Assembly (NCBI RefSeq): GCF_963921235.1
Contig: NC_086108.1
Coordinates: forward strand, 48,734,001-48,798,000
Direction: 5' to 3'
DNA from: Mobula hypostoma
Taxonomy: Eukaryota
Length of the DNA stretch: 64,000 nt
Part shown: in pieces, positions 1 through 64,000 of the stretch
Numbering within the stretch: position 1 is the stretch's first letter
Layout: every line of letters begins with the position of its first letter
Made by a program: the position numbers and the translations under genes
Notes under the pieces: generated by a model
The model's database searches: none
Told to the model about the DNA's origin: nothing
What the model saw: only the letters and a program-made list of their open reading frames with translations

Positions 1-59
1 TAAGCTAATCTGAAGGAATTTAAATTCATTGCTCTCTCCACCTCTGATCCCCTTATGTA

Positions 60-510
60 TTATGTGCAGTCTTGATCACCACACTGATCACAAGATGTGA
101 GTAAGCTAGGAAGGGTGCAGAGAAGATTCACTGAAGTCTGGATAGGTTGGGATTCTATTCCCCAGAGCAAAGGAGGCTGAGGTTTATAAAATAATGAAAA
201 GCATAGATAGGGTAAAGTCATCTAAAACTAGAGGGCATAGGTTGAAGGTGAGAGGGAAAAGATTTGAAGAGAATCTGAAGGGCAAGCTGTTCCATCAGAG
301 GCAAGCGGACATGTGGAAAGAGCTGGAAGAAATGGTGGTGGGGACAGACACAATTACAATGTTGGAAAGAAATCTGGACAAATTAATGGATAGTTTAAAG
401 GGATGCAGGCCAAATGCAGGTGAGTGAGATTAGCATAGACAGGCATGCTGGCTGGTGTTGACAAGTTGGGCTGATGGCATTGTTTCTGTGCTGTATAATT
501 ATGAATCTAA
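60..510 (+). mobile_element. CR1-clade LINE 3' fragment (decayed)
   Basis: Translates to ...KTRGHRLKVRGKRF..., the same C-terminal motif as other CR1 copies in the window; boundaries approximate. Confidence 0.75.
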
Positions 511-803
511 ACTAGGAAAACAATCAATTAAACATGGCTGTGACCTAATGGAAGTTATTAAGCACTTGGAAAAACAATAATTATAGATGACGTGATATAT
601 AGGATGGATCAGTCCTATATTTTTACTTCAATGGCATAAATGTGAAGCTTGTTTCATTATTCCCAGTTTAGCTCCCGACAAAGACATCAAATTTAGCTGC
701 ACGTTACTAATATGGGCTCTTCTACCAAAAGCAATACAAATAGCAATGAGCGACTAAACCTTGAAATACAAGTCAAGCAAACTTTTAAGGAAATTAGGCA
801 TAC

Positions 804-935
804 CTGGGCACGGGCCTTCCAGCGTTTGAGATCTTCATCCAGTAATTTCTTCTCTGCTTGCAACATACCACTTTTCTCACTGAGCTCCATATTGGATTCT
901 TGAAGAGGTAGGATATCAGATTCTAGCTTACGAAT
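804..935 (-). CDS. TPR: TPR exon 29 (132 nt)
   Basis: [53 protein letters not shown]. Confidence 0.96.
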
Positions 936-1397
936 CTAAGAATTGTATAACAAACATCATTCTACTTCTGTCTTAAATCAGTGCTCCCTAAAAATATTCT
1001 TTTTCTTGTGTAACAATTCACTTAAAGATTACAGATAGGAACAGAAGTTAAAGCCTGCATCTGATTGATGCCCTGTCTGATACTGCACTCTGCCGAATGT
1101 GCTGGATCAAGGCCCCTCTGCTCTCAGTAACCCATTCACTCAAAAGATCTCAGTACAATTTCAAAAAGTAAGCCAAATTAATTACCCCAATGCACTGCCC
1201 AGTATTCTAAAACCACTACCTGCTTCACCTTTGCTATTTCAGAGCAAATCAGCTCTCATAATTTGCAAATCCTTTCTGCATGGCAGATTGAACTGATTTG
1301 TCCATTATACTCAAATACCATACTAACAATCATCCCATCTAATAATCCTACTAATTCCCTCACATCACAAACCACTGTTCTGGGAAGGTATACTGAC

Positions 1398-1535
1398 CTT
1401 TGCCCTTGATTGTTGGAGTTCTTGCTCTAACCTTTCCTTCTCATCCCTCAGCATCTTATTGGTCTCAATCAGAACATTCATAGTCTCTGTCTTCTTCATT
1501 AACTCATCATGTTGTGCCAGTGTTTTGGCAGTTAC
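1398..1535 (-). CDS. TPR: TPR exon 28 (138 nt)
   Basis: [55 protein letters not shown]. Confidence 0.96.
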
Positions 1536-1744
1536 CTGCACACAAAAAAGAACTGTGAAGCAAACTGTTCAATTCAAAATTGTTAAAACATTTAAACAAG
1601 GGGAGCTAAAGGAGGCAACATTTGGAAGGTGTACTTTCCAGTAATAACTATAACCTCCATTGTTCAAAGGCACCTAATTTGCTTAATATTATAGCTCATC
1701 CTTAATTTCTGAAAGAATTTTATAATTAAAGCTAGTACGTTTAC

Positions 1745-1892
1745 CTGGACCTTTTCCCTTTCAGAGTTAAGACTGTCTTGCACCTCCTTTAGTTCTCTCT
1801 CCAAATTCTCCACACGCTGACGATAACGCAGAGCCTCAACTTGGGCCACTTCAAATCTTGTTTCTGCAATTTCCCTTTCTCTTCGCACAAAC
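1745..1892 (-). CDS. TPR: TPR exon 27 (148 nt)
   Basis: [58 protein letters not shown]. Confidence 0.96.
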
Positions 1893-3337
1893 CTATGGTA
1901 TGCAGATTTGGTTAAAATGTTAAGCATTGATTTTTTTTTGGAAACCAGGTGTTTTTTCCTTCTCTTTTGCATCTACTTTCTCTCTTAAGTATAAAGGCTG
2001 AAGGCAGAATGAAATTTCTGGCAAAAATAAGATGGTCACAACTACAAATGCAAAAGAAGCTGATGGATCCAGATGCACATTCAGGAATGTTAAAATATTG
2101 TGGGAAATCCCAAAGTAGCATAACTAGACTATAAATTGAAGGCATTCAGTAGATCAGAAGTGAATGAGCAAAAGTAGCTGTTCTGAAGAGCAACTGTGAG
2201 ATGGATCTTTCACAGTGATGAAATATTAGGGCATCAAATTACTCTGAGATGTAATACAGCAGACTTTATCCAAATATAGTGGGAAGTGCTATGACAAACT
2301 GTGATACAAATCTTTAGCAATTTATGGCAATCCCCATATTCAAAATGTTCCTAAAACCATTGCCAAGTGACGGCAAAAAACTGTTCCAAGATACTTCACA
2401 GAACCAAATCAGCTAAAAAGGGAGGTGGAAAGGCAGAGAGGCTGAACGTAACAAATGGTGAAGTGAAGCTATATGTAAAATCCAGACCAGGAATTGAAGT
2501 TTATGGGCAGGCACAAGGGCATCTGGTGGAGAAGGAGAAACTGAGAATTACAACTGAGCAGGGTATTACAAATCTGGACAGAGAAAGGTCTTCAGTGGCA
2601 GATCAACTGTGGCATAACATGCAAGGAGTTGGTCTTTGTAACAGATTGTACAGGAGTTTGACAGAATTAAGTAGAGGGTAGAGTGAGATGTGTATAACTT
2701 CCACAATCTAGTACAGCCTAAAGCACTGCTGGGAGAGGGAATGCAATCAGTAACAAGAACACTTAACTCAAGAAAATGGTCTCTTTCTTCCCAATAACAT
2801 TTAGTGAAAGGAAGTTTGTAGCTTTTCCAAATATGAACCTCCAACAACAATTAGTTAAAGAATAACAGGAAGCACAGCAGATCAACTAAATATCAGCTGA
2901 CATGTGGAGTTTAATGCCATGCCTCAGGATGAAGACTCTTTGGTAACTAGCAAAAGAAGCTGCCTTTAGATGGTGCCTATTCGGTGCATATTGAAAGAAA
3001 ATGAATTACAGACCAATAATAATAAATGAGACAAATACTTATTGCCAAATTTGTTTCATTTCATCCATTATGAAGTCATTTAAGCGACATAAAAATTAAG
3101 ATATCTTAAGAAAACAATCTAAAATAAATATCGTAAGTTACAAATGTGCCACCTAACAATGCAAACAATTTATTCCACCAACTTTCTTATATTACAAATT
3201 AAACTTCATACAAAGACAAGAAAAATTAATTTTGATTAAAACAAGATGCAGGCAACTCTAAATGACGTTTTAGATGCAATTTTGTACACATAACTGAGTT
3301 CTATCAATGAAAATGTCAACACTCTGCCTATATTTAC

Positions 3338-3522
3338 CTCAGAATTTCAAGTAACTGTTCCTGGGACTTTCCTTCTTCATTGAAAGATGTATTGAAGGAG
3401 GTTTGAGCTGTTTCTTGCACTGTAGTCACCATCTTATTGCTAAGGCTCTCCACTTGCTCAAGCAACAGTTTGTTCTGTTTCTGCAGATCTTCACAACGTG
3501 CAGTTAGTTTGGAAACTTCATC
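3338..3522 (-). CDS. TPR: TPR exon 26 (185 nt)
   Basis: [70 protein letters not shown]. Confidence 0.95.
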
Positions 3523-4589
3523 CTACGCAATGAGACAAATGATATTGATCTAGATGAATACCTGGTAACCATGCTGACCCCATGTACCAGCTGCCCTTGA
3601 TAGTCACATGCTGGTCAACTTTCAATGCTTATCTGACAATCCTTTCTGAATTGTTGTAGATGGTACACAAGACATGAATAACTTTGAATAAATAAATGAA
3701 TAACATGAATAACTTTGGGGAGATGGGCATGCCACTCACAAAATATCCAGTCTTGGGCAGAAATTGTATAATCTGAAGCTTTGCTAATTGATTAAGTAAA
3801 CAGATCTCAAAATGGAAGGGAATTATTCGATTAATTGGCTATAAGCAAGTTTCCTTGATCTGACATAAGTGGCCAATGAACACATAATCTTCCTTAATGC
3901 TTCTACACCAAACTCCTTTTACAAATGGGGGTTCCCTCCGTCAGAAAGCCCAGTACAGCTTTGAGATGAAAATTGCACTTGGCTTTCTGACAGAGATAAC
4001 CTGCTTCAATTCAACCTGTACCCACGTTTTATCTAAACCCATAATTAGATTATTAAGTTCAAAAAGAACTGTAAAGTATTCCTGTGCTATCAGGTTGAGA
4101 GATCAGTAATTAGCTACTTCATATTTATGGTGCTTTGAAAACTGCAGCAAATTTCCCTATACTGAATAGTTGTCAGCAGAATGACTATTATAAAAGACAA
4201 GATTAGTTGATGTTATCCAAGGGATATTGCTTTTTCTATGCCTATTATTTCAAAAATCCCACAGATTAGAAAGAAACCGCATCAAGTAGAATTTTGGGCA
4301 AAGACTAAAAAGGAAAATATCTTGCCGATGAAAGGACAGGAAACTTACTGGATTGTTCTTCTCTGACTTGAATCAGGCCACATGGATCAAAAGCAAAAAT
4401 TACAAAGTGACTGAATTTAGATCATTTAAATAGTGCCAAACAGGAGGACAAATAAACAATCGATTGAGTCACTGGCACCGAATTCTGAATAGATACAAAC
4501 TACATTTAATTTGCCGAGACCGTTTATATTTCCTTACAGAAACAAACTAAATAAGAAGACTTATTTGCACAATTTTTAAACCTACTTAC

Positions 4590-4793
4590 CTTCAATATTC
4601 TTTCTATTTCATCCTTGGCAGCCTTGCACTCCAACATCTGTGCCTCAGCCTTTTGAGAAGCATCTTCCAACTTCTGCCGTTCCTGTGCATTTGTTGAAAC
4701 TTGCTCTTTAGCAATCTGAAGTGCTTCCACGTCAGCAGCATGCAGCATCAGCTCGCGTTCATATTTATTCTGTGCTTCCGATGCCAACCTGGC
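4590..4793 (-). CDS. TPR: TPR exon 25 (204 nt)
   Basis: [32 protein letters not shown]...EIERILK; TAG/GTAAGT. Confidence 0.96.
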
Positions 4794-4993
4794 CTAAAAA
4801 CACCAATAAAAAGGTCTGTTAAAACTACAAATTGGGCAAAAACCAAACTGTTTCATTCTTTACAAACTGTGGTAATACCCCCAACCACTTCACTATCAAA
4901 TAAGGCATGTATCATTGTCAAACAATTTTTTATGTTGATCAGTTATGACTCATACAACTATAGAACCACAGTGCCCAAGATAATTATGCAGAC

Positions 4994-5110
4994 CTGCTCC
5001 TGACAATCAGCTCTTGCTTGCTGTTCATTGGCTGCCGCAGTAGCTGCTCGCTGAACGGCATCCTGAAGCTCTGCCTGAAGATTGCTCAGATTCCTCCTCA
5101 GTTCTGATGC
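4994..5110 (-). CDS. TPR: TPR exon 24 (117 nt)
   Basis: [42 protein letters not shown] acceptor, weak donor GTCTGC. Confidence 0.92.
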
Positions 5111-5479
5111 CTGCAATCAATGCAATAGAATAATGTAATGAAATAAAGTTGCATCAATGAATGGTCCAGCAATAAAATATCAGCTAAAGGATTACAATTA
5201 TTCATTATTAAATCCATGACATGATGGTTCCTTGACGCAACAAAAAAAAACGTATATTTAAGTTTCTATGGTTTACACCAACTGGCAGAGCTTTGAGGGA
5301 AATTAACCCCTTTAAGCTCATGACATTATACATCGAGCTCAAAATTCCATTCAGCAGATGACATCAGTGCAGTATTCAAAAAGATAAATTAAAAATATAT
5401 AAAGCCTTAAGGTAATTGAAATCTATATTTGTGGATCAAAAAGGAACCATGTTTTCCACATTCTATTTTGAAAGAAACA

Positions 5480-6350
5480 AAGCATTTCCCTATAAACGTG
5501 GTCCTCAAGTTTCAGCAAAATCCTTGCAAATTTTCTCTGGTCTCTTTCAAACATATTGATAGCTCTTCTATAGGTAGGTGACCAAAACTGCACACAATAC
5601 TTCAAATTTAGTCTCACCAATGCCTTATACAATATAACATCCCAACTCGGGTACTCAATACTTGGAATAAATCCTTCCCTGGTTTGTTGTCCCAAAGTGC
5701 AACACCTCACACGTGTCTGTATTAAATTCCACCTGCCATTTTTCAGCCCTTTTGTTTGCAGCTGGTCCAGATCCCACTGCAAGCTTTGATGCCCTTCCTT
5801 ACTGTCCACTACCTCCCTAATCTTGCTGTCATCCACAAATCTGCTGAACCAGTTCACCACATTATCATCCAAATCATTAACATAGATGGCAAAAAACATG
5901 GACCCAGCACCACTAGCCACAGGCCATCAATCAGGGAGGGAACTATCTAACATCACTCTCTGGCTTCTCCCACAAAGCAAATGAATAATTAAACTATTTC
6001 GTCCTGAGAGCTACACAACTGAAACTTCTGGACCAGCCTCTCATGTGGGACTTTGTCAAAGGCCTAGCTAAAGTCCATGTAGACAACATCCACTGCCTGT
6101 CCTTCATCAACTTTCCTGGTAACCTCCTTGAAAAACTCTAAGATCGGTTGGACATGACCTACCATGCACAAAGCCATGTTGACTATCCTTAATTAGGGCA
6201 TGACTATCCAAACACTTATATACTACTGTATTTTGTCCCTTGGAAAAATTTTCCAATAATATACCCACTACTTACTCACCTGCCTATAACTTCCCAGCTT
6301 ATTCTTTTTCCTTGAACAACGCAGCAGCATTAGCTATCCTCCAGTCCTGT
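5480..6350 (-). mobile_element. CR1-clade LINE RT fragment
   Basis: IYVNDLDDNVVNWFSRFVDDSKI and LYKALVRLNLKYCVQFWSPTY motifs, with frameshifts. Confidence 0.85.
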
Positions 6351-6719
6351 GGCTAGTGGTGTTGGGCCCATGTTATTTGTCATCTATGTTAATGACGGCC
6401 ACAAGAGTGTACACGACTGATGTTCGTTAGAACCTGTTCGGCAAGTCTCCTGCCCCAATGAAGCAGCATCAAGCCCCAAACAAATGAAGGGACTCTTGGC
6501 AATTTTCTCAATTTGTTTTTGTTCTTTAAGAATTGTCCCATATAAGCAGTAGCCCTGAATAACCAATTGCCCAATTAATCCACTCTGTAGCAATCTTAAA
6601 ATTCAAACTCTGGATTCACCAAAATCAACAATCACGACTAGGCATATATTAAGCAACTTAAAGCATTTTATTTTATCTTGCAAGGGATTACTCCTGCCAT
6701 TTCCAATGAAATGTCATAC

Positions 6720-6872
6720 CTGTTGCTCCAAATTTTCTATGGCCTTGTGCTTCTCATCGGTGATAGCTTGTTTTTCATTTTCAGATTCCAACATGCGCTT
6801 CTCTAACTGCGCCAGATATTCACTAGACTCTTTGAGCCGAGATTCCACTGCAGCCCGTACTTCTTCCGTTAC
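6720..6872 (-). CDS. TPR: TPR exon 23 (153 nt)
   Basis: VTEEVRAAVESRLKESSEYLAQLEKRMLESENEKQAITDEKHKAIENLEQQ; CAG/GTATGA. Confidence 0.95.
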
Positions 6873-7034
6873 CTGAGAATGTGTCAAAGAAAAAAAAATC
6901 AGTTACACCATTAAAATTACTTTCGTAGGGGACATTGATCTAGTCAATCATGCACAACTTCTTGTACTAACTTGTTAAAATTGCAGATTTATACTGAAAT
7001 GATAAGGCATATCAAACTTAATTTTAAAGGGGTC

Positions 7035-7870
7035 CTTTTCTAGTTAGCTGCTGATGACTAGTGGTGTTCTACAGGGGTCAGTGTTGGGACTGCCTCTTAA
7101 CATTATATGTCAGTGATTCGGATGACAAAATTGATGGCTTTGTGGCCAAGTTTTCAAATGATTCGAAGAGAGGTGGAGGGGTATCGTTGAAGAAGCAGAG
7201 TTGCAGAAGGATTTAGAAAGAATGGGAGAATGAGCAAAGTGGCAGTTGGAATATAGTGTAGGGAAGTGTATGGTCATGCACTTTGGTAGAAGAAATAAAG
7301 ACATAGACTATTTTCTAAAAGGGGAGAAAATTCAAAAATCAGTTGTGAAGTTAACTTGCAGGTTGAGCCAGTAGTAAGGAAGGTAAATGGAATGTTAGCA
7401 TTCATTTTGAGAGGACTGGAATACAAGGGCAATGATGTGATGCTGAAGCTCTATAAGATTGGTCAGACTGTACCTGGGAGTATCGTGAGCAGTTTTGGGC
7501 CCCTTATCTAAGAAGAAATGAGCTGATAATTGGAGAGGATCCAGAGGAGGTTCATGAGAATGATTCCGGGAATGAAAGGATTAACATCTAGAGCCAGAGG
7601 GCACAGCCTCAGAATAGAGGGATATCCATTTAGAACAGAGATGAGGAATTTCTTCGGCCAGAAGGGGGTGAATCTGTGAAATTCATTGCCACAGACGGCT
7701 ATTATTGAGTATACTTAAAGCGGAGGTTGACAGGTGCTTGGTTAGTCAGGCTATTAAAGGTTATGGGGAAAAGGCAGGAGAAATGGGTTTAAGAGGGATA
7801 ATAAATCAGCCAAGGAGCAGATTTGATGGGCTGAGTGATCTTATTTTGCTCCTGGGTCTTATGGCCATAA
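7035..7870 (+). mobile_element. CR1-clade LINE 3' fragment
   Basis: TSGVLQGSVLG-like RT motif, YCEQFWAPYLR, and a 3' tail shared with other copies. Confidence 0.8.
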
Positions 7871-7975
7871 TTCAAACCTTACTCGAATGGAAGTCAACTC
7901 TTGCATCATATTTTCTCACGTTCAACATATCATCAAAACAACACATTTCTTCTATGTATATAAGAAGTTACCTAC

Positions 7976-8142
7976 CTGTTTCTCTTTACTAAGAGACTCC
8001 TCCAGACTAAGGACCATGTCTCTGTATTGTTCCACATTGCTTGTAGTAGTTTTGAGGCGTTCTCTCAAGTCACTCATCTGTTCATTTGCATGCCTAAGCT
8101 GTGCTCGAAGGTTATCAATATCTTCTTCTGTATTTGAGTCAC
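7976..8142 (-). CDS. TPR: TPR exon 22 (167 nt)
   Basis: [64 protein letters not shown]. Confidence 0.95.
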
Positions 8143-8777
8143 CTGAGAATAGATCAGAGCTATATGGCTAACTGAAATTTCAATCAACAATAACGCCTCA
8201 CTCTTTATGGAAGTAATTTATTCTGATGTTATTCTTCTTCACTATCATATAGTGAACTAGTGTTGTAACTGTTCCCTAAAGAGCAGTTCCACTAACAAGT
8301 TCAGTCACTAACTCTCAAGCCATGTAAATGTGTAGTGTGGGGGTTGAAGGGGGAGGGGCAGGGTTCAAGAAAAAAAAAACTCTTTAAAGTTTGACTAAGC
8401 TAGACTCACTCTATTTTTCCTTGCAGCTCAGCTCTGTGTTCTTGAGAGCACATCAGGTTAGGTAATAAACTAAGTCTTTGCAAGCTACATCCATGCATTA
8501 TGAATGAGAGCAATAACAACTTGCTCAAGATAAGCGATTGGAAAACAATAACAAAATTGGTTTAAAACTATGTAATCTAAGAGTTTATACAAAATTATAC
8601 CTACAGGTAAACATTATCCATAAACAATCAGATATTAAAACTGTGAATATTAAGCTGTAAATGAAATATTCCTATTGAAGGGTTACACCAGATTATAGAG
8701 GGATGTTGAGAGTGAGCACTGGCTCAAGAGACAGAAGAACTTGGACCTATTTACACATGTTCATATAGATGACTTAC

Positions 8778-8940
8778 CTTTAGAATCACTTCCCTTCGTC
8801 TCTGCCAATTTAGTTTCAAGATTGTTCAATTGTAGCTTCAAGGCACTAACTTCTTTTTCTGAGTTTTTCAGAAGTTCTTTCGTCTTTGTGTGAAGATTAG
8901 ACTCCATCTCAAGCTGCTTCTTGATTTCCATAAGTTGAAT
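8778..8940 (-). CDS. TPR: TPR exon 21 (163 nt)
   Basis: IQLMEIKKQLEMESNLHTKTKELLKNSEKEVSALKLQLNNLETKLAETKGSDSK; AAG acceptor, donor GTAAGT. Confidence 0.93.
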
Positions 8941-9162
8941 CTTCAAGAAAAGGTAGAAATTAATACACATCTAAAGGAAAAATTTATAGAACCAATCAAA
9001 ACAGCAACATTTACTCTATTGTAAAATGATTTGTGAATATTGGTTCCCTTTCATTTTCTACTCTGACCTCCAATAATTTGCTGGCCTCTTAAATTTGTCT
9101 AAACACTATTGAAAATATTAATTATACATCCTATACCATTATTTTTAAAGGTGTAAACTTAC

Positions 9163-9303
9163 ATCCTGGTTTCTGACGAGTAAATGACGTTGATCCACTT
9201 CATATTCGCATTTTTTCTTCAGTTTCTCAATTTCACGCTCTTGTTTTTCAATCTGGTTGTTTAAGCGCTGCTTGGTCTCAGTTTCCGCACGTTCCAAACT
9301 CAG
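9163..9303 (-). CDS. TPR: TPR exon 20 (141 nt)
   Basis: [56 protein letters not shown]. Confidence 0.95.
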
Positions 9304-9552
9304 CTATGTATTGGCAAGAATTCAATGTAAATAGAATTACTTTAAAACAAAACATGAACAAAGGTTTTTAAAACATAAAAAACAATCCTATGTATTCTAG
9401 GAGAAAATAATCCCAAATCTTTATTCCGAGTCTCCATAGATTATTCTCCAATGCTTGCCAAGAGAATTGTTTCTACTAAGACCAATTTTATACATGTAAA
9501 TATTCTTTAAAAATAATTGTTCATTTGAAGGCAAACTACAAATTAACTACAG

Positions 9553-10284
9553 CAGGGGTCCCCAACCGTTTTTTGCACCGCAGACTGGTTTAATATTGAC
9601 AATATTCTTGCGGACCGACCAACCTGGGGGGGGGGGGGTGTTAAAGTAGGGTTAAACTCACCACAACATGTCTTTTACAGTTAGGGTTGCCAACTTTCTC
9701 ACTCCCAAATAAGGGACAAAAGTAGCAGTCAAATCCTGGGACACTTTACCCCAGGAAAGACTACCGTGACCATGAAGCCTTGCGCGGGCACCTGTGTGCA
9801 CATGCACGTACGTGCCAATTTTTCTCCCCACAAATCGGTTTTGCCATCATCTTCCCAACTATACTGTACATACATTATTTCTACTTTATATAGGCTGTGT
9901 ATTTATCATATCATTCCTGCTTTTACTATATGCTAGTGTTATTTATTTTCCGTTTTACGTGTTATTTGGTATGATTTGTTAGGTTTGTTTTGGGTCTGGG
10001 AACGCTCAAAAATTTTTCCCATATAAATTAATGGTAATTGCTTCTTCACTTCACGCCATTTCCGCACGAAAGGTTTCATAGGAACGTTCTACCTTAGCGG
10101 GGGACATACGGGACAAACCAATTTAGCCCCATATATGGGATGTCCCAGCAAATACAGGACAATTGGCAACCCTACATTCAAGTTCAACAGTGCATGACAG
10201 GGAATGAGGAAATGTGCAGCTGACTCATATCGTTTCCTCATGGCCCGGTAGCACATGCTTTGCTTCAGTGGTTGGGGACCACTG
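9553..10284. mobile_element. hAT (Charlie-like) non-autonomous element carrying passenger DNA
   Basis: TIRs CAGGGGTCCCCAACC...GGTTGGGGACCACTG; perfect 8-bp TSD AACTACAG at 9545-9552 and 10285-10292. Confidence 0.9.
9682..10174. mobile_element. hAT (Blackjack-like TIR) MITE containing Tigger-terminal sequence
   Basis: TIRs TAGGGTTGCCAAC...ATTGGCAACCCTA; same family as 60216-60948; no TSD at this site. Confidence 0.8.
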
Positions 10285-10289
10285 AACTA

Positions 10290-12004
10290 CAGGTTTCCCC
10301 CGCTATTCGAAGGTAGAGCGTTCCTATGAAACGGTTCGTAAGCTGGAATGTCGTAAAGTGAAGAAGCAATTACCATTTATTAATATGGGAAAAATTTTTG
10401 AGCGTTCCCAGACCCAAAAAATACCCTACAAAATCATGCCAAATAACACATAAAAAACCTAAAATAGCAGTAACATATAGTAAAAGCAGGAATGATATGA
10501 TAAATACACAGCCTATGTAAAGTAGAAATACTTTTCAGCACTGTCTAGCGCAGCGAAAATCTCACAGCTGCACTTTTGGCAGAAACACTCTCTCCAGTAA
10601 CCTTTAAGCTATGAAGCTGCCAAATCATACCAATTAACAAATCATACCAAATAACGCATAAAATACACAGCCTACATAAACTAGAAATACTTTTCAGCAC
10701 TGTCTAGTGCAGCGAAAATCTCACGGCAGCACTCTTGGCGCAAGCGCTCAGCAGAAACACTCTCTCCAGTAACCTTTAAGCTATGAAGCTGCCAAATCAT
10801 ACCAAATAGTGCATAAAAATGCACAGCCTATATAAAGTAGAAATAATGTATGTACAGTAGCCAAACTCACTAATGCCATATTTACTGTTGATGGTTCGAA
10901 GCCTTTAAAATCGTTCACTGCTTCGGGACACAATTTTCTCCAAAAGCCATTTCTCATTGAGACTGTTAGCCTATCGAGAGCATCTCCAATGTTGATGATT
11001 GCCAATTTTATATTGTATTCATTCCAAATCTCTCACAAAGACGCTTTGGAGTTGCCCTCTCTGTCAATGGTACTTACGATAAAGCGCATCACATTTTACA
11101 TATAGTAAGCCTTAATTGTGGCTATTAGGCCTCGGTCACACAGCTGCAGCAATGATGTCGTATTTGGCGGTAAGAATGCAACACGAATGTTACCGCCTTA
11201 CTCGGTAATGCCAGGCGGATGAGCAGCACAATTACCGACAATCACAAGACACCTATTATTGAGGTACGAGGTTATTTTCTCTGCAGTATTTTTCAACAAA
11301 AGGATTAACGTATCCACTCATGTACTCAGAAAAAAGCACTTGGGTATTCCAACCACTTGGATGTGAACGGAACACAACGGAAAGTGTTTTCTTATCAACG
11401 CCTTTAAGTGCTCTCGGATTTTCTCAATGGTACACTAGTAGAGGCTTAAGGATAGCATCACCAGTGGCGTTAATAATATGCATTAGGGTAAACCTGTCCT
11501 CCGATGCCTTGTATCCCTTAGCCTGCTTTTCTTCTATCGAAATAAATGTCTTGCTCGGCAATTTTTTCCAATAAATTGCAGTTTTGTCACAGTTAAACCA
11601 AATGCCGTTTCTCTCTGCGTATAAATAGTGCCAATGGTGGACGCAGGCAAGTTCAACGCGTGGACAATGTCCTTACTTCGTTCACCACCATCGAAACGCT
11701 TAATCAGGTCTAGCTTTACGACCAGTGTAACACCCTTACAAGCTCTTTTAGGCTTTTCCGATACCTTAGAACTCATCTTGCTAACAGATGCACAAAATAA
11801 ATCGAGATAAAGCACGTGTTTAAGCAATGGCGGCTGCCGCGGCTAGAATGCAGTTCCAGGGGAGGAGTTTGGCTGTTCAGGCGCGAGCTGCCTTTTCTCG
11901 TAACAGTAAAAACACCTTCTGTGAGTGAAAACAGGTAACTAATGCAAGTCTTTTGTAGTAGCCAGGTTTCGTACAGCGAATGTTCGGAAAATGGGGGCCA
12001 CCTG
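10290..12004 (-). mobile_element. Tigger/pogo (TcMar) transposon, internally deleted transposase
   Basis: CAGG...CCTG ends flanked by TA; CENP-B-like N-terminal HTH (KRACKGVTLVVKLDLIKRFDGGERSKDIVHALNLPASTI) and DDE_1-like remnants (FLPPNTTSLLQ); ~150-bp internal tandem duplication at ~10510-10860. Confidence 0.88.
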
Positions 12005-12111
12005 TATTAATAAACTGCTATCACCATAATTCAAGTTACTGTCACCTCTTACACCAAATATTCTGTAACTAATACTTCTACTTCAAGATCACAAATTTTT
12101 AGATAGTATAC

Positions 12112-12246
12112 CTGAATGGACTGTAAATTCGTTAGTAACAAACTTTGTCCCCTGTGTTCTGCGAACTTTGAATCCCGCTCTTGTGTCAGGCGTATTTCTG
12201 CCATCTTCAACATATCTTTTTCTTTTCTCAAATTTTCTCCTCGGGT
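12112..12246 (-). CDS. TPR: TPR exon 19 (135 nt)
   Basis: [54 protein letters not shown]. Confidence 0.95.
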
Positions 12247-12543
12247 CTGTCAGAACATTACAGAAGATTAATAAGTTCTCAACTGCTCAGCTTCCTAAAA
12301 CTATTGCAACTTATTTCAAATGAAATGGATTCTTTCCATAAAAAGATAAAACACTTTAAAACAAAACATGGTACAGCCAAGTAGCAGCATTGGACAAACT
12401 TTATTTAATAAACAAGTAATGTTACAAAGCCTGTGAAATACTTCACCGTATGTATAATAAAAGGAAAACTGGTAAGTGACTATGTGCTCTCTTCCAAATT
12501 TAAAATGTTTTCTCCAGGTATACTGTCTCCTTAAAATTCTTAC

Positions 12544-12706
12544 CTCTTCTAAAGCCAATTTTTCATTTGATGCTCGCAAATCCTGAGTCATGCTGTTTAT
12601 TATGTGTTCTTGCTTCTGCACTGTTGTGGTAAGCTTCTGACACCTGTCTCGCAGAGAAGCAATTTCACGGCGGAATCCATCTACGTTGTTCTGCAGCATC
12701 TCATAT
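12544..12706 (-). CDS. TPR: TPR exon 18 (163 nt)
   Basis: [63 protein letters not shown]. Confidence 0.96.
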
Positions 12707-13379
12707 CTAACATTAAAATTGAATTGTTACATTTTGTGATAATCCATAGTAGGCCATTTGCCAGATTAGAACAGAAATAAGAAAAAATTATGGTAATTTC
12801 TGACAAACATGATTTATACTTTTATTTCAATCGAGCCTTGCAGTGTTTTCAGAAAAAAAACTAGTCAAAAAAAAAGTCAATTCCTCCCTATCGCTTGCTT
12901 CAATGCCTGTCCTCCAGAATTAACTGTAAACATAAATAATAAGCACAACTTTAAGCAGCATTCCTTGTTAAAGGGTTTCATAAAAAAACATAAAATAAAG
13001 AGGGTGACATTAATGCAAGTACCATATGAACAATATTATGACAAAAATATCAAGGCTTTTTGAGTTGAGAAAGAAACAAAGTACAAAAAGTGAACTGGAT
13101 GTACTGTAGCCCCATAAACATTCAGAAAAAGGAGCAAATTTCTCCTGTGTGCAAGTAATAAAATGTCATTAGAGTTTCCATTCTAAGACAGAAACACAAG
13201 GCTAATAGGTCTTCAGGGTGCATATTTTAATGCACTGAAGAGAACTTTTCAAAATCAGAATACAGGAAAAGCAGGCTTGAGTTTGAGGGAATAAACACCA
13301 GAGAACTACATCATATCAGAGATTTGTAATTTAGGTAACCCTTTGAAGAAAACTATAAAGGATAGATTCTCATACATAC

Positions 13380-13528
13380 CGTTTAGAGGCAAATTCCAGT
13401 TGGGTAGACAGTTTTGTGTTTTCTGTTCTTATCTGTGTCAATTGTTCTTGAAGTTTCTCGTTCTGATCATTTAACATTTTGTCATTCTCTGCCTTTTCTT
13501 TTTTGTAATTATCAAAATGTAATTGAAG
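13380..13528 (-). CDS. TPR: TPR exon 17 (149 nt)
   Basis: [58 protein letters not shown]. Confidence 0.95.
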
Positions 13529-13754
13529 CTGAAACAGTGATTTTTAAAATTCTTAGAAATCCACACACAAATTCTTTGCTTTTGACAACCAAATATAAAT
13601 ATTTCATTTTATTTTAATTACTTTTGTAGCAATTACCAAAAATTTTAAATTTTAAAGTTCCCAAAATTTATGGATGAAATAGTGCCACCTGCAGCATGTT
13701 CACTTCCAAACTGCACATCAACCTGATCTGTAAATTTATCGTTAAAAAAGATCT

Positions 13755-14281
13755 ACAGATGCTGGACGAAGACGCGATGCAGCCTGGAGAATGACTTTTC
13801 CAAGCACATTCACTCATGGGACTTCCTCGTGGCCACCTATTTTAATGCCACTTTGCATTCCAACATGCCAGTCCATGGCCTCTTCTACTGCCATGAGGCC
13901 ACTCTCAGATTAGAGAAACATCTTGTATTCCTTCTGGGTAGCCTTTAATCTGATGGCATAAACATCAATTTCTCTAATTTCTAGTAATTTCTTCCCCCCT
14001 CACCTCTTCCCACCCACGCATCACATCCCTCTGGTTCCCTACTCCCCAGCTTCTCACTTCATCTTCCTTCCCTTACCCAGATGCCTGAACCCTCACCTGG
14101 TTTCAACTATCACTTGCCAGCTTGTACTCTTGCCCTTCCCCCACCTTCTTATTCTGACTTTACTCCTTCTTTTCCAGTTCTGACGAAGGGTCTCAGCCTG
14201 AAAAGTTAACTCTTTATCTGTTTAATCCCCTCCAAGATGTTGCCGGACCTGCTGGGTACCTCCAGATTTTAATGTGTTGCA
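13755..14281 (+). mobile_element. Old Penelope-like element 3' fragment with decayed hammerhead (~14176-14211)
   Basis: Diverged GIY-YIG C-terminus (FLVATYFNA...LGSL) and pLTR containing ctgacgaagggtctcagcctgaaaag. Confidence 0.75.
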
Positions 14282-15939
14282 ATTTTATCACCATAAAGCA
14301 GTTGGTCACTAATATCACTGCCAGTTGCAGGCTACTGCATGACCAGACAGCAAATAGCTCATGAAGTGAATTCAGCTGCAGAGTTGGATGGTATGCTCAG
14401 AACATTAAAATCATTTGTGTTTAAAAGGAGAATAAACATATAGTTTTCTTATTATTACTTTCTTTATCTTATTGTGTTTTTATTGTGTTGATTGGATCGG
14501 GAGTACAATTATTCTATTCTCCTTTACACTTGTGTACAAGAAATGAGATTACACAACATTGAATACTGAATCTATAGTGGGGGAGTCTAGGACTGGGGGA
14601 GAGGGGGGCACAGCCTCAGAAGGATGTCTCCCTTTTACAGAGATGAGGAGGAAGGTCTTCGGCCAGAGACAGCTGTGGAGACCAAGTCATTGGGTATATT
14701 TAAAGCAAAGGTTGATAGATTCTTGATTAGTAAGGGAGAGGGGTGTCAGAAGTTACAGGGAGAAGGCAGGAGAATGGAGTTAAAGGGAGAATAAATCATC
14801 CATGATAGAATGGCAGATCAGACTCGATGGACCGAATGTCCTAATTCTGCTCCCATGGCTTATGGGGTTAGATCCACATGCTGGATGTATCATAAACCAC
14901 AAGACAGTCAACCTGAAGAGGCAGCAATTGTTAAACAGATACTTACAGAAGGGAATTTCAAAAATGCATAAAAGGCAAGAGGATACAAAATAAAATATGC
15001 AAATTATGAAGTACTATTTGCCCTACAAGAGAGAAGGAACGAAGGCAGTTTATGGGAACAGGGAGGGGAAATGTGACAACATTTTGGTAATTCTGATCAT
15101 AATTCAGTTGATTTGGCATTATTACTGAAAAGGACAAAGTGAGAGACAAGCAGCAAAATTTCTCATCTGGTTTATGGCCAACTGCAATTGACTGCAATTT
15201 GATTTTACACATGGAATAGGAATAGCTGAAGTTGATTTGGTCTCAGAAAACAGAATTGTGATTCTAAATTACTTCAGTGTTTCATGAACATATCTGAGGA
15301 GGAACAAGAAAAATACAATGGCAGGGAATTGGGTTGAGACGCTGTGGCAGGAAGTAGGATATATTAGGCCTTACTATTTCTAAAAAGTCTACTGATATCT
15401 TCACATATGCAAGTTAGTTAAACAAATAGAATTCAATTGGAAATCACGTATTTAATAATAGAAGACACAATTTGAACTAAATAACTAAAGAGCATGGATA
15501 CAAGCTAATATTTAGAATAAACGAGCAGTGGATGACATTCTTCATCTGGAAAAATATATACATGGGTTGGAATTAACTGCTTAAAACCATGAGATTTATT
15601 AAAGGTTCTTCGATGAACAGTGATCCTCAACATGTAAGATTTTGAACCATGTAGATAGAAAGTTAGGTGAGTCTCCAAATTGAGCACTCTTAACTACTTT
15701 GGCTTAAGGTGTCTAGGGTCCAGATTCTGCATTTTCTTTAAAATATACTCATGTTTAGCTAAGTTGTTGGTCATCTGCTCCAATCTGCCCATGTCAAAGT
15801 ACATTATTAGAATCACATATCCAACGTCTAAACAAATAAAATCAAGTTTTAATACACAGTATTGTTGATTTCATCCCCAATGTGAAAACTAAATGATAAC
15901 CTTAAATATTCTCATGAAAATCAAAGTTTCTTTGTTGAG

Positions 15940-16810
15940 CTACTTATCAGGAGACCACAGTTAGTGTTACCCTCACTGACCACCAACACAAGCATACTCC
16001 AAGGATGTGTGCTTAGCCCACTGCTCCAGTCCTCGACACTCATGACTGTGTGCTTCAGCACAGCTCAAACACCATCTATAAATTTAGCAACAACACTACT
16101 GCTATTAGTACAATCTCAGATGACAATGAGGAGGCATACAGGAACGAGACAGATCAATTGGTTGAGTGACACAACAGCAGCAGCAAGACTGAGGAACTGA
16201 CTGTGGACCTCAGGTAGGGAAAGTCAGGAAACACACACACCAGCCCTCATTGCGGGGTCAGGGCTGGAAAGAATGAGCAGTTTCAAGTTCTTGGGCATTG
16301 ACATCTCAAACGATCCATCCTGGGCACAGCAGAGTGAAGCAATCACATGCAGCAACTTGATTTCATTTGGAATTTGAGATTTGTTTCATCAACAAAGACT
16401 ACTGCAAAGTTCTATAAGTGTACTGTGGAAAGCCATACAGGTTGCATTGTAGGCTGGGTATGGATTGCAAGAGGGTGCGGAGAGTTACAAGACTCAGCCA
16501 GCTCCATCACGGACACAACCCTCCCGACCTTCCAGAATCTTCAAGAGACAATGCCTCAAAAAGGTAGCATCTATCAATAACAACTCACCATTGGGATATG
16601 CCCTCTTCTCATACATCCATCAGGGAGGAAGTACAGGAGCTTAAGAACACACACTTAATAATTTAAGAACAGCCACCACCAAGTTTCTGAATGGTTCATG
16701 AACTACCTTGATATTCCTTTATTGGACAACCTTTTTTTGCAATTTAGATTTTTACGACTTTGCACTATACTGCCGCCACAAAACAATAAATTTCATATTA
16801 TGTCAGTGGC
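15940..16810 (+). mobile_element. Rex1/Babar-type LINE fragment
   Basis: QGCVLSPLL and KFYKCTVESHTGCIVGW motifs; similar to 58412-59350. Confidence 0.75.
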
Positions 16811-17074
16811 AAGATTTTTTTCTTATTCTGAAGCTTGTGGTGGGAACCAGATGATTTAATGAAATATCAGAAACTGCTAAATTATGCAGAATAAAAATGT
16901 GATTAAAATCTCTAAAAACTCAACCACTAATACAGATGAAATAATATTATTTGCCATTTTAAATGTTTACTCTATTTTTCACTGTATTACACCAACATTA
17001 ACACCAGTATAAATCCAGATAAATCAACGTTTAAGATGAGTAAATAGAACACAAGTGCTGCGGTCCCTCCTTAC

Positions 17075-17226
17075 CTGTTTTAGTGCTGTCCTTGATTGAA
17101 CAAGTTCTGCAGACTCGACTGTAGGAACTGGAACTGGTGTGGAGGTCAACTGTGGCAATTGTTTTGTTTGACCTGGAGACCGTTTTGGAGTGGATGATAT
17201 TAAAGGCATCTCTTCTGTTGTATTTC
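17075..17226 (-). CDS. TPR: TPR exon 16 (152 nt)
   Basis: GNTTEEMPLISSTPKRSPGQTKQLPQLTSTPVPVPTVESAELVQSRTALKQ; donor GTAAGG; acceptor has a poor pyrimidine tract, so its position is less certain. Confidence 0.85.
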
Positions 17227-17372
17227 CTAATTTTGGGTGACAGCACGGGTAAACCACATCTTAATAGGTCTTTTAAAATATCTTAAAATTGACCACATGG
17301 CAAGTTTCCAACCAGTATAGATTTAAACAAGTCAATTAGCCTCCTCATGGGTTGTAAATCCATGATTCTTTA

Positions 17373-18422
17373 CATAGAACATAGAATAGTACAGCACATT
17401 ACAGGCCCTTCGGCCCACAACGTTGTGCCCACCCTCAAACCCTGCCTCCCATATAACCACCCACCTTAAATTCCTCCATATACCTGTCTAGTAGTCTCTT
17501 AAACTTCACTAGTGTATCTGCCTCCACCACTGACTCAGGTAGTGCATTCCACGCACTAACCACTCTCTGAGTAAAAAACTTTCCTCTAATATCCCCCTTG
17601 AACTTCCCACCCCTTACCTTAAAGCCATGTCCTCTTGTATTGAGCAGTGGTGCCCTGGGGAAGAGGCGCTGGCTATCCACTCTATCTATTCCTCTTATTA
17701 TCTTGTACACCTCTATCATGTCTCCTCTCATCCTCTTCTCTCCAAAGAGTAAAGCCCTAGCTCCCTTAATCTCTGAACATAAAGCATTCTCTCTAAACCA
17801 GGCAGCATCCTGGTAAATCTCCTCTGTACCCTTTCCAATACTTCCATATCCTTCCTATAGTGAGGCGACCAGAACTGGACACAGTACTCCAAGCAAGGCC
17901 TAACCAGAGTTTTATAGAGCTGCATCATTACATCGCGACTCTTAAACTCTATCCTTCAACTTATGAAAGCTAACACCACATAAGCTTTCTTAACTACCCC
18001 ATCCACCTGAGAGGCAACTTTCAGGGATCTGTGGACATGTACCCCCAGATCCTTCTGCTCCTCCACACTACCAAGCATCCTGCCATTTACTTTGTACTCT
18101 GCCTTGGAGTTTGTCCTTCCAAAGTGTACCACCTCACACTTCTCTGGGTTGAACTCCATCTGCCACTTCTCAGCCCACTTCTGCATCCTATCAATGTCTC
18201 TCTGCAGTCTTCGACAATCCTCTACACTATCTACAACACCACCAACCTTTGTGTTGTCTGCAAACTTGCCAACCTACCCTTCTACCCCCACATCCAGGTC
18301 GTTAATAAAAATCACAAAAAGTAGAGGTCCCAGAACAGATCCTTGTGGGACACCACTAGTCACAATCCTCCAATCTGAATGTACTCCCTCCACCACGACC
18401 CTCTGCCTTCTGCAGGCAAGCC
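17373..18422 (-). mobile_element. Relatively young CR1-clade LINE 3' fragment
   Basis: Near-continuous ORF2 C-terminus (WAEKWQMEFNPEKCEVVHFG, LYKTLVRPCLEYCVQFWSPHY, MRGDMIEVYKI); (TTCTATG)n-like 3' tail. Confidence 0.92.
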
Positions 18423-19962
18423 ATATCAATTTTTTCATATCAATCACAGGAAATCCTAATTTAAATTAGCCCATGCATACGTCAAGTCTGCACCTTGATC
18501 ATATCCCCTCAAACCTTCTTGCTCCATAAGCTCAGTTCACCTGATTTTTTAGCTGCATTAGTGCCAAAAAGCTAAGCTTAGCCTACATCACCTCATAAAT
18601 AAATTTCTCCAGCAGTGAAAACATCGTCAAATATGCTCCGTACCCTCTGTGGCTTAGACCTTCCTGTAGTCAGGGTTAATTTATAGTACTCATTTCCTCT
18701 ACAAAACATACTCATGTTTTCTGCTCTCAGATTTTATTCTTCCTCTTCCTCAAAGGTAAAAACCACCTTTGATTTTTTTCTTGCCAATATTTTTACATGC
18801 ACTATTTGCCTTCCAAATATCCTTTAGTTCATTCCTACACCTTTTGCTTCTACAAGCTTTGTGAAATAGCTAACCCTTGTTGGGTCCAAGGGAAAGGGTT
18901 ATATTCAAGCGACCAGTCATTTTCATAATGGAAACAAACCCAAAACTTTCAGTCTCAATCATCAAATGCCTCAACGCACTCTGACCAATTTACTGAAACT
19001 TACTGAGAATGACACAAGAAACATTTGACACATTGTCCTTCTGGAAACCACTATGGACCAATTTCTGTGCAAACTATTCCAGTTACCTTATTTCTCTGCA
19101 CCACTACAATCTATTCTCATTGTCACATGCACATCAACTTACTTTTATTCTTGTCCTATACTGAGGGAAAATTTTCAGTACCAATCAATCTACTGCTACA
19201 ACTTGGATGCGAACGAAACAGTGTTATAGAGAAAATATGCAATTTCACAGATAGAACCTGGAGATCCTTGGAACATTAATTGCAATGCAATTGTGCTACT
19301 CAACTACTTTCTAGTTTCTACTTCCAATGCATTTTGCTTGCTTATTCTAATTATTCACACATACCACTTTTTTACCTTTGCCCTTTTGTGTAATAATGCC
19401 AAATAAACTGAATTTTAAGTCATCACCATTACCCCTTGTCCAACTTCATCCTGAAGTGCTTGTTATCTGATTTAAATATTTGAAATTCATTTTACATGTT
19501 CTACTTTTGTTTCAATTAAATGTTGCGATCTCTCTCTGCCTATTTTGCTTGTTGAGCACTCTAGACTTTAAGCCAACATGCTTCTGGACTGATATACAAG
19601 CATTTTCTAACTCTTCACTGGCCTAATAAGCTCCAGCTAATTCAAACTCTCACACTTTACCCTCCAATAAATACTCTAAAGAGCCTTGCTTCCCTAGATT
19701 CCTTTAATAACTGATTTTGTCGCATCACAAAGTTGAAAATAATTTTTCTTCATTGCTTTTAAGTATTCTGGTGACATTTTTCTATCAGTTCACAACACAA
19801 GTAACTGATTTTCTTCCAATGCTTTTCAGAAACAAGTACATATGTCCCATTCATTCCTCTGACACTGCCCATGAATAACAAAAAAAAATGCACAAAATCT
19901 CACTTTGTGAATTACTCAGCATGCCATGCAAATTAAATAACATTTGGTAATTCTCTCCTTAC

Positions 19963-20126
19963 CCTGTGTTGGTATTGTCACTCCAGTCATCTGTGTAAGC
20001 AGCGTACGGTACATGTCCCGCTGCCGAACAATTGATTCCACTAATTGCATCTGATGACTTCTGGCTTCACGAAGGCGTTCAAGTTCACTCAGAGCCTCTG
20101 CAAGATTCAGCTGAAGTTCGGAAATT
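19963..20126 (-). CDS. TPR: TPR exon 15 (164 nt)
   Basis: [63 protein letters not shown]. Confidence 0.96.
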
Positions 20127-21259
20127 CTGCAGTTCAAAGAGATTATTAATTCTACCTATTGAATTACTTCTAAAAAAGACAACTTTGATGGGTAACATTT
20201 AGAGTCTAACGGAATTAAATGTTTTGTCTAACTGTTAGACAAAACACTACCTCTAGACCAATAAGGGAGCAGCGGGGATATGCTGATGACAAACTTAACC
20301 CAGAGACATGAGACAACAGAGAACTGGTCTTTAACAGAGAGACAATGAGGTTTTGAGGGTAAGAGGGACTGATGTTGATAATGCTAAATCCAATCTGTTA
20401 CGATGCAATTACTGGGAATATATCAGCAGAGTATGCTGCCAGGAAGTATCCAAAGTTAAAATAAAGGTATAGTGTGAAGTTACAGTGAAGCCATAAAGGG
20501 ATTTAGTGGATTATGAAATTGATTCATTAATTCATAGGAAATGAAAGTTCATTTGGGAAATTTCATATTAAAACAAGCAGTCATCTCTGGCTTGCATGTA
20601 CTGAGCAGATGCTAATTATCCTGCTAGGTGTTGCCAACATTGGCCTTAATTTCAATTCCAGCTACTATTGCTTCTACGTCTCATTTCCACCATTTCCCTC
20701 TCTGTGTTCTCATTCATCTTTCAGCTAGATCCAAAGATTCAAAGATTCTAAGTCAATTCATCATCAACAAACGTACAAATTATAAAACCTGGAGATTTGT
20801 TTGCTTAACAGGTAGTCGCAAAGCACGGAATCCGAAAGAACCCAACTTAAAAGGAAATATGACCAACCACCAGTGCCCAGAGGTTTAAAAAAAAAACATG
20901 CAGTTAGAAATGAGCAACAACAGCAATCCAAACAAAATTGAGCTCTTAGGTCCAAACCACCGGAGCAGCTCGGAGCAGGCTTAAAGCCGCAGCACTCAGT
21001 TCACATATTTGATGCAACCGCTCCAGAGTTAATAAATAAGCCTTCACCACCAGCTCTCTGCTTGCACCAATACCATGTGCATCATTCAGGTTCACTTGGA
21101 CTCCACTGTTTATTTTGATTTCCTTAACACTCGAGATGCTCTTTATCAACTACAGCTTAATATTTAATACAATCATCCCACAAAACTAATAAGCTTCAAG
21201 ACCTTGGCCTCAATACTTCCTTGTGCGAATGGATCAATGATTTCCTCACTTGTAGGCCC

Positions 21260-22515
21260 CAAATAGTTCAGATTGGCAACAACATCTCCTGTACAACAGC
21301 ACAGATGCACAAGGCTGCATGCTTAGCCCCTGCTCTACTTGCTTTATTCTGAAGACAGTTCCAATGCCATATTTAGCTTGCTAACAACACCACAGTTATT
21401 GGCCAAATCAAAGGTGGTGACAGACCAGCACATAAGAAGGAGATTGAAAATCTAGCTGAATGATGCCACAACAACAAACTTTCCCTCAATGTCAGCAAGA
21501 CCAAGGAGATGATTATTGACTTCATGAGGAAGAAACCAAAGGTCCATGAACCAATCGATCAGAGGATCAGGCGATCAGAAGTGGAGAGGATCAACAGCTT
21601 TAAATTCCTTGGTGTTATAATTTCAGAGGACCGGTCCTGGATCCACCACATAGGTGCATTATGAATAAGTACCCCTACTTGCTTAGAAGTTTGCGAAGAT
21701 TCGGTATGTCATCTAAAATGCTAACTTCCATAATGTGTGGTTGAGAGCATCTTAACTGGTTGCATCACAGACTGGTATGGAAACACCAATGCCCTTGTAC
21801 GGAAAGGCCTAGAAACAGTAGTGGATACAGCCCAGTCCTTCATGATTAAAACCTTCCCCACCACTGAGCTCATCTACATGGAGCGCTGTAGCAGGAAAGC
21901 AGCATTTGCCTCAAGGACTCCAGCCACCTAGACAATGCTGTCTTCTCACTGCTGCCATCAGGATGGGGAAACAGGAGCCTCAGCACCCACACCAGCAAGT
22001 TCAGGAACCGTTATTACCCCTCAACCATCAGGCTCTTGAACCATTGTTTACATTTACATCAATTATATTGTAATTTGTCCTTTACTGTGCCTATTGTCTT
22101 GTTTGTTAATTATTGTACTGTCATGTACTGTTTTGTGCACTTTATGTAGTCCCATATAGGCCTGAAGTCTAGCGTAGTTTTGTGTTGTTTCACGTAGCAC
22201 CATGGTCCTGGAGGATCATTGTTTCGTTTTTACTGTGTACTATACCAGCAGTTATGGTTGAAATGGCAATAAAAACGACTTGACTTGACTTGACTTGAAC
22301 TTCACTCACCCCATCACTGAAATGTTCCCAGAACCCATGAATTCACTTTCAAGGACTCGTCATCTCATGTTCTCGATAATTTTTTTTATTTATTATTATT
22401 ATTATTACTTCATTTTCCTCTAATTATATTGTGTTTCTTGTATTTATTGTGTATGTCTACAATCTCAGGCTTGTATATGGTGACATATATGTACTTTGAT
22501 AATAAATTTACTTTG
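21260..22515 (+). mobile_element. Rex1/Babar-type LINE fragment, with a second LINE 3' tail ending in (GACTT)n at ~22277
   Basis: VESILTGCITDWYGN motif; 3' UTR matches 61500-62100. Confidence 0.75.
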
Positions 22516-22832
22516 ATCTGCTCCAAGCTCTGACAAAAGATCATTGATTTGTAACATTTTTTCCTCCAGTCCAATGCAGCTTAGTATAACTATTTCCAGC
22601 ATATTCTTGCTTTTATGCTAGATTCCAGCAGAAACATTTGAAAAACTGGAGTCATCTTTCAGAATATGTCCAAAGTACCAATTAAATATACAAACGTTTG
22701 TAGAAGAAATTCTTCTCTGTGTGGAACGCAGAGATAAAACTGATACAAACACAGACACAGAGGTGTAAGGAAGCAACACACAAAGTTGCTGGTGAACACA
22801 GCAGGCCAGGCAGCATCTCTAGGAAGAGGTAC

Positions 22833-22868
22833 AGTCGACGTTTCGGGCCGAGACCCTTCGTCAGGACT
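22833..22868 (-). ncRNA. Minimal type-I hammerhead ribozyme (PLE pLTR), sense to TPR pre-mRNA
   Basis: AGUC-CUGACGA-A-GGGU(CUCG)GCCC-GAAA-CG-UC|GACU: core, stem I (AGUC/GACU), stem II and palindromic mini stem III (ACGU) are all intact. Confidence 0.85.
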
Positions 22869-23262
22869 AACTGAAGGAAGAGCTAGTAAGAGATTTGAAA
22901 GTGGGAGGGGGAGGGAGAGATCCAAAATGATAGGAGAAGACAGGAGGGGGAGGGATGGAGCCAAGAGCTGGACAGTTGATTGGCAAAAGGAATATGAGAG
23001 GATCATGGGACAGGAGGCCCAGGGAGAAAGAAAAGGGGGAGAGGGGGAAAAATCCCAGAGGATGGGCAAGGGGGTATAGTGAGAGGGACAGAGGGAGAAA
23101 AAGGAGAGAGAGAGAGAAAGAATGTGTGTATATAAATAAATAACGGATGGGGTACGATGGGGAGGTGGGGCATCAGCGGAAGTTTGAGAAGCTTCTCCTA
23201 TCATTTTGGATCTCCCCTTCCCCCTCCCACTTTCAAATCTCTTACTAGCTCTTCTTTCAGTT

Positions 23263-23298
23263 AGTCCTGACGAAGGGTCTCGGCCCGAAACGTCGACT
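23263..23298 (+). ncRNA. Minimal hammerhead ribozyme (PLE pLTR)
   Basis: agtcCTGACGAagggtctcggcccGAAAcGTCgact, intact. Confidence 0.85.
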
Positions 23299-23481
23299 GT
23301 ACCTCTTCCTAGAGATGCTGCCTGGCCTGCTGCGTTCACCAGCAACTTTGATGTGTGTTGCTTGAATTTCCAGCATCTGCATAATTCCTCATGTTTGTGG
23401 TGTAAGGAAAGCAACTTTTCAACTGGTTTGAGGTGTTTACAGATTAACAACCAACAAGTCATCAGCAATTAAACAACTTAC

Positions 23482-23708
23482 TGCGAAGAAGTTTGTTCCT
23501 GCTCTTCCTTTTCCTGTTTTTCAGCAAGTTCACGAACAGTCACCAGTAGTTGTTGATTTTGTTGTTGCAGTTCCTCAACACTACGATAGGTCACCAGGTG
23601 CTGAGAAATTACCTCAGAGGAACTGCTTATGTTGGCAGAACTAACTTCATCTTCACGTAAAATATGATTTCCTCGTGCATCTTCCAGCTCCATCAGAAGA
23701 ATTCTATT
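23482..23708 (-). CDS. TPR: TPR exon 14 (227 nt)
   Basis: [55 protein letters not shown]...EQTSS; CAG/GTAAGT. Confidence 0.96.
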
Positions 23709-24102
23709 CTGAATCACGAGCACAAACATATCCACGTCAGATGAGAAGCAATGGCACATGGATATAACTGCTCCATTAGATCTAAGTAAATTAAATTTTC
23801 AAACATACAAAAGCTCATCTAATGCACAGCAATAGGCCATTCAGCAGATGAAAGAAAGTATATTCTCTTCCTAACAACACTAGGTGTACCTACATTTCAG
23901 GAACGTCAGCAGTTCAAGAAGGCAGCTCATCACCACCTTCTCAAGGGCAACTAGCAATGGGCAATGAACGCTAGCTTAGCTGGTGACACCCGCATCCCGT
24001 AAGTGAATTTTTTAAAATTTAGAGCTGTAGACACCGTAGCAGCTGTAGCTGCTTTGACTTACTGGCATGACAATAAAATGTAACATAATGCTAAATACTA
24101 AC

Positions 24103-24210
24103 CTGCTGTGAAAGATCTGACACTTGCATTTTGTATCTCTGGTTCTCTCTACTAAGCAATGACGCTTGCTTATTCGCTTCATCAGTACATTTTTGTAAAC
24201 GTCGAATTTC
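24103..24210 (-). CDS. TPR: TPR exon 13 (108 nt)
   Basis: EIRRLQKCTDEANKQASLLSRENQRYKMQVSDLSQQ; TAG/GTTAGT. Confidence 0.94.
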
Positions 24211-24674
24211 CTACAGAAGCAGATTTTATCAATGTAATTCACTTTAATACAATTCTTTTACAACATAAATTAGCTTGCATAGCATTTTTAAAGGAATGTT
24301 TAAACAAAGACAATTTTTCCCCAAGAACTGCTTTTAAAATATGGATCAATAAGAATCAATTGTTGTGATAAAGTTTCACAAAACTATTTTGTCCAGATTA
24401 TGCACAGACGATATTCATTATTGAAAAGGAAACAGCTAATACCCAGCTTCCTACCATTGTGCCTTTGTACAGCCTTACAGAACCACAGTTGCACAGCGGA
24501 GAAACGGGTTGTTCAGGCCACCACATACATGCCAACATTCTTGCCCATCTATAGCAATCCCATTTGCTTGTACCAGCTTTATTTTTCTATTTATATTTTC
24601 AAACTGCAGTTATTTGTGGTCAGAAAATGTCTTCAAACCAAGTAATAGTTAAGGAAGTACAGAACAAAAGTTAC

Positions 24675-24872
24675 CTTCATGGCATCTTCTAATTTAGCTG
24701 AAAGATTTGCTACAGCTTTTTGCACACGTTCATATTCTTCACGCTGACGCTTCAGAAGTGGAGCTTTCATCTCTACCTCTTTTACAATTTCATCCAAATA
24801 TTTATTAACTCTCTTATTTTCCTGCTTTGCCAATAGCAACTGATCTTGAGCTTCAACATACCCATTATATAA
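24675..24872 (-). CDS. TPR: TPR exon 12 (198 nt)
   Basis: [75 protein letters not shown]. Confidence 0.96.
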
Positions 24873-24934
24873 CTGTGGAAACATTAAGCAAGCATTTTAT
24901 TTCATCGAAATTACACTTATACATTCTTATTCCA

Positions 24935-27102
24935 AAGAACTCCCAAGAGAGTGCAGAGTTTACATGTTCCTGCCAGAATTAAAGGCAAAGTCAACAGACA
25001 TAGGGAACCTTGGTTTTCGAGGGATATTGGTAATCTGGTTAAGAAAGAGAGAGAGGTGTATAGCAGGTATAGGCAACAAAGAACAAATGAGGTACTTGAA
25101 GAGAATAGAAAATGTAAGAAAATACTAAAGAAGGAAATCAGGAAGGCAAAAAGAAGACATGAGGTTGCTTTGGCAGATAATGTGAAGGTAAACCCGAAGG
25201 GTTTCTACAAGTATATTAAGAGTAAGAGGATAGTAAGGGACAAAATTGGTCCCCTAGAACAGGGGTCCCCAACCTCTGGGCCGCGAAGAATGCAGTGGTG
25301 CAACGGTAGCCGGAACGCTGCATTCTTCACAGCCCGGTATCGGTCTGCAGCCTGGAGGTTGGGGACCACTGCCCTAGAAGATCGGAGTGGTCGTCTATAT
25401 GTGGAGCCTCATGAGATGGGGGAGATCTTAAACAGTTCTTTTTTGCATCAGTATTTACTCAGGAAACTGGCATAATGTATATGGAAGGAAGGGAAACAAA
25501 CAGTAGTGTCATGGAACATATAGAGATTAAAGAGGAGGTGCTTGCTGCCTTACAGCGAATAAAGGTAGATAAATCCCCCGGGCCTGAATGGTATTTCCTC
25601 GGACCTTGAGAGAGATGAGTGTAGAAATTACGGGGGCCCTGGCAGAAATATTTAAAATGTCTTTAGCCACTGGTGTGGTGCCAGAGAATTGGAGGGTAGC
25701 TCGTGTTGTTCCGTTGTTTAAAAAAGGCTCCAAAAGTAAACCAGGGTAATTACAGGCCTGATATCAGTAGTAGGTAAATTATTGGAAGGTGTTCTGAGAG
25801 ATCGGATATACAAGTATTTGGACAGCCAAGGGCTGATTAAGGATAGTCAGCATGGCTTTGTGTGTGGTAGATCATGTTTAACAAATCTTGTAGTTCTTCG
25901 AGGTTACCAAGAAAGTATATGAAGGAAACGCTATGGATGTTGTCTACATGGACTTCAGTAAGGCCTTTGACAAGGTCCCACGTGGGAGGTTAGTTCAGAA
26001 GGTTCAGACACTAGGTATCCATGGAGAGGTTGTAAACTGGATTCGAAATTGGCTGTGTGGGAGAAGACAGAGAGTAGTAGTGGATGTTTGCTTCTCAGAC
26101 AGGAGGCCTGTGACTAGTGATGTGCCTCGGGGATCTGTACTGGGATCATTATTGTTTGTTGTCTATATCAATGATCTAGATGATAATGTGGTAAATTGGA
26201 TCAGCAGTTTGCTGATGACACTAAGATTGGAAGTGTTGTGGACAGTGAGGAAGGCTCTCAAAGCTTACAGAGGGATCTGGACCAATTGGAAAAATGGGCC
26301 AGAAAATGGCAGATGGAATTCAATGCAGACGTGTGAGGTTTTGCATTTTGGAAGGACAAATCAAGGTAGGACATACACAATAAATGGTAGGGCACTGAGG
26401 AGTGTGGAGGAACAAAGAGATCTGGGAGTTCAGATACATAATTCCCTGAAAGTGGCATCACAGGTAGACAGGGTTGTAAAGAAGGCTTTCAGCATCCTGG
26501 CATTCATAAATCAAAGTATTGAGTATAGGAGTTGGGCTGTTACGGTGAGGTTGTATAAGACATTGGTGAGGCCAAATTTGGAGTACTGTGTACAGTTCTG
26601 GTCACCTAACTATAGGAAGGATATCAGTAAGACTGAAAGCGTGCAGAGATTTACTAGGATGTTGCCGGGTCTTCAGGAGTTGAGTTACAGGGAAAGATTG
26701 AACAGGTTAGAACTTTATTCCTTGGAGCGTAGAAGAATGAGGGGAGATTTGATAGAGGTTTACAGAATTATGAGGGCTATAGACAGAGTAAATGCGAGTA
26801 GGCTCTTTCCACTTAGATTAGGAGAGATAAAATACAAGAGGACGTGGCTTTAAGGTGAAAGGGGAAAGGTTTAGGGGGAACTTCTTTACTCAGAGTGGTG
26901 AGAGTGTGGAAAGAGCTGCCATCTGACGTGGTAAATGCGGGCTCACTCTTAAGTTTTAAAATAAATTGGATAGATACATGGATGGGAGAGGCCTGGAGGG
27001 TTATGGACTGGGTGCAGGTCAATGGGACTAGCAGAATATATTCTGCACAGACTAGAAGGGCTGAAGGGCCTGTTTTCTGTGCTGTAGTGTTCTACGGTTC
27101 TA
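24935..27102 (+). mobile_element. CR1-clade LINE, 5'-truncated ORF2, antisense to TPR
   Basis: VVYMDFSKAFDKVP, RGSVLGSLLFVVYINDL and LYKTLVRPNLEYCVQFWSP motifs; several frameshifts. Confidence 0.93.
25260..25371. mobile_element. 112-bp hAT (Charlie-like) MITE inserted in the CR1
   Basis: TIRs CAGGGGTCCCCAACCTC...GAGGTTGGGGACCACTG; 8-bp TSD CCCTAGAA at 25252-25259 and 25372-25379. Confidence 0.93.
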
Positions 27103-27466
27103 AACTCTATCCAGTTTCATTATCACTGCTCTTATGTCACAAATCCTGTGCTTTAAGTAAAATTCTGCTATCAGAAGTTTTGAAAAGCTGCTGTATCTCA
27201 AAACAAAGGTGAATTTTGATTGCTCAAGAAAACTGTAAAGGTGCAAGGAAAAGTTCAGTGGCTGACAGTGAAAATTTGAGTCCTAGAAAATGTAACTGTA
27301 AACAATATGCATGACACTCTGTATATAAAGTATGTTATAATTTATCTATGAGCTTCTGAAAATTTTTGATTGAAGCCCAGCAAAGAAACTCAATTATTAC
27401 CCTCCTATGGTAGACCTCTCCAAGATAAACTGAAATGAACATTAGTAATTAGCACCAGTCTTGTAC

Positions 27467-27561
27467 CTCTGTGAGCTTCATTCCAGGCTTTACGATCTTA
27501 GCAACAGCTGCTGCAGTGGGTGACATAGCTGCAAGCTCCTCTTCTGATAAAGCGGCAGCTC
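27467..27561 (-). CDS. TPR: TPR exon 11 (95 nt; NAGNAG acceptor could give 92 nt)
   Basis: [41 protein letters not shown]. Confidence 0.94.
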
Positions 27562-27645
27562 CTATCATACAAAATACACCACCAGTTGGTACATAACAAG
27601 ACATATTTACTGTTACTAAATATGTTTTTGTATCTACTCAGGCAC

Positions 27646-27786
27646 CTCTAAGCTTTGTAGTTGAAAGCAGATGGTTAGCATTTTCCAGTTCCTTTTCCAA
27701 TTTGATAATCTTTTCATTTAGTTCAGCAACTGCTTTGGTTTTGGAGGTCTCTGTCTCAATCAGACGATCTTCGGTTACTTTATGAG
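27646..27786 (-). CDS. TPR: TPR exon 10 (141 nt)
   Basis: [50 protein letters not shown] acceptor, weak donor AG/GTGCCT. Confidence 0.9.
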
Positions 27787-27897
27787 CTAGAACAAGTATC
27801 AAGCAAGTTAATTTTACAAGGAACTTAAACCAAAAACATCTACACCGAAAGCAACTCGAACCAAAAAAGAATACACAGATGTTTGAAATGAATATAC

Positions 27898-27985
27898 CTT
27901 CATTTGCCTGTTTTAGTAGACTATGAAGCTCCTCGACAGCTCTGGTGAGTTCAGTTGCTTTAGTTTCAGAATCATCAGCTGCACC
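27898..27985 (-). CDS. TPR: TPR exon 9 (88 nt)
   Basis: [38 protein letters not shown]. Confidence 0.95.
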
Positions 27986-28929
27986 CTGCAAAGGTTGAAG
28001 GCTTGGTATTTACTACACAACATTCACTGGTGGTTTATCTTAAAATCCAATCACTAGAGGTCAAATGAATGTTCTTAAAAGAGAGCCAGGTCCATCAATA
28101 TTACTAAAAAATGCAAAATTATCAAGTCATATTGATGTGGACCTTGCAGGTACTCAAAAAGATTAGCAAAAGCATGGAACTGTCAAGAGACAAAAAAATC
28201 CAAAACATGGCAGATGACACAAAGAAGTGTGTAAAATACAAGCAAGAATGTTGTAATAGCATCAAAACAGCACATTAAAGTTAATGGAACAAACAGGCTT
28301 GTGCTAATAGAGAAGTATGAAGTTAGACATGGCAGTGATAGAGATCCATACAGGCAACACCCAAGTTCATTATTCAGGTTATGCAAATTCACTTCTATGA
28401 ATTCACCCAACATTGCACAAAAATTTGAGTTATGGAATAAAATGAATTCTCACGGAAATCATGTGAGGAAAATAATTCAATAACCACAAAAAGTGAAAGA
28501 AACGATACATTTTGTCCCTTTTTATTTTTCGTCACTCATACAGTGGAGAATTAAGATCTGGATACGATATGCCCTGTTCAGTCAAAGAATATGTGAATAG
28601 ATGTCTCGGACTACAGCAATGCACAGTACCTGCGAGTCATTTTCTGTGACCCGCTGCTTTGCAGGAGCCTCAGTAGCCACATCCAGCTCTTGGACCTACT
28701 CCTTTACATAATCCCTCGAGCTACTTCACAACAACTGAGGCATCTCATTTTAAACCATTACCATGCTGAACATCTATACTACCCTTCTCCCATGAACCCT
28801 GCTGCTTTCATTCATGCTTCCTAAACCAATTCCTAGTCCATATCAATACACACACACACCCCCGCACGAAGAGCAGGTTAATATATAAGATGTCCCAACA
28901 TTAAAATCTGTTTAAAATCTAAGACAGAT

Positions 28930-29535
28930 TCAAGATCAGAATCAGGTTTAATATCACCTGGATACGTCACAAAATTTGTTGTTTTGCAGCAGCAGTATAT
29001 TGCAAAACAATTAAAAAAACTATAAATTACGATAAGAAATACATATAAAAATGAAATTAGTTCAAAAAGAGAGCAAACAAAAGGAAAAAAATTAAGGTAG
29101 CCTACATGGATTCAATGTCCATTCAAAAAGATATCTGATGGCAGAGAAGAAGCTGTTCCTGAAAAGCTGAGTTTATGTCTTCAGGCTCCTGTATCTCCAT
29201 GATAGTAGCAATGAGAAGTGGGCATATTCTAGGTAATCGGGTCCTCAATGATGTACGATGCCTTTATGAGGCATCAACTTTTGAAGATGCACTCGATGCT
29301 GGAGAGGTTAGTTCCCATCATGGAGCTGGCTGAGTTTACAACTTTCTGCAGCTTTTTCCTGTGCAGTGGGCCCTCCATACCAGACAGTGATGCAACCAAT
29401 TTGAATGCTCTCCACGGTACATCTTAAGAAATTTGCAAGTCTTTGGTGACATACCAGTCTCAACAAACTTCTATTGAAATATAGCCACTGTTGTGCCTAG
29501 TTGCATCAATATATAGGGCCTAGGATAGATCTTCA
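28930..29535 (-). mobile_element. Rex1/Babar-type LINE 3' fragment
   Basis: Reverse complement resembles 58940-59350; (ATTCTG)n-like tail. Confidence 0.7.
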
Positions 29536-29832
29536 GGCATACATATTACCTCAAAATTAGTTTTCTCCCCTGTAGCTGTGACTGTCGCCTTGCATAAATT
29601 AATGTGGGATATTAATGGCTCCCCCCCCCCCGCCAAACTTCCACTACCAGCATTTCAGGATCCTGTCACTTGTTCACTTGTATGGAATCCTAAACCACCT
29701 CATCTACTTTTGGCATGAGAAGCGAGGGATTGCCATGGGTGGAAACAGTCCTTGAAAAATTTACCAGCATTTCTCTGGAAATTCCAAGTGCTCTGTGCAA
29801 CTAAGTAACATTTAAAAGAGAAAAGATTATAC

Positions 29833-29913
29833 CTTGTACAAATTTGACAACTTCACATGTGCATTCAATTCGTTTCGAAACCTCTCTTCCATAGTTGCCG
29901 ACTGTTCCTTGGA
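29833..29913 (-). CDS. TPR: TPR exon 8 (81 nt)
   Basis: [36 protein letters not shown]. Confidence 0.95.
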
Positions 29914-30308
29914 CTGATCAGAAAACAGAAACAGATGTAAGCTTGGTATAAACAGACCTAACCCTAGATAGCCGTAAACATGAATTTCCAATGAAAGTAT
30001 AATTTATTTATTACTACACACCTGCTTCACTATTTCCTCTATATAGAGAAGTTTACAGATTTGATTTCAGAAAATACCAGACACTGAATGGCTTGATTTT
30101 TTAAAACTTTCTGCTAAATTCTACCCCAACTATTGTAGTGGATTATTGGTGTAGCTTGGTACATTGGAAAGCTAACAGAGAAAAATAAATTTGAAAGATG
30201 AACAATGACAGAAACTATTTTAATGTGCACCATAACTGAACTGGGGAAACATGTTCCAATTTTTGAATATTATTTTTGCTCATTCAATTACCGTTAACAA
30301 AGACTAAC

Positions 30309-30401
30309 CTCCTTCAATTTATTCATTAAATCCTCAACCTGCTCCTCAAGGTTTTCCTTAGCTGCTTTTAACGTATGAATTTGCTCTTCTAGGCTGCAAA
30401 T
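30309..30401 (-). CDS. TPR: TPR exon 7 (93 nt)
   Basis: ICSLEEQIHTLKAAKENLEEQVEDLMNKLKE; CAG/GTTAGT. Confidence 0.93.
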
Positions 30402-30867
30402 CTGTAGAAGGTAACAGTTAAAAATCAACAACCGGGTTAGTCAGTGCCAGAGAATCAAATGTGAATGCGTTCAGAGAGGTTTCACAGGTGAAAGTAAGAA
30501 GAAAAGCATTAAGTGGCAGACTCCCTTCAAGTCTGCATGTGATACATTAAAACCTAGTAATTGTGCTGAGTTTGAGTGTTGTAGATTTAATTTCTAGCTT
30601 TCAAATTAAATAAACCCTTCCATCAAGTTCAGATAAAAAATAGTAAAATGGACTGTTTTAAATTCGTTCTTTCTTTTTAAAATTGTATTTATGTTTTTTT
30701 TCTTCTGAATGTATTATATGTCTGTGATGCTGCTTCAATTAAGCTTGATTACACATGCATATACATGCACATACGATAATAAACTCAACTTTGTCTTGAA
30801 CCTTTGGGTTGCTGAGAAAGATAGAAATGTTATTGTTTGTATTCACCAAGCAAAAAGGACAGATTAC

Positions 30868-31032
30868 CTCGTCTTTCTTGTTCTCCAGATTGCATCGGAG
30901 CTCGAGAATTTCATTGCTTTTTTCTCGACGAAGTCCGACAAGTTCATCCGTCTTTGTTTTTATTTCTGTATTCAACCAACTGTTCTGATTCATTAATAAT
31001 TCTTTTTCTTGTTCCAGACGCTTTTCACGATA
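30868..31032 (-). CDS. TPR: TPR exon 6 (165 nt)
   Basis: [64 protein letters not shown]. Confidence 0.96.
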
Positions 31033-31461
31033 CTGCAAAAAAATTGGTTTACCAATCACAGAATCATTCCCATTGAAGGTAAGCCCACTGGACAGAGTGC
31101 TCCAGAATTTAGATCTAACGATGATGAAATGGCAATATACATCCTAGCCTTGAGGTAGAACTTGCATGGGGTGTTCCATGCACTTGCTACTTATTCTCCT
31201 TCAAAGTAGAGGTCACATGCTTGGAAGGAGTAGTTGGACTATTCTGCAGAACATTTAGGGTAGTGGATAGGTTGTCAGTTCAGCAATCTTTGTCCCAGAT
31301 GGCAGACTTACTGGAGTAGTAATCCAGTATTCGATCCAGTCAAGTGTCTTCCATTACACTTGGAGCCACTGTATTTAACGTGACTGATCCAACAGGAAGA
31401 AATAGGCCCTCAGCACTGACTTACTAATGCCTTTCAAATTCTATTTTTCACTGTGATTACC

Positions 31462-31526
31462 TATTTACTCCAGTAAATGATACCAATCCTACTTATTTAC
31501 TCCAGTAAATGATACCAATCCTATTT
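31462..31526. repeat. Local tandem duplication (~32 bp x2)
   Basis: TATTTACTCCAGTAAATGATACCAATCCTA occurs twice. Confidence 0.85.
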
Positions 31527-32434
31527 AACTCTTCTCAAAGCACCATATCATTCCAGGAGTCTCATCTAATAGGATATTGCTACAATCTTTCCTCACTGCT
31601 CACATACAAGGTGAACCCCAGACACCACCTTGAAATTTTCCAAACCATTTTTGTATGTACATGATGAGCAACCAGTGACTGTATACAAAGTAAACAGCTT
31701 TCATATAACTTGGATAATGACTCCATACTGTGCATTGGTCTAAAAGAAGTTTCTTTTTATACGACTGCATCTTGTCAAATCACTACCAATCATGACAATG
31801 GAGGCCAGCTGTTTATTAACATCAATTACGTTTGGAGCATTTAAACAATTTAATTTGTTTATTAATCTGTGTCGATGCTTTTGAAATATATTTATACTTG
31901 GAGCATGTTTGAAGTAGCATGTTCTAGTTATTACTCATGAAGTTCATGTCCCTATTCCTCAAGAATAATTACCCAGTGTGTTCAAGAGTATCAAAAACAA
32001 TGCTTACTTATTATGATTACAATAACTTTCAAGGTTTGTACATTTTGGATGTTTAACTCAAACAACATAAAAGTACACTGAATCAAATCCAATTCACAGC
32101 AATGGCTGGATCTTAATCTTAATAAGAAAGTCCAATGTATTGCCAGGGAGCATCATCCAACCTCAAAGGCAGCCACCACAAGATCCAACTATTCCTCTTT
32201 TCATTTGTATCTCAGGTATCAGCTTGATCATCTTGCATTCAACAACATTGAAGTCATTATAAGTATAGAAGTGGGGGGGAAAGATTCAAATATTTAAAAG
32301 CATGGAATTTTGAAATAACCTTAATAGTCTATGCTTGGACAATATTCATAGCTTATTAAACAATTAAGATGTTAACTTACACCCACTCATCCAGTAAATT
32401 TTATATGGAGAAATTCTACAAAAAGAAAATTTGT

Positions 32435-32877
32435 TTTGGAATGGCAGAGTCCAGACCTTAACCCAATTGAGATGCTGTGGCATGACCTGAAGAGGGCTGT
32501 TCATGCAAGGTATCCCAGAAATATTAATGAACTGAAACAGTTTTGAACAGAGGAATGGTCTAAACTTCCTCCTCACTATTGTGCAAGTCTGATCAACAGC
32601 TACAGGAAACATTTGATGGAGGTTATTGCTGTTAAAGGAGGTTCTACCAGTTATTAAATACAAGGGTTCACATACTTTTTCCATGCCTGGACTGTGAATG
32701 ATTAAACAATGTGTTCAATAAACACAGGGGAAGTACAATTGTTTGTGTGCTATTAGTTTAGGCAGATTGTATTTGTCTATTATAGTGACTTAGATGAAGA
32801 TCAGACATTTTATGAGTAATTAATGCAGAAAACCAGGTAATTGCAAAGGGTTCACAAACTTTTTTTTTACAACTGTA
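32435..32877 (+). mobile_element. Tc1-like transposon 3' end
   Basis: [22 protein letters not shown] transposase C-terminus; ends in ...ACAACTG|TA. Confidence 0.88.
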
Positions 32878-33016
32878 TGTCTGGAGTTACATTGCAATCA
32901 GTGTCATGACATCTATGACAGAAGAAAATGTCATAATGTCTAGTGATTAGCTAACAGTTTTACCAAAAAAGGATTAAATCAGCAATATTTTATCCAATAG
33001 CCATTGAAAAACTCAC

Positions 33017-33120
33017 CTTAACAGAGACTTCTGATACTTGAAGCTCATCAAGTTTTAACTGAAGGTCTATTTTAACCGAATTTGCTTCCACAAGTTTATC
33101 ATTTAGACGTTTTAAATCCG
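33017..33120 (-). CDS. TPR: TPR exon 5 (104 nt)
   Basis: [43 protein letters not shown]. Confidence 0.95.
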
Positions 33121-33244
33121 CTGTAATAAGACAAAATGTTTCAATTCAATAAACGGCTTTGTTGCAAAATGTACTCATGACTAAACAAATCAACAATCAA
33201 TCGACTATCAAAGAGAATACAGTGCATGATTCAACATATCTGAG

Positions 33245-33745
33245 CCACGATTTCCCCTTCTTTTGCCACTTCCCTTCTTAAAGAGTGACACCTGCAATTT
33301 TCCAGATCTCTAGAGTGATTTCTGACTCTAGTAATTCTTGAGAGACTACTACTAATCTCTCCACAATCTCTTCACCTCTCCCCTTCAGAACTCTAGGGTG
33401 CAGTCCATTGGACATATTCACCTGCAGAATTTTCAGCTTCCCAAGCAGCTCGTCTTCAGTAACAGTATCTAGTCATTTCTGAGCCCCGACACTCTAGAAT
33501 TTCTGGCATAACGCTAGCGTCTTCCATATTGAAGCATGATTTTCCAGCAGTACGATGTCCACTCTTACCTCTATTTTATTCTTCATACATCTGAAATAAC
33601 TTTTGGTATTCTCTTTTCTATCAGTAGCTAGCTTTTTTCATATTTTATTTTTCCTCCCCTCATTGCCACCTGTTTGTATTTAAAAGCTTCCCACTTTTTG
33701 CAATATTGTATGCCCCCTCTTTTGCTTTCATGCTGTCTTTTAACA
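33245..33745 (-). mobile_element. Old CR1-clade LINE fragment
   Basis: Diverged similarity to 42090-42680 and 59530-59830. Confidence 0.6.
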
Positions 33746-33760
33746 TCATCCTTTACTAAG

Positions 33761-33763
<3 letters not shown>

Positions 33764-33821
<58 letters not shown>

Positions 33822-33836
33822 CGCATGCGCGCGCGT
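33764..33836. repeat. (TG)n microsatellite with alternating CG tail
   Basis: Direct read of the sequence. Confidence 0.95.
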
Positions 33837-35223
33837 TTACTTAAGGTAGTCAACTAGGAAACAAACCCGGTAGCAATCTATGCCAAGCTAGTTGATCTTA
33901 AGGGAGTGAAAGGGTGGAAATTAAATGTGCACACTTCAACTGTTTACATAATTTGTGGTTCTTTCTTTCTCTTGCACATCAGATGTTGGTCATTTATTTT
34001 TTTTTCTTTAATTGGGTTCTTTTGGGTTTCTTGCTTTGTGGCTACCGGTAAACAAACAAATCTCAAAATTGTATAATTTATAGTCTTTTTTAATAAATGC
34101 ACTTTGAATTTGAACATTGTTCAGTGATAAATGCCAGATGTTATATTTATGATACAAATCAAGAGATGGCAGTCAAAGTACTGCATTGTTTATGGCTCTT
34201 AGAACTACACAAAATATTTTAAAATTGTTTTCATAGATGGGAAGAGTTACAGTATGTTAAAGAGGAAAGCTATGGAATGACAATATGTTAAAGGAAATTA
34301 TGCCTTCCCATTACAAGGTGTCACCAATGACATTTCCTAAACTTGCTGATCATACAAGGCAATTTTTTCTCAACGTTTTCACTTTTGCTCCTCACAATCA
34401 AAATTCACACCTATGCATCCAGTTTTCATGTTGAGCAAATTTTATAAGGTACTTCAATTTGTGCAACATACTCAATTTACTTTCTTAAATTTGAAGTCCC
34501 CTATCTGCGAAAATTAACTACGAATTCTCCAGAGGTCAAAAAATGTTAGATATATATTAATTATTCCCACATAACTTGATTCCCATCAAATACAAATACT
34601 CAATACCCTACTACACATAGAATACAAAATTAACTACAATTATAGAGAGCTTACAGTAAGTGCTAAGTACAAATGTTGAAATTACACATTATTCTTTGTC
34701 CAATTTCTGTTCTTTAACAAATCAACTTGACTTCAGGAAGCAGGCAGCACACATGCTCCAATCTACAATGATGTTGAGGTCAAGAGGATTGAGACCTTCA
34801 ATTTCAGAGTAAACATCAATAGCCCCTTTCCAATATTTTTTCTCTTCTTTTCCGCTCATCTTCCCTCTTCTTCTATTCCCCTCTCTAGCCTCTTAGCCTA
34901 CTCACCTACCCCATCACCTCCCTCTGGTGCCCCTCCTCCTTCTCTTTCTCCCATGATCCACTCTTCTCTCCTATCAGAATCCTTCTCCTCCAGCCCTTTG
35001 CCTTTTCTTCCCCCCCCGCCCCCCCCATCTATAACCTTCCAATTTCATCTCCCCTCTCCACCCACCTGGCATCACCTATTACCTGCTGAGATCCACTAGC
35101 ATTTTGTGCGTTGCTCAAAATATCAGTGAACCTTTCATTTGTCTACATAGCTAGAGAGGAAATCTTAACCTTAACCAAATTTCCACCACAAAACATCTTT
35201 CCCACCCAACAGAAACACACACA

Positions 35224-35839
35224 ACTTCATCAGGACTGGAAAGGAAGGGGAAAGAAGTCAGATGAAGGAGGTGGGAGGAGGGGAGGAAGAAGCACAAGGT
35301 GATAGGTGAAACCAGGAGAGGCGGGTAAGGATTGGCAAAGAGCTGGGAAGTTGGTGAAAAGATAAAGGACTGGAGGAGGGGGAGATCTGATAGGAGGATA
35401 GAAGACCATGGAAGAAAGTGAAGAGGGAGAAGCATCAGAGGGAGGTGTTGGGCAGTAAAGGAGACAACATAAGAGGGGGAAAACAGAAATGGGGAATGGT
35501 GGGGGGGGGGGGGGCAATCACCGGAAGTTCAAGAAATTGATGTTCATACCATCAGGTTGGTGGCTACCCAGACAGAACAAAAGATGCTGCTCCTCCAACC
35601 CAAGTGTGGCCTCATCGTGGCAGTAGAGGCGTCCATGGACTAACATATTGGAATGGGAATGGAAAGTAGAATTGAAATGGGTGGCCACTGGGAAATCCCA
35701 CTCTTTGTAGCAGATGGAGCAAAGGCACCCAACGAAGTGGTCTCTCAATCTATGTCAGGTCTCACGGATATACAGGAAGCCAGACTGAGACCACTGGATA
35801 CAATAGATGACCCCAACAGACACACAGGTGAAGTGCAGC
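35224..35839 (-). mobile_element. Penelope-like element fragment (GIY-YIG C-terminus plus pLTR truncated within the hammerhead)
   Basis: FPVATHFNSTFHSHSNMLVHGRLYCHDEATLGLEEQHLLFCLGSHQPDGMNINFLNFR. Confidence 0.85.
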
Positions 35840-36529
35840 TTTCCCACCCCTTATACTTGTTTTATTTATTATTCTAGTTTTTGACCTAAGGTTGCCAAGA
35901 GGGTAACATCATATTTTACACATGACCATTTTTCCTCAATGCTCCCTTACACTTTCATTGCATCTCATTACATAATACAAAATCTGAAACAAAATCTAAA
36001 CATGTAAACACGAGAAATTCTGCTGGAAATGTTGTGCTCCAGTAAATAATCCCAAATATAACTAATGAACTTAGTGTTTCATCAATTTCATCTACCTTCT
36101 CTTGCAAGCAGACTAATCTAACCATGCCACGACGACCTATTTTCTTATTAATAATCTACAAATTTTATTGGGAGAAGATGTGTGCAATCACTCCAATTAG
36201 TGATGTTTGTTGTCTCTTTCTATCTCTGTCCAAACTAGAACTAAACTTGTTCAGAGGCAAGATCATTCCTCACAACTGCTTATATCATCTGCATTTACCA
36301 AAGTCACTATTCCCAACTCCATTTCAGTTTTCTGTCTTTCACAAGAGCTTTCAAGAAGAAACAGGTACATATGCAGATGAGATGTAAAGTTAACTGATAA
36401 ACAACTGTGCACATCATATGCATTAGAATTGTTTTAAAAACTCAGAATTAAACTAGGTACATCTTTCAGAAAGATAGTGTCCTTAAGTACAAAGTGAAGC
36501 TAAATTTCAATTGAAGGTACTCATCATAC

Positions 36530-36626
36530 CATTCAGATGTTCCACTTCCTGTGATCTACGTTCAAGAGTTCTTACTAGCTCTCGTTTTTCATTATCCAAT
36601 TCATCTTTTGCACGAGAAAGCTGGCC
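36530..36626 (-). CDS. TPR: TPR exon 4 (97 nt)
   Basis: GQLSRAKDELDNEKRELVRTLERRSQEVEHLN; CAG/GTATGA. Confidence 0.93.
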
Positions 36627-36779
36627 CTGTTTCAAAATGAAATAAAAGTTAAATACACCAGTTATTTACATTTTCGATTCAAAAAATGCTGGTTCAAGCC
36701 ACTCCATCCTCGCTTCCACAATTGGTCACTGTGGTCCATGTGATTTCATTTTCTGGATCAAAAGGAACCTTGTCAAATG

Positions 36780-37545
36780 CTATAATTCAATTTAACAACA
36801 ACAACCACTCAATTACCTGTAAACATCTGTCACTTCCTCAAAAAAAATGTGACATGACTCGCCCTTACACAAAACCAACTGACCTTCCCTAACAAGTCCA
36901 TGCTTTGTCAAATGCAAGTAAATCTCCACTAACAACCTTTGCCACTAACTTCCCTACCAGTAATGCAAGGTTCACTGACCTACAATTTTCTGTATTATCT
37001 TTTCTGTCCTTCTTAAACAAAGAAACAAACCTGAGATCTTGACCATGGCTAAAGAGATCACAAAAAAAATTCTGTTACAGCCCTTGCAATTTCCTCCTCT
37101 GCCACCTACAGTATCCAGGCCCTGAATGCTTTTCCATCTTAATGATTTTTAAAGCCACCCAACACCTTCCTAACCTTAATATCAAAATGCCCTAGAGTAT
37201 CAATATAACATTCCGTGATCTCACTATTACACAAGTAATTTCTCTTTGATGATTATCAATGCAAAGTATCCACTAAGGACCTAACCCATTTCCTCTGGCT
37301 CCACACACAAATTTCCCCCTTTGTCCTTGTGTGGATCTCATCTACTTTCTTGCTAATACACATATAAAATGCCTTGGGATTCTCACTACTTGCCAGATGT
37401 TTCATTGCCCCAATCACACTCCTAATTCCTTGTTTAATTTCTTTCCTGATTCTTTTACCATCCTCAAAGGCACTATTCCATTTCAAATTCCTAAACTTAG
37501 TACATGGTTCCTTATCATTGTTAACTAAATTTGTCAAGGATAAAT
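36780..37545 (-). mobile_element. Old CR1-clade LINE fragment
   Basis: ENPKAFYMCISKK motif, similar to VNPKGFYKYIKSK in the 24935 copy. Confidence 0.65.
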
Positions 37546-37571
37546 AAAACATTGTAATTCCCAATACATAC

Positions 37572-37645
37572 CTCTGTATTCATCAGTTTTTCCTTAGAAG
37601 ATTCTAGATCCTTATTTTTACTCTTAGTTTCTTTTAATTCGTCAC
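37572..37645 (-). CDS. TPR: TPR exon 3 (74 nt)
   Basis: SDELKETKSKNKDLESSKEKLMNTE; AG/GTATGT boundaries; phases match neighbouring exons. Confidence 0.88.
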
Positions 37646-37929
37646 CTATAAGCAATAAATACCATAAAGCAAAGATAATTGATCCATTGCACATTGTAAT
37701 AATTCATTATCAAAAATGTTGGATATTCAGTCCCATTCCACAATGCAGAAAATTAAATAACTTTTAAATTTAGAACCCAGTCACAAACGTGCAACAGTTC
37801 TCCTGCAAGCGTAACTCAGGATCTCAAGATGGACCCACCTGACAATACCCAATATCGTGCAAATTCAAGATTTAAAATCAAGATTTAGAAATCAAGCTAT
37901 CTTAAAAAAAAATGTACAGCAGTACTTAC

Positions 37930-38034
37930 TAAGTGTAGATAGTTCCTCATGCAATTTCTGACATTCTTGAGTTTCTGATACTAACTTTTCTTGTGTCTGG
38001 GTTAGTCGTTTTTCCACTTCAAAATACTGTTGCT
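37930..38034 (-). CDS. TPR: TPR exon 2 (105 nt)
   Basis: tttcag acceptor; [35 protein letters not shown]; donor GTAAGT. Confidence 0.95.
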
Positions 38035-40740
38035 CTGAAATATTTTTTTTAAAACTTTCAGTTTGAACTTTCTACAGCTGTTATACCAAGACATTAAAGT
38101 TTTTTTTTAATCTACTTTACTCATGCAGTTGTAACAACGATGCAAAACTTACTGTGTATGCAACATACTTATCTAACTACCAGTTCTCTATTAAAAGCTA
38201 CCAGAGTTAATGAAAGATGATAACATTATATCAATGCATCAAGAAATGTGTCCACAAATCCCAAATGATGTGTAAAATCAAAACAGGAGTACACAGCTAG
38301 GATTAGGAGAAATCTAATTAATTCTATCTATTAAGCAGGAACAGAAATGTTAAAAAATTTTAGTCCGAATGGAAAGACAATTTCAGTACAATTTCATGAA
38401 ATTATGGTAATGGTTAAGACAAGGAAGTAAACATGATTTGTAACAATTCTATCATTTTTACTATCACACAACCTTGAGAATCACTAGCCAGAGCAGCAAT
38501 TATTATGTAAACTCAATTCCCAATAATGTAGTGGGCAGACTTTTGAGAATTTCATAAGTGGGTTGATAAAACCAGCAGCCCAGTTTAATACAGTTGAGTT
38601 TGGTCAACAAAGTTGGGCAAAAAAAATTAATCATTCAATAGACCATATATAATCATATAATAAACCACCATTTTTCCCCCACAAATGTTTAGTACTGATT
38701 AGCAAATGATTCACCAAATTCAACATCCATTAATAAACAAAGCCAAATAATAAAATCAGAAGCAACTCACTTGCCCTCCTCATATGAAACAGAAGCCTCC
38801 TGTAATTTGCAATTTTAGGATTATTTACATAACATGCACCACCACCACCCCCCCCCCCCATTGCCTACAGAAAATCACAAAATTCTAAACAGGCTAATAA
38901 CAACTTTGCACACAAAAAAGTGCATCTAGTGGCAGATAATTTATGAACAAAATCCCACAATCACCTTTGAGATCAATGTTCTGTAAATAGGGATCAGCGC
39001 TATTGGTCTATAGATTAAGGATGGTCTTGCATTGGAGGGGGTCCTGCTGTTCAAACATGAGCCATGGGATCAGGGATATAGTCACGAGCAGGCAGAAATG
39101 CTGCTGTCAAATGTAGTGACCAAAACATTGTAATACTATTATGATGCATAAGCCTCTATTATGTGCTCACATAAGGGCTTGACTACACTGGACCTGTTGC
39201 TATGGAGCTATATTTTACACACGAAAGGCTGAAGAAAAAAACTTTTTCAATGCAGATTCATCATGATTCTAATCAGGATCTTTTTATATAATTACAATTA
39301 CTGATCTTTCATTAAAATATACCTATGGTTAATTTCCCCCATCCAGCAACTGAGAAGCATACATAAATGAGCATTGCAATTTAAATTTAGATCATTCACA
39401 ATATGGAATTTTTTTAAAAAACTGAATCATCTGGTCTACCCCTCTGCCATCAGATTTCAGAATGGACATTGAACCCATGAACATTACCTCACTACCTTTT
39501 TTTTTTAAAAAAACACTACTTGTTTCAATATATATACATACACACACACACACACACATATATATATAACATTTACTGTAATTCAGTTTTTATATATTAT
39601 AATGCACTGCTACTGCATAACAAACTTCACAACATATGCCGGTGATATTAAACTGGATTCTGATGATTCTGACTGGAATTCCAAAGTAAAAATCTCAAGT
39701 GGCTCACTTAGAGCACTGCTTCACAACCTTTTTTTTAAGCCCAACACTGCACTAAAGCACCTTCATACTTGCCCCCACATATTTTCCAGCGCCCCCCCGT
39801 AGTGTAAAAATGTCTACCATATGCCAATATGAGAAAAATAAGTCTGCTTTAAATTTTTATTTGTCTTTAAACCCAGCTTACACAGTACCTGTGCACTGTA
39901 CAGCAGCTTGGATATCAACGTGATCCTTAAGCTTGATGGTTTTTTTTTAGCAAGAGTTGATATATTTGGTTCAAGTTGTGACAGCAAAAGCCTTAAGTCC
40001 CCACATGTAACAATGTCCAAAGTTTCTGCTTTTTGAGTGTATTTGGTTCACTGAACTGAAGCCTCTTAATAAGGTAGGAGGAATGGAAATGCAAAGAGCA
40101 ATTCTGAGTCTTCTCCAAAGAACAAGAAACTTCAAGAGTGTAGCCATATACCACAAAAGATGACATTTTGACAAGCATTTTTACTTCTTCATCATTCTGA
40201 ATTTCAATAATTTCTTCTTGCAAGCTCTCTTCCTGTTCTTGTATCTTGCAAAGAAATGGGTTAATTACCCAGTTCAGAATTTCCAGATCATTCAAATCCT
40301 TGAATCAATTCTGAAAATCCTTCTTCAGTGACTGCAGGTGCAAATCACTGTCTGTGAAAGAGTGCCATATTTTCCATGCAGGGAAACTGAGAACATTCTT
40401 CTCCCAAAGCTTTGCATACATATTTCTGATAAAAGTGGACACTGCACTTCTTGCCTGGGCTAAATTGAAATTATCACCCTGCAGTTTCATATTTCAAATG
40501 GTCAGTTTCTATGCCACATCTCCACATAGAAATTCAATCTTGTTTCCCAAGCTCTTATCAACATTGATGAAAAATTCAATCAGTGTCAAAAAGATCAAAG
40601 AAATGTTTTCAGCAGCAGCCTTTTGACAGCCAGTGCATTCCAGTGTGAAGAAGTGTTTAAATTAATTATCTTGGTATAACTGGTGAAATATTCTGCTGTT
40701 TAATGGATGAGCTTTAATTTTGTTGATAGCAGATATTATA

Positions 40741-43725
40741 GACAATAGGTACAGTAGGCCATTCGGCCCTTCGAGCCAGCACCGCCGTTCACTGTGATCA
40801 TGGCTGATCATCCACAAGCAGTATCCAGTTCCTGCCTTATCCCCATAACCTTTGATTCCGCTATCTTTAAGAGCTCTATCCATCTCTTTCTTGAAAGCAT
40901 CCAGAGACTTGGCCTCCACAGCCTTCTGGGGCAGAGCATTCCATATATCCACCACTCTCTGGGTGAAATTCTTAAACTGTGGCCTCTGGTTCTGGACTCA
41001 CCCATCAGCGGGAACATGCTTCCTGCCTCCAGTGTGTCCAATCCCTTAATAATCTTATATGTTTCAATAAGATCCCCTCTCAGCCTTCTAAATTCCAGAG
41101 TATACAAGCCCAGTCGCTCCAATCTTTCGACATACGACAGTCTCGCCATCCCGGGAATTAACCTTGTGGACCTACGCTGCACTCCCTCAATAGCAAGAAT
41201 GTCCTTCCTCAAATTCGGAGACCAAAACTGCACACAGTACTCCAGGTGTGGTCTCACCAGGGCCCTGTACAGCTGCAGAAGGACCTCTTTGCTCTTATAC
41301 TCAATTCCCCTTGTTATGAAGGCCAGCATGCCATTAGCTTTCTTCACTGCCTGCTGTACTTGCATGCTTGCTTTCAGTGACTGATATACAAGAACACCTA
41401 GATCTCGTTGTGCTTCCCCTTTTCCTAACTTATTCCATTTAGATAATAATCTGCCTTCCTGTTCTTACCACCAAAGTGGATAACCTCACATTTATCCACA
41501 TTGAACTGCATCTGCCATGCATTTGCCCACTCACCCAGCCTGTTCAAGTCACCCTGCATTCTCATAACATCTTCCTCACATTTCACACTGCCACCCAGCT
41601 TTGTCACGGGCAAATTTGCTAATGTTACTTTTAATTCCCTCATCTAAATCATTAATATATATTGTAAACAGCTGCGGTCCCAGCACTGAACCCTGCGGTA
41701 CCCCCACTGGTCACCGCCTGCCATTCCGAAAGAGACCCGTTAATCGCTACTCTTTGTTTTCTGTCAGCCAGCCAATTTTCAATCTACGTCAGTACTCTGC
41801 ACCCAATACCATGTGCCCTAATTTTGCCCATTAATCTTTTATGTGGGACTTTATCAAAGGCTTTCTGAAAGTCCAGGTACACTACATCCACTGGCTCTCC
41901 CTTGTCCATTTTCATAGTTACATCCTCAAAAAATTCCAGTAGATTAGTCAAGCATGATTTCCCCTTCGTAGATCCATGCTGACTTGGACTGATCCTGTTA
42001 CTGCTATCTAAATGTGTCGTAATTTCATCTTTTATAATTAACTCCAGCATCTTTCCCACCACCGACGTCAGGCTAACCGGTCTATAATTCCCTGACTTCT
42101 CTCTTCCTCCCTTCTTGAAGAGAGGGACAACATTAGCCAGCCTCCAATCCACAGGAACTGATCCTGAATCTATAGAACATTGGAAAATGATTACCAATGC
42201 ATCCACGATTTCTAAAGCCACCTCCTTAAGTACCCTGGGATGCAGACCATCAGGTCCTGGGGAGTTATCAGCCTTCAGACCCAACAGCCTAGCCAACACC
42301 ATTTCCTGCCTAATATAAATTTCCTTCAGTTCATCCATTACGCTAGGTCCTTTGGCCACTATTACATCTGGGAGATTGTTTGTGTCTTCCCTAGTGAAGA
42401 CAGATCCAAAGTACCTGTTCAACTCGTCTGCCATTTCCTTGTTCCTCATAATAAATTCACCCGCTTCTGTCTTCAAGGGCCCAATTTTGATCTTAACTAT
42501 TTTTTTCCTTTTCACATACCTAAAGAAGCTTTTACTATCCTCCTTTATATTCTTGGCTAGTTTACCTTTGTACCTTATTTTTTCTCCGTGTATTGCCTTT
42601 TTAGTTACCCTCTGTTGCTCTTTAAAAGTTTCCCAATCCTCTGGCTTCCCACTCGTCTTTGTTATGTTATACTTCTCTTTTATTTTTATACTGTCCATTA
42701 CTTCCCTTGTCAGCCACGGCCTCCCCTTACTCCCCTTAGGATCTTTCTTCCTCTTTGGAACGAACTGATCCTGCACCTTCCACATTATTCCCAGAAACAC
42801 TTGCCATTGCAGTTCCACTGTCATCCCTGCTAGGGTATCGTTCCATTGAACTTTGGCCAGCTCCTCCCTCATAGCACCATAGTTCCCTTTGTTCAACTGT
42901 AATACTGACACTTCTGAGTTTCCCTTCTCCCTTTCAAATTGTAGATTAAAACTTATCATATTATGGTCACTACCTCCCAATGGCTCCTTTACCTCGAGGT
43001 CCCTGATCAAATCCGGTTCACTGCACAACACTAAATCTAGAATTGCGTTCTCTCTGGTAGGCTCCAGTACAAGCTGTTCTAAGAATCCATCTCGGAGAGA
43101 CTCCACAAACTCCCTTTCTTGGGGTTCAGTATCAACCTGATTCCTCCAGTCTACCTGCATGTTGAAGTCCCCCATAACAACTGTAGCATTACCTTTGCGA
43201 CATGCCAATTTTAACTCGATTCAACTTACACCCTACATCCAGACTACTGTTTGGGGGCCTGTAGATAACTCCCATTAGGGTCTTTCTACCCTTAGAATTT
43301 CTCAGTTCTATCCATACTGACTCTACGTCTCCCGATTCTATGTCCCCCCTCGCAAGGGACTGAATATCATTCCTCACCAACAGAGCCACCCCACCCCCTC
43401 TGCCTATCAGTCTGTCCTTTCGATAGGACATATACCTTGAATATTCATTTCCCAGGCCCTGTCCACTTGAAGCCATGTCCCTGTTATTCCCACAATATCA
43501 TACTTACCAATTTCCAACTGTGCCTCAAGCTCATTTACTTTATTTCTTATACTCCGTGCATTCATATATACTACTTTTAATCCATTACTCCCCTCACCTC
43601 CCATATCAGTTCCTATTTCACTTGGCCATACTGTACGATCCCTTCTTGAGCTTTCTGCTCTGTCGATTCTGCTGTCGTTCTTAACTTTTCTTATTCTCAT
43701 CTCCATCCTTATGTTTCTAGTTCGT
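40741..43725 (-). mobile_element. CR1-clade LINE with nearly complete ORF2 (APE endonuclease plus RT)
   Basis: LKVVYMNARSIRNKVNELEAQ (APE), VVMGDFN, SDHNMI, YLDFQKAFDKVPH and LYRALVRPHLEYCVQFWSP; 474-aa unbroken stretch; few frameshifts. Confidence 0.95.
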
Positions 43726-44004
43726 CCCCTCTATTACAAGAGTCATGCTTGAAAAAAGTTGCTGGGTGAGGTTTTCAGCTGCGAGTCATTGATGATGAAT
43801 TACAGAATGGATTGCAAATGGACTTGGAATTTCTTTTTTTATAAATGCCACTGAACCAGCATGGCAACCTATCATATATGGTGCCATGTGTTGCACAAGA
43901 AACCATGTTCCTAACTGGAGTACTTTTATCCTCAATATACATTTTGAGTTCTTGGTAGATTGATCCTCTATTGATACGTTTTCAAGAGAATCTCTTCATA
44001 AGCT

Positions 44005-44444
44005 TCAAACAAGACAAAATCTGCAGATCCTGAAAACCTGAGCAACACATACAAAATGCTGGAGGAATTCAGCCGGCCAGGCAGCATCTATGGAAAAAAG
44101 TACAGTCGATTTTTCAGGCCAAAACCTCTCGGTAGGACTGGAGAAAAAAAGCTGAGTAGATTTAAAAGGTGGGGGGCAATGCCCCCAAAACCCCCTTCTC
44201 CATTACCCATCCCCTTTTCCCATCTCACCAATCAACTTCCCAGCTCTTTACTTCATCCCTCCCCCTCCAAGTTTTATCTATCACCTGGTGGTTCTCTCTA
44301 CCCTCCCCCCACCTTTTAAATTACTCCTCAGCTTTTTTTTTCTCCAGTCTTGCCAAAGGGTTTCGGTCCGAAATGTCAACTATACTTTTCTCCCATAGAT
44401 GCTGCCTGGCCTGCTGAGTTCCTCCAGCATTTTCTGTGTGTTGG
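44005..44444. mobile_element. Older fold-back Penelope-like insertion with two decayed hammerheads
   Basis: Minus-strand pLTR tail followed by a plus-strand pLTR; TSD TCTTCATAA at 43993-44001 and 44445-44453. Confidence 0.8.
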
Positions 44445-45188
44445 TCTTCATAAACATTTCCATTTTTGATAAACCATACGTATTGCATTAGCAATGCCTC
44501 GTTGTCTCACAATTGACTCATCCAGTGGAATTGAAAATTACGATGACATGGATTCAGATTGGAATCTGAACGTTAGTGCGATAGAGCTGTGGTTCAGCAA
44601 GCTACCTTTATTCTATTCCAGTTAGTGTGATAGACCAATCACCAAAGGTCTCATAATAATCAGAGCTGGTACGTGACAGCATATACGAAGCCAAGGCCGC
44701 TCTGAACACCTCAGGGTCGGCAGGTTCACTGATTTGCTGTATTTCACCATTTGGTTCCAGCCAGCGCCGTACCATTGCGAGGCATGTTTCCCGTAGAACT
44801 GTAGAGAAAGTTGAGGGGGTGTATTTGACTTAATGTTAAATTGCGTGAACTTGTTCTGTGCTGCAAGCCAAGGGGAACTGTTGAGCACCAGGTTGCTAAT
44901 TTATGCATCCCTAATATATGTTTGGTTGGTAAGGTCTGATGAGATTGCTGATCTTCACATGCATTGTGACGACAAGTGCTTACCGCCTGCAGAGCTATGG
45001 ATCTTCCTGTGTTCCAGTCCCTCATACTTATTTTTGGTAGTGCCTGCCCTACTAACAGCCTCATGTTAGGGTGGCGCTTACCATCCCCTCCCCCCCCCCA
45101 AAGAATCGTGGAATGCCCCCCCGATAACTTCTATTTCCCCTAACGCCCCTTCAGGACAGATAACCGCCTCCATTGGGCATCAATGACA

Positions 45189-46530
45189 AAGCAACACACA
45201 CAGAACACTGGAGGAACTCAGGCAGCATTGATGAAAATGAATAAACAGCTGACATCTTGGGCCAAGACCCTTCATCAGAACTGGGAAAGAAGGGGAATGA
45301 TGCCAGAATAAAACACTGAGGGGAGGGAGAAGGATGACAAGCTGGAAGGTGATAGGTGAAGTCAGGTGGGTGGGAAAAGTAAAAGGATGAAGAAGGATCT
45401 GATAGGAGAGAAGAGTAGATCATGGGAGAAAGGGAAGAAAGAGGGGCACCAGGGGTGGGGTGGATGGGGTGGTAGGCAGGTGAGGAGAAGAGGTCAGAGG
45501 CAAGAGGCTAAAGTGGGGAAAAGAAGAAGGACGAGGGGGGAGGGGAAAGGAAGAGGAAATATTATCTATTGGAGAAATCAATGTTCATAACATCAGGTTG
45601 GAGGCTACTTTGACAGAATATGTGCTATTGCTCCTCCACCCTCAGAGTGGCCTCATCATGGCAGAAAAGGAAGCCATGAATCAGCATGTCAGAATGGGAA
45701 TGGGGATAGGAATTACAATGGTTAGCCACAGAGAACTTCCACTTTTGGCAAATAGAGCAGAGGTGCTTGACAAATTAATCCTCCAATTTACAGTGGGTCT
45801 CACCTATGTAGAGAAGGACTGTTTGAGGCCCTGAATGGAGGGAGGAGGAAGGTGGATGAGCAGGTGTAGCATTCACCTCACTTTCTGGGATAAGTGTGCC
45901 AGGAGAGAGATTAGTGGGATGGGACTAATGGACAAAGGAATCACAGAGAGAACAATCCCTACAGAGTTGGGGCAGAGGGGGTGCAGGAGAAGTAAAGATG
46001 TGGTTAGGGGTAGGATCCCATTGAAGGTGGCAGAAGTTGCAAAGAACATGCTGGATGTGGAGACTCATGGAGACTCATGGTAGGTGAGGACTAAAGGAAC
46101 TCTATCCCTGTTAAGGTAGTAGAAAGAAGGGGTGATCACAGATGTCCAGGAAATGGGGGAGACGTGAATAAGGGCAGTATCAATGGTGGAGGAAGGAAAA
46201 CTCCGTTCTTTGGAGGAGGACATCTTTGATGTCCTAGAAAAGTAGGTCTCGTCCTGGGAACAGGTGCCATGGAGATGAGGGAACTGAGAAAAGGGAACAG
46301 CATTTTTTACAGGAGACAGGGTGGGAAGCGGTATAGCCAAGATAGCCACAGGAATCAATAGATTGAGAAAAACATGTCAGTAAACAGTTTTTCTCCAGAG
46401 TTGGAAACAGTGAGGTTGAGAAAGGGGAGAGAAGTATCAAAAATGGACTAAGTGAATTTAAGGACAGGGTGGAAGTTGGAGGCAGCTGATGAAATTAACA
46501 AGCTCAGCATGGGTGCAAGAAGCAGCAACA
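45189..46530 (-). mobile_element. Old Penelope-like element (RT C-terminus, GIY-YIG, pLTR with decayed hammerhead)
   Basis: KNAVPFSQFPHLHGTCSQDETYFSRTSKMSS...RVPLVLTYH, homologous to 56618-58031. Confidence 0.85.
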
Positions 46531-48260
46531 ATGCAGTCCTCAATGTAATGCAGAATTTTAATGGAGAGCATTACTGTGGGAGGCTTGGACTGTTCTGCAT
46601 AGGCTAGCTAACAGAGTATTGCAGCTCCATTTAAAATTGACCAAGAATGACACAGTATTTATTTTCCCTGTATTTTGACTTGTACGGTTAAGCTTGTGAG
46701 CTTTTCCATTGAAAAGCAATGAAGAATAACACTAATTCAATTTGTTTTGGACAATAAACTTTGATTGAATGCTGTCATGTGAATTGGACAGAGCAATCTA
46801 AACTTTCATAATGAAGAATGCAATATATAACTTTCCATTAACGTGACATGTAGCATACGAAACCCTAAAGAGTGAAGCAAGTAGATTACAGCCGTTATCT
46901 GTAAAAGATTACAATTTGTAAAATGCATTTATATAATTTATTTTAAATTTATGTCCTCTTCAGACAGGTTTCCCTTCTATATTATTTTGTAAACTTTGCC
47001 TTAATGTTAACATGGGAAGGGCAATTCTTATTCTCTAAACTAATGTTTCGTCTCCTCATTTGCACCTTTTGCTTGAAGCAGCAGCTTATTTGGGACAAAT
47101 TTTAAAGAACATCTTAATCGATAAAATAGCCAAGACTCCTTTCGTTTCTATGCCGCATAATTGGGACAGGAGATAGTTGCCAAACACTTAACTAGTGCCA
47201 ATCGTATGCATTTATGTGGCTGCTAGACACAACAACATACTTAGAATGAACAGTTTTTAAAATAGAGTCACTTGTGTGTGCTTGTGTTTAAAAAGCAGTG
47301 ATTTTTGTCAGTGATAGTTGGGGAGAAATAGTGAACTGTTTAGTTCTTTCCAGTTTCAAGCATTCAGGCTTGAAGATGCCAAAAATAGTTAGGAGTGAAA
47401 ATGAAATGATTTCACTAGTTCAAAAAGTTAGGAATTACAAAGAATTTGAAGATATCAACAATTATTTTGAATGTTACAATGAAAATGAAGATTTGGAGTA
47501 TACAATCATCGAAAACTTTGTTTGAAGGCAGCCCATTATCTGTACTAGGTGTCTACACTGATTTTGTTCATTTACTGCCAATCAAAAGAATACTGCACCA
47601 TTATAAATTCCTCCATTGATAATTATTAGGAATGAATACAGTTTTACAGTAGAGGTATTGGCAGCATTCTAATTTTGTTCTGTATTCCATTTAAAAATAC
47701 AAATTGCACTTAGTTAAATGGTAGTTTGTCTTTCTTTAAATATTTCCATGACTCTTCAGCTAATAGGGGCAGCTGCTTAGTTCAGCCAAAATATACTGGT
47801 CCCTATGTGTCCCAATTAAGCTGCAATTAACCTTTAATTCAATAGTTTCTATCAGTCTATATACAATACACATAACATTTGGTCAAAAAAGTTCAACCTT
47901 TAAAAAAATTGCATACAGTTCATATTATTATTCATTCCACTTCATTAAAAAATACTATTGTAATCAACTCAAGTTAAATTTATGGAATTTACTTGCCACT
48001 GATTGTTATTAACTTTTGAAAAGCAACCTTAAACCTATGCTCTCTGGTATGACATTTCAAAAAAAGGACTTACCTGTGTCTCATAATTTTTTATACTTGC
48101 ATCAGTCATACCTTTGCTCCAACAAAAACAATGAGTATCTGAGTTTGTCCAACCTCTCCTTACAGGTGAAACTCTCCAATCCATACAACATACTGGTGAA
48201 ACTCACACACTCCTTCCAAATGGCCTCACTAAAAATCCATACAGCTGCAATGACTTCATT

Positions 48261-48805
48261 AGTGGAAATTTGAGAAGTCAATGTTCATGCCATCAGGTTG
48301 GAGGTTACCCAGACAGAATATAAGGTATTGTTCCTCCAACCTGAGTGTGGCTACATCTTCTCAAACTTCCGCTAATGCCCCACCTCCCCCCGTACCCTAT
48401 CCATTATTTATTTATATACACACACATTCTTTTTCTCTCTCCTTTTTCTCCCTCTGTCCCTCTCACTATACCCCTTGCCCATCCTCTGGATTCCCCCCTC
48501 CCCCTTTCTTTCTCCCTTGGCCTCCTGTCCCATGATCCTCTCATATCCCTTTTGCCAATCAACTGTCCAGCTCTTGGCTCCATCCCTCCCCCTCCTGTCT
48601 TCTCCTATCATTTCGGATCTCCCCCTCCCCCTTTCAGATCTCTTACTAGCTCCTCTTTCAGTTAGTCCTGACGAAGGGTCTCAGCCAAAAACATCAACTG
48701 TACCTCTTCCTAGAGATGCTGCCTGGCCTGCTGCGTTCACCAGCAACTTTTATGTGTGTTGCTTGAAATTCCAGCATCTGCAGATTTCCTCGTGTTTGCA
48801 GTTTT
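48261..48805. mobile_element. Penelope-like fragment with a short inverted 5' segment
   Basis: Minus-strand ORF-end piece (48261-48358) joined to a plus-strand pLTR; decayed hammerhead at ~48664-48699; no clear TSD. Confidence 0.8.
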
Positions 48806-49779
48806 AAAATCAAATTCATAAGATAGAACCTCTCCTGCATACCGCCATTCTAACTTTCCCTAACAAGTCCACGCCTTTCCAAATGCAAGTAAATCCTGTC
48901 CCTTAGAATCTTCTCCATAATTTGGCTCCTGCTGATGCATGCCTTACTACCTTATAATTTACTGATATGCCTCCAATGCCTTCTTAAAACAATACATTGG
49001 AAATTCTCCAGTCTTTTAGGACCTCAACTATGACAAATAGGATACAAAGTTCTCCGTGGACTAAGTAATCTCCTCCATTGCCACCATCAGTATATTGGGA
49101 TAGGATCTATCAGGCCCCTTGGACACATACATTTCAATATATTTCAACAGACCCAATATCTCCTCATTAATTCAACCTACTCTACCATGAGCTGACCATC
49201 ATCCATGTCCCTCTCACTGGTAAATATCAACCAAATACTCATTTAGAACCTTCCCACCTCCGTGCATAGAAGCACTCCTTTTCCCTTGTCTTTAACTACC
49301 TCTCCCAAGCCAGCCTCTTGCTAGTAATTTAAAATGCATTCAGTTTCTCCTTATCTGCCAATGATATTCTCGAAACTTTCCATCCTTCTTTCATACTCAC
49401 AGGATCGTGCTGGTCCTGAGCTCACCTTTTACATGACCCACACAGGTCAGATGGAGATTTACTGTAAACAACTACTCCCAACATACTCTCCCCATTGTAA
49501 CAAGCCGAAGTCCAATTTAGCGCTTTCACCTCAGTCGTCCACGACAATCTTATGACCTAAGCTCCCACCATGCTTCCTCACAGAATGTCAACCATCTGGC
49601 CAAGCTCATTTCCCAAACAAGGTCGAGACCAGGGATTCCCAACCTTTTTTATGCGATGGACCTTTACCACTAACAAAGGGGTCAGTGAAGCCCTAATCTA
49701 GAGTAACCGTGCCTCACCATACCTGCCCACATAACAATAAACTTGATTTGTGTGGCTCCTTCCCATTGTACTATCCAAT

Positions 49780-51810
49780 TACTAGAATACAAAAGCAAGG
49801 ATGTAATGCTGAGGCTTTATGAGGCATTGGTCAAACTGCATTTGGAGCATTGTGAGCAGTTTTGGGATGCTTGTTGAAGAAAGGAATTGCTGACATTGGA
49901 GAGGGTCCAGAGGTGGTTGACAAGAATAATCCAGGTAATGAAAGGGTTAATGGAAGAGGAGCTTTTGATGGCTCTGACCCTGTACTCAATGGAGTCTAGA
50001 AGAATGAGAAGAAAATCTCACTGAAACATACCAAATACTCTGAAACGTTTTGTGGTTATGATAGACAGCTTGAAGCTGGATACAAATATAACATCAGACT
50101 ACTTGTATAACGTAGAAATTGGAGAAATAATTAACTTTTTTGAATATAATGTGTTTAATTGCATAACAGTACTGACACTTTGCAATTGTTCAACTGACCT
50201 AAAAATGCTTTGATGATTTTCATTTGTACTCAGTGTCTGAGGGTTCTCGCTTAGGTGATCAATAATAATCAGCCAGCATTGATGGATTCCAGTTGCCCTG
50301 ATACCGATTCGCAATGACTGCAATGTTATGGTGAAACCTTTCACTATGTTCATCACTGACAGCGCCAAGATGTCTAACCTAATTTTTAGTGACATGCTGT
50401 AGTTCATGGTTTTATATGCTTGAAGCATGTTGTCAACCAGCTGCATGTAGTTTGGTGCTCTGTAGTTGCCTAGAAAATTTTCAACAACATTCTTGAATGC
50501 TTTCCATGCGATTTTCTCCAGTCTCATTAGAAGTTCTTCAAATTGCCTGTCATTGATGACCCGTTTGACCTGTGAACCAACAAAAATGCCTTCCTCAAAA
50601 TATCAAAATACTTCACAGGAATTTTTGTGCCCAATGACAAGAGATTCCATCCTTGCAGTCTTGAACCCAGCAATTCTGCTTTTGCCTTTGACAAACCCAA
50701 GTCTCTGACCAGGACATTTAAATCAAGTTGAGTTATCAGATGAGATTCACTCGACATAAAGGGTTCATAATCAGTTTCAGTGCAATTTTACATTCCTGGC
50801 TCATGCATCATGGCATCTTCATCTGCCTCCTCTAGACTTCATGTCTCTTGTGGCTATGCAGCAAGTCTCATGGCTGAAGGGAGATTGGGGTATTCAATGG
50901 ATTTCATGTTTTTTTTAGCAATGAAACCAGACACACTAGTCAGACAAAAACAGCAGTCTGTCACATGATCATTCTACTCTTGCCATATCACCACGACAGC
51001 GAACAACATTGGCTTCCTTGTACCTCTACAGCAAGCTCTAAGATTGACAGTGCATGTTACACAACAGATGTGAGGAGCCCAGGCTGTGTCTTGGTCACCA
51101 ATTTTACACTGAAAGTAAAGCTAATAGGCTTTCTTAGAGTCATGTTCCGTCTCTGAGGTTTCAGCGTACATTCACCAGAAATATAAGCATTGTGGTTGTT
51201 GCAATGTTGGTAAGACATTTTATCATAATTACTTCTGAAAATTCAATTACTTTAAGATAATGAGTACATACAATATGCTATGCGCGTACAGCGCATGCAT
51301 CAGCCTGATCACATACCGATATACATGTAAACAATGCATTGAAAGCTGTGTACATGATTCTTTAAAGTTTTTCTAAAACCTGTCCTGCTATGCATGATCC
51401 ATCCTGCCTAAGCACACCCAGGCATACTTGGATAAGATAGAAAACTTATCAGCTTACATTGAGGACATTTTAACTGACTTAAATTATGAAGTGAAATAAC
51501 AAATACAGGCTTTTTCAAAAAATAAAGGTGCGTGATAGCCTCATAGTGGAAGGATATCCCTTTAAAGAAGGAATTTCTTTTGCCAGAGGGTGGTGAACCT
51601 TGGAATTTATTGAAACAAACAGCCATGAGGGAAAAATCATTAGATAAAGCAGAGGTTGACAGGTTCTTGATTAGTAAGGGTGTCTAATGTTATTGGGGGA
51701 AGGCAGGAGAATGGGGTGAAGATGGAAAATAAATGAGCCATCATTGAATGGCAGGGAGCAGATTCAACAGGCCCAATGGCCAAATGCTGCTCATTTGTTC
51801 TATGGTATTT
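49780..51810 (+). mobile_element. CR1-clade LINE 3' fragment split by the Chapaev3 element (pieces ~49780-50040 and ~51535-51810)
   Basis: The two pieces are collinear with the 7400-7870 copy. Confidence 0.7.
50060..51534 (-). mobile_element. Chapaev3-like (CMC) DNA transposon, decayed transposase
   Basis: IWQE*NDHVTDCCFCL, DLNVLVRDLGLSKAKAELLGSRLQGWNLL and AWKAFKNVVENFLGNYRAPNY...MSLKI motifs; ends approximate. Confidence 0.8.
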
Positions 51811-52333
51811 TATTATTTCAAGAAACACTCCCAAATGAACCTAACAAACTATCCCCTATTTAAGCCCCTGACATTGGAAGGGTCCAAATCAATAGTGGGA
51901 GCTTAAAATCACCAAATCCAAAAGCACTATTGTTTATAATTCTTTCAATTGCTGTTTGCACGTGTTCCTTGTGATCTTACATAATAGGATAATTTCATAT
52001 GGACAAGACTGAACGCATCCTTAATTAGTGTGAATACAACCCTATCAAACGAAATTATAACCTTTATATAAATAGGACAAGTTCCAGCAACTTTTTAAAA
52101 ACTTGTAACACAATGCAAAACATTAAAATGTAAGTTCGGAAATAGTCCACGCAACATTTCTAGAAGAAAGAGTCACTATTTAAGACGGTTGACTTTCATT
52201 ATAAAAACGCCCTAGAATGGATTAGAAATAAACAACAAACTCTCTAAACAACTGAAACGAAAGAGCATCTGATAACTGTGGCAACCTGAGGCCAACCCCA
52301 CTGGCTTCTTGCGCACTTGTATTATTTACATAC

Positions 52334-52487
52334 CGCTATCTACTTTCAAACGCTCATACTTGGACTTCAGCACATCGATATCGACATCTTTATCAGAGAT
52401 TAGCTTCTCGACCTTGCAAATAACATTTTTTGGTATCTTGGCAAATTCAGCACGGTCAAGCAACTGCTGCAACACAACCGCCGCCAT
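52334..52487 (-). CDS. TPR: TPR coding exon 1 (154 nt)
   Basis: ATG in strong context (AAC ATG G); MAAVVLQQLLDRAEFAKIPKNVICKVEKLISDKDVDIDVLKSKYERLKVDS; donor GTATGT. Confidence 0.95.
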
Positions 52488-52758
52488 GTTACCATCTGCG
52501 CCGACAACCAGCCCGCCGCCCGCCACGTCAGGGACGTCACTTACGATGCGCCACAGGCGCCTCTTGTGAATCAGGCCTACGCAAGTCAGCGCGTATTTCC
52601 CTTGGGGAGCTACAAATGTAATCCGGAAAATGCAGGCAATACCACCTCCCTGCAAGATTTTCTTACACACACGCAATGCAGGGAGCTGTTCACGGTCATC
52701 AACCGTGGTCAGAATCTTCCACACATTACATTGTACTTTTGTGTCCTCCCCCCACTGA

Positions 52759-52771
52759 ACTACAATTCCCA
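52759..52771 (+). promoter_or_regulatory. ZNF143/THAP11 (SBS) motif ACTACAATTCCCA
   Basis: Exact match to the ACTACAnnTCCCA promoter motif, about 270 bp upstream of the TPR ATG. Confidence 0.75.
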
Positions 52772-53016
52772 ACAGCCGTCGCGCAGCCGGTTGAGCTCGC
52801 GCTTCGGCTGTCGCGTCCGTGCTCAGGAATGCGGAAAAACACCGGCCCATGATCTATCCCGATGGCCGCCTCCAATTTTAATGAACGTCTTCGGGGCAGA
52901 TGAGATAGACCTCGCAATAGAATAACTGTTGGCAGCTATGGTCAAACAGATGAGTCCACTTCTGTAAATAATGAGTAAAGGTGGTGCTCAGTTCTTAAAA
53001 TTAAATTTACACTTAG

Positions 53017-54206
53017 GCTTTTCATTCTAGGACGAGAGAGATGTCTTCCTTTTTTAAAGAAAGGGGCTTCCCTTCCTCCACTATCAACTCTGCTCTTAAA
53101 CGCATCTCCTCCATTTCACGTACATCTGCTCTCACTCCATCCTCCCGCCACCCCACTAGGAATAGGGTTCCCCTGGTCCTCACCTACCACCCCACCAGCC
53201 TCTGGGTCCAACATATTATTCTCCGTAACTTCCGCCACCTCCAACGGGATCCCACCACTAAGCACATCTTTCCCTCCCCCCCCCGCTTTCCGCAGGGATC
53301 GCTCCCTACACAACTCCCTTGTCCATTCGTCCCCCCCCCATCCCTCCCCACTGATCTCCCTCCTGGCACTTATCCGTGTAAGCGGAACAAGTGCTACACA
53401 TGCCCTTACACTTCCTCCCTTACCACCATTCAGGGCCCCAAACAGTCCTTCCAGTTGAGGCAACACTTCACCTGTGAGTCGACTGGGGTGATATACTGCG
53501 TCCCGTGCTCCCGATGTGGCCTTTTATATATTGGCGAGACCCGACGCAGACTGGGAGACCGCTTTGCTGAACAATCTATGCTCTGTCCGCCAGAGAAAGC
53601 AGGATCTCCCAGTGGCCACACATTTTAATTCCACATCCCATTCCCATTCTGACATGTCTATCCACGGCCTCCTCTACTGTAAAGATGAAGCCACACTCAG
53701 GTTGGAGGAACAACACCTTATATTCCGTCTGGGTAGCCTCCAACCTGATGGCATGAACATCGACTTCTCTAACTTCCGCTAGGCCCCACCTCCCCCTCGT
53801 ACCCCATCTGTTACTTGTTTTTATGCACACATTCTTTCTCTCACTCTCCTTTTTCTCCCTCTGTCCCTCTGAATATACCCCTTGCCCATCCTCTGGGTCC
53901 CCCCCCCGCTTGTCTTTCTTCCCGGACCTCCTGTCCCATGATCCTCTCGTATCCCTTTTGCCTATCACCTGTCCAGCTCTTGGCTCTATCCCTCCCCCTC
54001 CTGTCTTCTCCTATCATTTTGGATCTCCCCCTCCCCCTCCAACTTTCAAATCCCTTACTCACTCTTCCTTCAGTTAGTCCTGATGAAGGGTCTCGGCCTG
54101 AAACGTCGACTGCACCTCTTCCTACAGATGCTGCCTGGCCTGCTGCGTTCACCAGCAACTTTGATGTGTGTTGCTTGAATTTCCAGCATCTGCAGAATTC
54201 CTGTTG
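53017..54206 (+). mobile_element. Young 5'-truncated Penelope-like element (linker, Zn-finger, GIY-YIG, pLTR with hammerhead)
   Basis: CKRNKCYTC and GVIYCVPCSRCGLLYIGETRRRLGDRFAE; 11-bp TSD TTTACACTTAG at 53006-53016 and 54207-54217. Confidence 0.95.
54076..54111 (+). ncRNA. Minimal hammerhead ribozyme (PLE pLTR)
   Basis: agtcCTGATGAagggtctcggcctGAAAcGTCgact; G-U pair at base of stem II. Confidence 0.8.
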
Positions 54207-54551
54207 TTTACACTTAGATTGTTTTCTTTAAAGTAAGAAAACATTAATTCCCCTTGTACATTAAATTACATCATGAGAAGTGATAATATGTATAAAATTA
54301 ACAAATTGGTTATGTGCAGACCTACACACGATTGTTTTGACTTGTCAATGACATTAATGATTTGGATGAGACTGTAGTTGGCATAGCAAGCAAATTTACA
54401 GATGATACCAAAGATGGTGGTGTGGAGGACAGTGAAGAAAATTGTCTGAGACAGCAACAGGATTTAATCAACTGGGAAAATAGGCCAAGATGTGGCAGGA
54501 CCCTGAAGATGGTTGTAAAACCTTTCCCTGTAAAACCCAGGCAGAGTATAA

Positions 54552-55480
54552 GACCATAAGATATAGGAACAGAATTAGGCCATTTGGCCTGTCGAGTCTG
54601 CTCCATCATTTCATCATGGCTGATCCATTTTTCCTCTCAGCCCCAATCTCCTGCCTTCCCCCTGCATCAATTCATGCTCTGACCAATTAGGAATCTATCA
54701 ACCTTAAATATACATACAGACTTGGCCTTCACAGCTGCCCGTGGCAACGAATTCCACAGATTCCTTCACTCTCTGGCTAAAGAAATACTTTCTCATCTAC
54801 GTTCTAAAAGGACGCCCCGCTATTCTGTGTCTGTATCCTCCGGTCTTAGACTCATAGAAAACACCCTCTCCACTTCCACTCTATCAAGGCCTTTCAACAT
54901 TCAATAGGTTTCAATTAGGTCACCTCTCATTCTTCTGAATTCCGGTGAATACAATCCCAGAACCATCAAACGCTCTTCATGTGACAAGATGTATAATCCT
55001 GGAATCATTTTTGCGAACTTCCTTTGAACCTTCTCCGGTTTCAGCACATCCTTTCTAAGATAAGGAGCCCAAAACTGCTCACAATACTCCAAGTGAGACC
55101 TCATCACTGCTATATAAAGTCTCAACATCACATCTTTACTTCTCTATTCTAGTCCTCTTGAAATGAATGCTAACATTGCATTTGCCTTCCTCACCACAAA
55201 CTCAACCTGCAGATTAACTTTTAGGGAACCCTGCACAAGGATTCCCAAATCCCTTTGCACCCAGAATTTTGTATTTTCTCTCCATTTAGAAATGGTCTAC
55301 CCTTTCACTTCCCAACACTGTATTCCATCTGCCACTCCTTTGCCTATTCTCCTAATCAAAGTCCTTCTATTGCCACTCTACTTCCTCAAAACTACCTGCC
55401 CCTCCACCGGTCTTCATATCGTCTGCAAACTTTGCAACAGCGCCATTAATTCCAGCATCCAAATTATTGACATACACGTA
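54552..55480 (-). mobile_element. CR1-clade LINE 3' fragment nested in the older CR1
   Basis: LYIAVMRSHLEYCEQFWAPYLRKD...RMRGDLIETY. Confidence 0.85.
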
Positions 55481-56054
55481 AAAATATTTGCAGAACAGAA
55501 ATAAGTGCATAATCCCTGAATATGGTGACACAGTTAGATAGGGTAGTGAAGAAGTTCAAAGTGATCTCTGTCTCAGAGGCTGATGTTAGGCTGTCTTTAA
55601 ACAGGGTGAACCCTCCCAAGTCAAAAGGTCCTGATGGAGTACCTGGTAAGGCTCTGAAAACCTGTGCCAACCAACTGGTGGGAGTATTCAAGGACTTTTT
55701 CAACCTCTAATTGCTAAGGGCAGAAGTTCCCACTTGCTTCAAAAAGGCAACAGTTATACCAGTGAGTAAGAAGAATAATGTGAGCTGCCTTAATGACTAT
55801 CACCTGGTAGCACTCACATCTACAGTGATGAAATGCTTTGAGAAGTTGGTCATGACTAGACTGAACTCCTGTCTCAGCAAGGACCTAGACCCATTGCAGT
55901 TTGCCTATCGCCACAATAGGTCAACGACAGATGCAATCTCAATGGCTCTTCACACGGCTTCAGACCACTGGACAACACAAACACCTACGTCAAGATGCTC
56001 ATAAAAGTTGCTGGTGAACACAGCAGGCCAGGCAGCATCTCTAGGAAGAGGTAC

Positions 56055-56090
56055 AGTCGACGTTTCGGGCCCAGACCCTTCATCAGGACT
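56055..56090 (-). ncRNA. Minimal hammerhead ribozyme (inverted pLTR)
   Basis: agtcCTGATGAagggtctgggcccGAAAcGTCgact on minus strand. Confidence 0.8.
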
Positions 56091-56617
56091 AACTGAAGGA
56101 AGAGTTAGTAAGAGATTTGAAAGTGGGAGGGGGAGGAGATCCGAAATGATAGGAGAAGACAGGAGGGGGAGGGATGGAGCCAAGAGCTGGACAGTTGATT
56201 GGCAAAAGGGATATGAGAGGATCATGGGACAGGAGGCCCAGGGAGAAAGAAAGGGGAAGGGGGGAAGCCCAGAGGATGGGCAAGGGGTATAGTGAGAGGG
56301 ACAGAGGGAGAAAAAGGAGAGAGAGAAAAAGAATGTGTGTATATAAATAAATGAATAACGGGTGATGCCTACACTGAAGGAAGCCTCTTCCAGTGATGCC
56401 TACACTGAAGAAGTTTAAATCTTCTCTTCGACGAGAGTTCAGTGAAACCATCTCTCACTGCTCCCCATCTGTAATTTCTTTGGCTCTTCAACTTTTTGAC
56501 CACATTTTGACTCAGACTCGCTATCACAGCCATATATCCTTTCTTGGAAACCTCACCTCCCCCTCGTACCCCATGTGTTATTTAATTATTTATATACACA
56601 CATTCTTTTTCTCTCTC

Positions 56618-58031
56618 GTTGACTTTATTAACTTTGCCTCCAACTTTCACCCTGCCCTCAAGTTTACCTGGTCCATTTCCGACACCTCCCTCCCCTTTCT
56701 AGATCTTTCTGTCTCTGTCTCTGGAGACAGCTTATCCACTGATGTCTACTATAAGCCTACTGACTCTCACAGCTATCTGGACTATTCCTCTTCTCACCCT
56801 GTCTCTTGTAAAAACGCCATCCCCTTCTCGCAATTCCTCCGTCTCCGCCGCATCTGCTCTCAGGATGAGGCTTTTCATTCCAGGACGAGGGAGATGTCTT
56901 CCTTTTTTAAAGAAAGGGGCTTCCCTTCCTCCACTATCAACTCTGCTCTTAAACTCATCTCCCCCATTTCATGTACATCTGCTCTCACTCCATCCTCCCG
57001 CCACCCCACTAGGAATAGGGTTCCCCTGGTCCTCACCTACCACCCCACCAGCCTCCGGGTCCAACATATTATTCTCCGTAACTTCCGCCACCTCCAACGG
57101 GATCCCACCACTAAGCACATCTTTCCCTCCCCCCCCCCTGCATTCCGCAGGGATCGCTCCCTACACAACTCCCTTGTCCATTCGTCTCCCCCATCCCTTC
57201 CCACTGATCTCCCTCCTGGCACTTATCCGTGTAAGCGGAACAAGTGCTACACATGCCCTTACACTTCCTCCCTTACCACCATTCAGGGCCCCAAACAGTC
57301 CTTCCAGTTGAGGCAACACTTCACCTGTGAGTCGACTGGGGTGATATACTGCGTCCGGTGCTCCTGATGTGGCCTTTTATATATTGGTGAGACCCGACGC
57401 AGACTGGGAGACCGCTTTGCTGAACACCTACGCTCTGTCCACCAGAGAAAGCAGGATCTTCCAGTGGCCACACATTTTAATTCCACATCCCATTCCCATT
57501 CTGACATGTCTATCCACGGCCTCCTCTACTGTAAAGATGAAGCCACACTCAGGTTGGAGGAACAACACCTTATATTCCGTCTGGGTAGCCTCCAACCTGA
57601 TGGCATGAACATCGACTTCTCTAACTTCCGCTAAGGCCCCACCTCCCCCTCGTACCCCATCTGTTACTTATTTTTATGCACACATTCTTTCTCTCACTCT
57701 CCTTTTTCTCCCTCTGTCCCTCTGAATATACCTCTTGCCCATCCTCTGGGTTCCCCCCCCCCACCTTGTCTTTATTCCCGGACCTCCTGTCCCATGATCC
57801 TCTCATATCCCCTTTTGCCTATCACCTGTCCAGCTCTTGGCTCTATCCCTCTCCCTCCTGTCTTCTCCTATCATTTTGGATCTCCCCCTCCCCCTCCAAC
57901 TTTCAAATCCCTTACTCACTCTTCCTTCAGTTAGTCCTGACGAAGGGTCTCGGCCTGAAACATCGACTGCACCTCTTCCTACAGATGCTGCTTGGCCTGC
58001 TGCGTTCACCAGCAACTTTGATGTGTGTTGC
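56618..58031 (+). mobile_element. Inner young Penelope-like element (RT C-terminus, GIY-YIG, pLTR)
   Basis: VDFINFASNFHPALKFTWSISDTSLPFLDLSV...VYYKPTDSHSYLDYSSSHP; TSD TTCTTTTTCTCTCTC at 56603-56617 and 58032-58046; highly similar to 53017-54206. Confidence 0.92.
57933..57968 (+). ncRNA. Hammerhead ribozyme copy with CpG-type decay in stem III (GAAACATC)
   Basis: agtcCTGACGAagggtctcggcctGAAAcATCgact. Confidence 0.7.
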
Positions 58032-58282
58032 TTCTTTTTCTCTCTCTCCTTTTTCTCCCTCTGTCTGTCTCCCTCACTATACTCCTTGGCCATCCTCTAG
58101 GCTTCCTCCCTCCCTGTTTTCTTCCTCCCTAGGCCTCCCATCCCATGATCCACTCATATCCCTTTTGCCAATCACCTGTCCAGCTCTTGGCTCCATCCCT
58201 CCCCCTCCTGTCTTCTCCTATCATTTTGGATCTCCCCCTCCCCCTCTCACTTTCAAATCTCTTACTAGCTCTTCCTTCAGTT

Positions 58283-58318
58283 AGTCCTGACGAAGGGTCT
58301 CGGCCCGAAACATCGAAT
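58283..58318 (+). ncRNA. Hammerhead ribozyme copy, partly decayed
   Basis: agtcCTGACGAagggtctcggcccGAAAcATCgaat; mismatches in stems III and I. Confidence 0.65.
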
Positions 58319-59529
58319 GTACCTCTTCCTAGAGATACTGCCTGGCCTGCTGCGTTCACCAGCAACTTTTATTGTGTTGCTTGAAATTCCAGCATTTGCA
58401 GATTTCCTCATGTCAAGATGCCGTTCATCAACTATAGCTCAGAATTTAATACCATCATTCCCACAATCCTAACTGAGAAGTTACAGACCTGGGCCTCTGT
58501 ACCTCCCTCTGCAATTGGATCCTTGACTTCCTAACCAGAAGACCACAATCGGTACAGATTGGTGATAGCATATCCTCCTCGCTGACGATCAACACTGATG
58601 CACCTCAGGGTGTGTGCTTAGCCTGCTGCTCTACTCTCTATATCCACATGACTGTGTGGCAAGGCATAGCTCAAATACCATCTATAAATTTGCTGATGAT
58701 ACAACCATTTTTGGTAGAATCTCAGATAGTGATGAGAGAGCATACAGGAGCAAGATATGCCAACTAGTTGAATGGCGTCACAGCAACAACCTGGCACTCA
58801 GCGTCAGTAAGATGAACGAGCTGATTGTGGACTTCAGGAAGGGTAAGACAAAGGCAGACATATCAATCCTCATAGAGGGATCAGAAGTGGAGAGAGTGAG
58901 CCATTTCAAGTTCCTGGGTGTCAAGATCTCTGAGGATCTAACCTGGTCCCAACATATCTATGCAGCTGTAAAGAAGGCAAGACAGCGTGTATACTTCATT
59001 AGGAGTTTGAAGAGATTTGGTATATCAACAAACACACTCAAAAGCTTCTATAGATGTATCATTGGAGAGCACTCAGAAAGGCTGCATCACTGTCTGGTAT
59101 GGAGGGGCTACTGCACAGGACCGAAAGAAGCTGCAGAAGGTTGTAAATTTAGTCGACTCCATCTTGGGTACTAGCCCACAAAATATCCAGAACATCTTCA
59201 AGAAGCGGTGTCTCAGAAAGGCAGCGTCCATTATTAAGAACCTCCAACACCAAGGGCATGACCTTTTCTCACTGTTACCATTGAACTGCTGCTGCTAAGT
59301 TAACAAATTTCATGACACGTGCCGGTGATAAAATTGATTCCGATTCTGATTCTAAATTTATTATTGAATTACATGTAGGTTACCATAGATTACCTAGCGA
59401 TTAAGAAGACTTTTGGCATCATTGCATTCATTGGTCAGGGCATAGATGTGGAAAGTCATATTACAACTGTACATACTTGGAGAATTGTGTGCATTTCTGG
59501 TCACCAGCTATGGGAAGGATGGCATTAGA

Positions 59530-60040
59530 GGTAGTAATGGGGGACAAGGAAATGGCGAATGAACTGAATAAGTATTTTGCATCAATCTTCACCGTGGAAG
59601 GCACTGGCAGTATGGTAGAAGTTCCAGATGTCAGTGGGTATGAAGTTACCAGAGAGTAGGTTCTTGGAAAACTGAATGGTCTGAAAGTAGATAGGTAGAA
59701 AGAGGTGGCTGAAGAGATCGTGGAGGCATTAGTAATGATCTTTCAAGAATCACAAGATTCTGGTATGAAGACTAGAAAATTGCAAATGTCACTCCACTCT
59801 TCAAGAAGGGGGAGAGTCAGAAGAAAGCAAACTATAGGCTAGTTAGTCTGATCTCAGTGGTTGGTAAGATGTTGGAGTCGATTGTTAAGGATGTGGGTTC
59901 GGGGTACTTGAAGCCACTTGATAAAGTAGGCTGTAGTTAGCATGGTTTTCTCAAGGGAAAATCTTGCTTGACAAATCTGTTGGAATTCTTTGAAGAAGTT
60001 ACAAGCAGGATAGAATTGGTTAATGTTGTGCACTTGGAAT
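59530..60040 (+). mobile_element. CR1-clade LINE internal fragment
   Basis: VMGDKEMANELNKYFASIFT and GKSCLTNLLEFFEEVT. Confidence 0.8.
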
Positions 60041-60215
60041 TTTCTGAATGGAGTTAAATACCATCACAATGAAATAATAATTAGCTGACACGTGCATATT
60101 CACAAGCGCAGTCGCCGTGTCTGCTGCGCTGCCGAATCCGTGGTTGTGACAAAAGCTCCCAACAATTAGATCTATTATTTGATATGCTGAGTGTTGCTTC
60201 CAACTGGTCTGCAAG

Positions 60216-60948
60216 TAGGGTTGCCAACTGTCCCGTATTTGCCGGGACATCCCGTATATTGGGCTAAATTGGTTTGTCCCATACGGGACCGTTCTTGTCC
60301 CGTATTTCCCCCGCTAAGGTAGAGCGTTCCTATGAAACCTTTCGTGCCGAGATGGCGTAAGGTAAAGAAGCAATTACCATTAATTTATATGGGAAAATGT
60401 TTTCGGCGTTCCCAGACCCAAAAAAATAACCTACCGAATCATACCAAATAACACATAAAACTGAAAATAACACTAACATATAGTAAAAGCAGGAATGATA
60501 TGATAAATACACAGCCTATATAAAGTAGAAACAATGTATGTACAGGTACAGTATAGTCGGGAAGATTAAGCCAAAACCGATTGGGTGGGGGGGGGGAATC
60601 GGCACGTACGCGCAGGCGCACATCACATAAGCACACGTTACGCATGCGCACACAGGTGCCCGCGCAAGGCTTCATGGTCATGGTAGTCTTTCATGGGGTA
60701 TACAGGGGTGTCGCGTATTTCGCATAAAAGTTGCTGGTGAACGCCGCAGGCCAGTCAGTATCTCTAGGAAGAGGTACAGCCCGAAACGTCGACTGTACCT
60801 CTTCCTAGAGATGCTGCTTGGCCTGCGGCGTTCACCAGCAACTTTTATGTGTGTTGCTTGAAATTCCAGTATCTGCCAGTTTCCTTGTGTCCCGTATTTG
60901 ACTGCTACTTTTGTCCCTTATTTGGGAGTAAGATAGTTGACAACCCTA
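60216..60948. mobile_element. hAT (Blackjack-like TIR) MITE containing Tigger-terminal sequence
   Basis: TAGGGTTGCCAAC...GTTGACAACCCTA; perfect 8-bp TSD TCTGCAAG at 60208-60215 and 60949-60956. Confidence 0.9.
60721..60886. mobile_element. 166-bp mini fold-back Penelope pLTR insertion
   Basis: 57-bp inverted arms 60723-60779 and 60793-60849; TSD GTGTC(G/C)CGTATTT at 60708-60720 and 60887-60899. Confidence 0.9.
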
Positions 60949-61581
60949 TCTGCAAGCTTCCTTGAACTAAGCAACTTAGTCAACTTGCCTGTTTTGAAAC
61001 AAGCTGATCATTGATTTCAGGAGAAGGAAACCAGTGGTCCATGAGCCAGTCCTCATCTGGGGATCAGATGGTGAGAGTTAGTAACTGTACTTTCCTCGGT
61101 GTTATCATTTCAGAGTACCTGTCCTGGATCCAGCACCAAAGTGCCATTATGATGGAAGCAGAGCAGTGGCTATAACTTATTTGGAATTTGCAAAGATTCA
61201 GCATGTCATCTAAAACTTTGACAAACTTATAGAGATGTATTGTGGAGAGTATATAGACTGTCACTTGCATCATGGCCTGGTATGGAAACACTAATGCCCT
61301 TGAATGGAAAAGCCTACAAAATGTATTGGATATGGCCCAGACCATCACAGGTAAAGTCCTCCCCACCACTGAGCATATCTGTACAGACTGCTGTTTCAGG
61401 AAAGCAGCATCAATCGTCACAGACCCCCACTATCCAGGCCGTGTTCTGTTCCCATTACAGGAGCTACAGGACCCACACCTCCAGGGTCAGAAACAGTTAT
61501 TACCCCTCAACCATCAGGCTCTTGACCCAGAGGGGATAACTTCACTCTCCCCATCACTGAACTGTTCACACAATCTATGGA

Positions 61582-62028
61582 AACAACAGGAATTCTGCAG
61601 ATGCTGGAAATTCAAGCAACACACATAAAAGTTGCTGGTGAACGCAGCAGGCCAGGCAGCATCTCTAGGAAGAGGTGCAGTCGACGTTTCAAATCCCTTA
61701 CTCACTCCCCTCCAACTTTCAAATCCCTTACTCACTCCCCTCCAACTTTCAAATCCCTTACTCACTCTTCCTTCAGTTAAGTACCCCTTGCCCATCCTCT
61801 GGGTCCCCCCCCCCTTTTCTTTCTCCCTGGGCCTCCTGTTCCATGATCCTTTCATATCCCTTTTGCCTATCACCTGTCCAGCTCTTGGCTCCATCCCTCC
61901 CCCTCCTGTCTTCTCCTATCATTTTGGATATCCCCCTCCCCCTCCAACTTTCAAATTCCTTACTCACTCTTCCTTCAGTTAGTCCTGACGAAGGGTCTCA
62001 GCCTGAAACGTCGACTGCACCTCTTCCT
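61582..62028. mobile_element. Fold-back Penelope pLTR insertion with a 30-bp stutter
   Basis: TSD ACACAA(T/C)CTATGGA at 61568-61581 and 62029-62042; minus arm to ~61690, 30-bp unit repeated about 3 times, then plus pLTR. Confidence 0.88.
61981..62016 (+). ncRNA. Minimal hammerhead ribozyme (PLE pLTR)
   Basis: agtcCTGACGAagggtctcagcctGAAAcGTCgact. Confidence 0.78.
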
Positions 62029-63037
62029 ACACAACCTATGGACTCGCTTTCAAGGATTCTTCATCTCATGTTCTTGATATTTATTTCTTATTAATTTATT
62101 GTTATTATATTTTTTATTTTTTTCTCAGCTCAAGCTGGTAAAAACCGAGGTATGGACATGGCCAAGCACACTCATTTCTCAATTGCTAGGAACTTTTGGA
62201 CAATTCTGGTGGCATTTAGTATCATGACTTTATGGAGATTTACTTAAATATTTCTGTATCAGCTGAATTGTTTAACGCTATTGTGTAGTGACTTTGGGAT
62301 AACACCATTTGTAAGCATTACTACAGAATTAAGAAAATGTATACTTGTTACCTGGACTATTCCTCTTCTCACCCGGTCTCTTGCAAAAATGCCATCCCCT
62401 CCTCGCAATTCCTCCGTCTCCGCCGCATCTGCTCTCAGGATGAGGCTTTTCATTTCAGGACAAAGGAGATGCCCTCCTTTTTTAAAGAAAGGGGCTCCCC
62501 TTCCTCCACCATCAACTCTGCTCTTGAACGTATCTCCCCCATTTCACCGACATCTGCTCTCACTCCATCCTCCTGCCACCCCCACTAGGAATAGGGTTCC
62601 CCTTGTCCTCACCTACCACCCCACCAGCCTCTGGGTCCAACGTATAATTCTCCATAACTTCCGCCACCTCCAACGGGATCCCACCACTAAGCACATCTTT
62701 CCCTCCCCCCCCACCCCCCGCTTTCTGTAGGGATCGCTCCCTACATGACTCCCTTGTCCATTCGTTCCCCCCCATCCCTCCCCACCAATCTCCCTCCTGG
62801 CACTTAACCTTGTAAGTGAAACAAGTGCTACACATGCCCTTACACTTCCTCCCTTACCACCATTCAGGGCCCCAAACAGTCCTTCCAGGTGAGGTGACAC
62901 TTGACCTGTGAGTCTGTCTGTCTGTGTCTTGTTTTACAGTGGTTGGCATCCAGCTTAATGATGCATTACTGCCACCTTCTGCTCTGGAATGTGCACTGGA
63001 CATATAATCTAAATCCCTTCACCCAATCTCGCTCGCG

Positions 63038-63041
<4 letters not shown>

Positions 63042-63087
<46 letters not shown>
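63042..63087. repeat. (CA)n microsatellite
   Basis: Direct read of the sequence. Confidence 0.95.
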
Positions 63088-63088
<1 letters not shown>

Positions 63089-63774
63089 CTACACTTTACC
63101 CTCCCATCTTTGACCATCCTAGTACCCTATTCCTGTTTATCCATCATATCCCATAAAAAAACCCCTGTACCCCACCTGATGTGATATACTGCGTCTGGTG
63201 CTCCTGATGCGGCCTTCTATATATTGGCGAGACCCGACACAGACTGGGAGATTGTTTTGCTGAAAACCTACGCTCTGTCCGCCAGAGAAAGTAGGATCTC
63301 CCAGTGGCCGCACATCTTAGTTCCACATCCCATTCCCATTCTGATATGTCTATCCACGGCCTCCTCTACTGTAAAGATGATGCCACACTCAGGTTGGAGG
63401 AACAACACCTTATATTCCGTCTGGGTAGCCTCCAACCTGATGCCATGAACACTGACTCCTCAAACTTCCACTCATGCCCCACCTCCCCCTCGTACCCCAT
63501 ACGTTATTTATTTATATATATATATACATTCTTTTTCTCTCTCTCCTTTTTCTCCTTCTGTCCCTCTCACTATACCCCTTGCCCATCCTCTGGGCTTCTC
63601 CCCTCCCCCTTTCTTTCACCCTAGGCCTCCTGTCCCATGATCCTCTCATATCCCTTTTGCCAATCACCTGTCCAGCTCTTGGCTTCATCCCTCCCCCTCC
63701 TGTTCTCTCCTATCATTTCGCATCTCCCCCTCCCCCTCCCACTTTCAAATCTCTTACTAGCTCTTCCTTCAGTT

Positions 63775-63810
63775 AGTCCTGATGAAGGGTCTCGGCCCGA
63801 AACGTCGACT
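63775..63810 (+). ncRNA. Minimal hammerhead ribozyme (PLE pLTR)
   Basis: agtcCTGATGAagggtctcggcccGAAAcGTCgact, intact. Confidence 0.85.
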
Positions 63811-64000
63811 GTACCTCTTCCTAGAGATGCTGCCTGGCCTGCTGCGTTCAGCAGCAACTTTTATGTGTGTTACTTGTTACTTTTCCATAGTTTTTCAATT
63901 TCCTCTTTTAATTAAGCATATTTCTGCTTTTTTTTACTTCTTGATTTCTGTATGTTGTGTGTGTGTTTCGAATGTCTATATCTATTAAATAAGTTGTTCT

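Follow-up and report, generated by a model that had tools for sequence, protein, structure and literature searches.

Fold-back insertions of a Penelope-like retrotransposon in Mobula hypostoma and their possible origin from two primed target strands

RESULTS

Insertions in the window and identity of the element

A BLAST census of the window, that is, the whole 64-kb stretch of Mobula hypostoma DNA analyzed here, counted 13 insertion events. These comprise five clear fold-backs (E1 to E5), O1, which is a probable old fold-back missed by the earlier note on this DNA, E6, and 6 uninverted copies (Table 1). The fold-back form is common but no rule, and accounts for about half of the window events.

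Judging from their sequence, the insertions are dead, 5'-truncated copies of a very abundant Penelope-like element (PLE), putatively of Neptune type. This label comes solely from a Cx4CxxC motif upstream of the endonuclease (EN), read in the translation of E3B; the Neptune and Nematis clades carry a CX2-5CxxC zinc-finger linker between reverse transcriptase (RT) and EN (PMC8557442). E3B contains the RT thumb, this linker, a GIY-YIG domain with one in-frame stop and the pLTR. PLE-type RT sequence at 56621-57364 corresponds to residues about 465-720 of full-length RT proteins (50-53% identity) and is 60-74% identical to shark and ray proteins; the RT core itself is absent from the window. Translation shows the C-terminal GIY-YIG endonuclease, whose GIY and YIG motifs are separated by a segment with two cysteines; its Pfam match is weak (E 0.025, under the cut-off).

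Motif search and folding delimit a predicted ribozyme in the pLTR, a minimal type I hammerhead (core, helix I and helix II) with a palindromic helix III. The Rfam scan did not match the hammerhead, its sole match being a weak snoRNA, and the hammerhead/tail region folded with a stability not above that of shuffles (z 0.18 to -0.82). The exact pLTR motif had 0 matches in the metagenome contigs and 0 in the viral contigs. No full-length pLTR-ORF-pLTR copy lies in the window. A non-LTR retrozyme array was ruled out, as self-BLAST of the window found no tandem pLTR array and no head-to-tail hammerhead units; a MITE or TIR DNA transposon was ruled out by unequal arm ends and variable inner ends and TSD lengths.

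All positions called rel take the GUC cleavage site of the hammerhead as their origin, +1 being the base right after the cut, with E7 (subfamily B; core 54080-54107, predicted cut after 54107) as the coordinate reference. The 3' ends form two clusters, +57 to +70 (short) and +95 to +102 (long), outside which 2 window arms lie. Uninverted copies share the two end sites (5/6 short, 1/6 long).

Table 1. Coordinates of the insertions and their parts in the window
Feature	Position	Strand	Description
O1	about 13745-14282		old; inverted tail-only arm 13745-13768, followed by the end of the ORF and a short-ended pLTR
E1 left TSD	22762-22772	+	11 bp, same as 23399-23409, GGTGTAAGGAA, 11/11
E1 inverted arm	22773-23191	-	rel -343 to +69, short end, subfamily A, complete hammerhead core
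E1 direct arm	23192-23398	+	rel -102 to +102, long tail
E1 right TSD	23399-23409	+
E2 left TSD	43993-44001	+	9 bp, 9/9 identical to 44445-44453
E2 inverted arm	44002-44178	-	rel -72 to +102, long tail
E2 direct arm	44180-44444	+	rel about -181 to +66, short end
E6 inverted arm	48257-48359	-	ORF end, rel -425 to -326, not pLTR tail
E6 direct arm	48357-48801	+	rel -343 to +102, long tail
E7	53015-54209	+	uninverted, 5'-truncated, subfamily B, long tail; TSD 53006-53016 / 54207-54217
E3 left TSD	55989-55998	+	10 bp, 10/10 identical to 58412-58421
E3 inverted arm	55999-56362	-	rel about -298 to +59, short end
E3 ORF start	56363-56550	+	PLE ORF residues 1-51 at 56394-56546
E3 direct pLTR, first part	56551-56617	+	rel -323 to -261; last 15 bp = left copy of E3B duplication
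E3B (nested)	56618-58031	+	uninverted, younger subfamily B, short end, 96.9% to E7 over 1,169 bp
E3 direct pLTR, remainder	58032-58411	+	long tail, ends about +95/+100
E4 left TSD	60709-60720	+	11/12 to 60888-60899; target single in host-repeat paralogue 9675-10175
E4 inverted arm	60721-60779	-	rel +3 to +59, short end; inner end 2 nt from cleavage site
E4 direct arm	60779-60887	+	rel -11 to about +100, long tail
E5 left TSD	61568-61581	+	13/14 to 62029-62042; target single in host-repeat paralogue 22298-22405
E5 inverted arm	61582-61691	-	rel -8 to +102, long tail
E5 junction fill	61687-61781	+	three sense copies: rel -63 to -43, -73 to -43, -73 to -31
E5 direct arm	61782-62028	+	rel -231 to +19; ends 40 nt short of usual short end
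E8	62349-63872	+	uninverted, 5'-truncated, short end; TSD 62342-62351 / 63871-63880

Structure of the fold-backs

As the earlier note had claimed, five fold-backs have their pLTR 3' ends facing outward within one TSD of 9-14 bp (matching at 9/9 to 13/14), and exactly one arm carries the long tail in 5/5. Long ends are paired with short ends in all five (p at most 0.03 under independent ends). As a control, we compared 3,000 random point pairs within the window for direct repeats at comparable positions, and just 2 had one of at least 9 bp. Paralogous host repeats for an empty-site test were sought in the window for 7 insertions and obtained for two, E4 and E5, where the alignment runs through the empty site as reconstructed and the target occurs in single copy. 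A read overlay on 54300-62300 (four of 24 runs, from organisms A, B, C and E, with 314,000-643,000 short contigs each) gave skip joints across E3, E4 and E5 that are indistinguishable from other host-repeat copies; strand-switch joints were absent among the joints listed, a minority of all joints.

Every arm reads as antisense sequence that runs directly into a target 3' end, with 0-3 nt of microhomology between target and element at the outer end. Hammerhead-proximal sequence had been reported on both arms of every fold-back; a complete core stands on both arms only in E1, E3 and, decayed, E2. Likewise, the overlap of the arms, which had been set against L1 twin priming, holds for E1, E2, E4 and E5, whereas E6 is of L1 type and E3 plausibly so.

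At the inner junctions, a perfect 12-bp palindrome (23186-23197) was found in E1, and a palindrome with 7-bp arms and a 1-nt loop in E2, which belongs to an older family (about 73% to subfamilies A and B) and where the 7 nt of one arm closest to the junction are mirrored at the beginning of its partner. Palindromes of 6-7 bp occur at 2/7 inner junctions (chance per junction 3.7% if joining is random; p about 0.025). The arms of E4 are nested around a 13-nt loop and have a private base at +37 in common. Those of E1, E2 and E5 (3/5) are non-nested, which means that neither arm was simply copied from its partner. The junction fill of E5 was entered via a 5-nt microhomology, and its direct arm ends in a 3-nt microhomology with the TSD. 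The long arm of E5 stops at -8 and yet gains sense sequence from -73 to -31, for which the only template is the strand of the other arm.

The stretch 55999-58411, previously taken as one insertion, consists of two events, E3 and the nested E3B, which carries its own 15-bp duplication (56603-56617 / 58032-58046). Without E3B, E3 is an inverted pLTR, ORF residues 1-51 and a pLTR with tail, an 18-bp duplicated, partly palindromic junction preceding the ORF start. The direct part extends back to ORF residue 1, beside the expected place of an upstream pLTR. The two arms are unequal at 27/358 sites (private changes number 14 in one arm and 3 in its partner), whereas the inverted arm differs from that of E1 at just 12/354. 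Most simply, the arms would be two pLTR copies, upstream and downstream in one pLTR-ORF-pLTR transcript and inserted by twin priming; gene conversion could be another source of their inequality.

A sixth fold-back had been proposed at E6. This copy is inverted and lacks a clear TSD (nothing above 6 bp), as described, but its inverted arm is the end of the ORF and not a pLTR tail. Its arms overlap by about 17 nt, and E6 has an L1-type twin-priming geometry rather than that of a pLTR fold-back. TSD searches for O1 and O4 gave 6 bp at best, which is not convincing. E8 is interrupted at 62915-63180. Distant relatives have the same layout as the fold-backs, for example L030 with an 11-bp TSD; the TSD search gave no result in L009 and L071.

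DISCUSSION

Our analysis of 5-6 fold-back events in one window points to a probable mechanism, in which each of the two staggered nicks primes a first-strand cDNA, at the two initiation sites that bound the tail, and end joining then links the truncated products. The GIY-YIG endonuclease would nick the two strands 9-14 bp apart, a distance taken from the TSDs. First-strand synthesis on pLTR-tail RNA would, in about half of events, begin from both target 3' ends, with the distal start site (about +95 to +102) used by one and the proximal site (about +57 to +70) by the other. Both cDNAs would terminate early, and microhomology or templated end joining would then connect them head-to-head. The product would have 3' ends facing outward, one TSD and the tail on a single arm. 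Two different pLTR copies could serve the two primings, as in E3. We infer that both primings belong to one event in vivo, and likewise the route of cDNA joining.

Uninverted copies stop at the same two sites, which indicates that both are first-strand start sites. Two copies, E3 and E5, hint that the two cut strands start copying separately. In vitro, a PLE protein cleaves and extends both strands, its two start sites coincide with the tail ends and a dimer is predicted (PMC11167929). That the insertions are Penelope-like, with both target strands priming on pLTR tails, was already the proposal of the earlier note and is still the best reading of the arm geometry, the outer-end microhomology, the non-nested arms, the unequal arms of E3 and this work. 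In the same experiments the start site was alike on both strands, so the strict pairing of long and short ends is left unexplained by that paper. The direct arm end of E5 at +19 and that of L030 at about -145 fall outside both start sites and count against double priming.

Fold-back copying, of cDNA or of an antisense template, was proposed by Arkhipova et al. 2013 (PMC3846280, section 11). A single priming would be followed by self-priming of the folded cDNA, the copy would stop before the tail and join the target, and later deletions would make the arms unequal. As a general explanation we consider this rather unlikely, even though it accounts directly for the one-arm tail. The junction palindromes of E1 and E2, including the mirrored 7 nt in E2, and the nested E4 arms with their short loop and shared private base fit such snap-back copying of one cDNA, and the E1 arms are unequal at only 4/167 sites, in line with their age. 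Non-nested arms could also be mimicked by deletions that arose later within long palindromes. Self-priming nevertheless requires an extra deletion in each of E1, E2 and E5, does not explain the lopsided private changes of E3, and offers no reason for the copy to stop where uninverted copies also end. It may apply to a subset of insertions only.

Alternatively, two pLTR tails might reach the nicks together through a dimer of hammerheads or on a ligated circular RNA, which would make ribozyme pairing part of integration. The palindromic helix III of a minimal type I hammerhead would suit this idea: such hammerheads are reported to need dimers, and circles have been proposed as templates (PMC4209133). 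It would also agree with the two pLTR copies needed by E3 and with 3/10 inner ends lying within -11 to +3 of the cleavage site. However, no outer end lies at the cut and 9/10 arms read through it, so the link to dimers or circles drawn in the earlier note is not supported. Insertion in vitro was unchanged by hammerhead mutants (PMC11167929), Naiads form the same inverted structures with tails although they lack canonical hammerheads, one circular monomer could not yield the unequal arms of E3, and the window holds no tandem pLTR array. We regard this explanation as improbable. Junction reads at the cut would be uninformative, because two ligated pLTR cleavage products recreate ordinary pLTR sequence. 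Two independent back-to-back insertions, with the element's own pLTR as preferred target, are more doubtful still: E3B does demonstrate nesting in a pLTR and the arms of E3 are unequal, but both outer ends lie on one TSD in 5/5, neither arm is surrounded by a second duplication, and the arms share family or subfamily type in 5/5 by inspection, weakly in E2 (30/134 differences within against 38-44/134 to others). Fold-back chimeras of the assembly are hardly credible. Assembly is indeed difficult for inverted repeats that belong to a family of very high copy number; the arms, though, are unequal in length, end point and sequence, the TSDs are present and themselves mutated in E4 and E5, and the same layout with a TSD recurs in an unrelated assembly (L030).

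Returning to double priming, we think it fairly likely that a single double first-strand reaction yields both the inverted pLTRs and the one-sided tail, ribozyme pairing aside. The full version, a programmed step in which a protein dimer would nick both strands and prime distally and proximally on two pLTRs paired via their helix III, seems a long shot. We did not find the double-priming reading stated in the literature searched.

Comparison with known systems

The typical EN+ Penelope unit has an adjacent inverted, 5'-truncated pLTR, one TSD and a tail on one end (PMC3846280; PMC8557442, Fig. 2 legend). Inverted pLTR, short TSD and one-arm tail are therefore already known; that inverted pLTRs are reported for Penelope had been noted correctly before, and understated, as the single TSD and one-arm tail are published too. 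The origin of the inverted pLTR and of the tail on one side has been called undefined (PMC8557442 in 2021; PMC11167929 in 2024). The units described here resemble Pen2a_Av and its relatives (Arkhipova et al. 2013; Craig et al. 2021) in head-to-head layout and junction palindromes. They differ in TSDs of up to 14 bp, against 8-10 bp with a tail of 30-40 bp in typical units, and in that most are truncated beyond any ORF. Compared arm by arm, their sequences suggest two separately primed cDNAs, and not self-priming. Many short TSD-bounded fold-backs and diagnosable subfamilies make good material for distinguishing double priming from snap-back, and E3 and E5 are the kind of case that would decide between them if counted genome-wide.

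During L1 twin priming, the second target strand primes on the RNA and leaves an inverted 5' part within one TSD. The geometry of E6 and E3 is alike. Unlike in L1, the arms of the other four fold-backs overlap, and their second priming uses a fixed site instead of an arbitrary internal one.

The in vitro behavior of Anolis Poseidon PAc (Frangieh et al. 2024, PMC11167929) is similar in that both target strands can prime and in having 3' ends of two classes, spaced by about 35-40 nt, in a stem-loop region downstream of the hammerhead; the text of that paper does not discuss inverted insertions. PAc differs in belonging to another clade, without the linker zinc finger, and in the start of its ORF, which is within the hammerhead; the corresponding start here would lie beyond the tail, to judge from E3. 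Finally, non-LTR retrozymes (bioRxiv 10.64898/2026.07.22.740005; PMC7229834) are likewise units with type I hammerheads that are short, non-coding and derived from pLTRs. They form head-to-tail tandem arrays, whereas the copies studied here are head-to-head, variably truncated and, in the longer ones, continuous with the ORF.

Structure of the fold-back insertions

Self-BLAST and direct reading of the window confirmed the five head-to-head insertions of a Penelope-like element (PLE) that an earlier note had described (E1 to E5, see table). Their outer ends adjoin the TSD, and the long tail occurs on one arm in 5/5, as the note had claimed. In a chance control for the TSDs, direct repeats of at least 9 bp were found with the same slack at 2/3,000 random point pairs. 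For E4 and E5 (2/7 insertions tested), host-repeat copies elsewhere in the window can be aligned over the reconstructed empty site, where they contain the target once.

PLE insertions and other features of the window. Arm positions count from the hammerhead GUC cleavage site (+1, first base after it) and are anchored on the E7 hammerhead, with cleavage after window position 54107.
Feature	Window position	Inverted arm	Direct arm	TSD or duplication
E1, fold-back	22773-23398	-343..+69	-102..+102	11/11
E2, fold-back, older family	44002-44444	-72..+102	about -181..+66	9/9
E3, fold-back	55999-58411	about -298..+59	to about +95	10/10
E4, fold-back	60721-60887	+3..+59	-11..about +100	11/12
E5, fold-back	61582-62028	-8..+102	-231..+19	13/14
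E6, inverted	48257-48801	ORF end		
E7, uninverted reference copy	53015-54209			
E8, uninverted	62349-63872			
Interruption of E8	62915-63180			
O1, old copy	about 13745-14282	tail only (probable)		
Copy nested in E3	56618-58031			15 bp
ORF-start match in E3	56394-56546			
Older uninverted remnants, related families	34835-35117; 35220-35840; 45185-46550			
Candidate 3' splice site	48786-48802			
Minus-strand exons (examples)	52700-52853; 30739-31143; 27638-28009; 23478-23798			
SNORD43-like match (-)	1465-1515			

E3 had been taken for one insertion. The fold-back stands but the single event does not, since a second, uninverted copy with its own duplication lies inside it. This copy is 96.9% identical to E7 by self-BLAST; at sites where both E3 arms have the A alleles, it has those of subfamily B. 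It is younger and has the same orientation as the E3 pLTR that it entered, and its duplicated 15 bp are CT-rich; the nesting fits pLTR self-targeting. The ORF-start match aligns with full-length relatives from residue 1 onward (E about 2e-5), so the original E3 consisted of an inverted pLTR, the ORF start and a pLTR with tail. The proposed sixth case, E6, is indeed inverted, and a search for a TSD found none; its inverted arm, however, is the ORF end, not a pLTR tail, and nearly lacks overlap with the direct arm.

The census of the window gave 13 events: 5 fold-backs, O1, E6 and 6 uninverted copies, which end at the short site (about +57..+70) in five cases and at the long site (about +95..+102) in one, the ends of older copies being read by eye and less certain. 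O1 is a probable old fold-back with a tail-only inverted arm. Inverted arms of this kind, some 25-35 bp long, directly adjoin a 5'-truncated ORF at window 13745-13768 and at 3978-4012 of the distant relative L058; most annotations would miss second cDNAs this short. The tails of the first two older remnants face each other across about 100 bp. The 266-bp interruption of E8 contains a (CA)n tract and is probably another nested insertion.

The minus-strand exons presumably encode the coiled-coil protein nucleoprotein TPR, and we take all the insertions to be intronic or just upstream. One C/D-box snoRNA-like hit, to SNORD43, is weak (25 bits, E 0.58), falls below the gathering score and is probably due to chance.

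Identity of the element and distant relatives

In the longest ORF remnant, coding sequence survives for an RT thumb, a Cx4CxxC linker and a GIY-YIG domain that contains one stop. Among named proteins, those of rays and sharks match it best (60-74%); relatives that are full-length and bear an RT share about 50% identity. A linker of this type is the stated mark of Neptune and Nematis (PMC8557442), and by this motif the element would be of Neptune type. At the sequence level, the pLTR contains a minimal type I hammerhead, which Rfam did not detect. The family is very abundant in sequencing runs of four organisms, as read depth, not copy number. The longest tail finishes with a pyrimidine-rich run and CAG, a candidate 3' splice site that may directly precede the possible position of the ORF start.

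Among the best 80 of 464 loci in distant relatives, at least 7 (L005, L009, L030, L047, L058, L063, L071) have an inverted pLTR, or a piece of tail in inverted orientation, no more than about 110 bp from where the ORF match begins at its 5' side. This is a lower bound, because most contigs are too short to show the two ends and the survey relied on a single probe family and self-BLAST. L030 has an 11-bp TSD and its inverted arm carries the long tail; TSD searches at L009 and L071 found none. One distant family (L005, L007, L008, L013, L024, L027, L030, L036, L040, L047, L058, L062, L063) is Neptune-like and has a hammerhead of its own; its 3' ends form two classes, about +40..+71 and +111..+121, and inverted arms are frequent at its 5' truncation points.

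Origin of the two arms

We consider double priming the probable explanation of the fold-backs: each target 3' end would prime its own antisense cDNA, giving one arm. Consistent with this, every arm reads as antisense sequence continuous with a target 3' end, where microhomology amounts to 0-3 nt, and both end classes also occur in uninverted copies. Were the ends independent, long would be paired with short this consistently with p no higher than 0.03. The arms of E1, E2 and E5 are not nested, and the E5 junction fill copies a region found solely in the opposite arm. The E3 arms differ at 27/358 sites (private changes 14 vs 3), and its direct part extends to the ORF start, matching the twin-priming prediction for a pLTR-ORF-pLTR RNA. 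This reading draws on two known processes, L1 twin priming and polymerase-theta-type joining.

Other observations argue against double priming. Junctions are palindromic in 2/7 (p about 0.025), the E4 arms are nested with one private base common to both, and the E1 arms are near-identical (4/167 differ). The direct arms of E5 and L030 end outside both start sites, and subfamily signals in E3 are mixed, both arms sharing alleles at -209 and -207 as against E1 and E6. In this comparison of 5-6 events, snap-back copying seems rather unlikely as the source of the fold-backs, and both processes may operate.

The earlier note had also suggested a link between ribozyme dimerisation and integration. 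This link found no support: no outer end lies at the cleavage site and 9/10 arms cross it, so the templates were uncut or re-ligated. These are indistinguishable by sequence because ligation restores the pLTR sequence, which also makes the proposed search for junction reads at the GUC site uninformative. Hammerhead mutants had no effect in vitro (PMC11167929) and Naiads form the same inverted structures without canonical hammerheads (PMC8557442). We thus regard ribozyme pairing as a most improbable part of integration. Three of the 10 inner arm ends, picked out post hoc, fall within -11..+3 of the cleavage site (window 60779, 61691), one halting 2 nt short; such ends could arise if the RT stalled or ran off cleaved RNA.

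Comparison with known Penelope-like insertions

The fold-back insertions are real, and the window offers material of modest value for the mechanistic question of PLE integration. Their architecture is already described for Penelope-like insertions, bearing out the statement that inverted pLTRs are reported for Penelope. In the portions of the literature available to us, hammerhead dimers and circular templates are proposed for tandems (PMC4209133), a retrozyme preprint adds nothing further on inversions, and the PLE cycle is called undefined (PMC8557442). In vitro, both strands are cut and extended, two start sites match the tail, and a protein dimer is a prediction (PMC11167929); the text discussion seen of that paper leaves inversions aside. 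Inverted pLTRs and short extensions are listed as curation knowledge (PMC8969392), and the tail is frequently confined to one end (PMC8557442). The "typical Penelope structure" itself comprises two pLTRs with an inverted pLTR next to them inside a 9-bp TSD; one inverted pLTR may bear a tail of 31 bp (PMC3846280). The same source notes palindromes at the junction and puts forward self-priming.

Follow-up and report, generated by a model that had tools for sequence, protein, structure and literature searches.

Minimal, probably dimer-dependent hammerhead motifs in the pseudo-LTRs of Penelope-like elements of the ray Mobula hypostoma

Small hammerheads with a short palindromic stem III are said to occur in Penelope-like elements (PLEs), and Lunse, Weinberg and Breaker (RNA Biol 14:1499) reportedly proposed that they cleave as dimers. 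The same arrangement, a minimal hammerhead in the pseudo-LTR (pLTR) of metazoan PLEs, was published by Cervera and de la Pena in 2014 (PMC4209133). The motif that we analysed in the window (the whole 64,000-nt stretch of ray DNA) shares with the ribozymes treated in the relevant parts of that study the type I order, the missing loop III, the palindromic positions 15.2-16.2, a short stem I, the pLTR location, one base between A9 and 10.1, and the G10.1-C11.1 pair. In both cases most copies are single and truncated, and some lie in pairs on opposite strands at distances of 100-700 nt. The 4-bp stem II of the ray lies at the short end of the published range, as do the Acropora and Nematostella rows, and Fig. 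S3 of that study depicts an Acropora Neptune element of the same layout with a 4-bp stem II, a tetraloop and CGUC. The G.U found at 10.1-11.1 in one ray subfamily also occurs in several published rows. The rows of Fig. S3 and Table S1 include no cartilaginous fish.

The element itself resembles Neptune PLEs as they are characterized in sections of Craig et al. 2021 (PMC8557442) and Arkhipova et al. 2013 (PMC3846280), with which it shares a C-terminal GIY-YIG domain with CCHH, a linker rich in cysteine (CX2-5CxxC), an inverted 5' pLTR and a 30-40-nt tail; rotifer PLEs are described there with target-site duplications of 8-10 bp. The Anolis Poseidon element PAc, as outlined in PMC11167929, likewise has a pLTR hammerhead, and its 3' ends fall into two classes, which mark out a tail downstream of the ribozyme. 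However, the PAc ORF starts inside the ribozyme, whereas the ray ORF start at 56396 lies outside the motif and the ~100 nt that follow it. Non-LTR retrozymes, as summarized in part of a preprint (bioRxiv 10.64898/2026.07.22.740005), are also pLTR-derived with a type I hammerhead and are present in one chondrichthyan genome with a mean unit of 363 bp. Their units lack an ORF, each contain a complete hammerhead and are repeated head to tail, unlike the ray copies, which are dispersed PLE 3' ends. A retrozyme reading of the locus was rejected, given a single same-strand pair that arose by nested insertion and has both palindromes broken. Searches of the open-licence literature returned no relevant paper on Penelope hammerhead ribozymes in sharks and none on Penelope repeats in Mobula. 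The locus extends a known pairing of element and ribozyme to rays and represents no new kind of RNA or element.

Motif copies and the insertions that carry them

The features of the window are as follows (S1 and S2 are the two young subfamilies).

4527..31143, minus strand: exons of the host gene for nucleoprotein TPR (PF07926 at 4527-4793, PF25785 at 23481-23798, PF25481 at 30742-31143)
14176..14211, plus strand: old-subfamily motif with a U2.1-A1.1 pair, behind a GIY-YIG end at 13769-13978
22771..23395: insertion A, two pLTR arms facing outwards, 11-nt target-site duplication
22833..22868, minus strand: minimal hammerhead motif, intact, S1, in insertion A (inverted arm) and in sense orientation relative to the host TPR gene
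23263..23298, plus strand: minimal hammerhead motif, intact, S1, in the direct arm of insertion A, with tail; predicted cut 23294/23295
35225..35237, minus strand: old motif, 5' third only, preceded by a GIY-YIG end at 35521-35841
44008-44443: insertion B, inverted and direct arms, 9-nt duplication
44104..44139, minus strand: old decayed motif with A6C, inverted arm of insertion B
44346..44381, plus strand: old decayed motif with A6C, direct arm of insertion B
45247..45282, minus strand: old motif, decayed like the PLE ORF that precedes it at 45568-46553
48259-48796: insertion C, containing an inverted ORF-end piece
48664..48699, plus strand: S1-type motif with G12A and a broken palindrome, insertion C
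53015..54208, plus strand: insertion D, a 5'-truncated PLE, 11-nt target-site duplication
54076..54111, plus strand: S2 motif, core intact, G10.1.U11.1, insertion D
54112..54208, plus strand: region 3' of the motif, with conserved blocks and the optional 34-35-nt tail
56000-58412: outer insertion E, 10-nt target-site duplication
56055..56090, minus strand: S1 motif, core intact, inverted arm of outer insertion E
56396..56551, plus strand: first 52 codons of the PLE ORF, aligning to full-length relatives from residue 1
56618-58031: S2 copy nested in an S1 pLTR, 15-nt duplication
56618..57634, plus strand: 3' part of the PLE ORF (RT thumb, CX4CXXC linker, GIY-YIG), internal stop at 57365-57367
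57933..57968, plus strand: S2 motif of the nested copy, palindrome broken (ACAU)
58283..58318, plus strand: S1 motif with ACAU and a stem I mismatch, 350 nt after 57933
60723-60876: insertion F, short, inverted
60780..60794, plus strand: 3' half of a motif, insertion F
61582-62031: insertion G, inverted and direct arms
61679..61691, minus strand: 3' half of a motif, inverted arm of insertion G
61981..62016, plus strand: S2 motif, core intact, G10.1.U11.1, direct arm of insertion G
62349-63871: insertion H, interrupted ORF pieces, 10-nt target-site duplication
63775..63810, plus strand: intact S1 motif at the end of insertion H

The sequence-only reading had listed eight sites of a 36-nt motif and eight decayed or partial ones, and all sixteen exist. 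When the window was scanned for mismatches with the copy at 23263 as query, 22833(-) and 23263 showed no differences, 63775 one, and 54076, 56055(-), 57933, 58283 and 61981 two each; weaker copies lie at 48664 (5 differences), 14176 (6), 44346 (7), 45247(-) (8) and 44104(-) (9), and half copies at 35225-35237(-), 60780-60794(+) and 61679-61691(-). The motif exactly as that reading wrote it is confined to three of the eight principal sites (22833, 23263 and 63775), and the copy at 48664, which it had called decayed, does have G12A and a broken palindrome but belongs to the young family. Core and palindrome are both kept in six of the eight principal sites, which derive from six insertion events. 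A family-independent minimal-hammerhead descriptor, a search suggested with that reading, matched the window 8 times, whereas 100 dinucleotide shuffles averaged 0.03 matches with a maximum of 1, and the core pattern alone gave 6 against 0.00 in the control. The suggested Rfam search of the window returned no hammerhead family at E<=1, a miss that would be expected because the motif has no stem III. Viral contigs gave 0 matches to the family pattern.

The order of elements (CUGANGA, GAAA, UH) is that of a type I hammerhead, as had been claimed, and is intact at all eight principal young sites; the core is broken in 48664 and in three of the four old copies. Stem III has no loop, and the self-complementary ACGU proposed for it is present in 6/9 young copies, the other three reading ACAU through a CpG change, which is what breaks the palindrome in 57933 and 58283. 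The proposed 4-bp stem I is paired, but a fifth pair (U.G in young copies) extends it and 58283 has a mismatch. The extra A between A9 and 10.1 occurs in 12 of 13 copies. Position 11.1 is C in seven, U in five and A in one, so that 54076, 57933 and 61981 have G.U in place of G-C; 56055 departs from the written motif in loop II and N7 only. Compensatory change in stems within the window is restricted to U2.1-A1.1 in two old copies. CpG transitions account for 28 of the 46 differences among the 13 copies. Five CpGs remain in the 36-mer (observed/expected 1.49 vs 0.32 for the window); between them they take in G8, G12, the palindrome and the predicted cut site, which is also spanned by a second palindrome, GUCGAC. 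The predicted monomer fold pairs GACG with CGUC and, at -12.9 kcal/mol, is more stable than the open core at -8.9 kcal/mol; a duplex of 4 nt contributes only -1.7 kcal/mol.

The motif sits within a ~430-nt pLTR, downstream of and sense to a frame encoding RT thumb, Zn-linker and GIY-YIG, and the element carrying it is a Penelope-like element by its inverted 5' arms, optional 34-35-nt tail and target-site duplications (7-11 nt at 7/8 insertions), as the sequence-only reading had held. The 3' ends fall into two classes, 65-67 or 100-101 nt past the predicted cut and 34-35 nt apart. Insertion D contains a frameshifted RT thumb-linker-GIY-YIG, a pLTR from ~53779 and a tail. PLE pieces make up ~14.7% of the window (9409 of 64000 nt). 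Diagnostic positions bear out at least two young subfamilies plus older ones. The description of the family as recently active holds only in a relative sense: divergence is 2-3%, but all copies in the window are truncated, with no full-length copy and no intact ORF. The sole same-strand motif pair in the window (57933/58283) originated by nested insertion and lacks the palindrome in either copy, an observation that speaks against dimer cutting. A candidate conserved structure 3' of the motif found no support (z -0.35 and -1.09; two-sided change in 0/26 pairs among 6 copies).

The protein and its relatives

The product of 56396..56551 matched P0014 and P0008 among 241 fetched proteins (blastp E 1e-5). 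Pfam returned nothing for 5/5 PLE fragments when the ORF pieces were left unjoined. The GIY-YIG domain match has E 6e-4 and 20.5 bits, under the curated cut-off of 22.6; by inspection its CCHH comprises C245, C248, H270 and H286, and the CX4CXXC linker between RT and EN spans residues 205-213 of P0001. Among 2781 longer candidate proteins, 133 match the ORF at E<=1e-10, and most of the best 120 of these 133 carry RVT_1. The RT core is missing from the window and present in relatives aligned over 97-99% of the query. A PDB sequence search gave no relevant match. The best named matches are from Mobula (95%), Hypanus (71-90%) and sharks (54-68%), and a 30-row tree, built without labelled clade references and without the RT core, recovered a ray clade (100/99) and an elasmobranch clade (100/98). 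The family looks vertically inherited in sharks and rays. The element is probably Neptune-type, a clade assignment based on the linker motif.

Selection on the motif

The sequence-only reading had named a lack of excess conservation over the flanking pLTR as evidence that would count against it. An excess was found: among old copies, 91 of 104 non-CpG positions are conserved in the motif and 140 of 240 in the upstream flank (Fisher P 5e-8, or 3e-5 when CpG sites are included, for copies that are not fully independent). Downstream of the motif, old copies are identical at 31-49 of 60 positions, a range that overlaps that of the motif itself. Contigs of other subfamilies diverge precisely at both ends of stem I, and loose ends accumulate at 54076 and 54112 in contigs of 4 runs, each run from a different study. 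This comparison covers 4 of 24 sequencing runs, all as contigs, in which RNA start and end sites are invisible; with the same reservation, no loose ends pile at the predicted cut 54108 in the 24 listed of 1229 rows, a result that weighs neither for nor against cutting. Among 40 substitutions listed (102 more are unlisted) one lies in the motif (N7), and the known 11.1 difference is not among them, so this count was given no weight. Other blocks are conserved besides the motif: coverage of 54132-54149, 54168-54203 and the EN end equals or exceeds that of the motif in X1, X19 and X16.

Covariation was evaluated in metagenome motifs of other lineages (42 flank groups) at positions left free by the search pattern. 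Pairing was found in 36/42 groups for 2.1-1.1, 38/42 for 2.2-1.2, 38/42 for 10.3-11.3 and 34/42 for 10.4-11.4, counts that none of 5000 shuffles reached. Covariation is weak or absent for 2.3-1.3 (23/42; 83/5000 shuffles) and 2.4-1.4 (16/42; 1310/5000). A PLE EN end was detectable upstream in just 15 of the 62 metagenome motifs with at least 600 nt upstream. Taken at the level of sequence, these patterns support selection acting on the motif in element lineages, in which it outlasts the upstream flank between subfamilies and its stem pairs covary.

Dimer-dependent cutting, its alternatives and the host context

We consider it likely that the motif is the pLTR minimal type I hammerhead of a ray GIY-YIG PLE, probably Neptune-type, and that cutting after GUC requires the pairing of two copies via their ACGU palindromes. 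This dependence on dimers, likely by analogy, is argued from the architecture and from papers on other species. Without a stem III, and with its core predicted to be hidden by the GACG-CGUC pairing, a lone copy would be inactive. A double hammerhead that cuts slowly would form between two copies of the same tandem transcript or between separate RNAs, and would release full-length elements from transcripts that are long or tandem. Reverse transcription would begin 65-67 or 100-101 nt downstream and pass through the uncut site, which may be why genomic copies hold the whole motif. After insertion, decay of the five CpGs would remove core or palindrome from most copies, so that the dispersed copies in the window would be by-products, mostly inert. 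Published observations from other systems count against this scheme: dimers of a Schistosoma motif show low cleavage (PMC4209133), the RNA-seq analysis of the Anolis PLE reports no reads ending at the cut site (PMC11167929), and Naiad PLEs thrive without the hammerhead motif.

Several other explanations were weighed. The motif might be a chance look-alike, passive cargo of an abundant repeat without selection, in keeping with the silence of Rfam, the folding z-score of -1.27 for the isolated motif, and the share of CpG transitions, which neutral post-insertion decay predicts. This reading is largely refuted and retains hardly any probability, given the conservation above the upstream flank, the breakpoints at both stem I ends, the covariation across unrelated flanks and the five CpGs kept. 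Cutting as a monomer, aided by a protein or a longer-range partner strand and not dependent on dimers, is very improbable: by hammerhead geometry, the two bases between A15.1 and U16.1 are too few to form a closing loop, and among the published rows of PMC4209133 C15.2-G16.2, which is self-complementary, occurs more often than any other state. In its favour, the same study, in one of its passages, proposes host factors because dimer rates are low, and Anolis PLE RNA self-cleaved in assays with PLE protein according to a portion of PMC11167929.

It is also conceivable, though unlikely, that a minimal hammerhead retained by descent now serves mainly as a structural signal (palindrome RNA pairing or RT/EN recognition) with cleavage dispensable for mobility. 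Genomic copies run through the cut site, and their templates were therefore uncut or rejoined. Both arms of insertion B have A6C, so a broken-core template was probably still copied. The second palindrome over the cut site and the frequency of two-armed insertions point the same way, as does the finding, in a section of PMC11167929, that catalytic mutants of the Anolis PLE insert in vitro without any effect of the mutation. However, the catalytic-core letters are kept in old and young subfamilies alike, barring CpG decay and insertion B; A6C stays below 4% in each of 4 runs (from change-type counts in which all A>C places are explained elsewhere); and the 4-nt duplex is energetically slight. 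We give little credence to a related proposal, that the palindromic motif acts chiefly in RNA pairing, much as the dimer-initiation site of a retrovirus does, and would join two PLE RNAs in one reverse-transcription complex, yield two-armed inverted insertions and use its CpGs as a methylation off-switch.

In addition to the TPR gene, the window holds a CpG island at ~52000-53000; a search with a short motif found no second host gene on the plus strand beyond 53000. At 36 nt, the motif is a convenient model for studying the role of PLE hammerheads, and because the family is so abundant, one could ask across a whole genome whether introns have been cleared of copies that lie on the sense strand and can dimerize. 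If the pairing-signal proposal were true, host methylation would be a built-in off-switch for very many intronic copies in rays.

The motif and its reading frame

The motif is real and was read correctly from the start as the minimal hammerhead of a Penelope-like element (PLE); its layout, its place in the pseudo-LTR (pLTR), the adjoining ORF and the hallmarks of insertion all fit this reading, and the motif belongs to the known PLE minimal-hammerhead arrangement. All eight 36-nt sites named by the sequence-only reading differ from the copy at 23263 by 0-2 nucleotides, and its decayed or partial copies were recovered as five more motifs with 5-9 differences and three halves. The motif as it was written out is exact in only three of the eight sites, the other five departing from it; core and ACGU palindrome are both kept in six. 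A family-independent descriptor gave 8 matches in the window versus 0.03 in shuffles (n=100), and an Rfam search of the window returned no hammerhead match. In hammerhead numbering, stem I is AGUC/GACU plus a fifth pair, U.G; the core CUGAYGA is followed by one extra A, GAAA is present, stem II is GGGU/GCCC with a 4-nt loop, and stem III is C15.2-G16.2 without a loop, followed by U16.1 and C17. In every feature testable by sequence this is the minimal hammerhead of PMC4209133, cleavage being predicted here; the alignment there has no cartilaginous fish, yet contains rows of the same layout. Hammerhead retrozymes are reported from one chondrichthyan genome in a 2026 preprint (bioRxiv 10.64898/2026.07.22.740005), and no description of this ray PLE family turned up in searches of open-licence papers.

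The motif lies ~300 nt inside a ~430-nt repeat directly 3' of a same-strand reading frame. The longest piece of that frame (56618-57634, translated with X at its single internal stop) carries a CX4CXXC linker, which at sequence level points to the Neptune clade, and a GIY-YIG-like box matched weakly by Pfam (E 6e-4, below cut-off); longer relatives, mostly carrying RVT_1, cover 97-99% of it. The first 52 codons are preserved at 56396-56551, and the frame does not start inside the ribozyme, unlike that of the Anolis PLE (PMC11167929). Named close matches come from Mobula hypostoma (95%), Hypanus sabinus (71-90%) and the sharks Rhincodon (68%), Stegostoma (63%) and Chiloscyllium (54-65%), with corals and other invertebrates at ~50%. 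In a tree of 30 rows chosen from 241 fetched, the window sequence falls among the rays (support 100/99), which in turn join the sharks (100/98), a topology that fits vertical inheritance. These matches and the tree point to a ray as host, probably one near Mobula. The predicted Stegostoma protein P0129 reads through the pLTR, and its terminal peptide (residues ~508-520) matches the translated motif, which hints at the presence of this motif in the element of the zebra shark as well. Two NCBI isoforms named after host genes (P0125 and P0128; divergent protein kinase domain 1C and chitinase domain-containing protein 1) match the PLE ORF at 76-87%, and are either annotation artefacts or exonised copies.

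Insertion anatomy and age

The insertions and neighbouring features are as follows.

22771-23395, insertion A, inverted arm; 159-nt inverted repeat, 97% complementary, within an intron of the host gene TPR
44008-44443, insertion B, inverted arm; motifs at 44104-44139 (-) and 44346-44381 (+)
48259-48796, insertion C, inverted arm
53015-54208, insertion D; motif at 54076-54111
56000-58412, insertion E, inverted pLTR; first 52 ORF codons fused directly to the pLTR start, younger S2 copy nested there
60723-60876, insertion F, inverted arm
61582-62031, insertion G, inverted arm; at the inverted junction (61687-61779) a 30-nt pLTR piece three times head-to-tail, with a microhomology, TTTCA, to the motif in reverse
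62349-63871, insertion H
25894-26853 (+), 41784-43220 (-), 55711-56001 (+), 58599-59174 (+), LINE-type reverse transcriptase fragments, one split by insertion E

Seven of the eight insertions are bounded by 7-11-nt direct repeats, the eighth by a 6-nt match only; an inverted arm is present in six of them, namely A, B, C, E, F and G. Ten 3' ends, measured from the predicted cut, fall at 65-67 nt (four), 100-101 (four), 59 and 94, and therefore define an optional tail of 34-35 nt, the longer class being partly limited by the chosen reference copy and the ends of A, B and D being fixed by duplications. Direct repeats, inverted arm and optional tail are the PLE hallmarks described in PMC8557442 and PMC3846280, and the ray insertions share them. 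The tandem pair 57933/58283 arose by nesting: an S2 copy was inserted, with duplication of 15 nt, into a pLTR of subfamily S1. The eight sites therefore represent six events, and the nested S2 copy postdates the S1 pLTR that holds it. The codon fusion in insertion E reflects either internal deletion or a template jump, and the triplicate of insertion G resembles the product of serial re-priming as the element inserted.

As far as 48796, the copies are placed either between the minus-strand exons of nucleoprotein TPR or outside them, and those past the CpG island (~52000-53000) lie upstream of the gene. Within the pre-mRNA, the inverted repeat of insertion A would fold back into a long RNA duplex, possibly a substrate for editing or small RNAs.

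The proposed diagnostics of the two young subfamilies, S1 and S2, held. Full-length pLTRs differ by 7-12% between them and by 28-34% between young and old copies. Recent activity holds in a relative sense, the closest pairs across insertions differing by 1.8-3.2%; none of the ORFs in the window is intact.

Constraint on the motif

Excess conservation over flanking pLTR was found in the four old copies (two of them arms of one insertion), which keep 114/144 motif positions, or 91/104 without CpG sites, compared with 140/240 across the 60 nt upstream; conservation over the 60 nt downstream falls in between (31-49 kept). Contigs from four of 24 listed sequencing runs (four organism codes, four studies), aligned at 80% likeness, numbered 10599, 65771, 276 and 2972. 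Their loose ends cluster at the two ends of stem I: in three runs immediately before 54076 (130, 967 and 33) and in four immediately after 54112 (155, 1294, 62 and 63). Run X9 covers the motif at depths of 2563 and 2368, versus 89-325 just upstream. In the other three runs the EN end and the blocks 54132-54149 and 54168-54203 are covered as well as or better than the motif, which is therefore one of several conserved islands. The two blocks showed neither covariation nor an exceptional folding energy, and are possible RT/EN recognition sites.

A metagenome scan fixing only the core and outer stem II letters gave at least 121 loci. Among the matches listed, 124 usable motifs fell into 42 flank groups, and blastn of these motifs against the pLTR flanks gave no match. 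The free pairs were matched in 36/42 (2.1-1.1), 38/42 (2.2-1.2), 38/42 (10.3-11.3) and 34/42 (10.4-11.4) of these groups, counts reached by 0/5000 shuffles, which ignore relatedness, some groups sharing one motif; outer stem I pairs were paired in only 23/42 and 16/42. A PLE EN end lay upstream on the same strand in 15 of the 62 listed motifs with enough upstream DNA. This comparison shows a widespread, structurally constrained PLE motif and not a ray invention. Five metagenome contigs (L011, L039, L060, L073, L085) carry two opposite-strand motifs each, with a spacing of ~50-480 nt for the four pairs with listed positions; the inverted two-arm layout is also present in other lineages.

Folding, predicted cleavage and likely role

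In the predicted monomer fold, stem III could not form and GACG would pair with CGUC instead (-12.9 versus -8.9 kcal/mol with an open core). Two copies could pair through ACGU (computed at -1.7 kcal/mol; ACAU, +3.4) into a double hammerhead, as proposed in PMC4209133, which found weak activity for a Schistosoma motif. In the pre-mRNA, the inverted partner of the one intact copy sense to TPR, at 22833, is predicted to pair with that copy over its whole length. After insertion the motif's five CpGs would decay; CpG changes make up 28 of 46 differences among 13 motif copies.

Whether cleavage is strictly needed can be questioned. All full copies extend across the cut site, and integrated templates were therefore uncut there or rejoined. 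In insertion B, the two arms have in common a change in the core, A6C, and likewise a C to U change at the first loop II base; the A6C change argues against a strict need and suggests that RNA with a broken core may still be copied into the genome. Anolis PLE mutants insert in vitro all the same (PMC11167929), and Naiads are described without the motif in PMC8557442. The motif likely serves to process PLE transcripts produced in tandem or by read-through.
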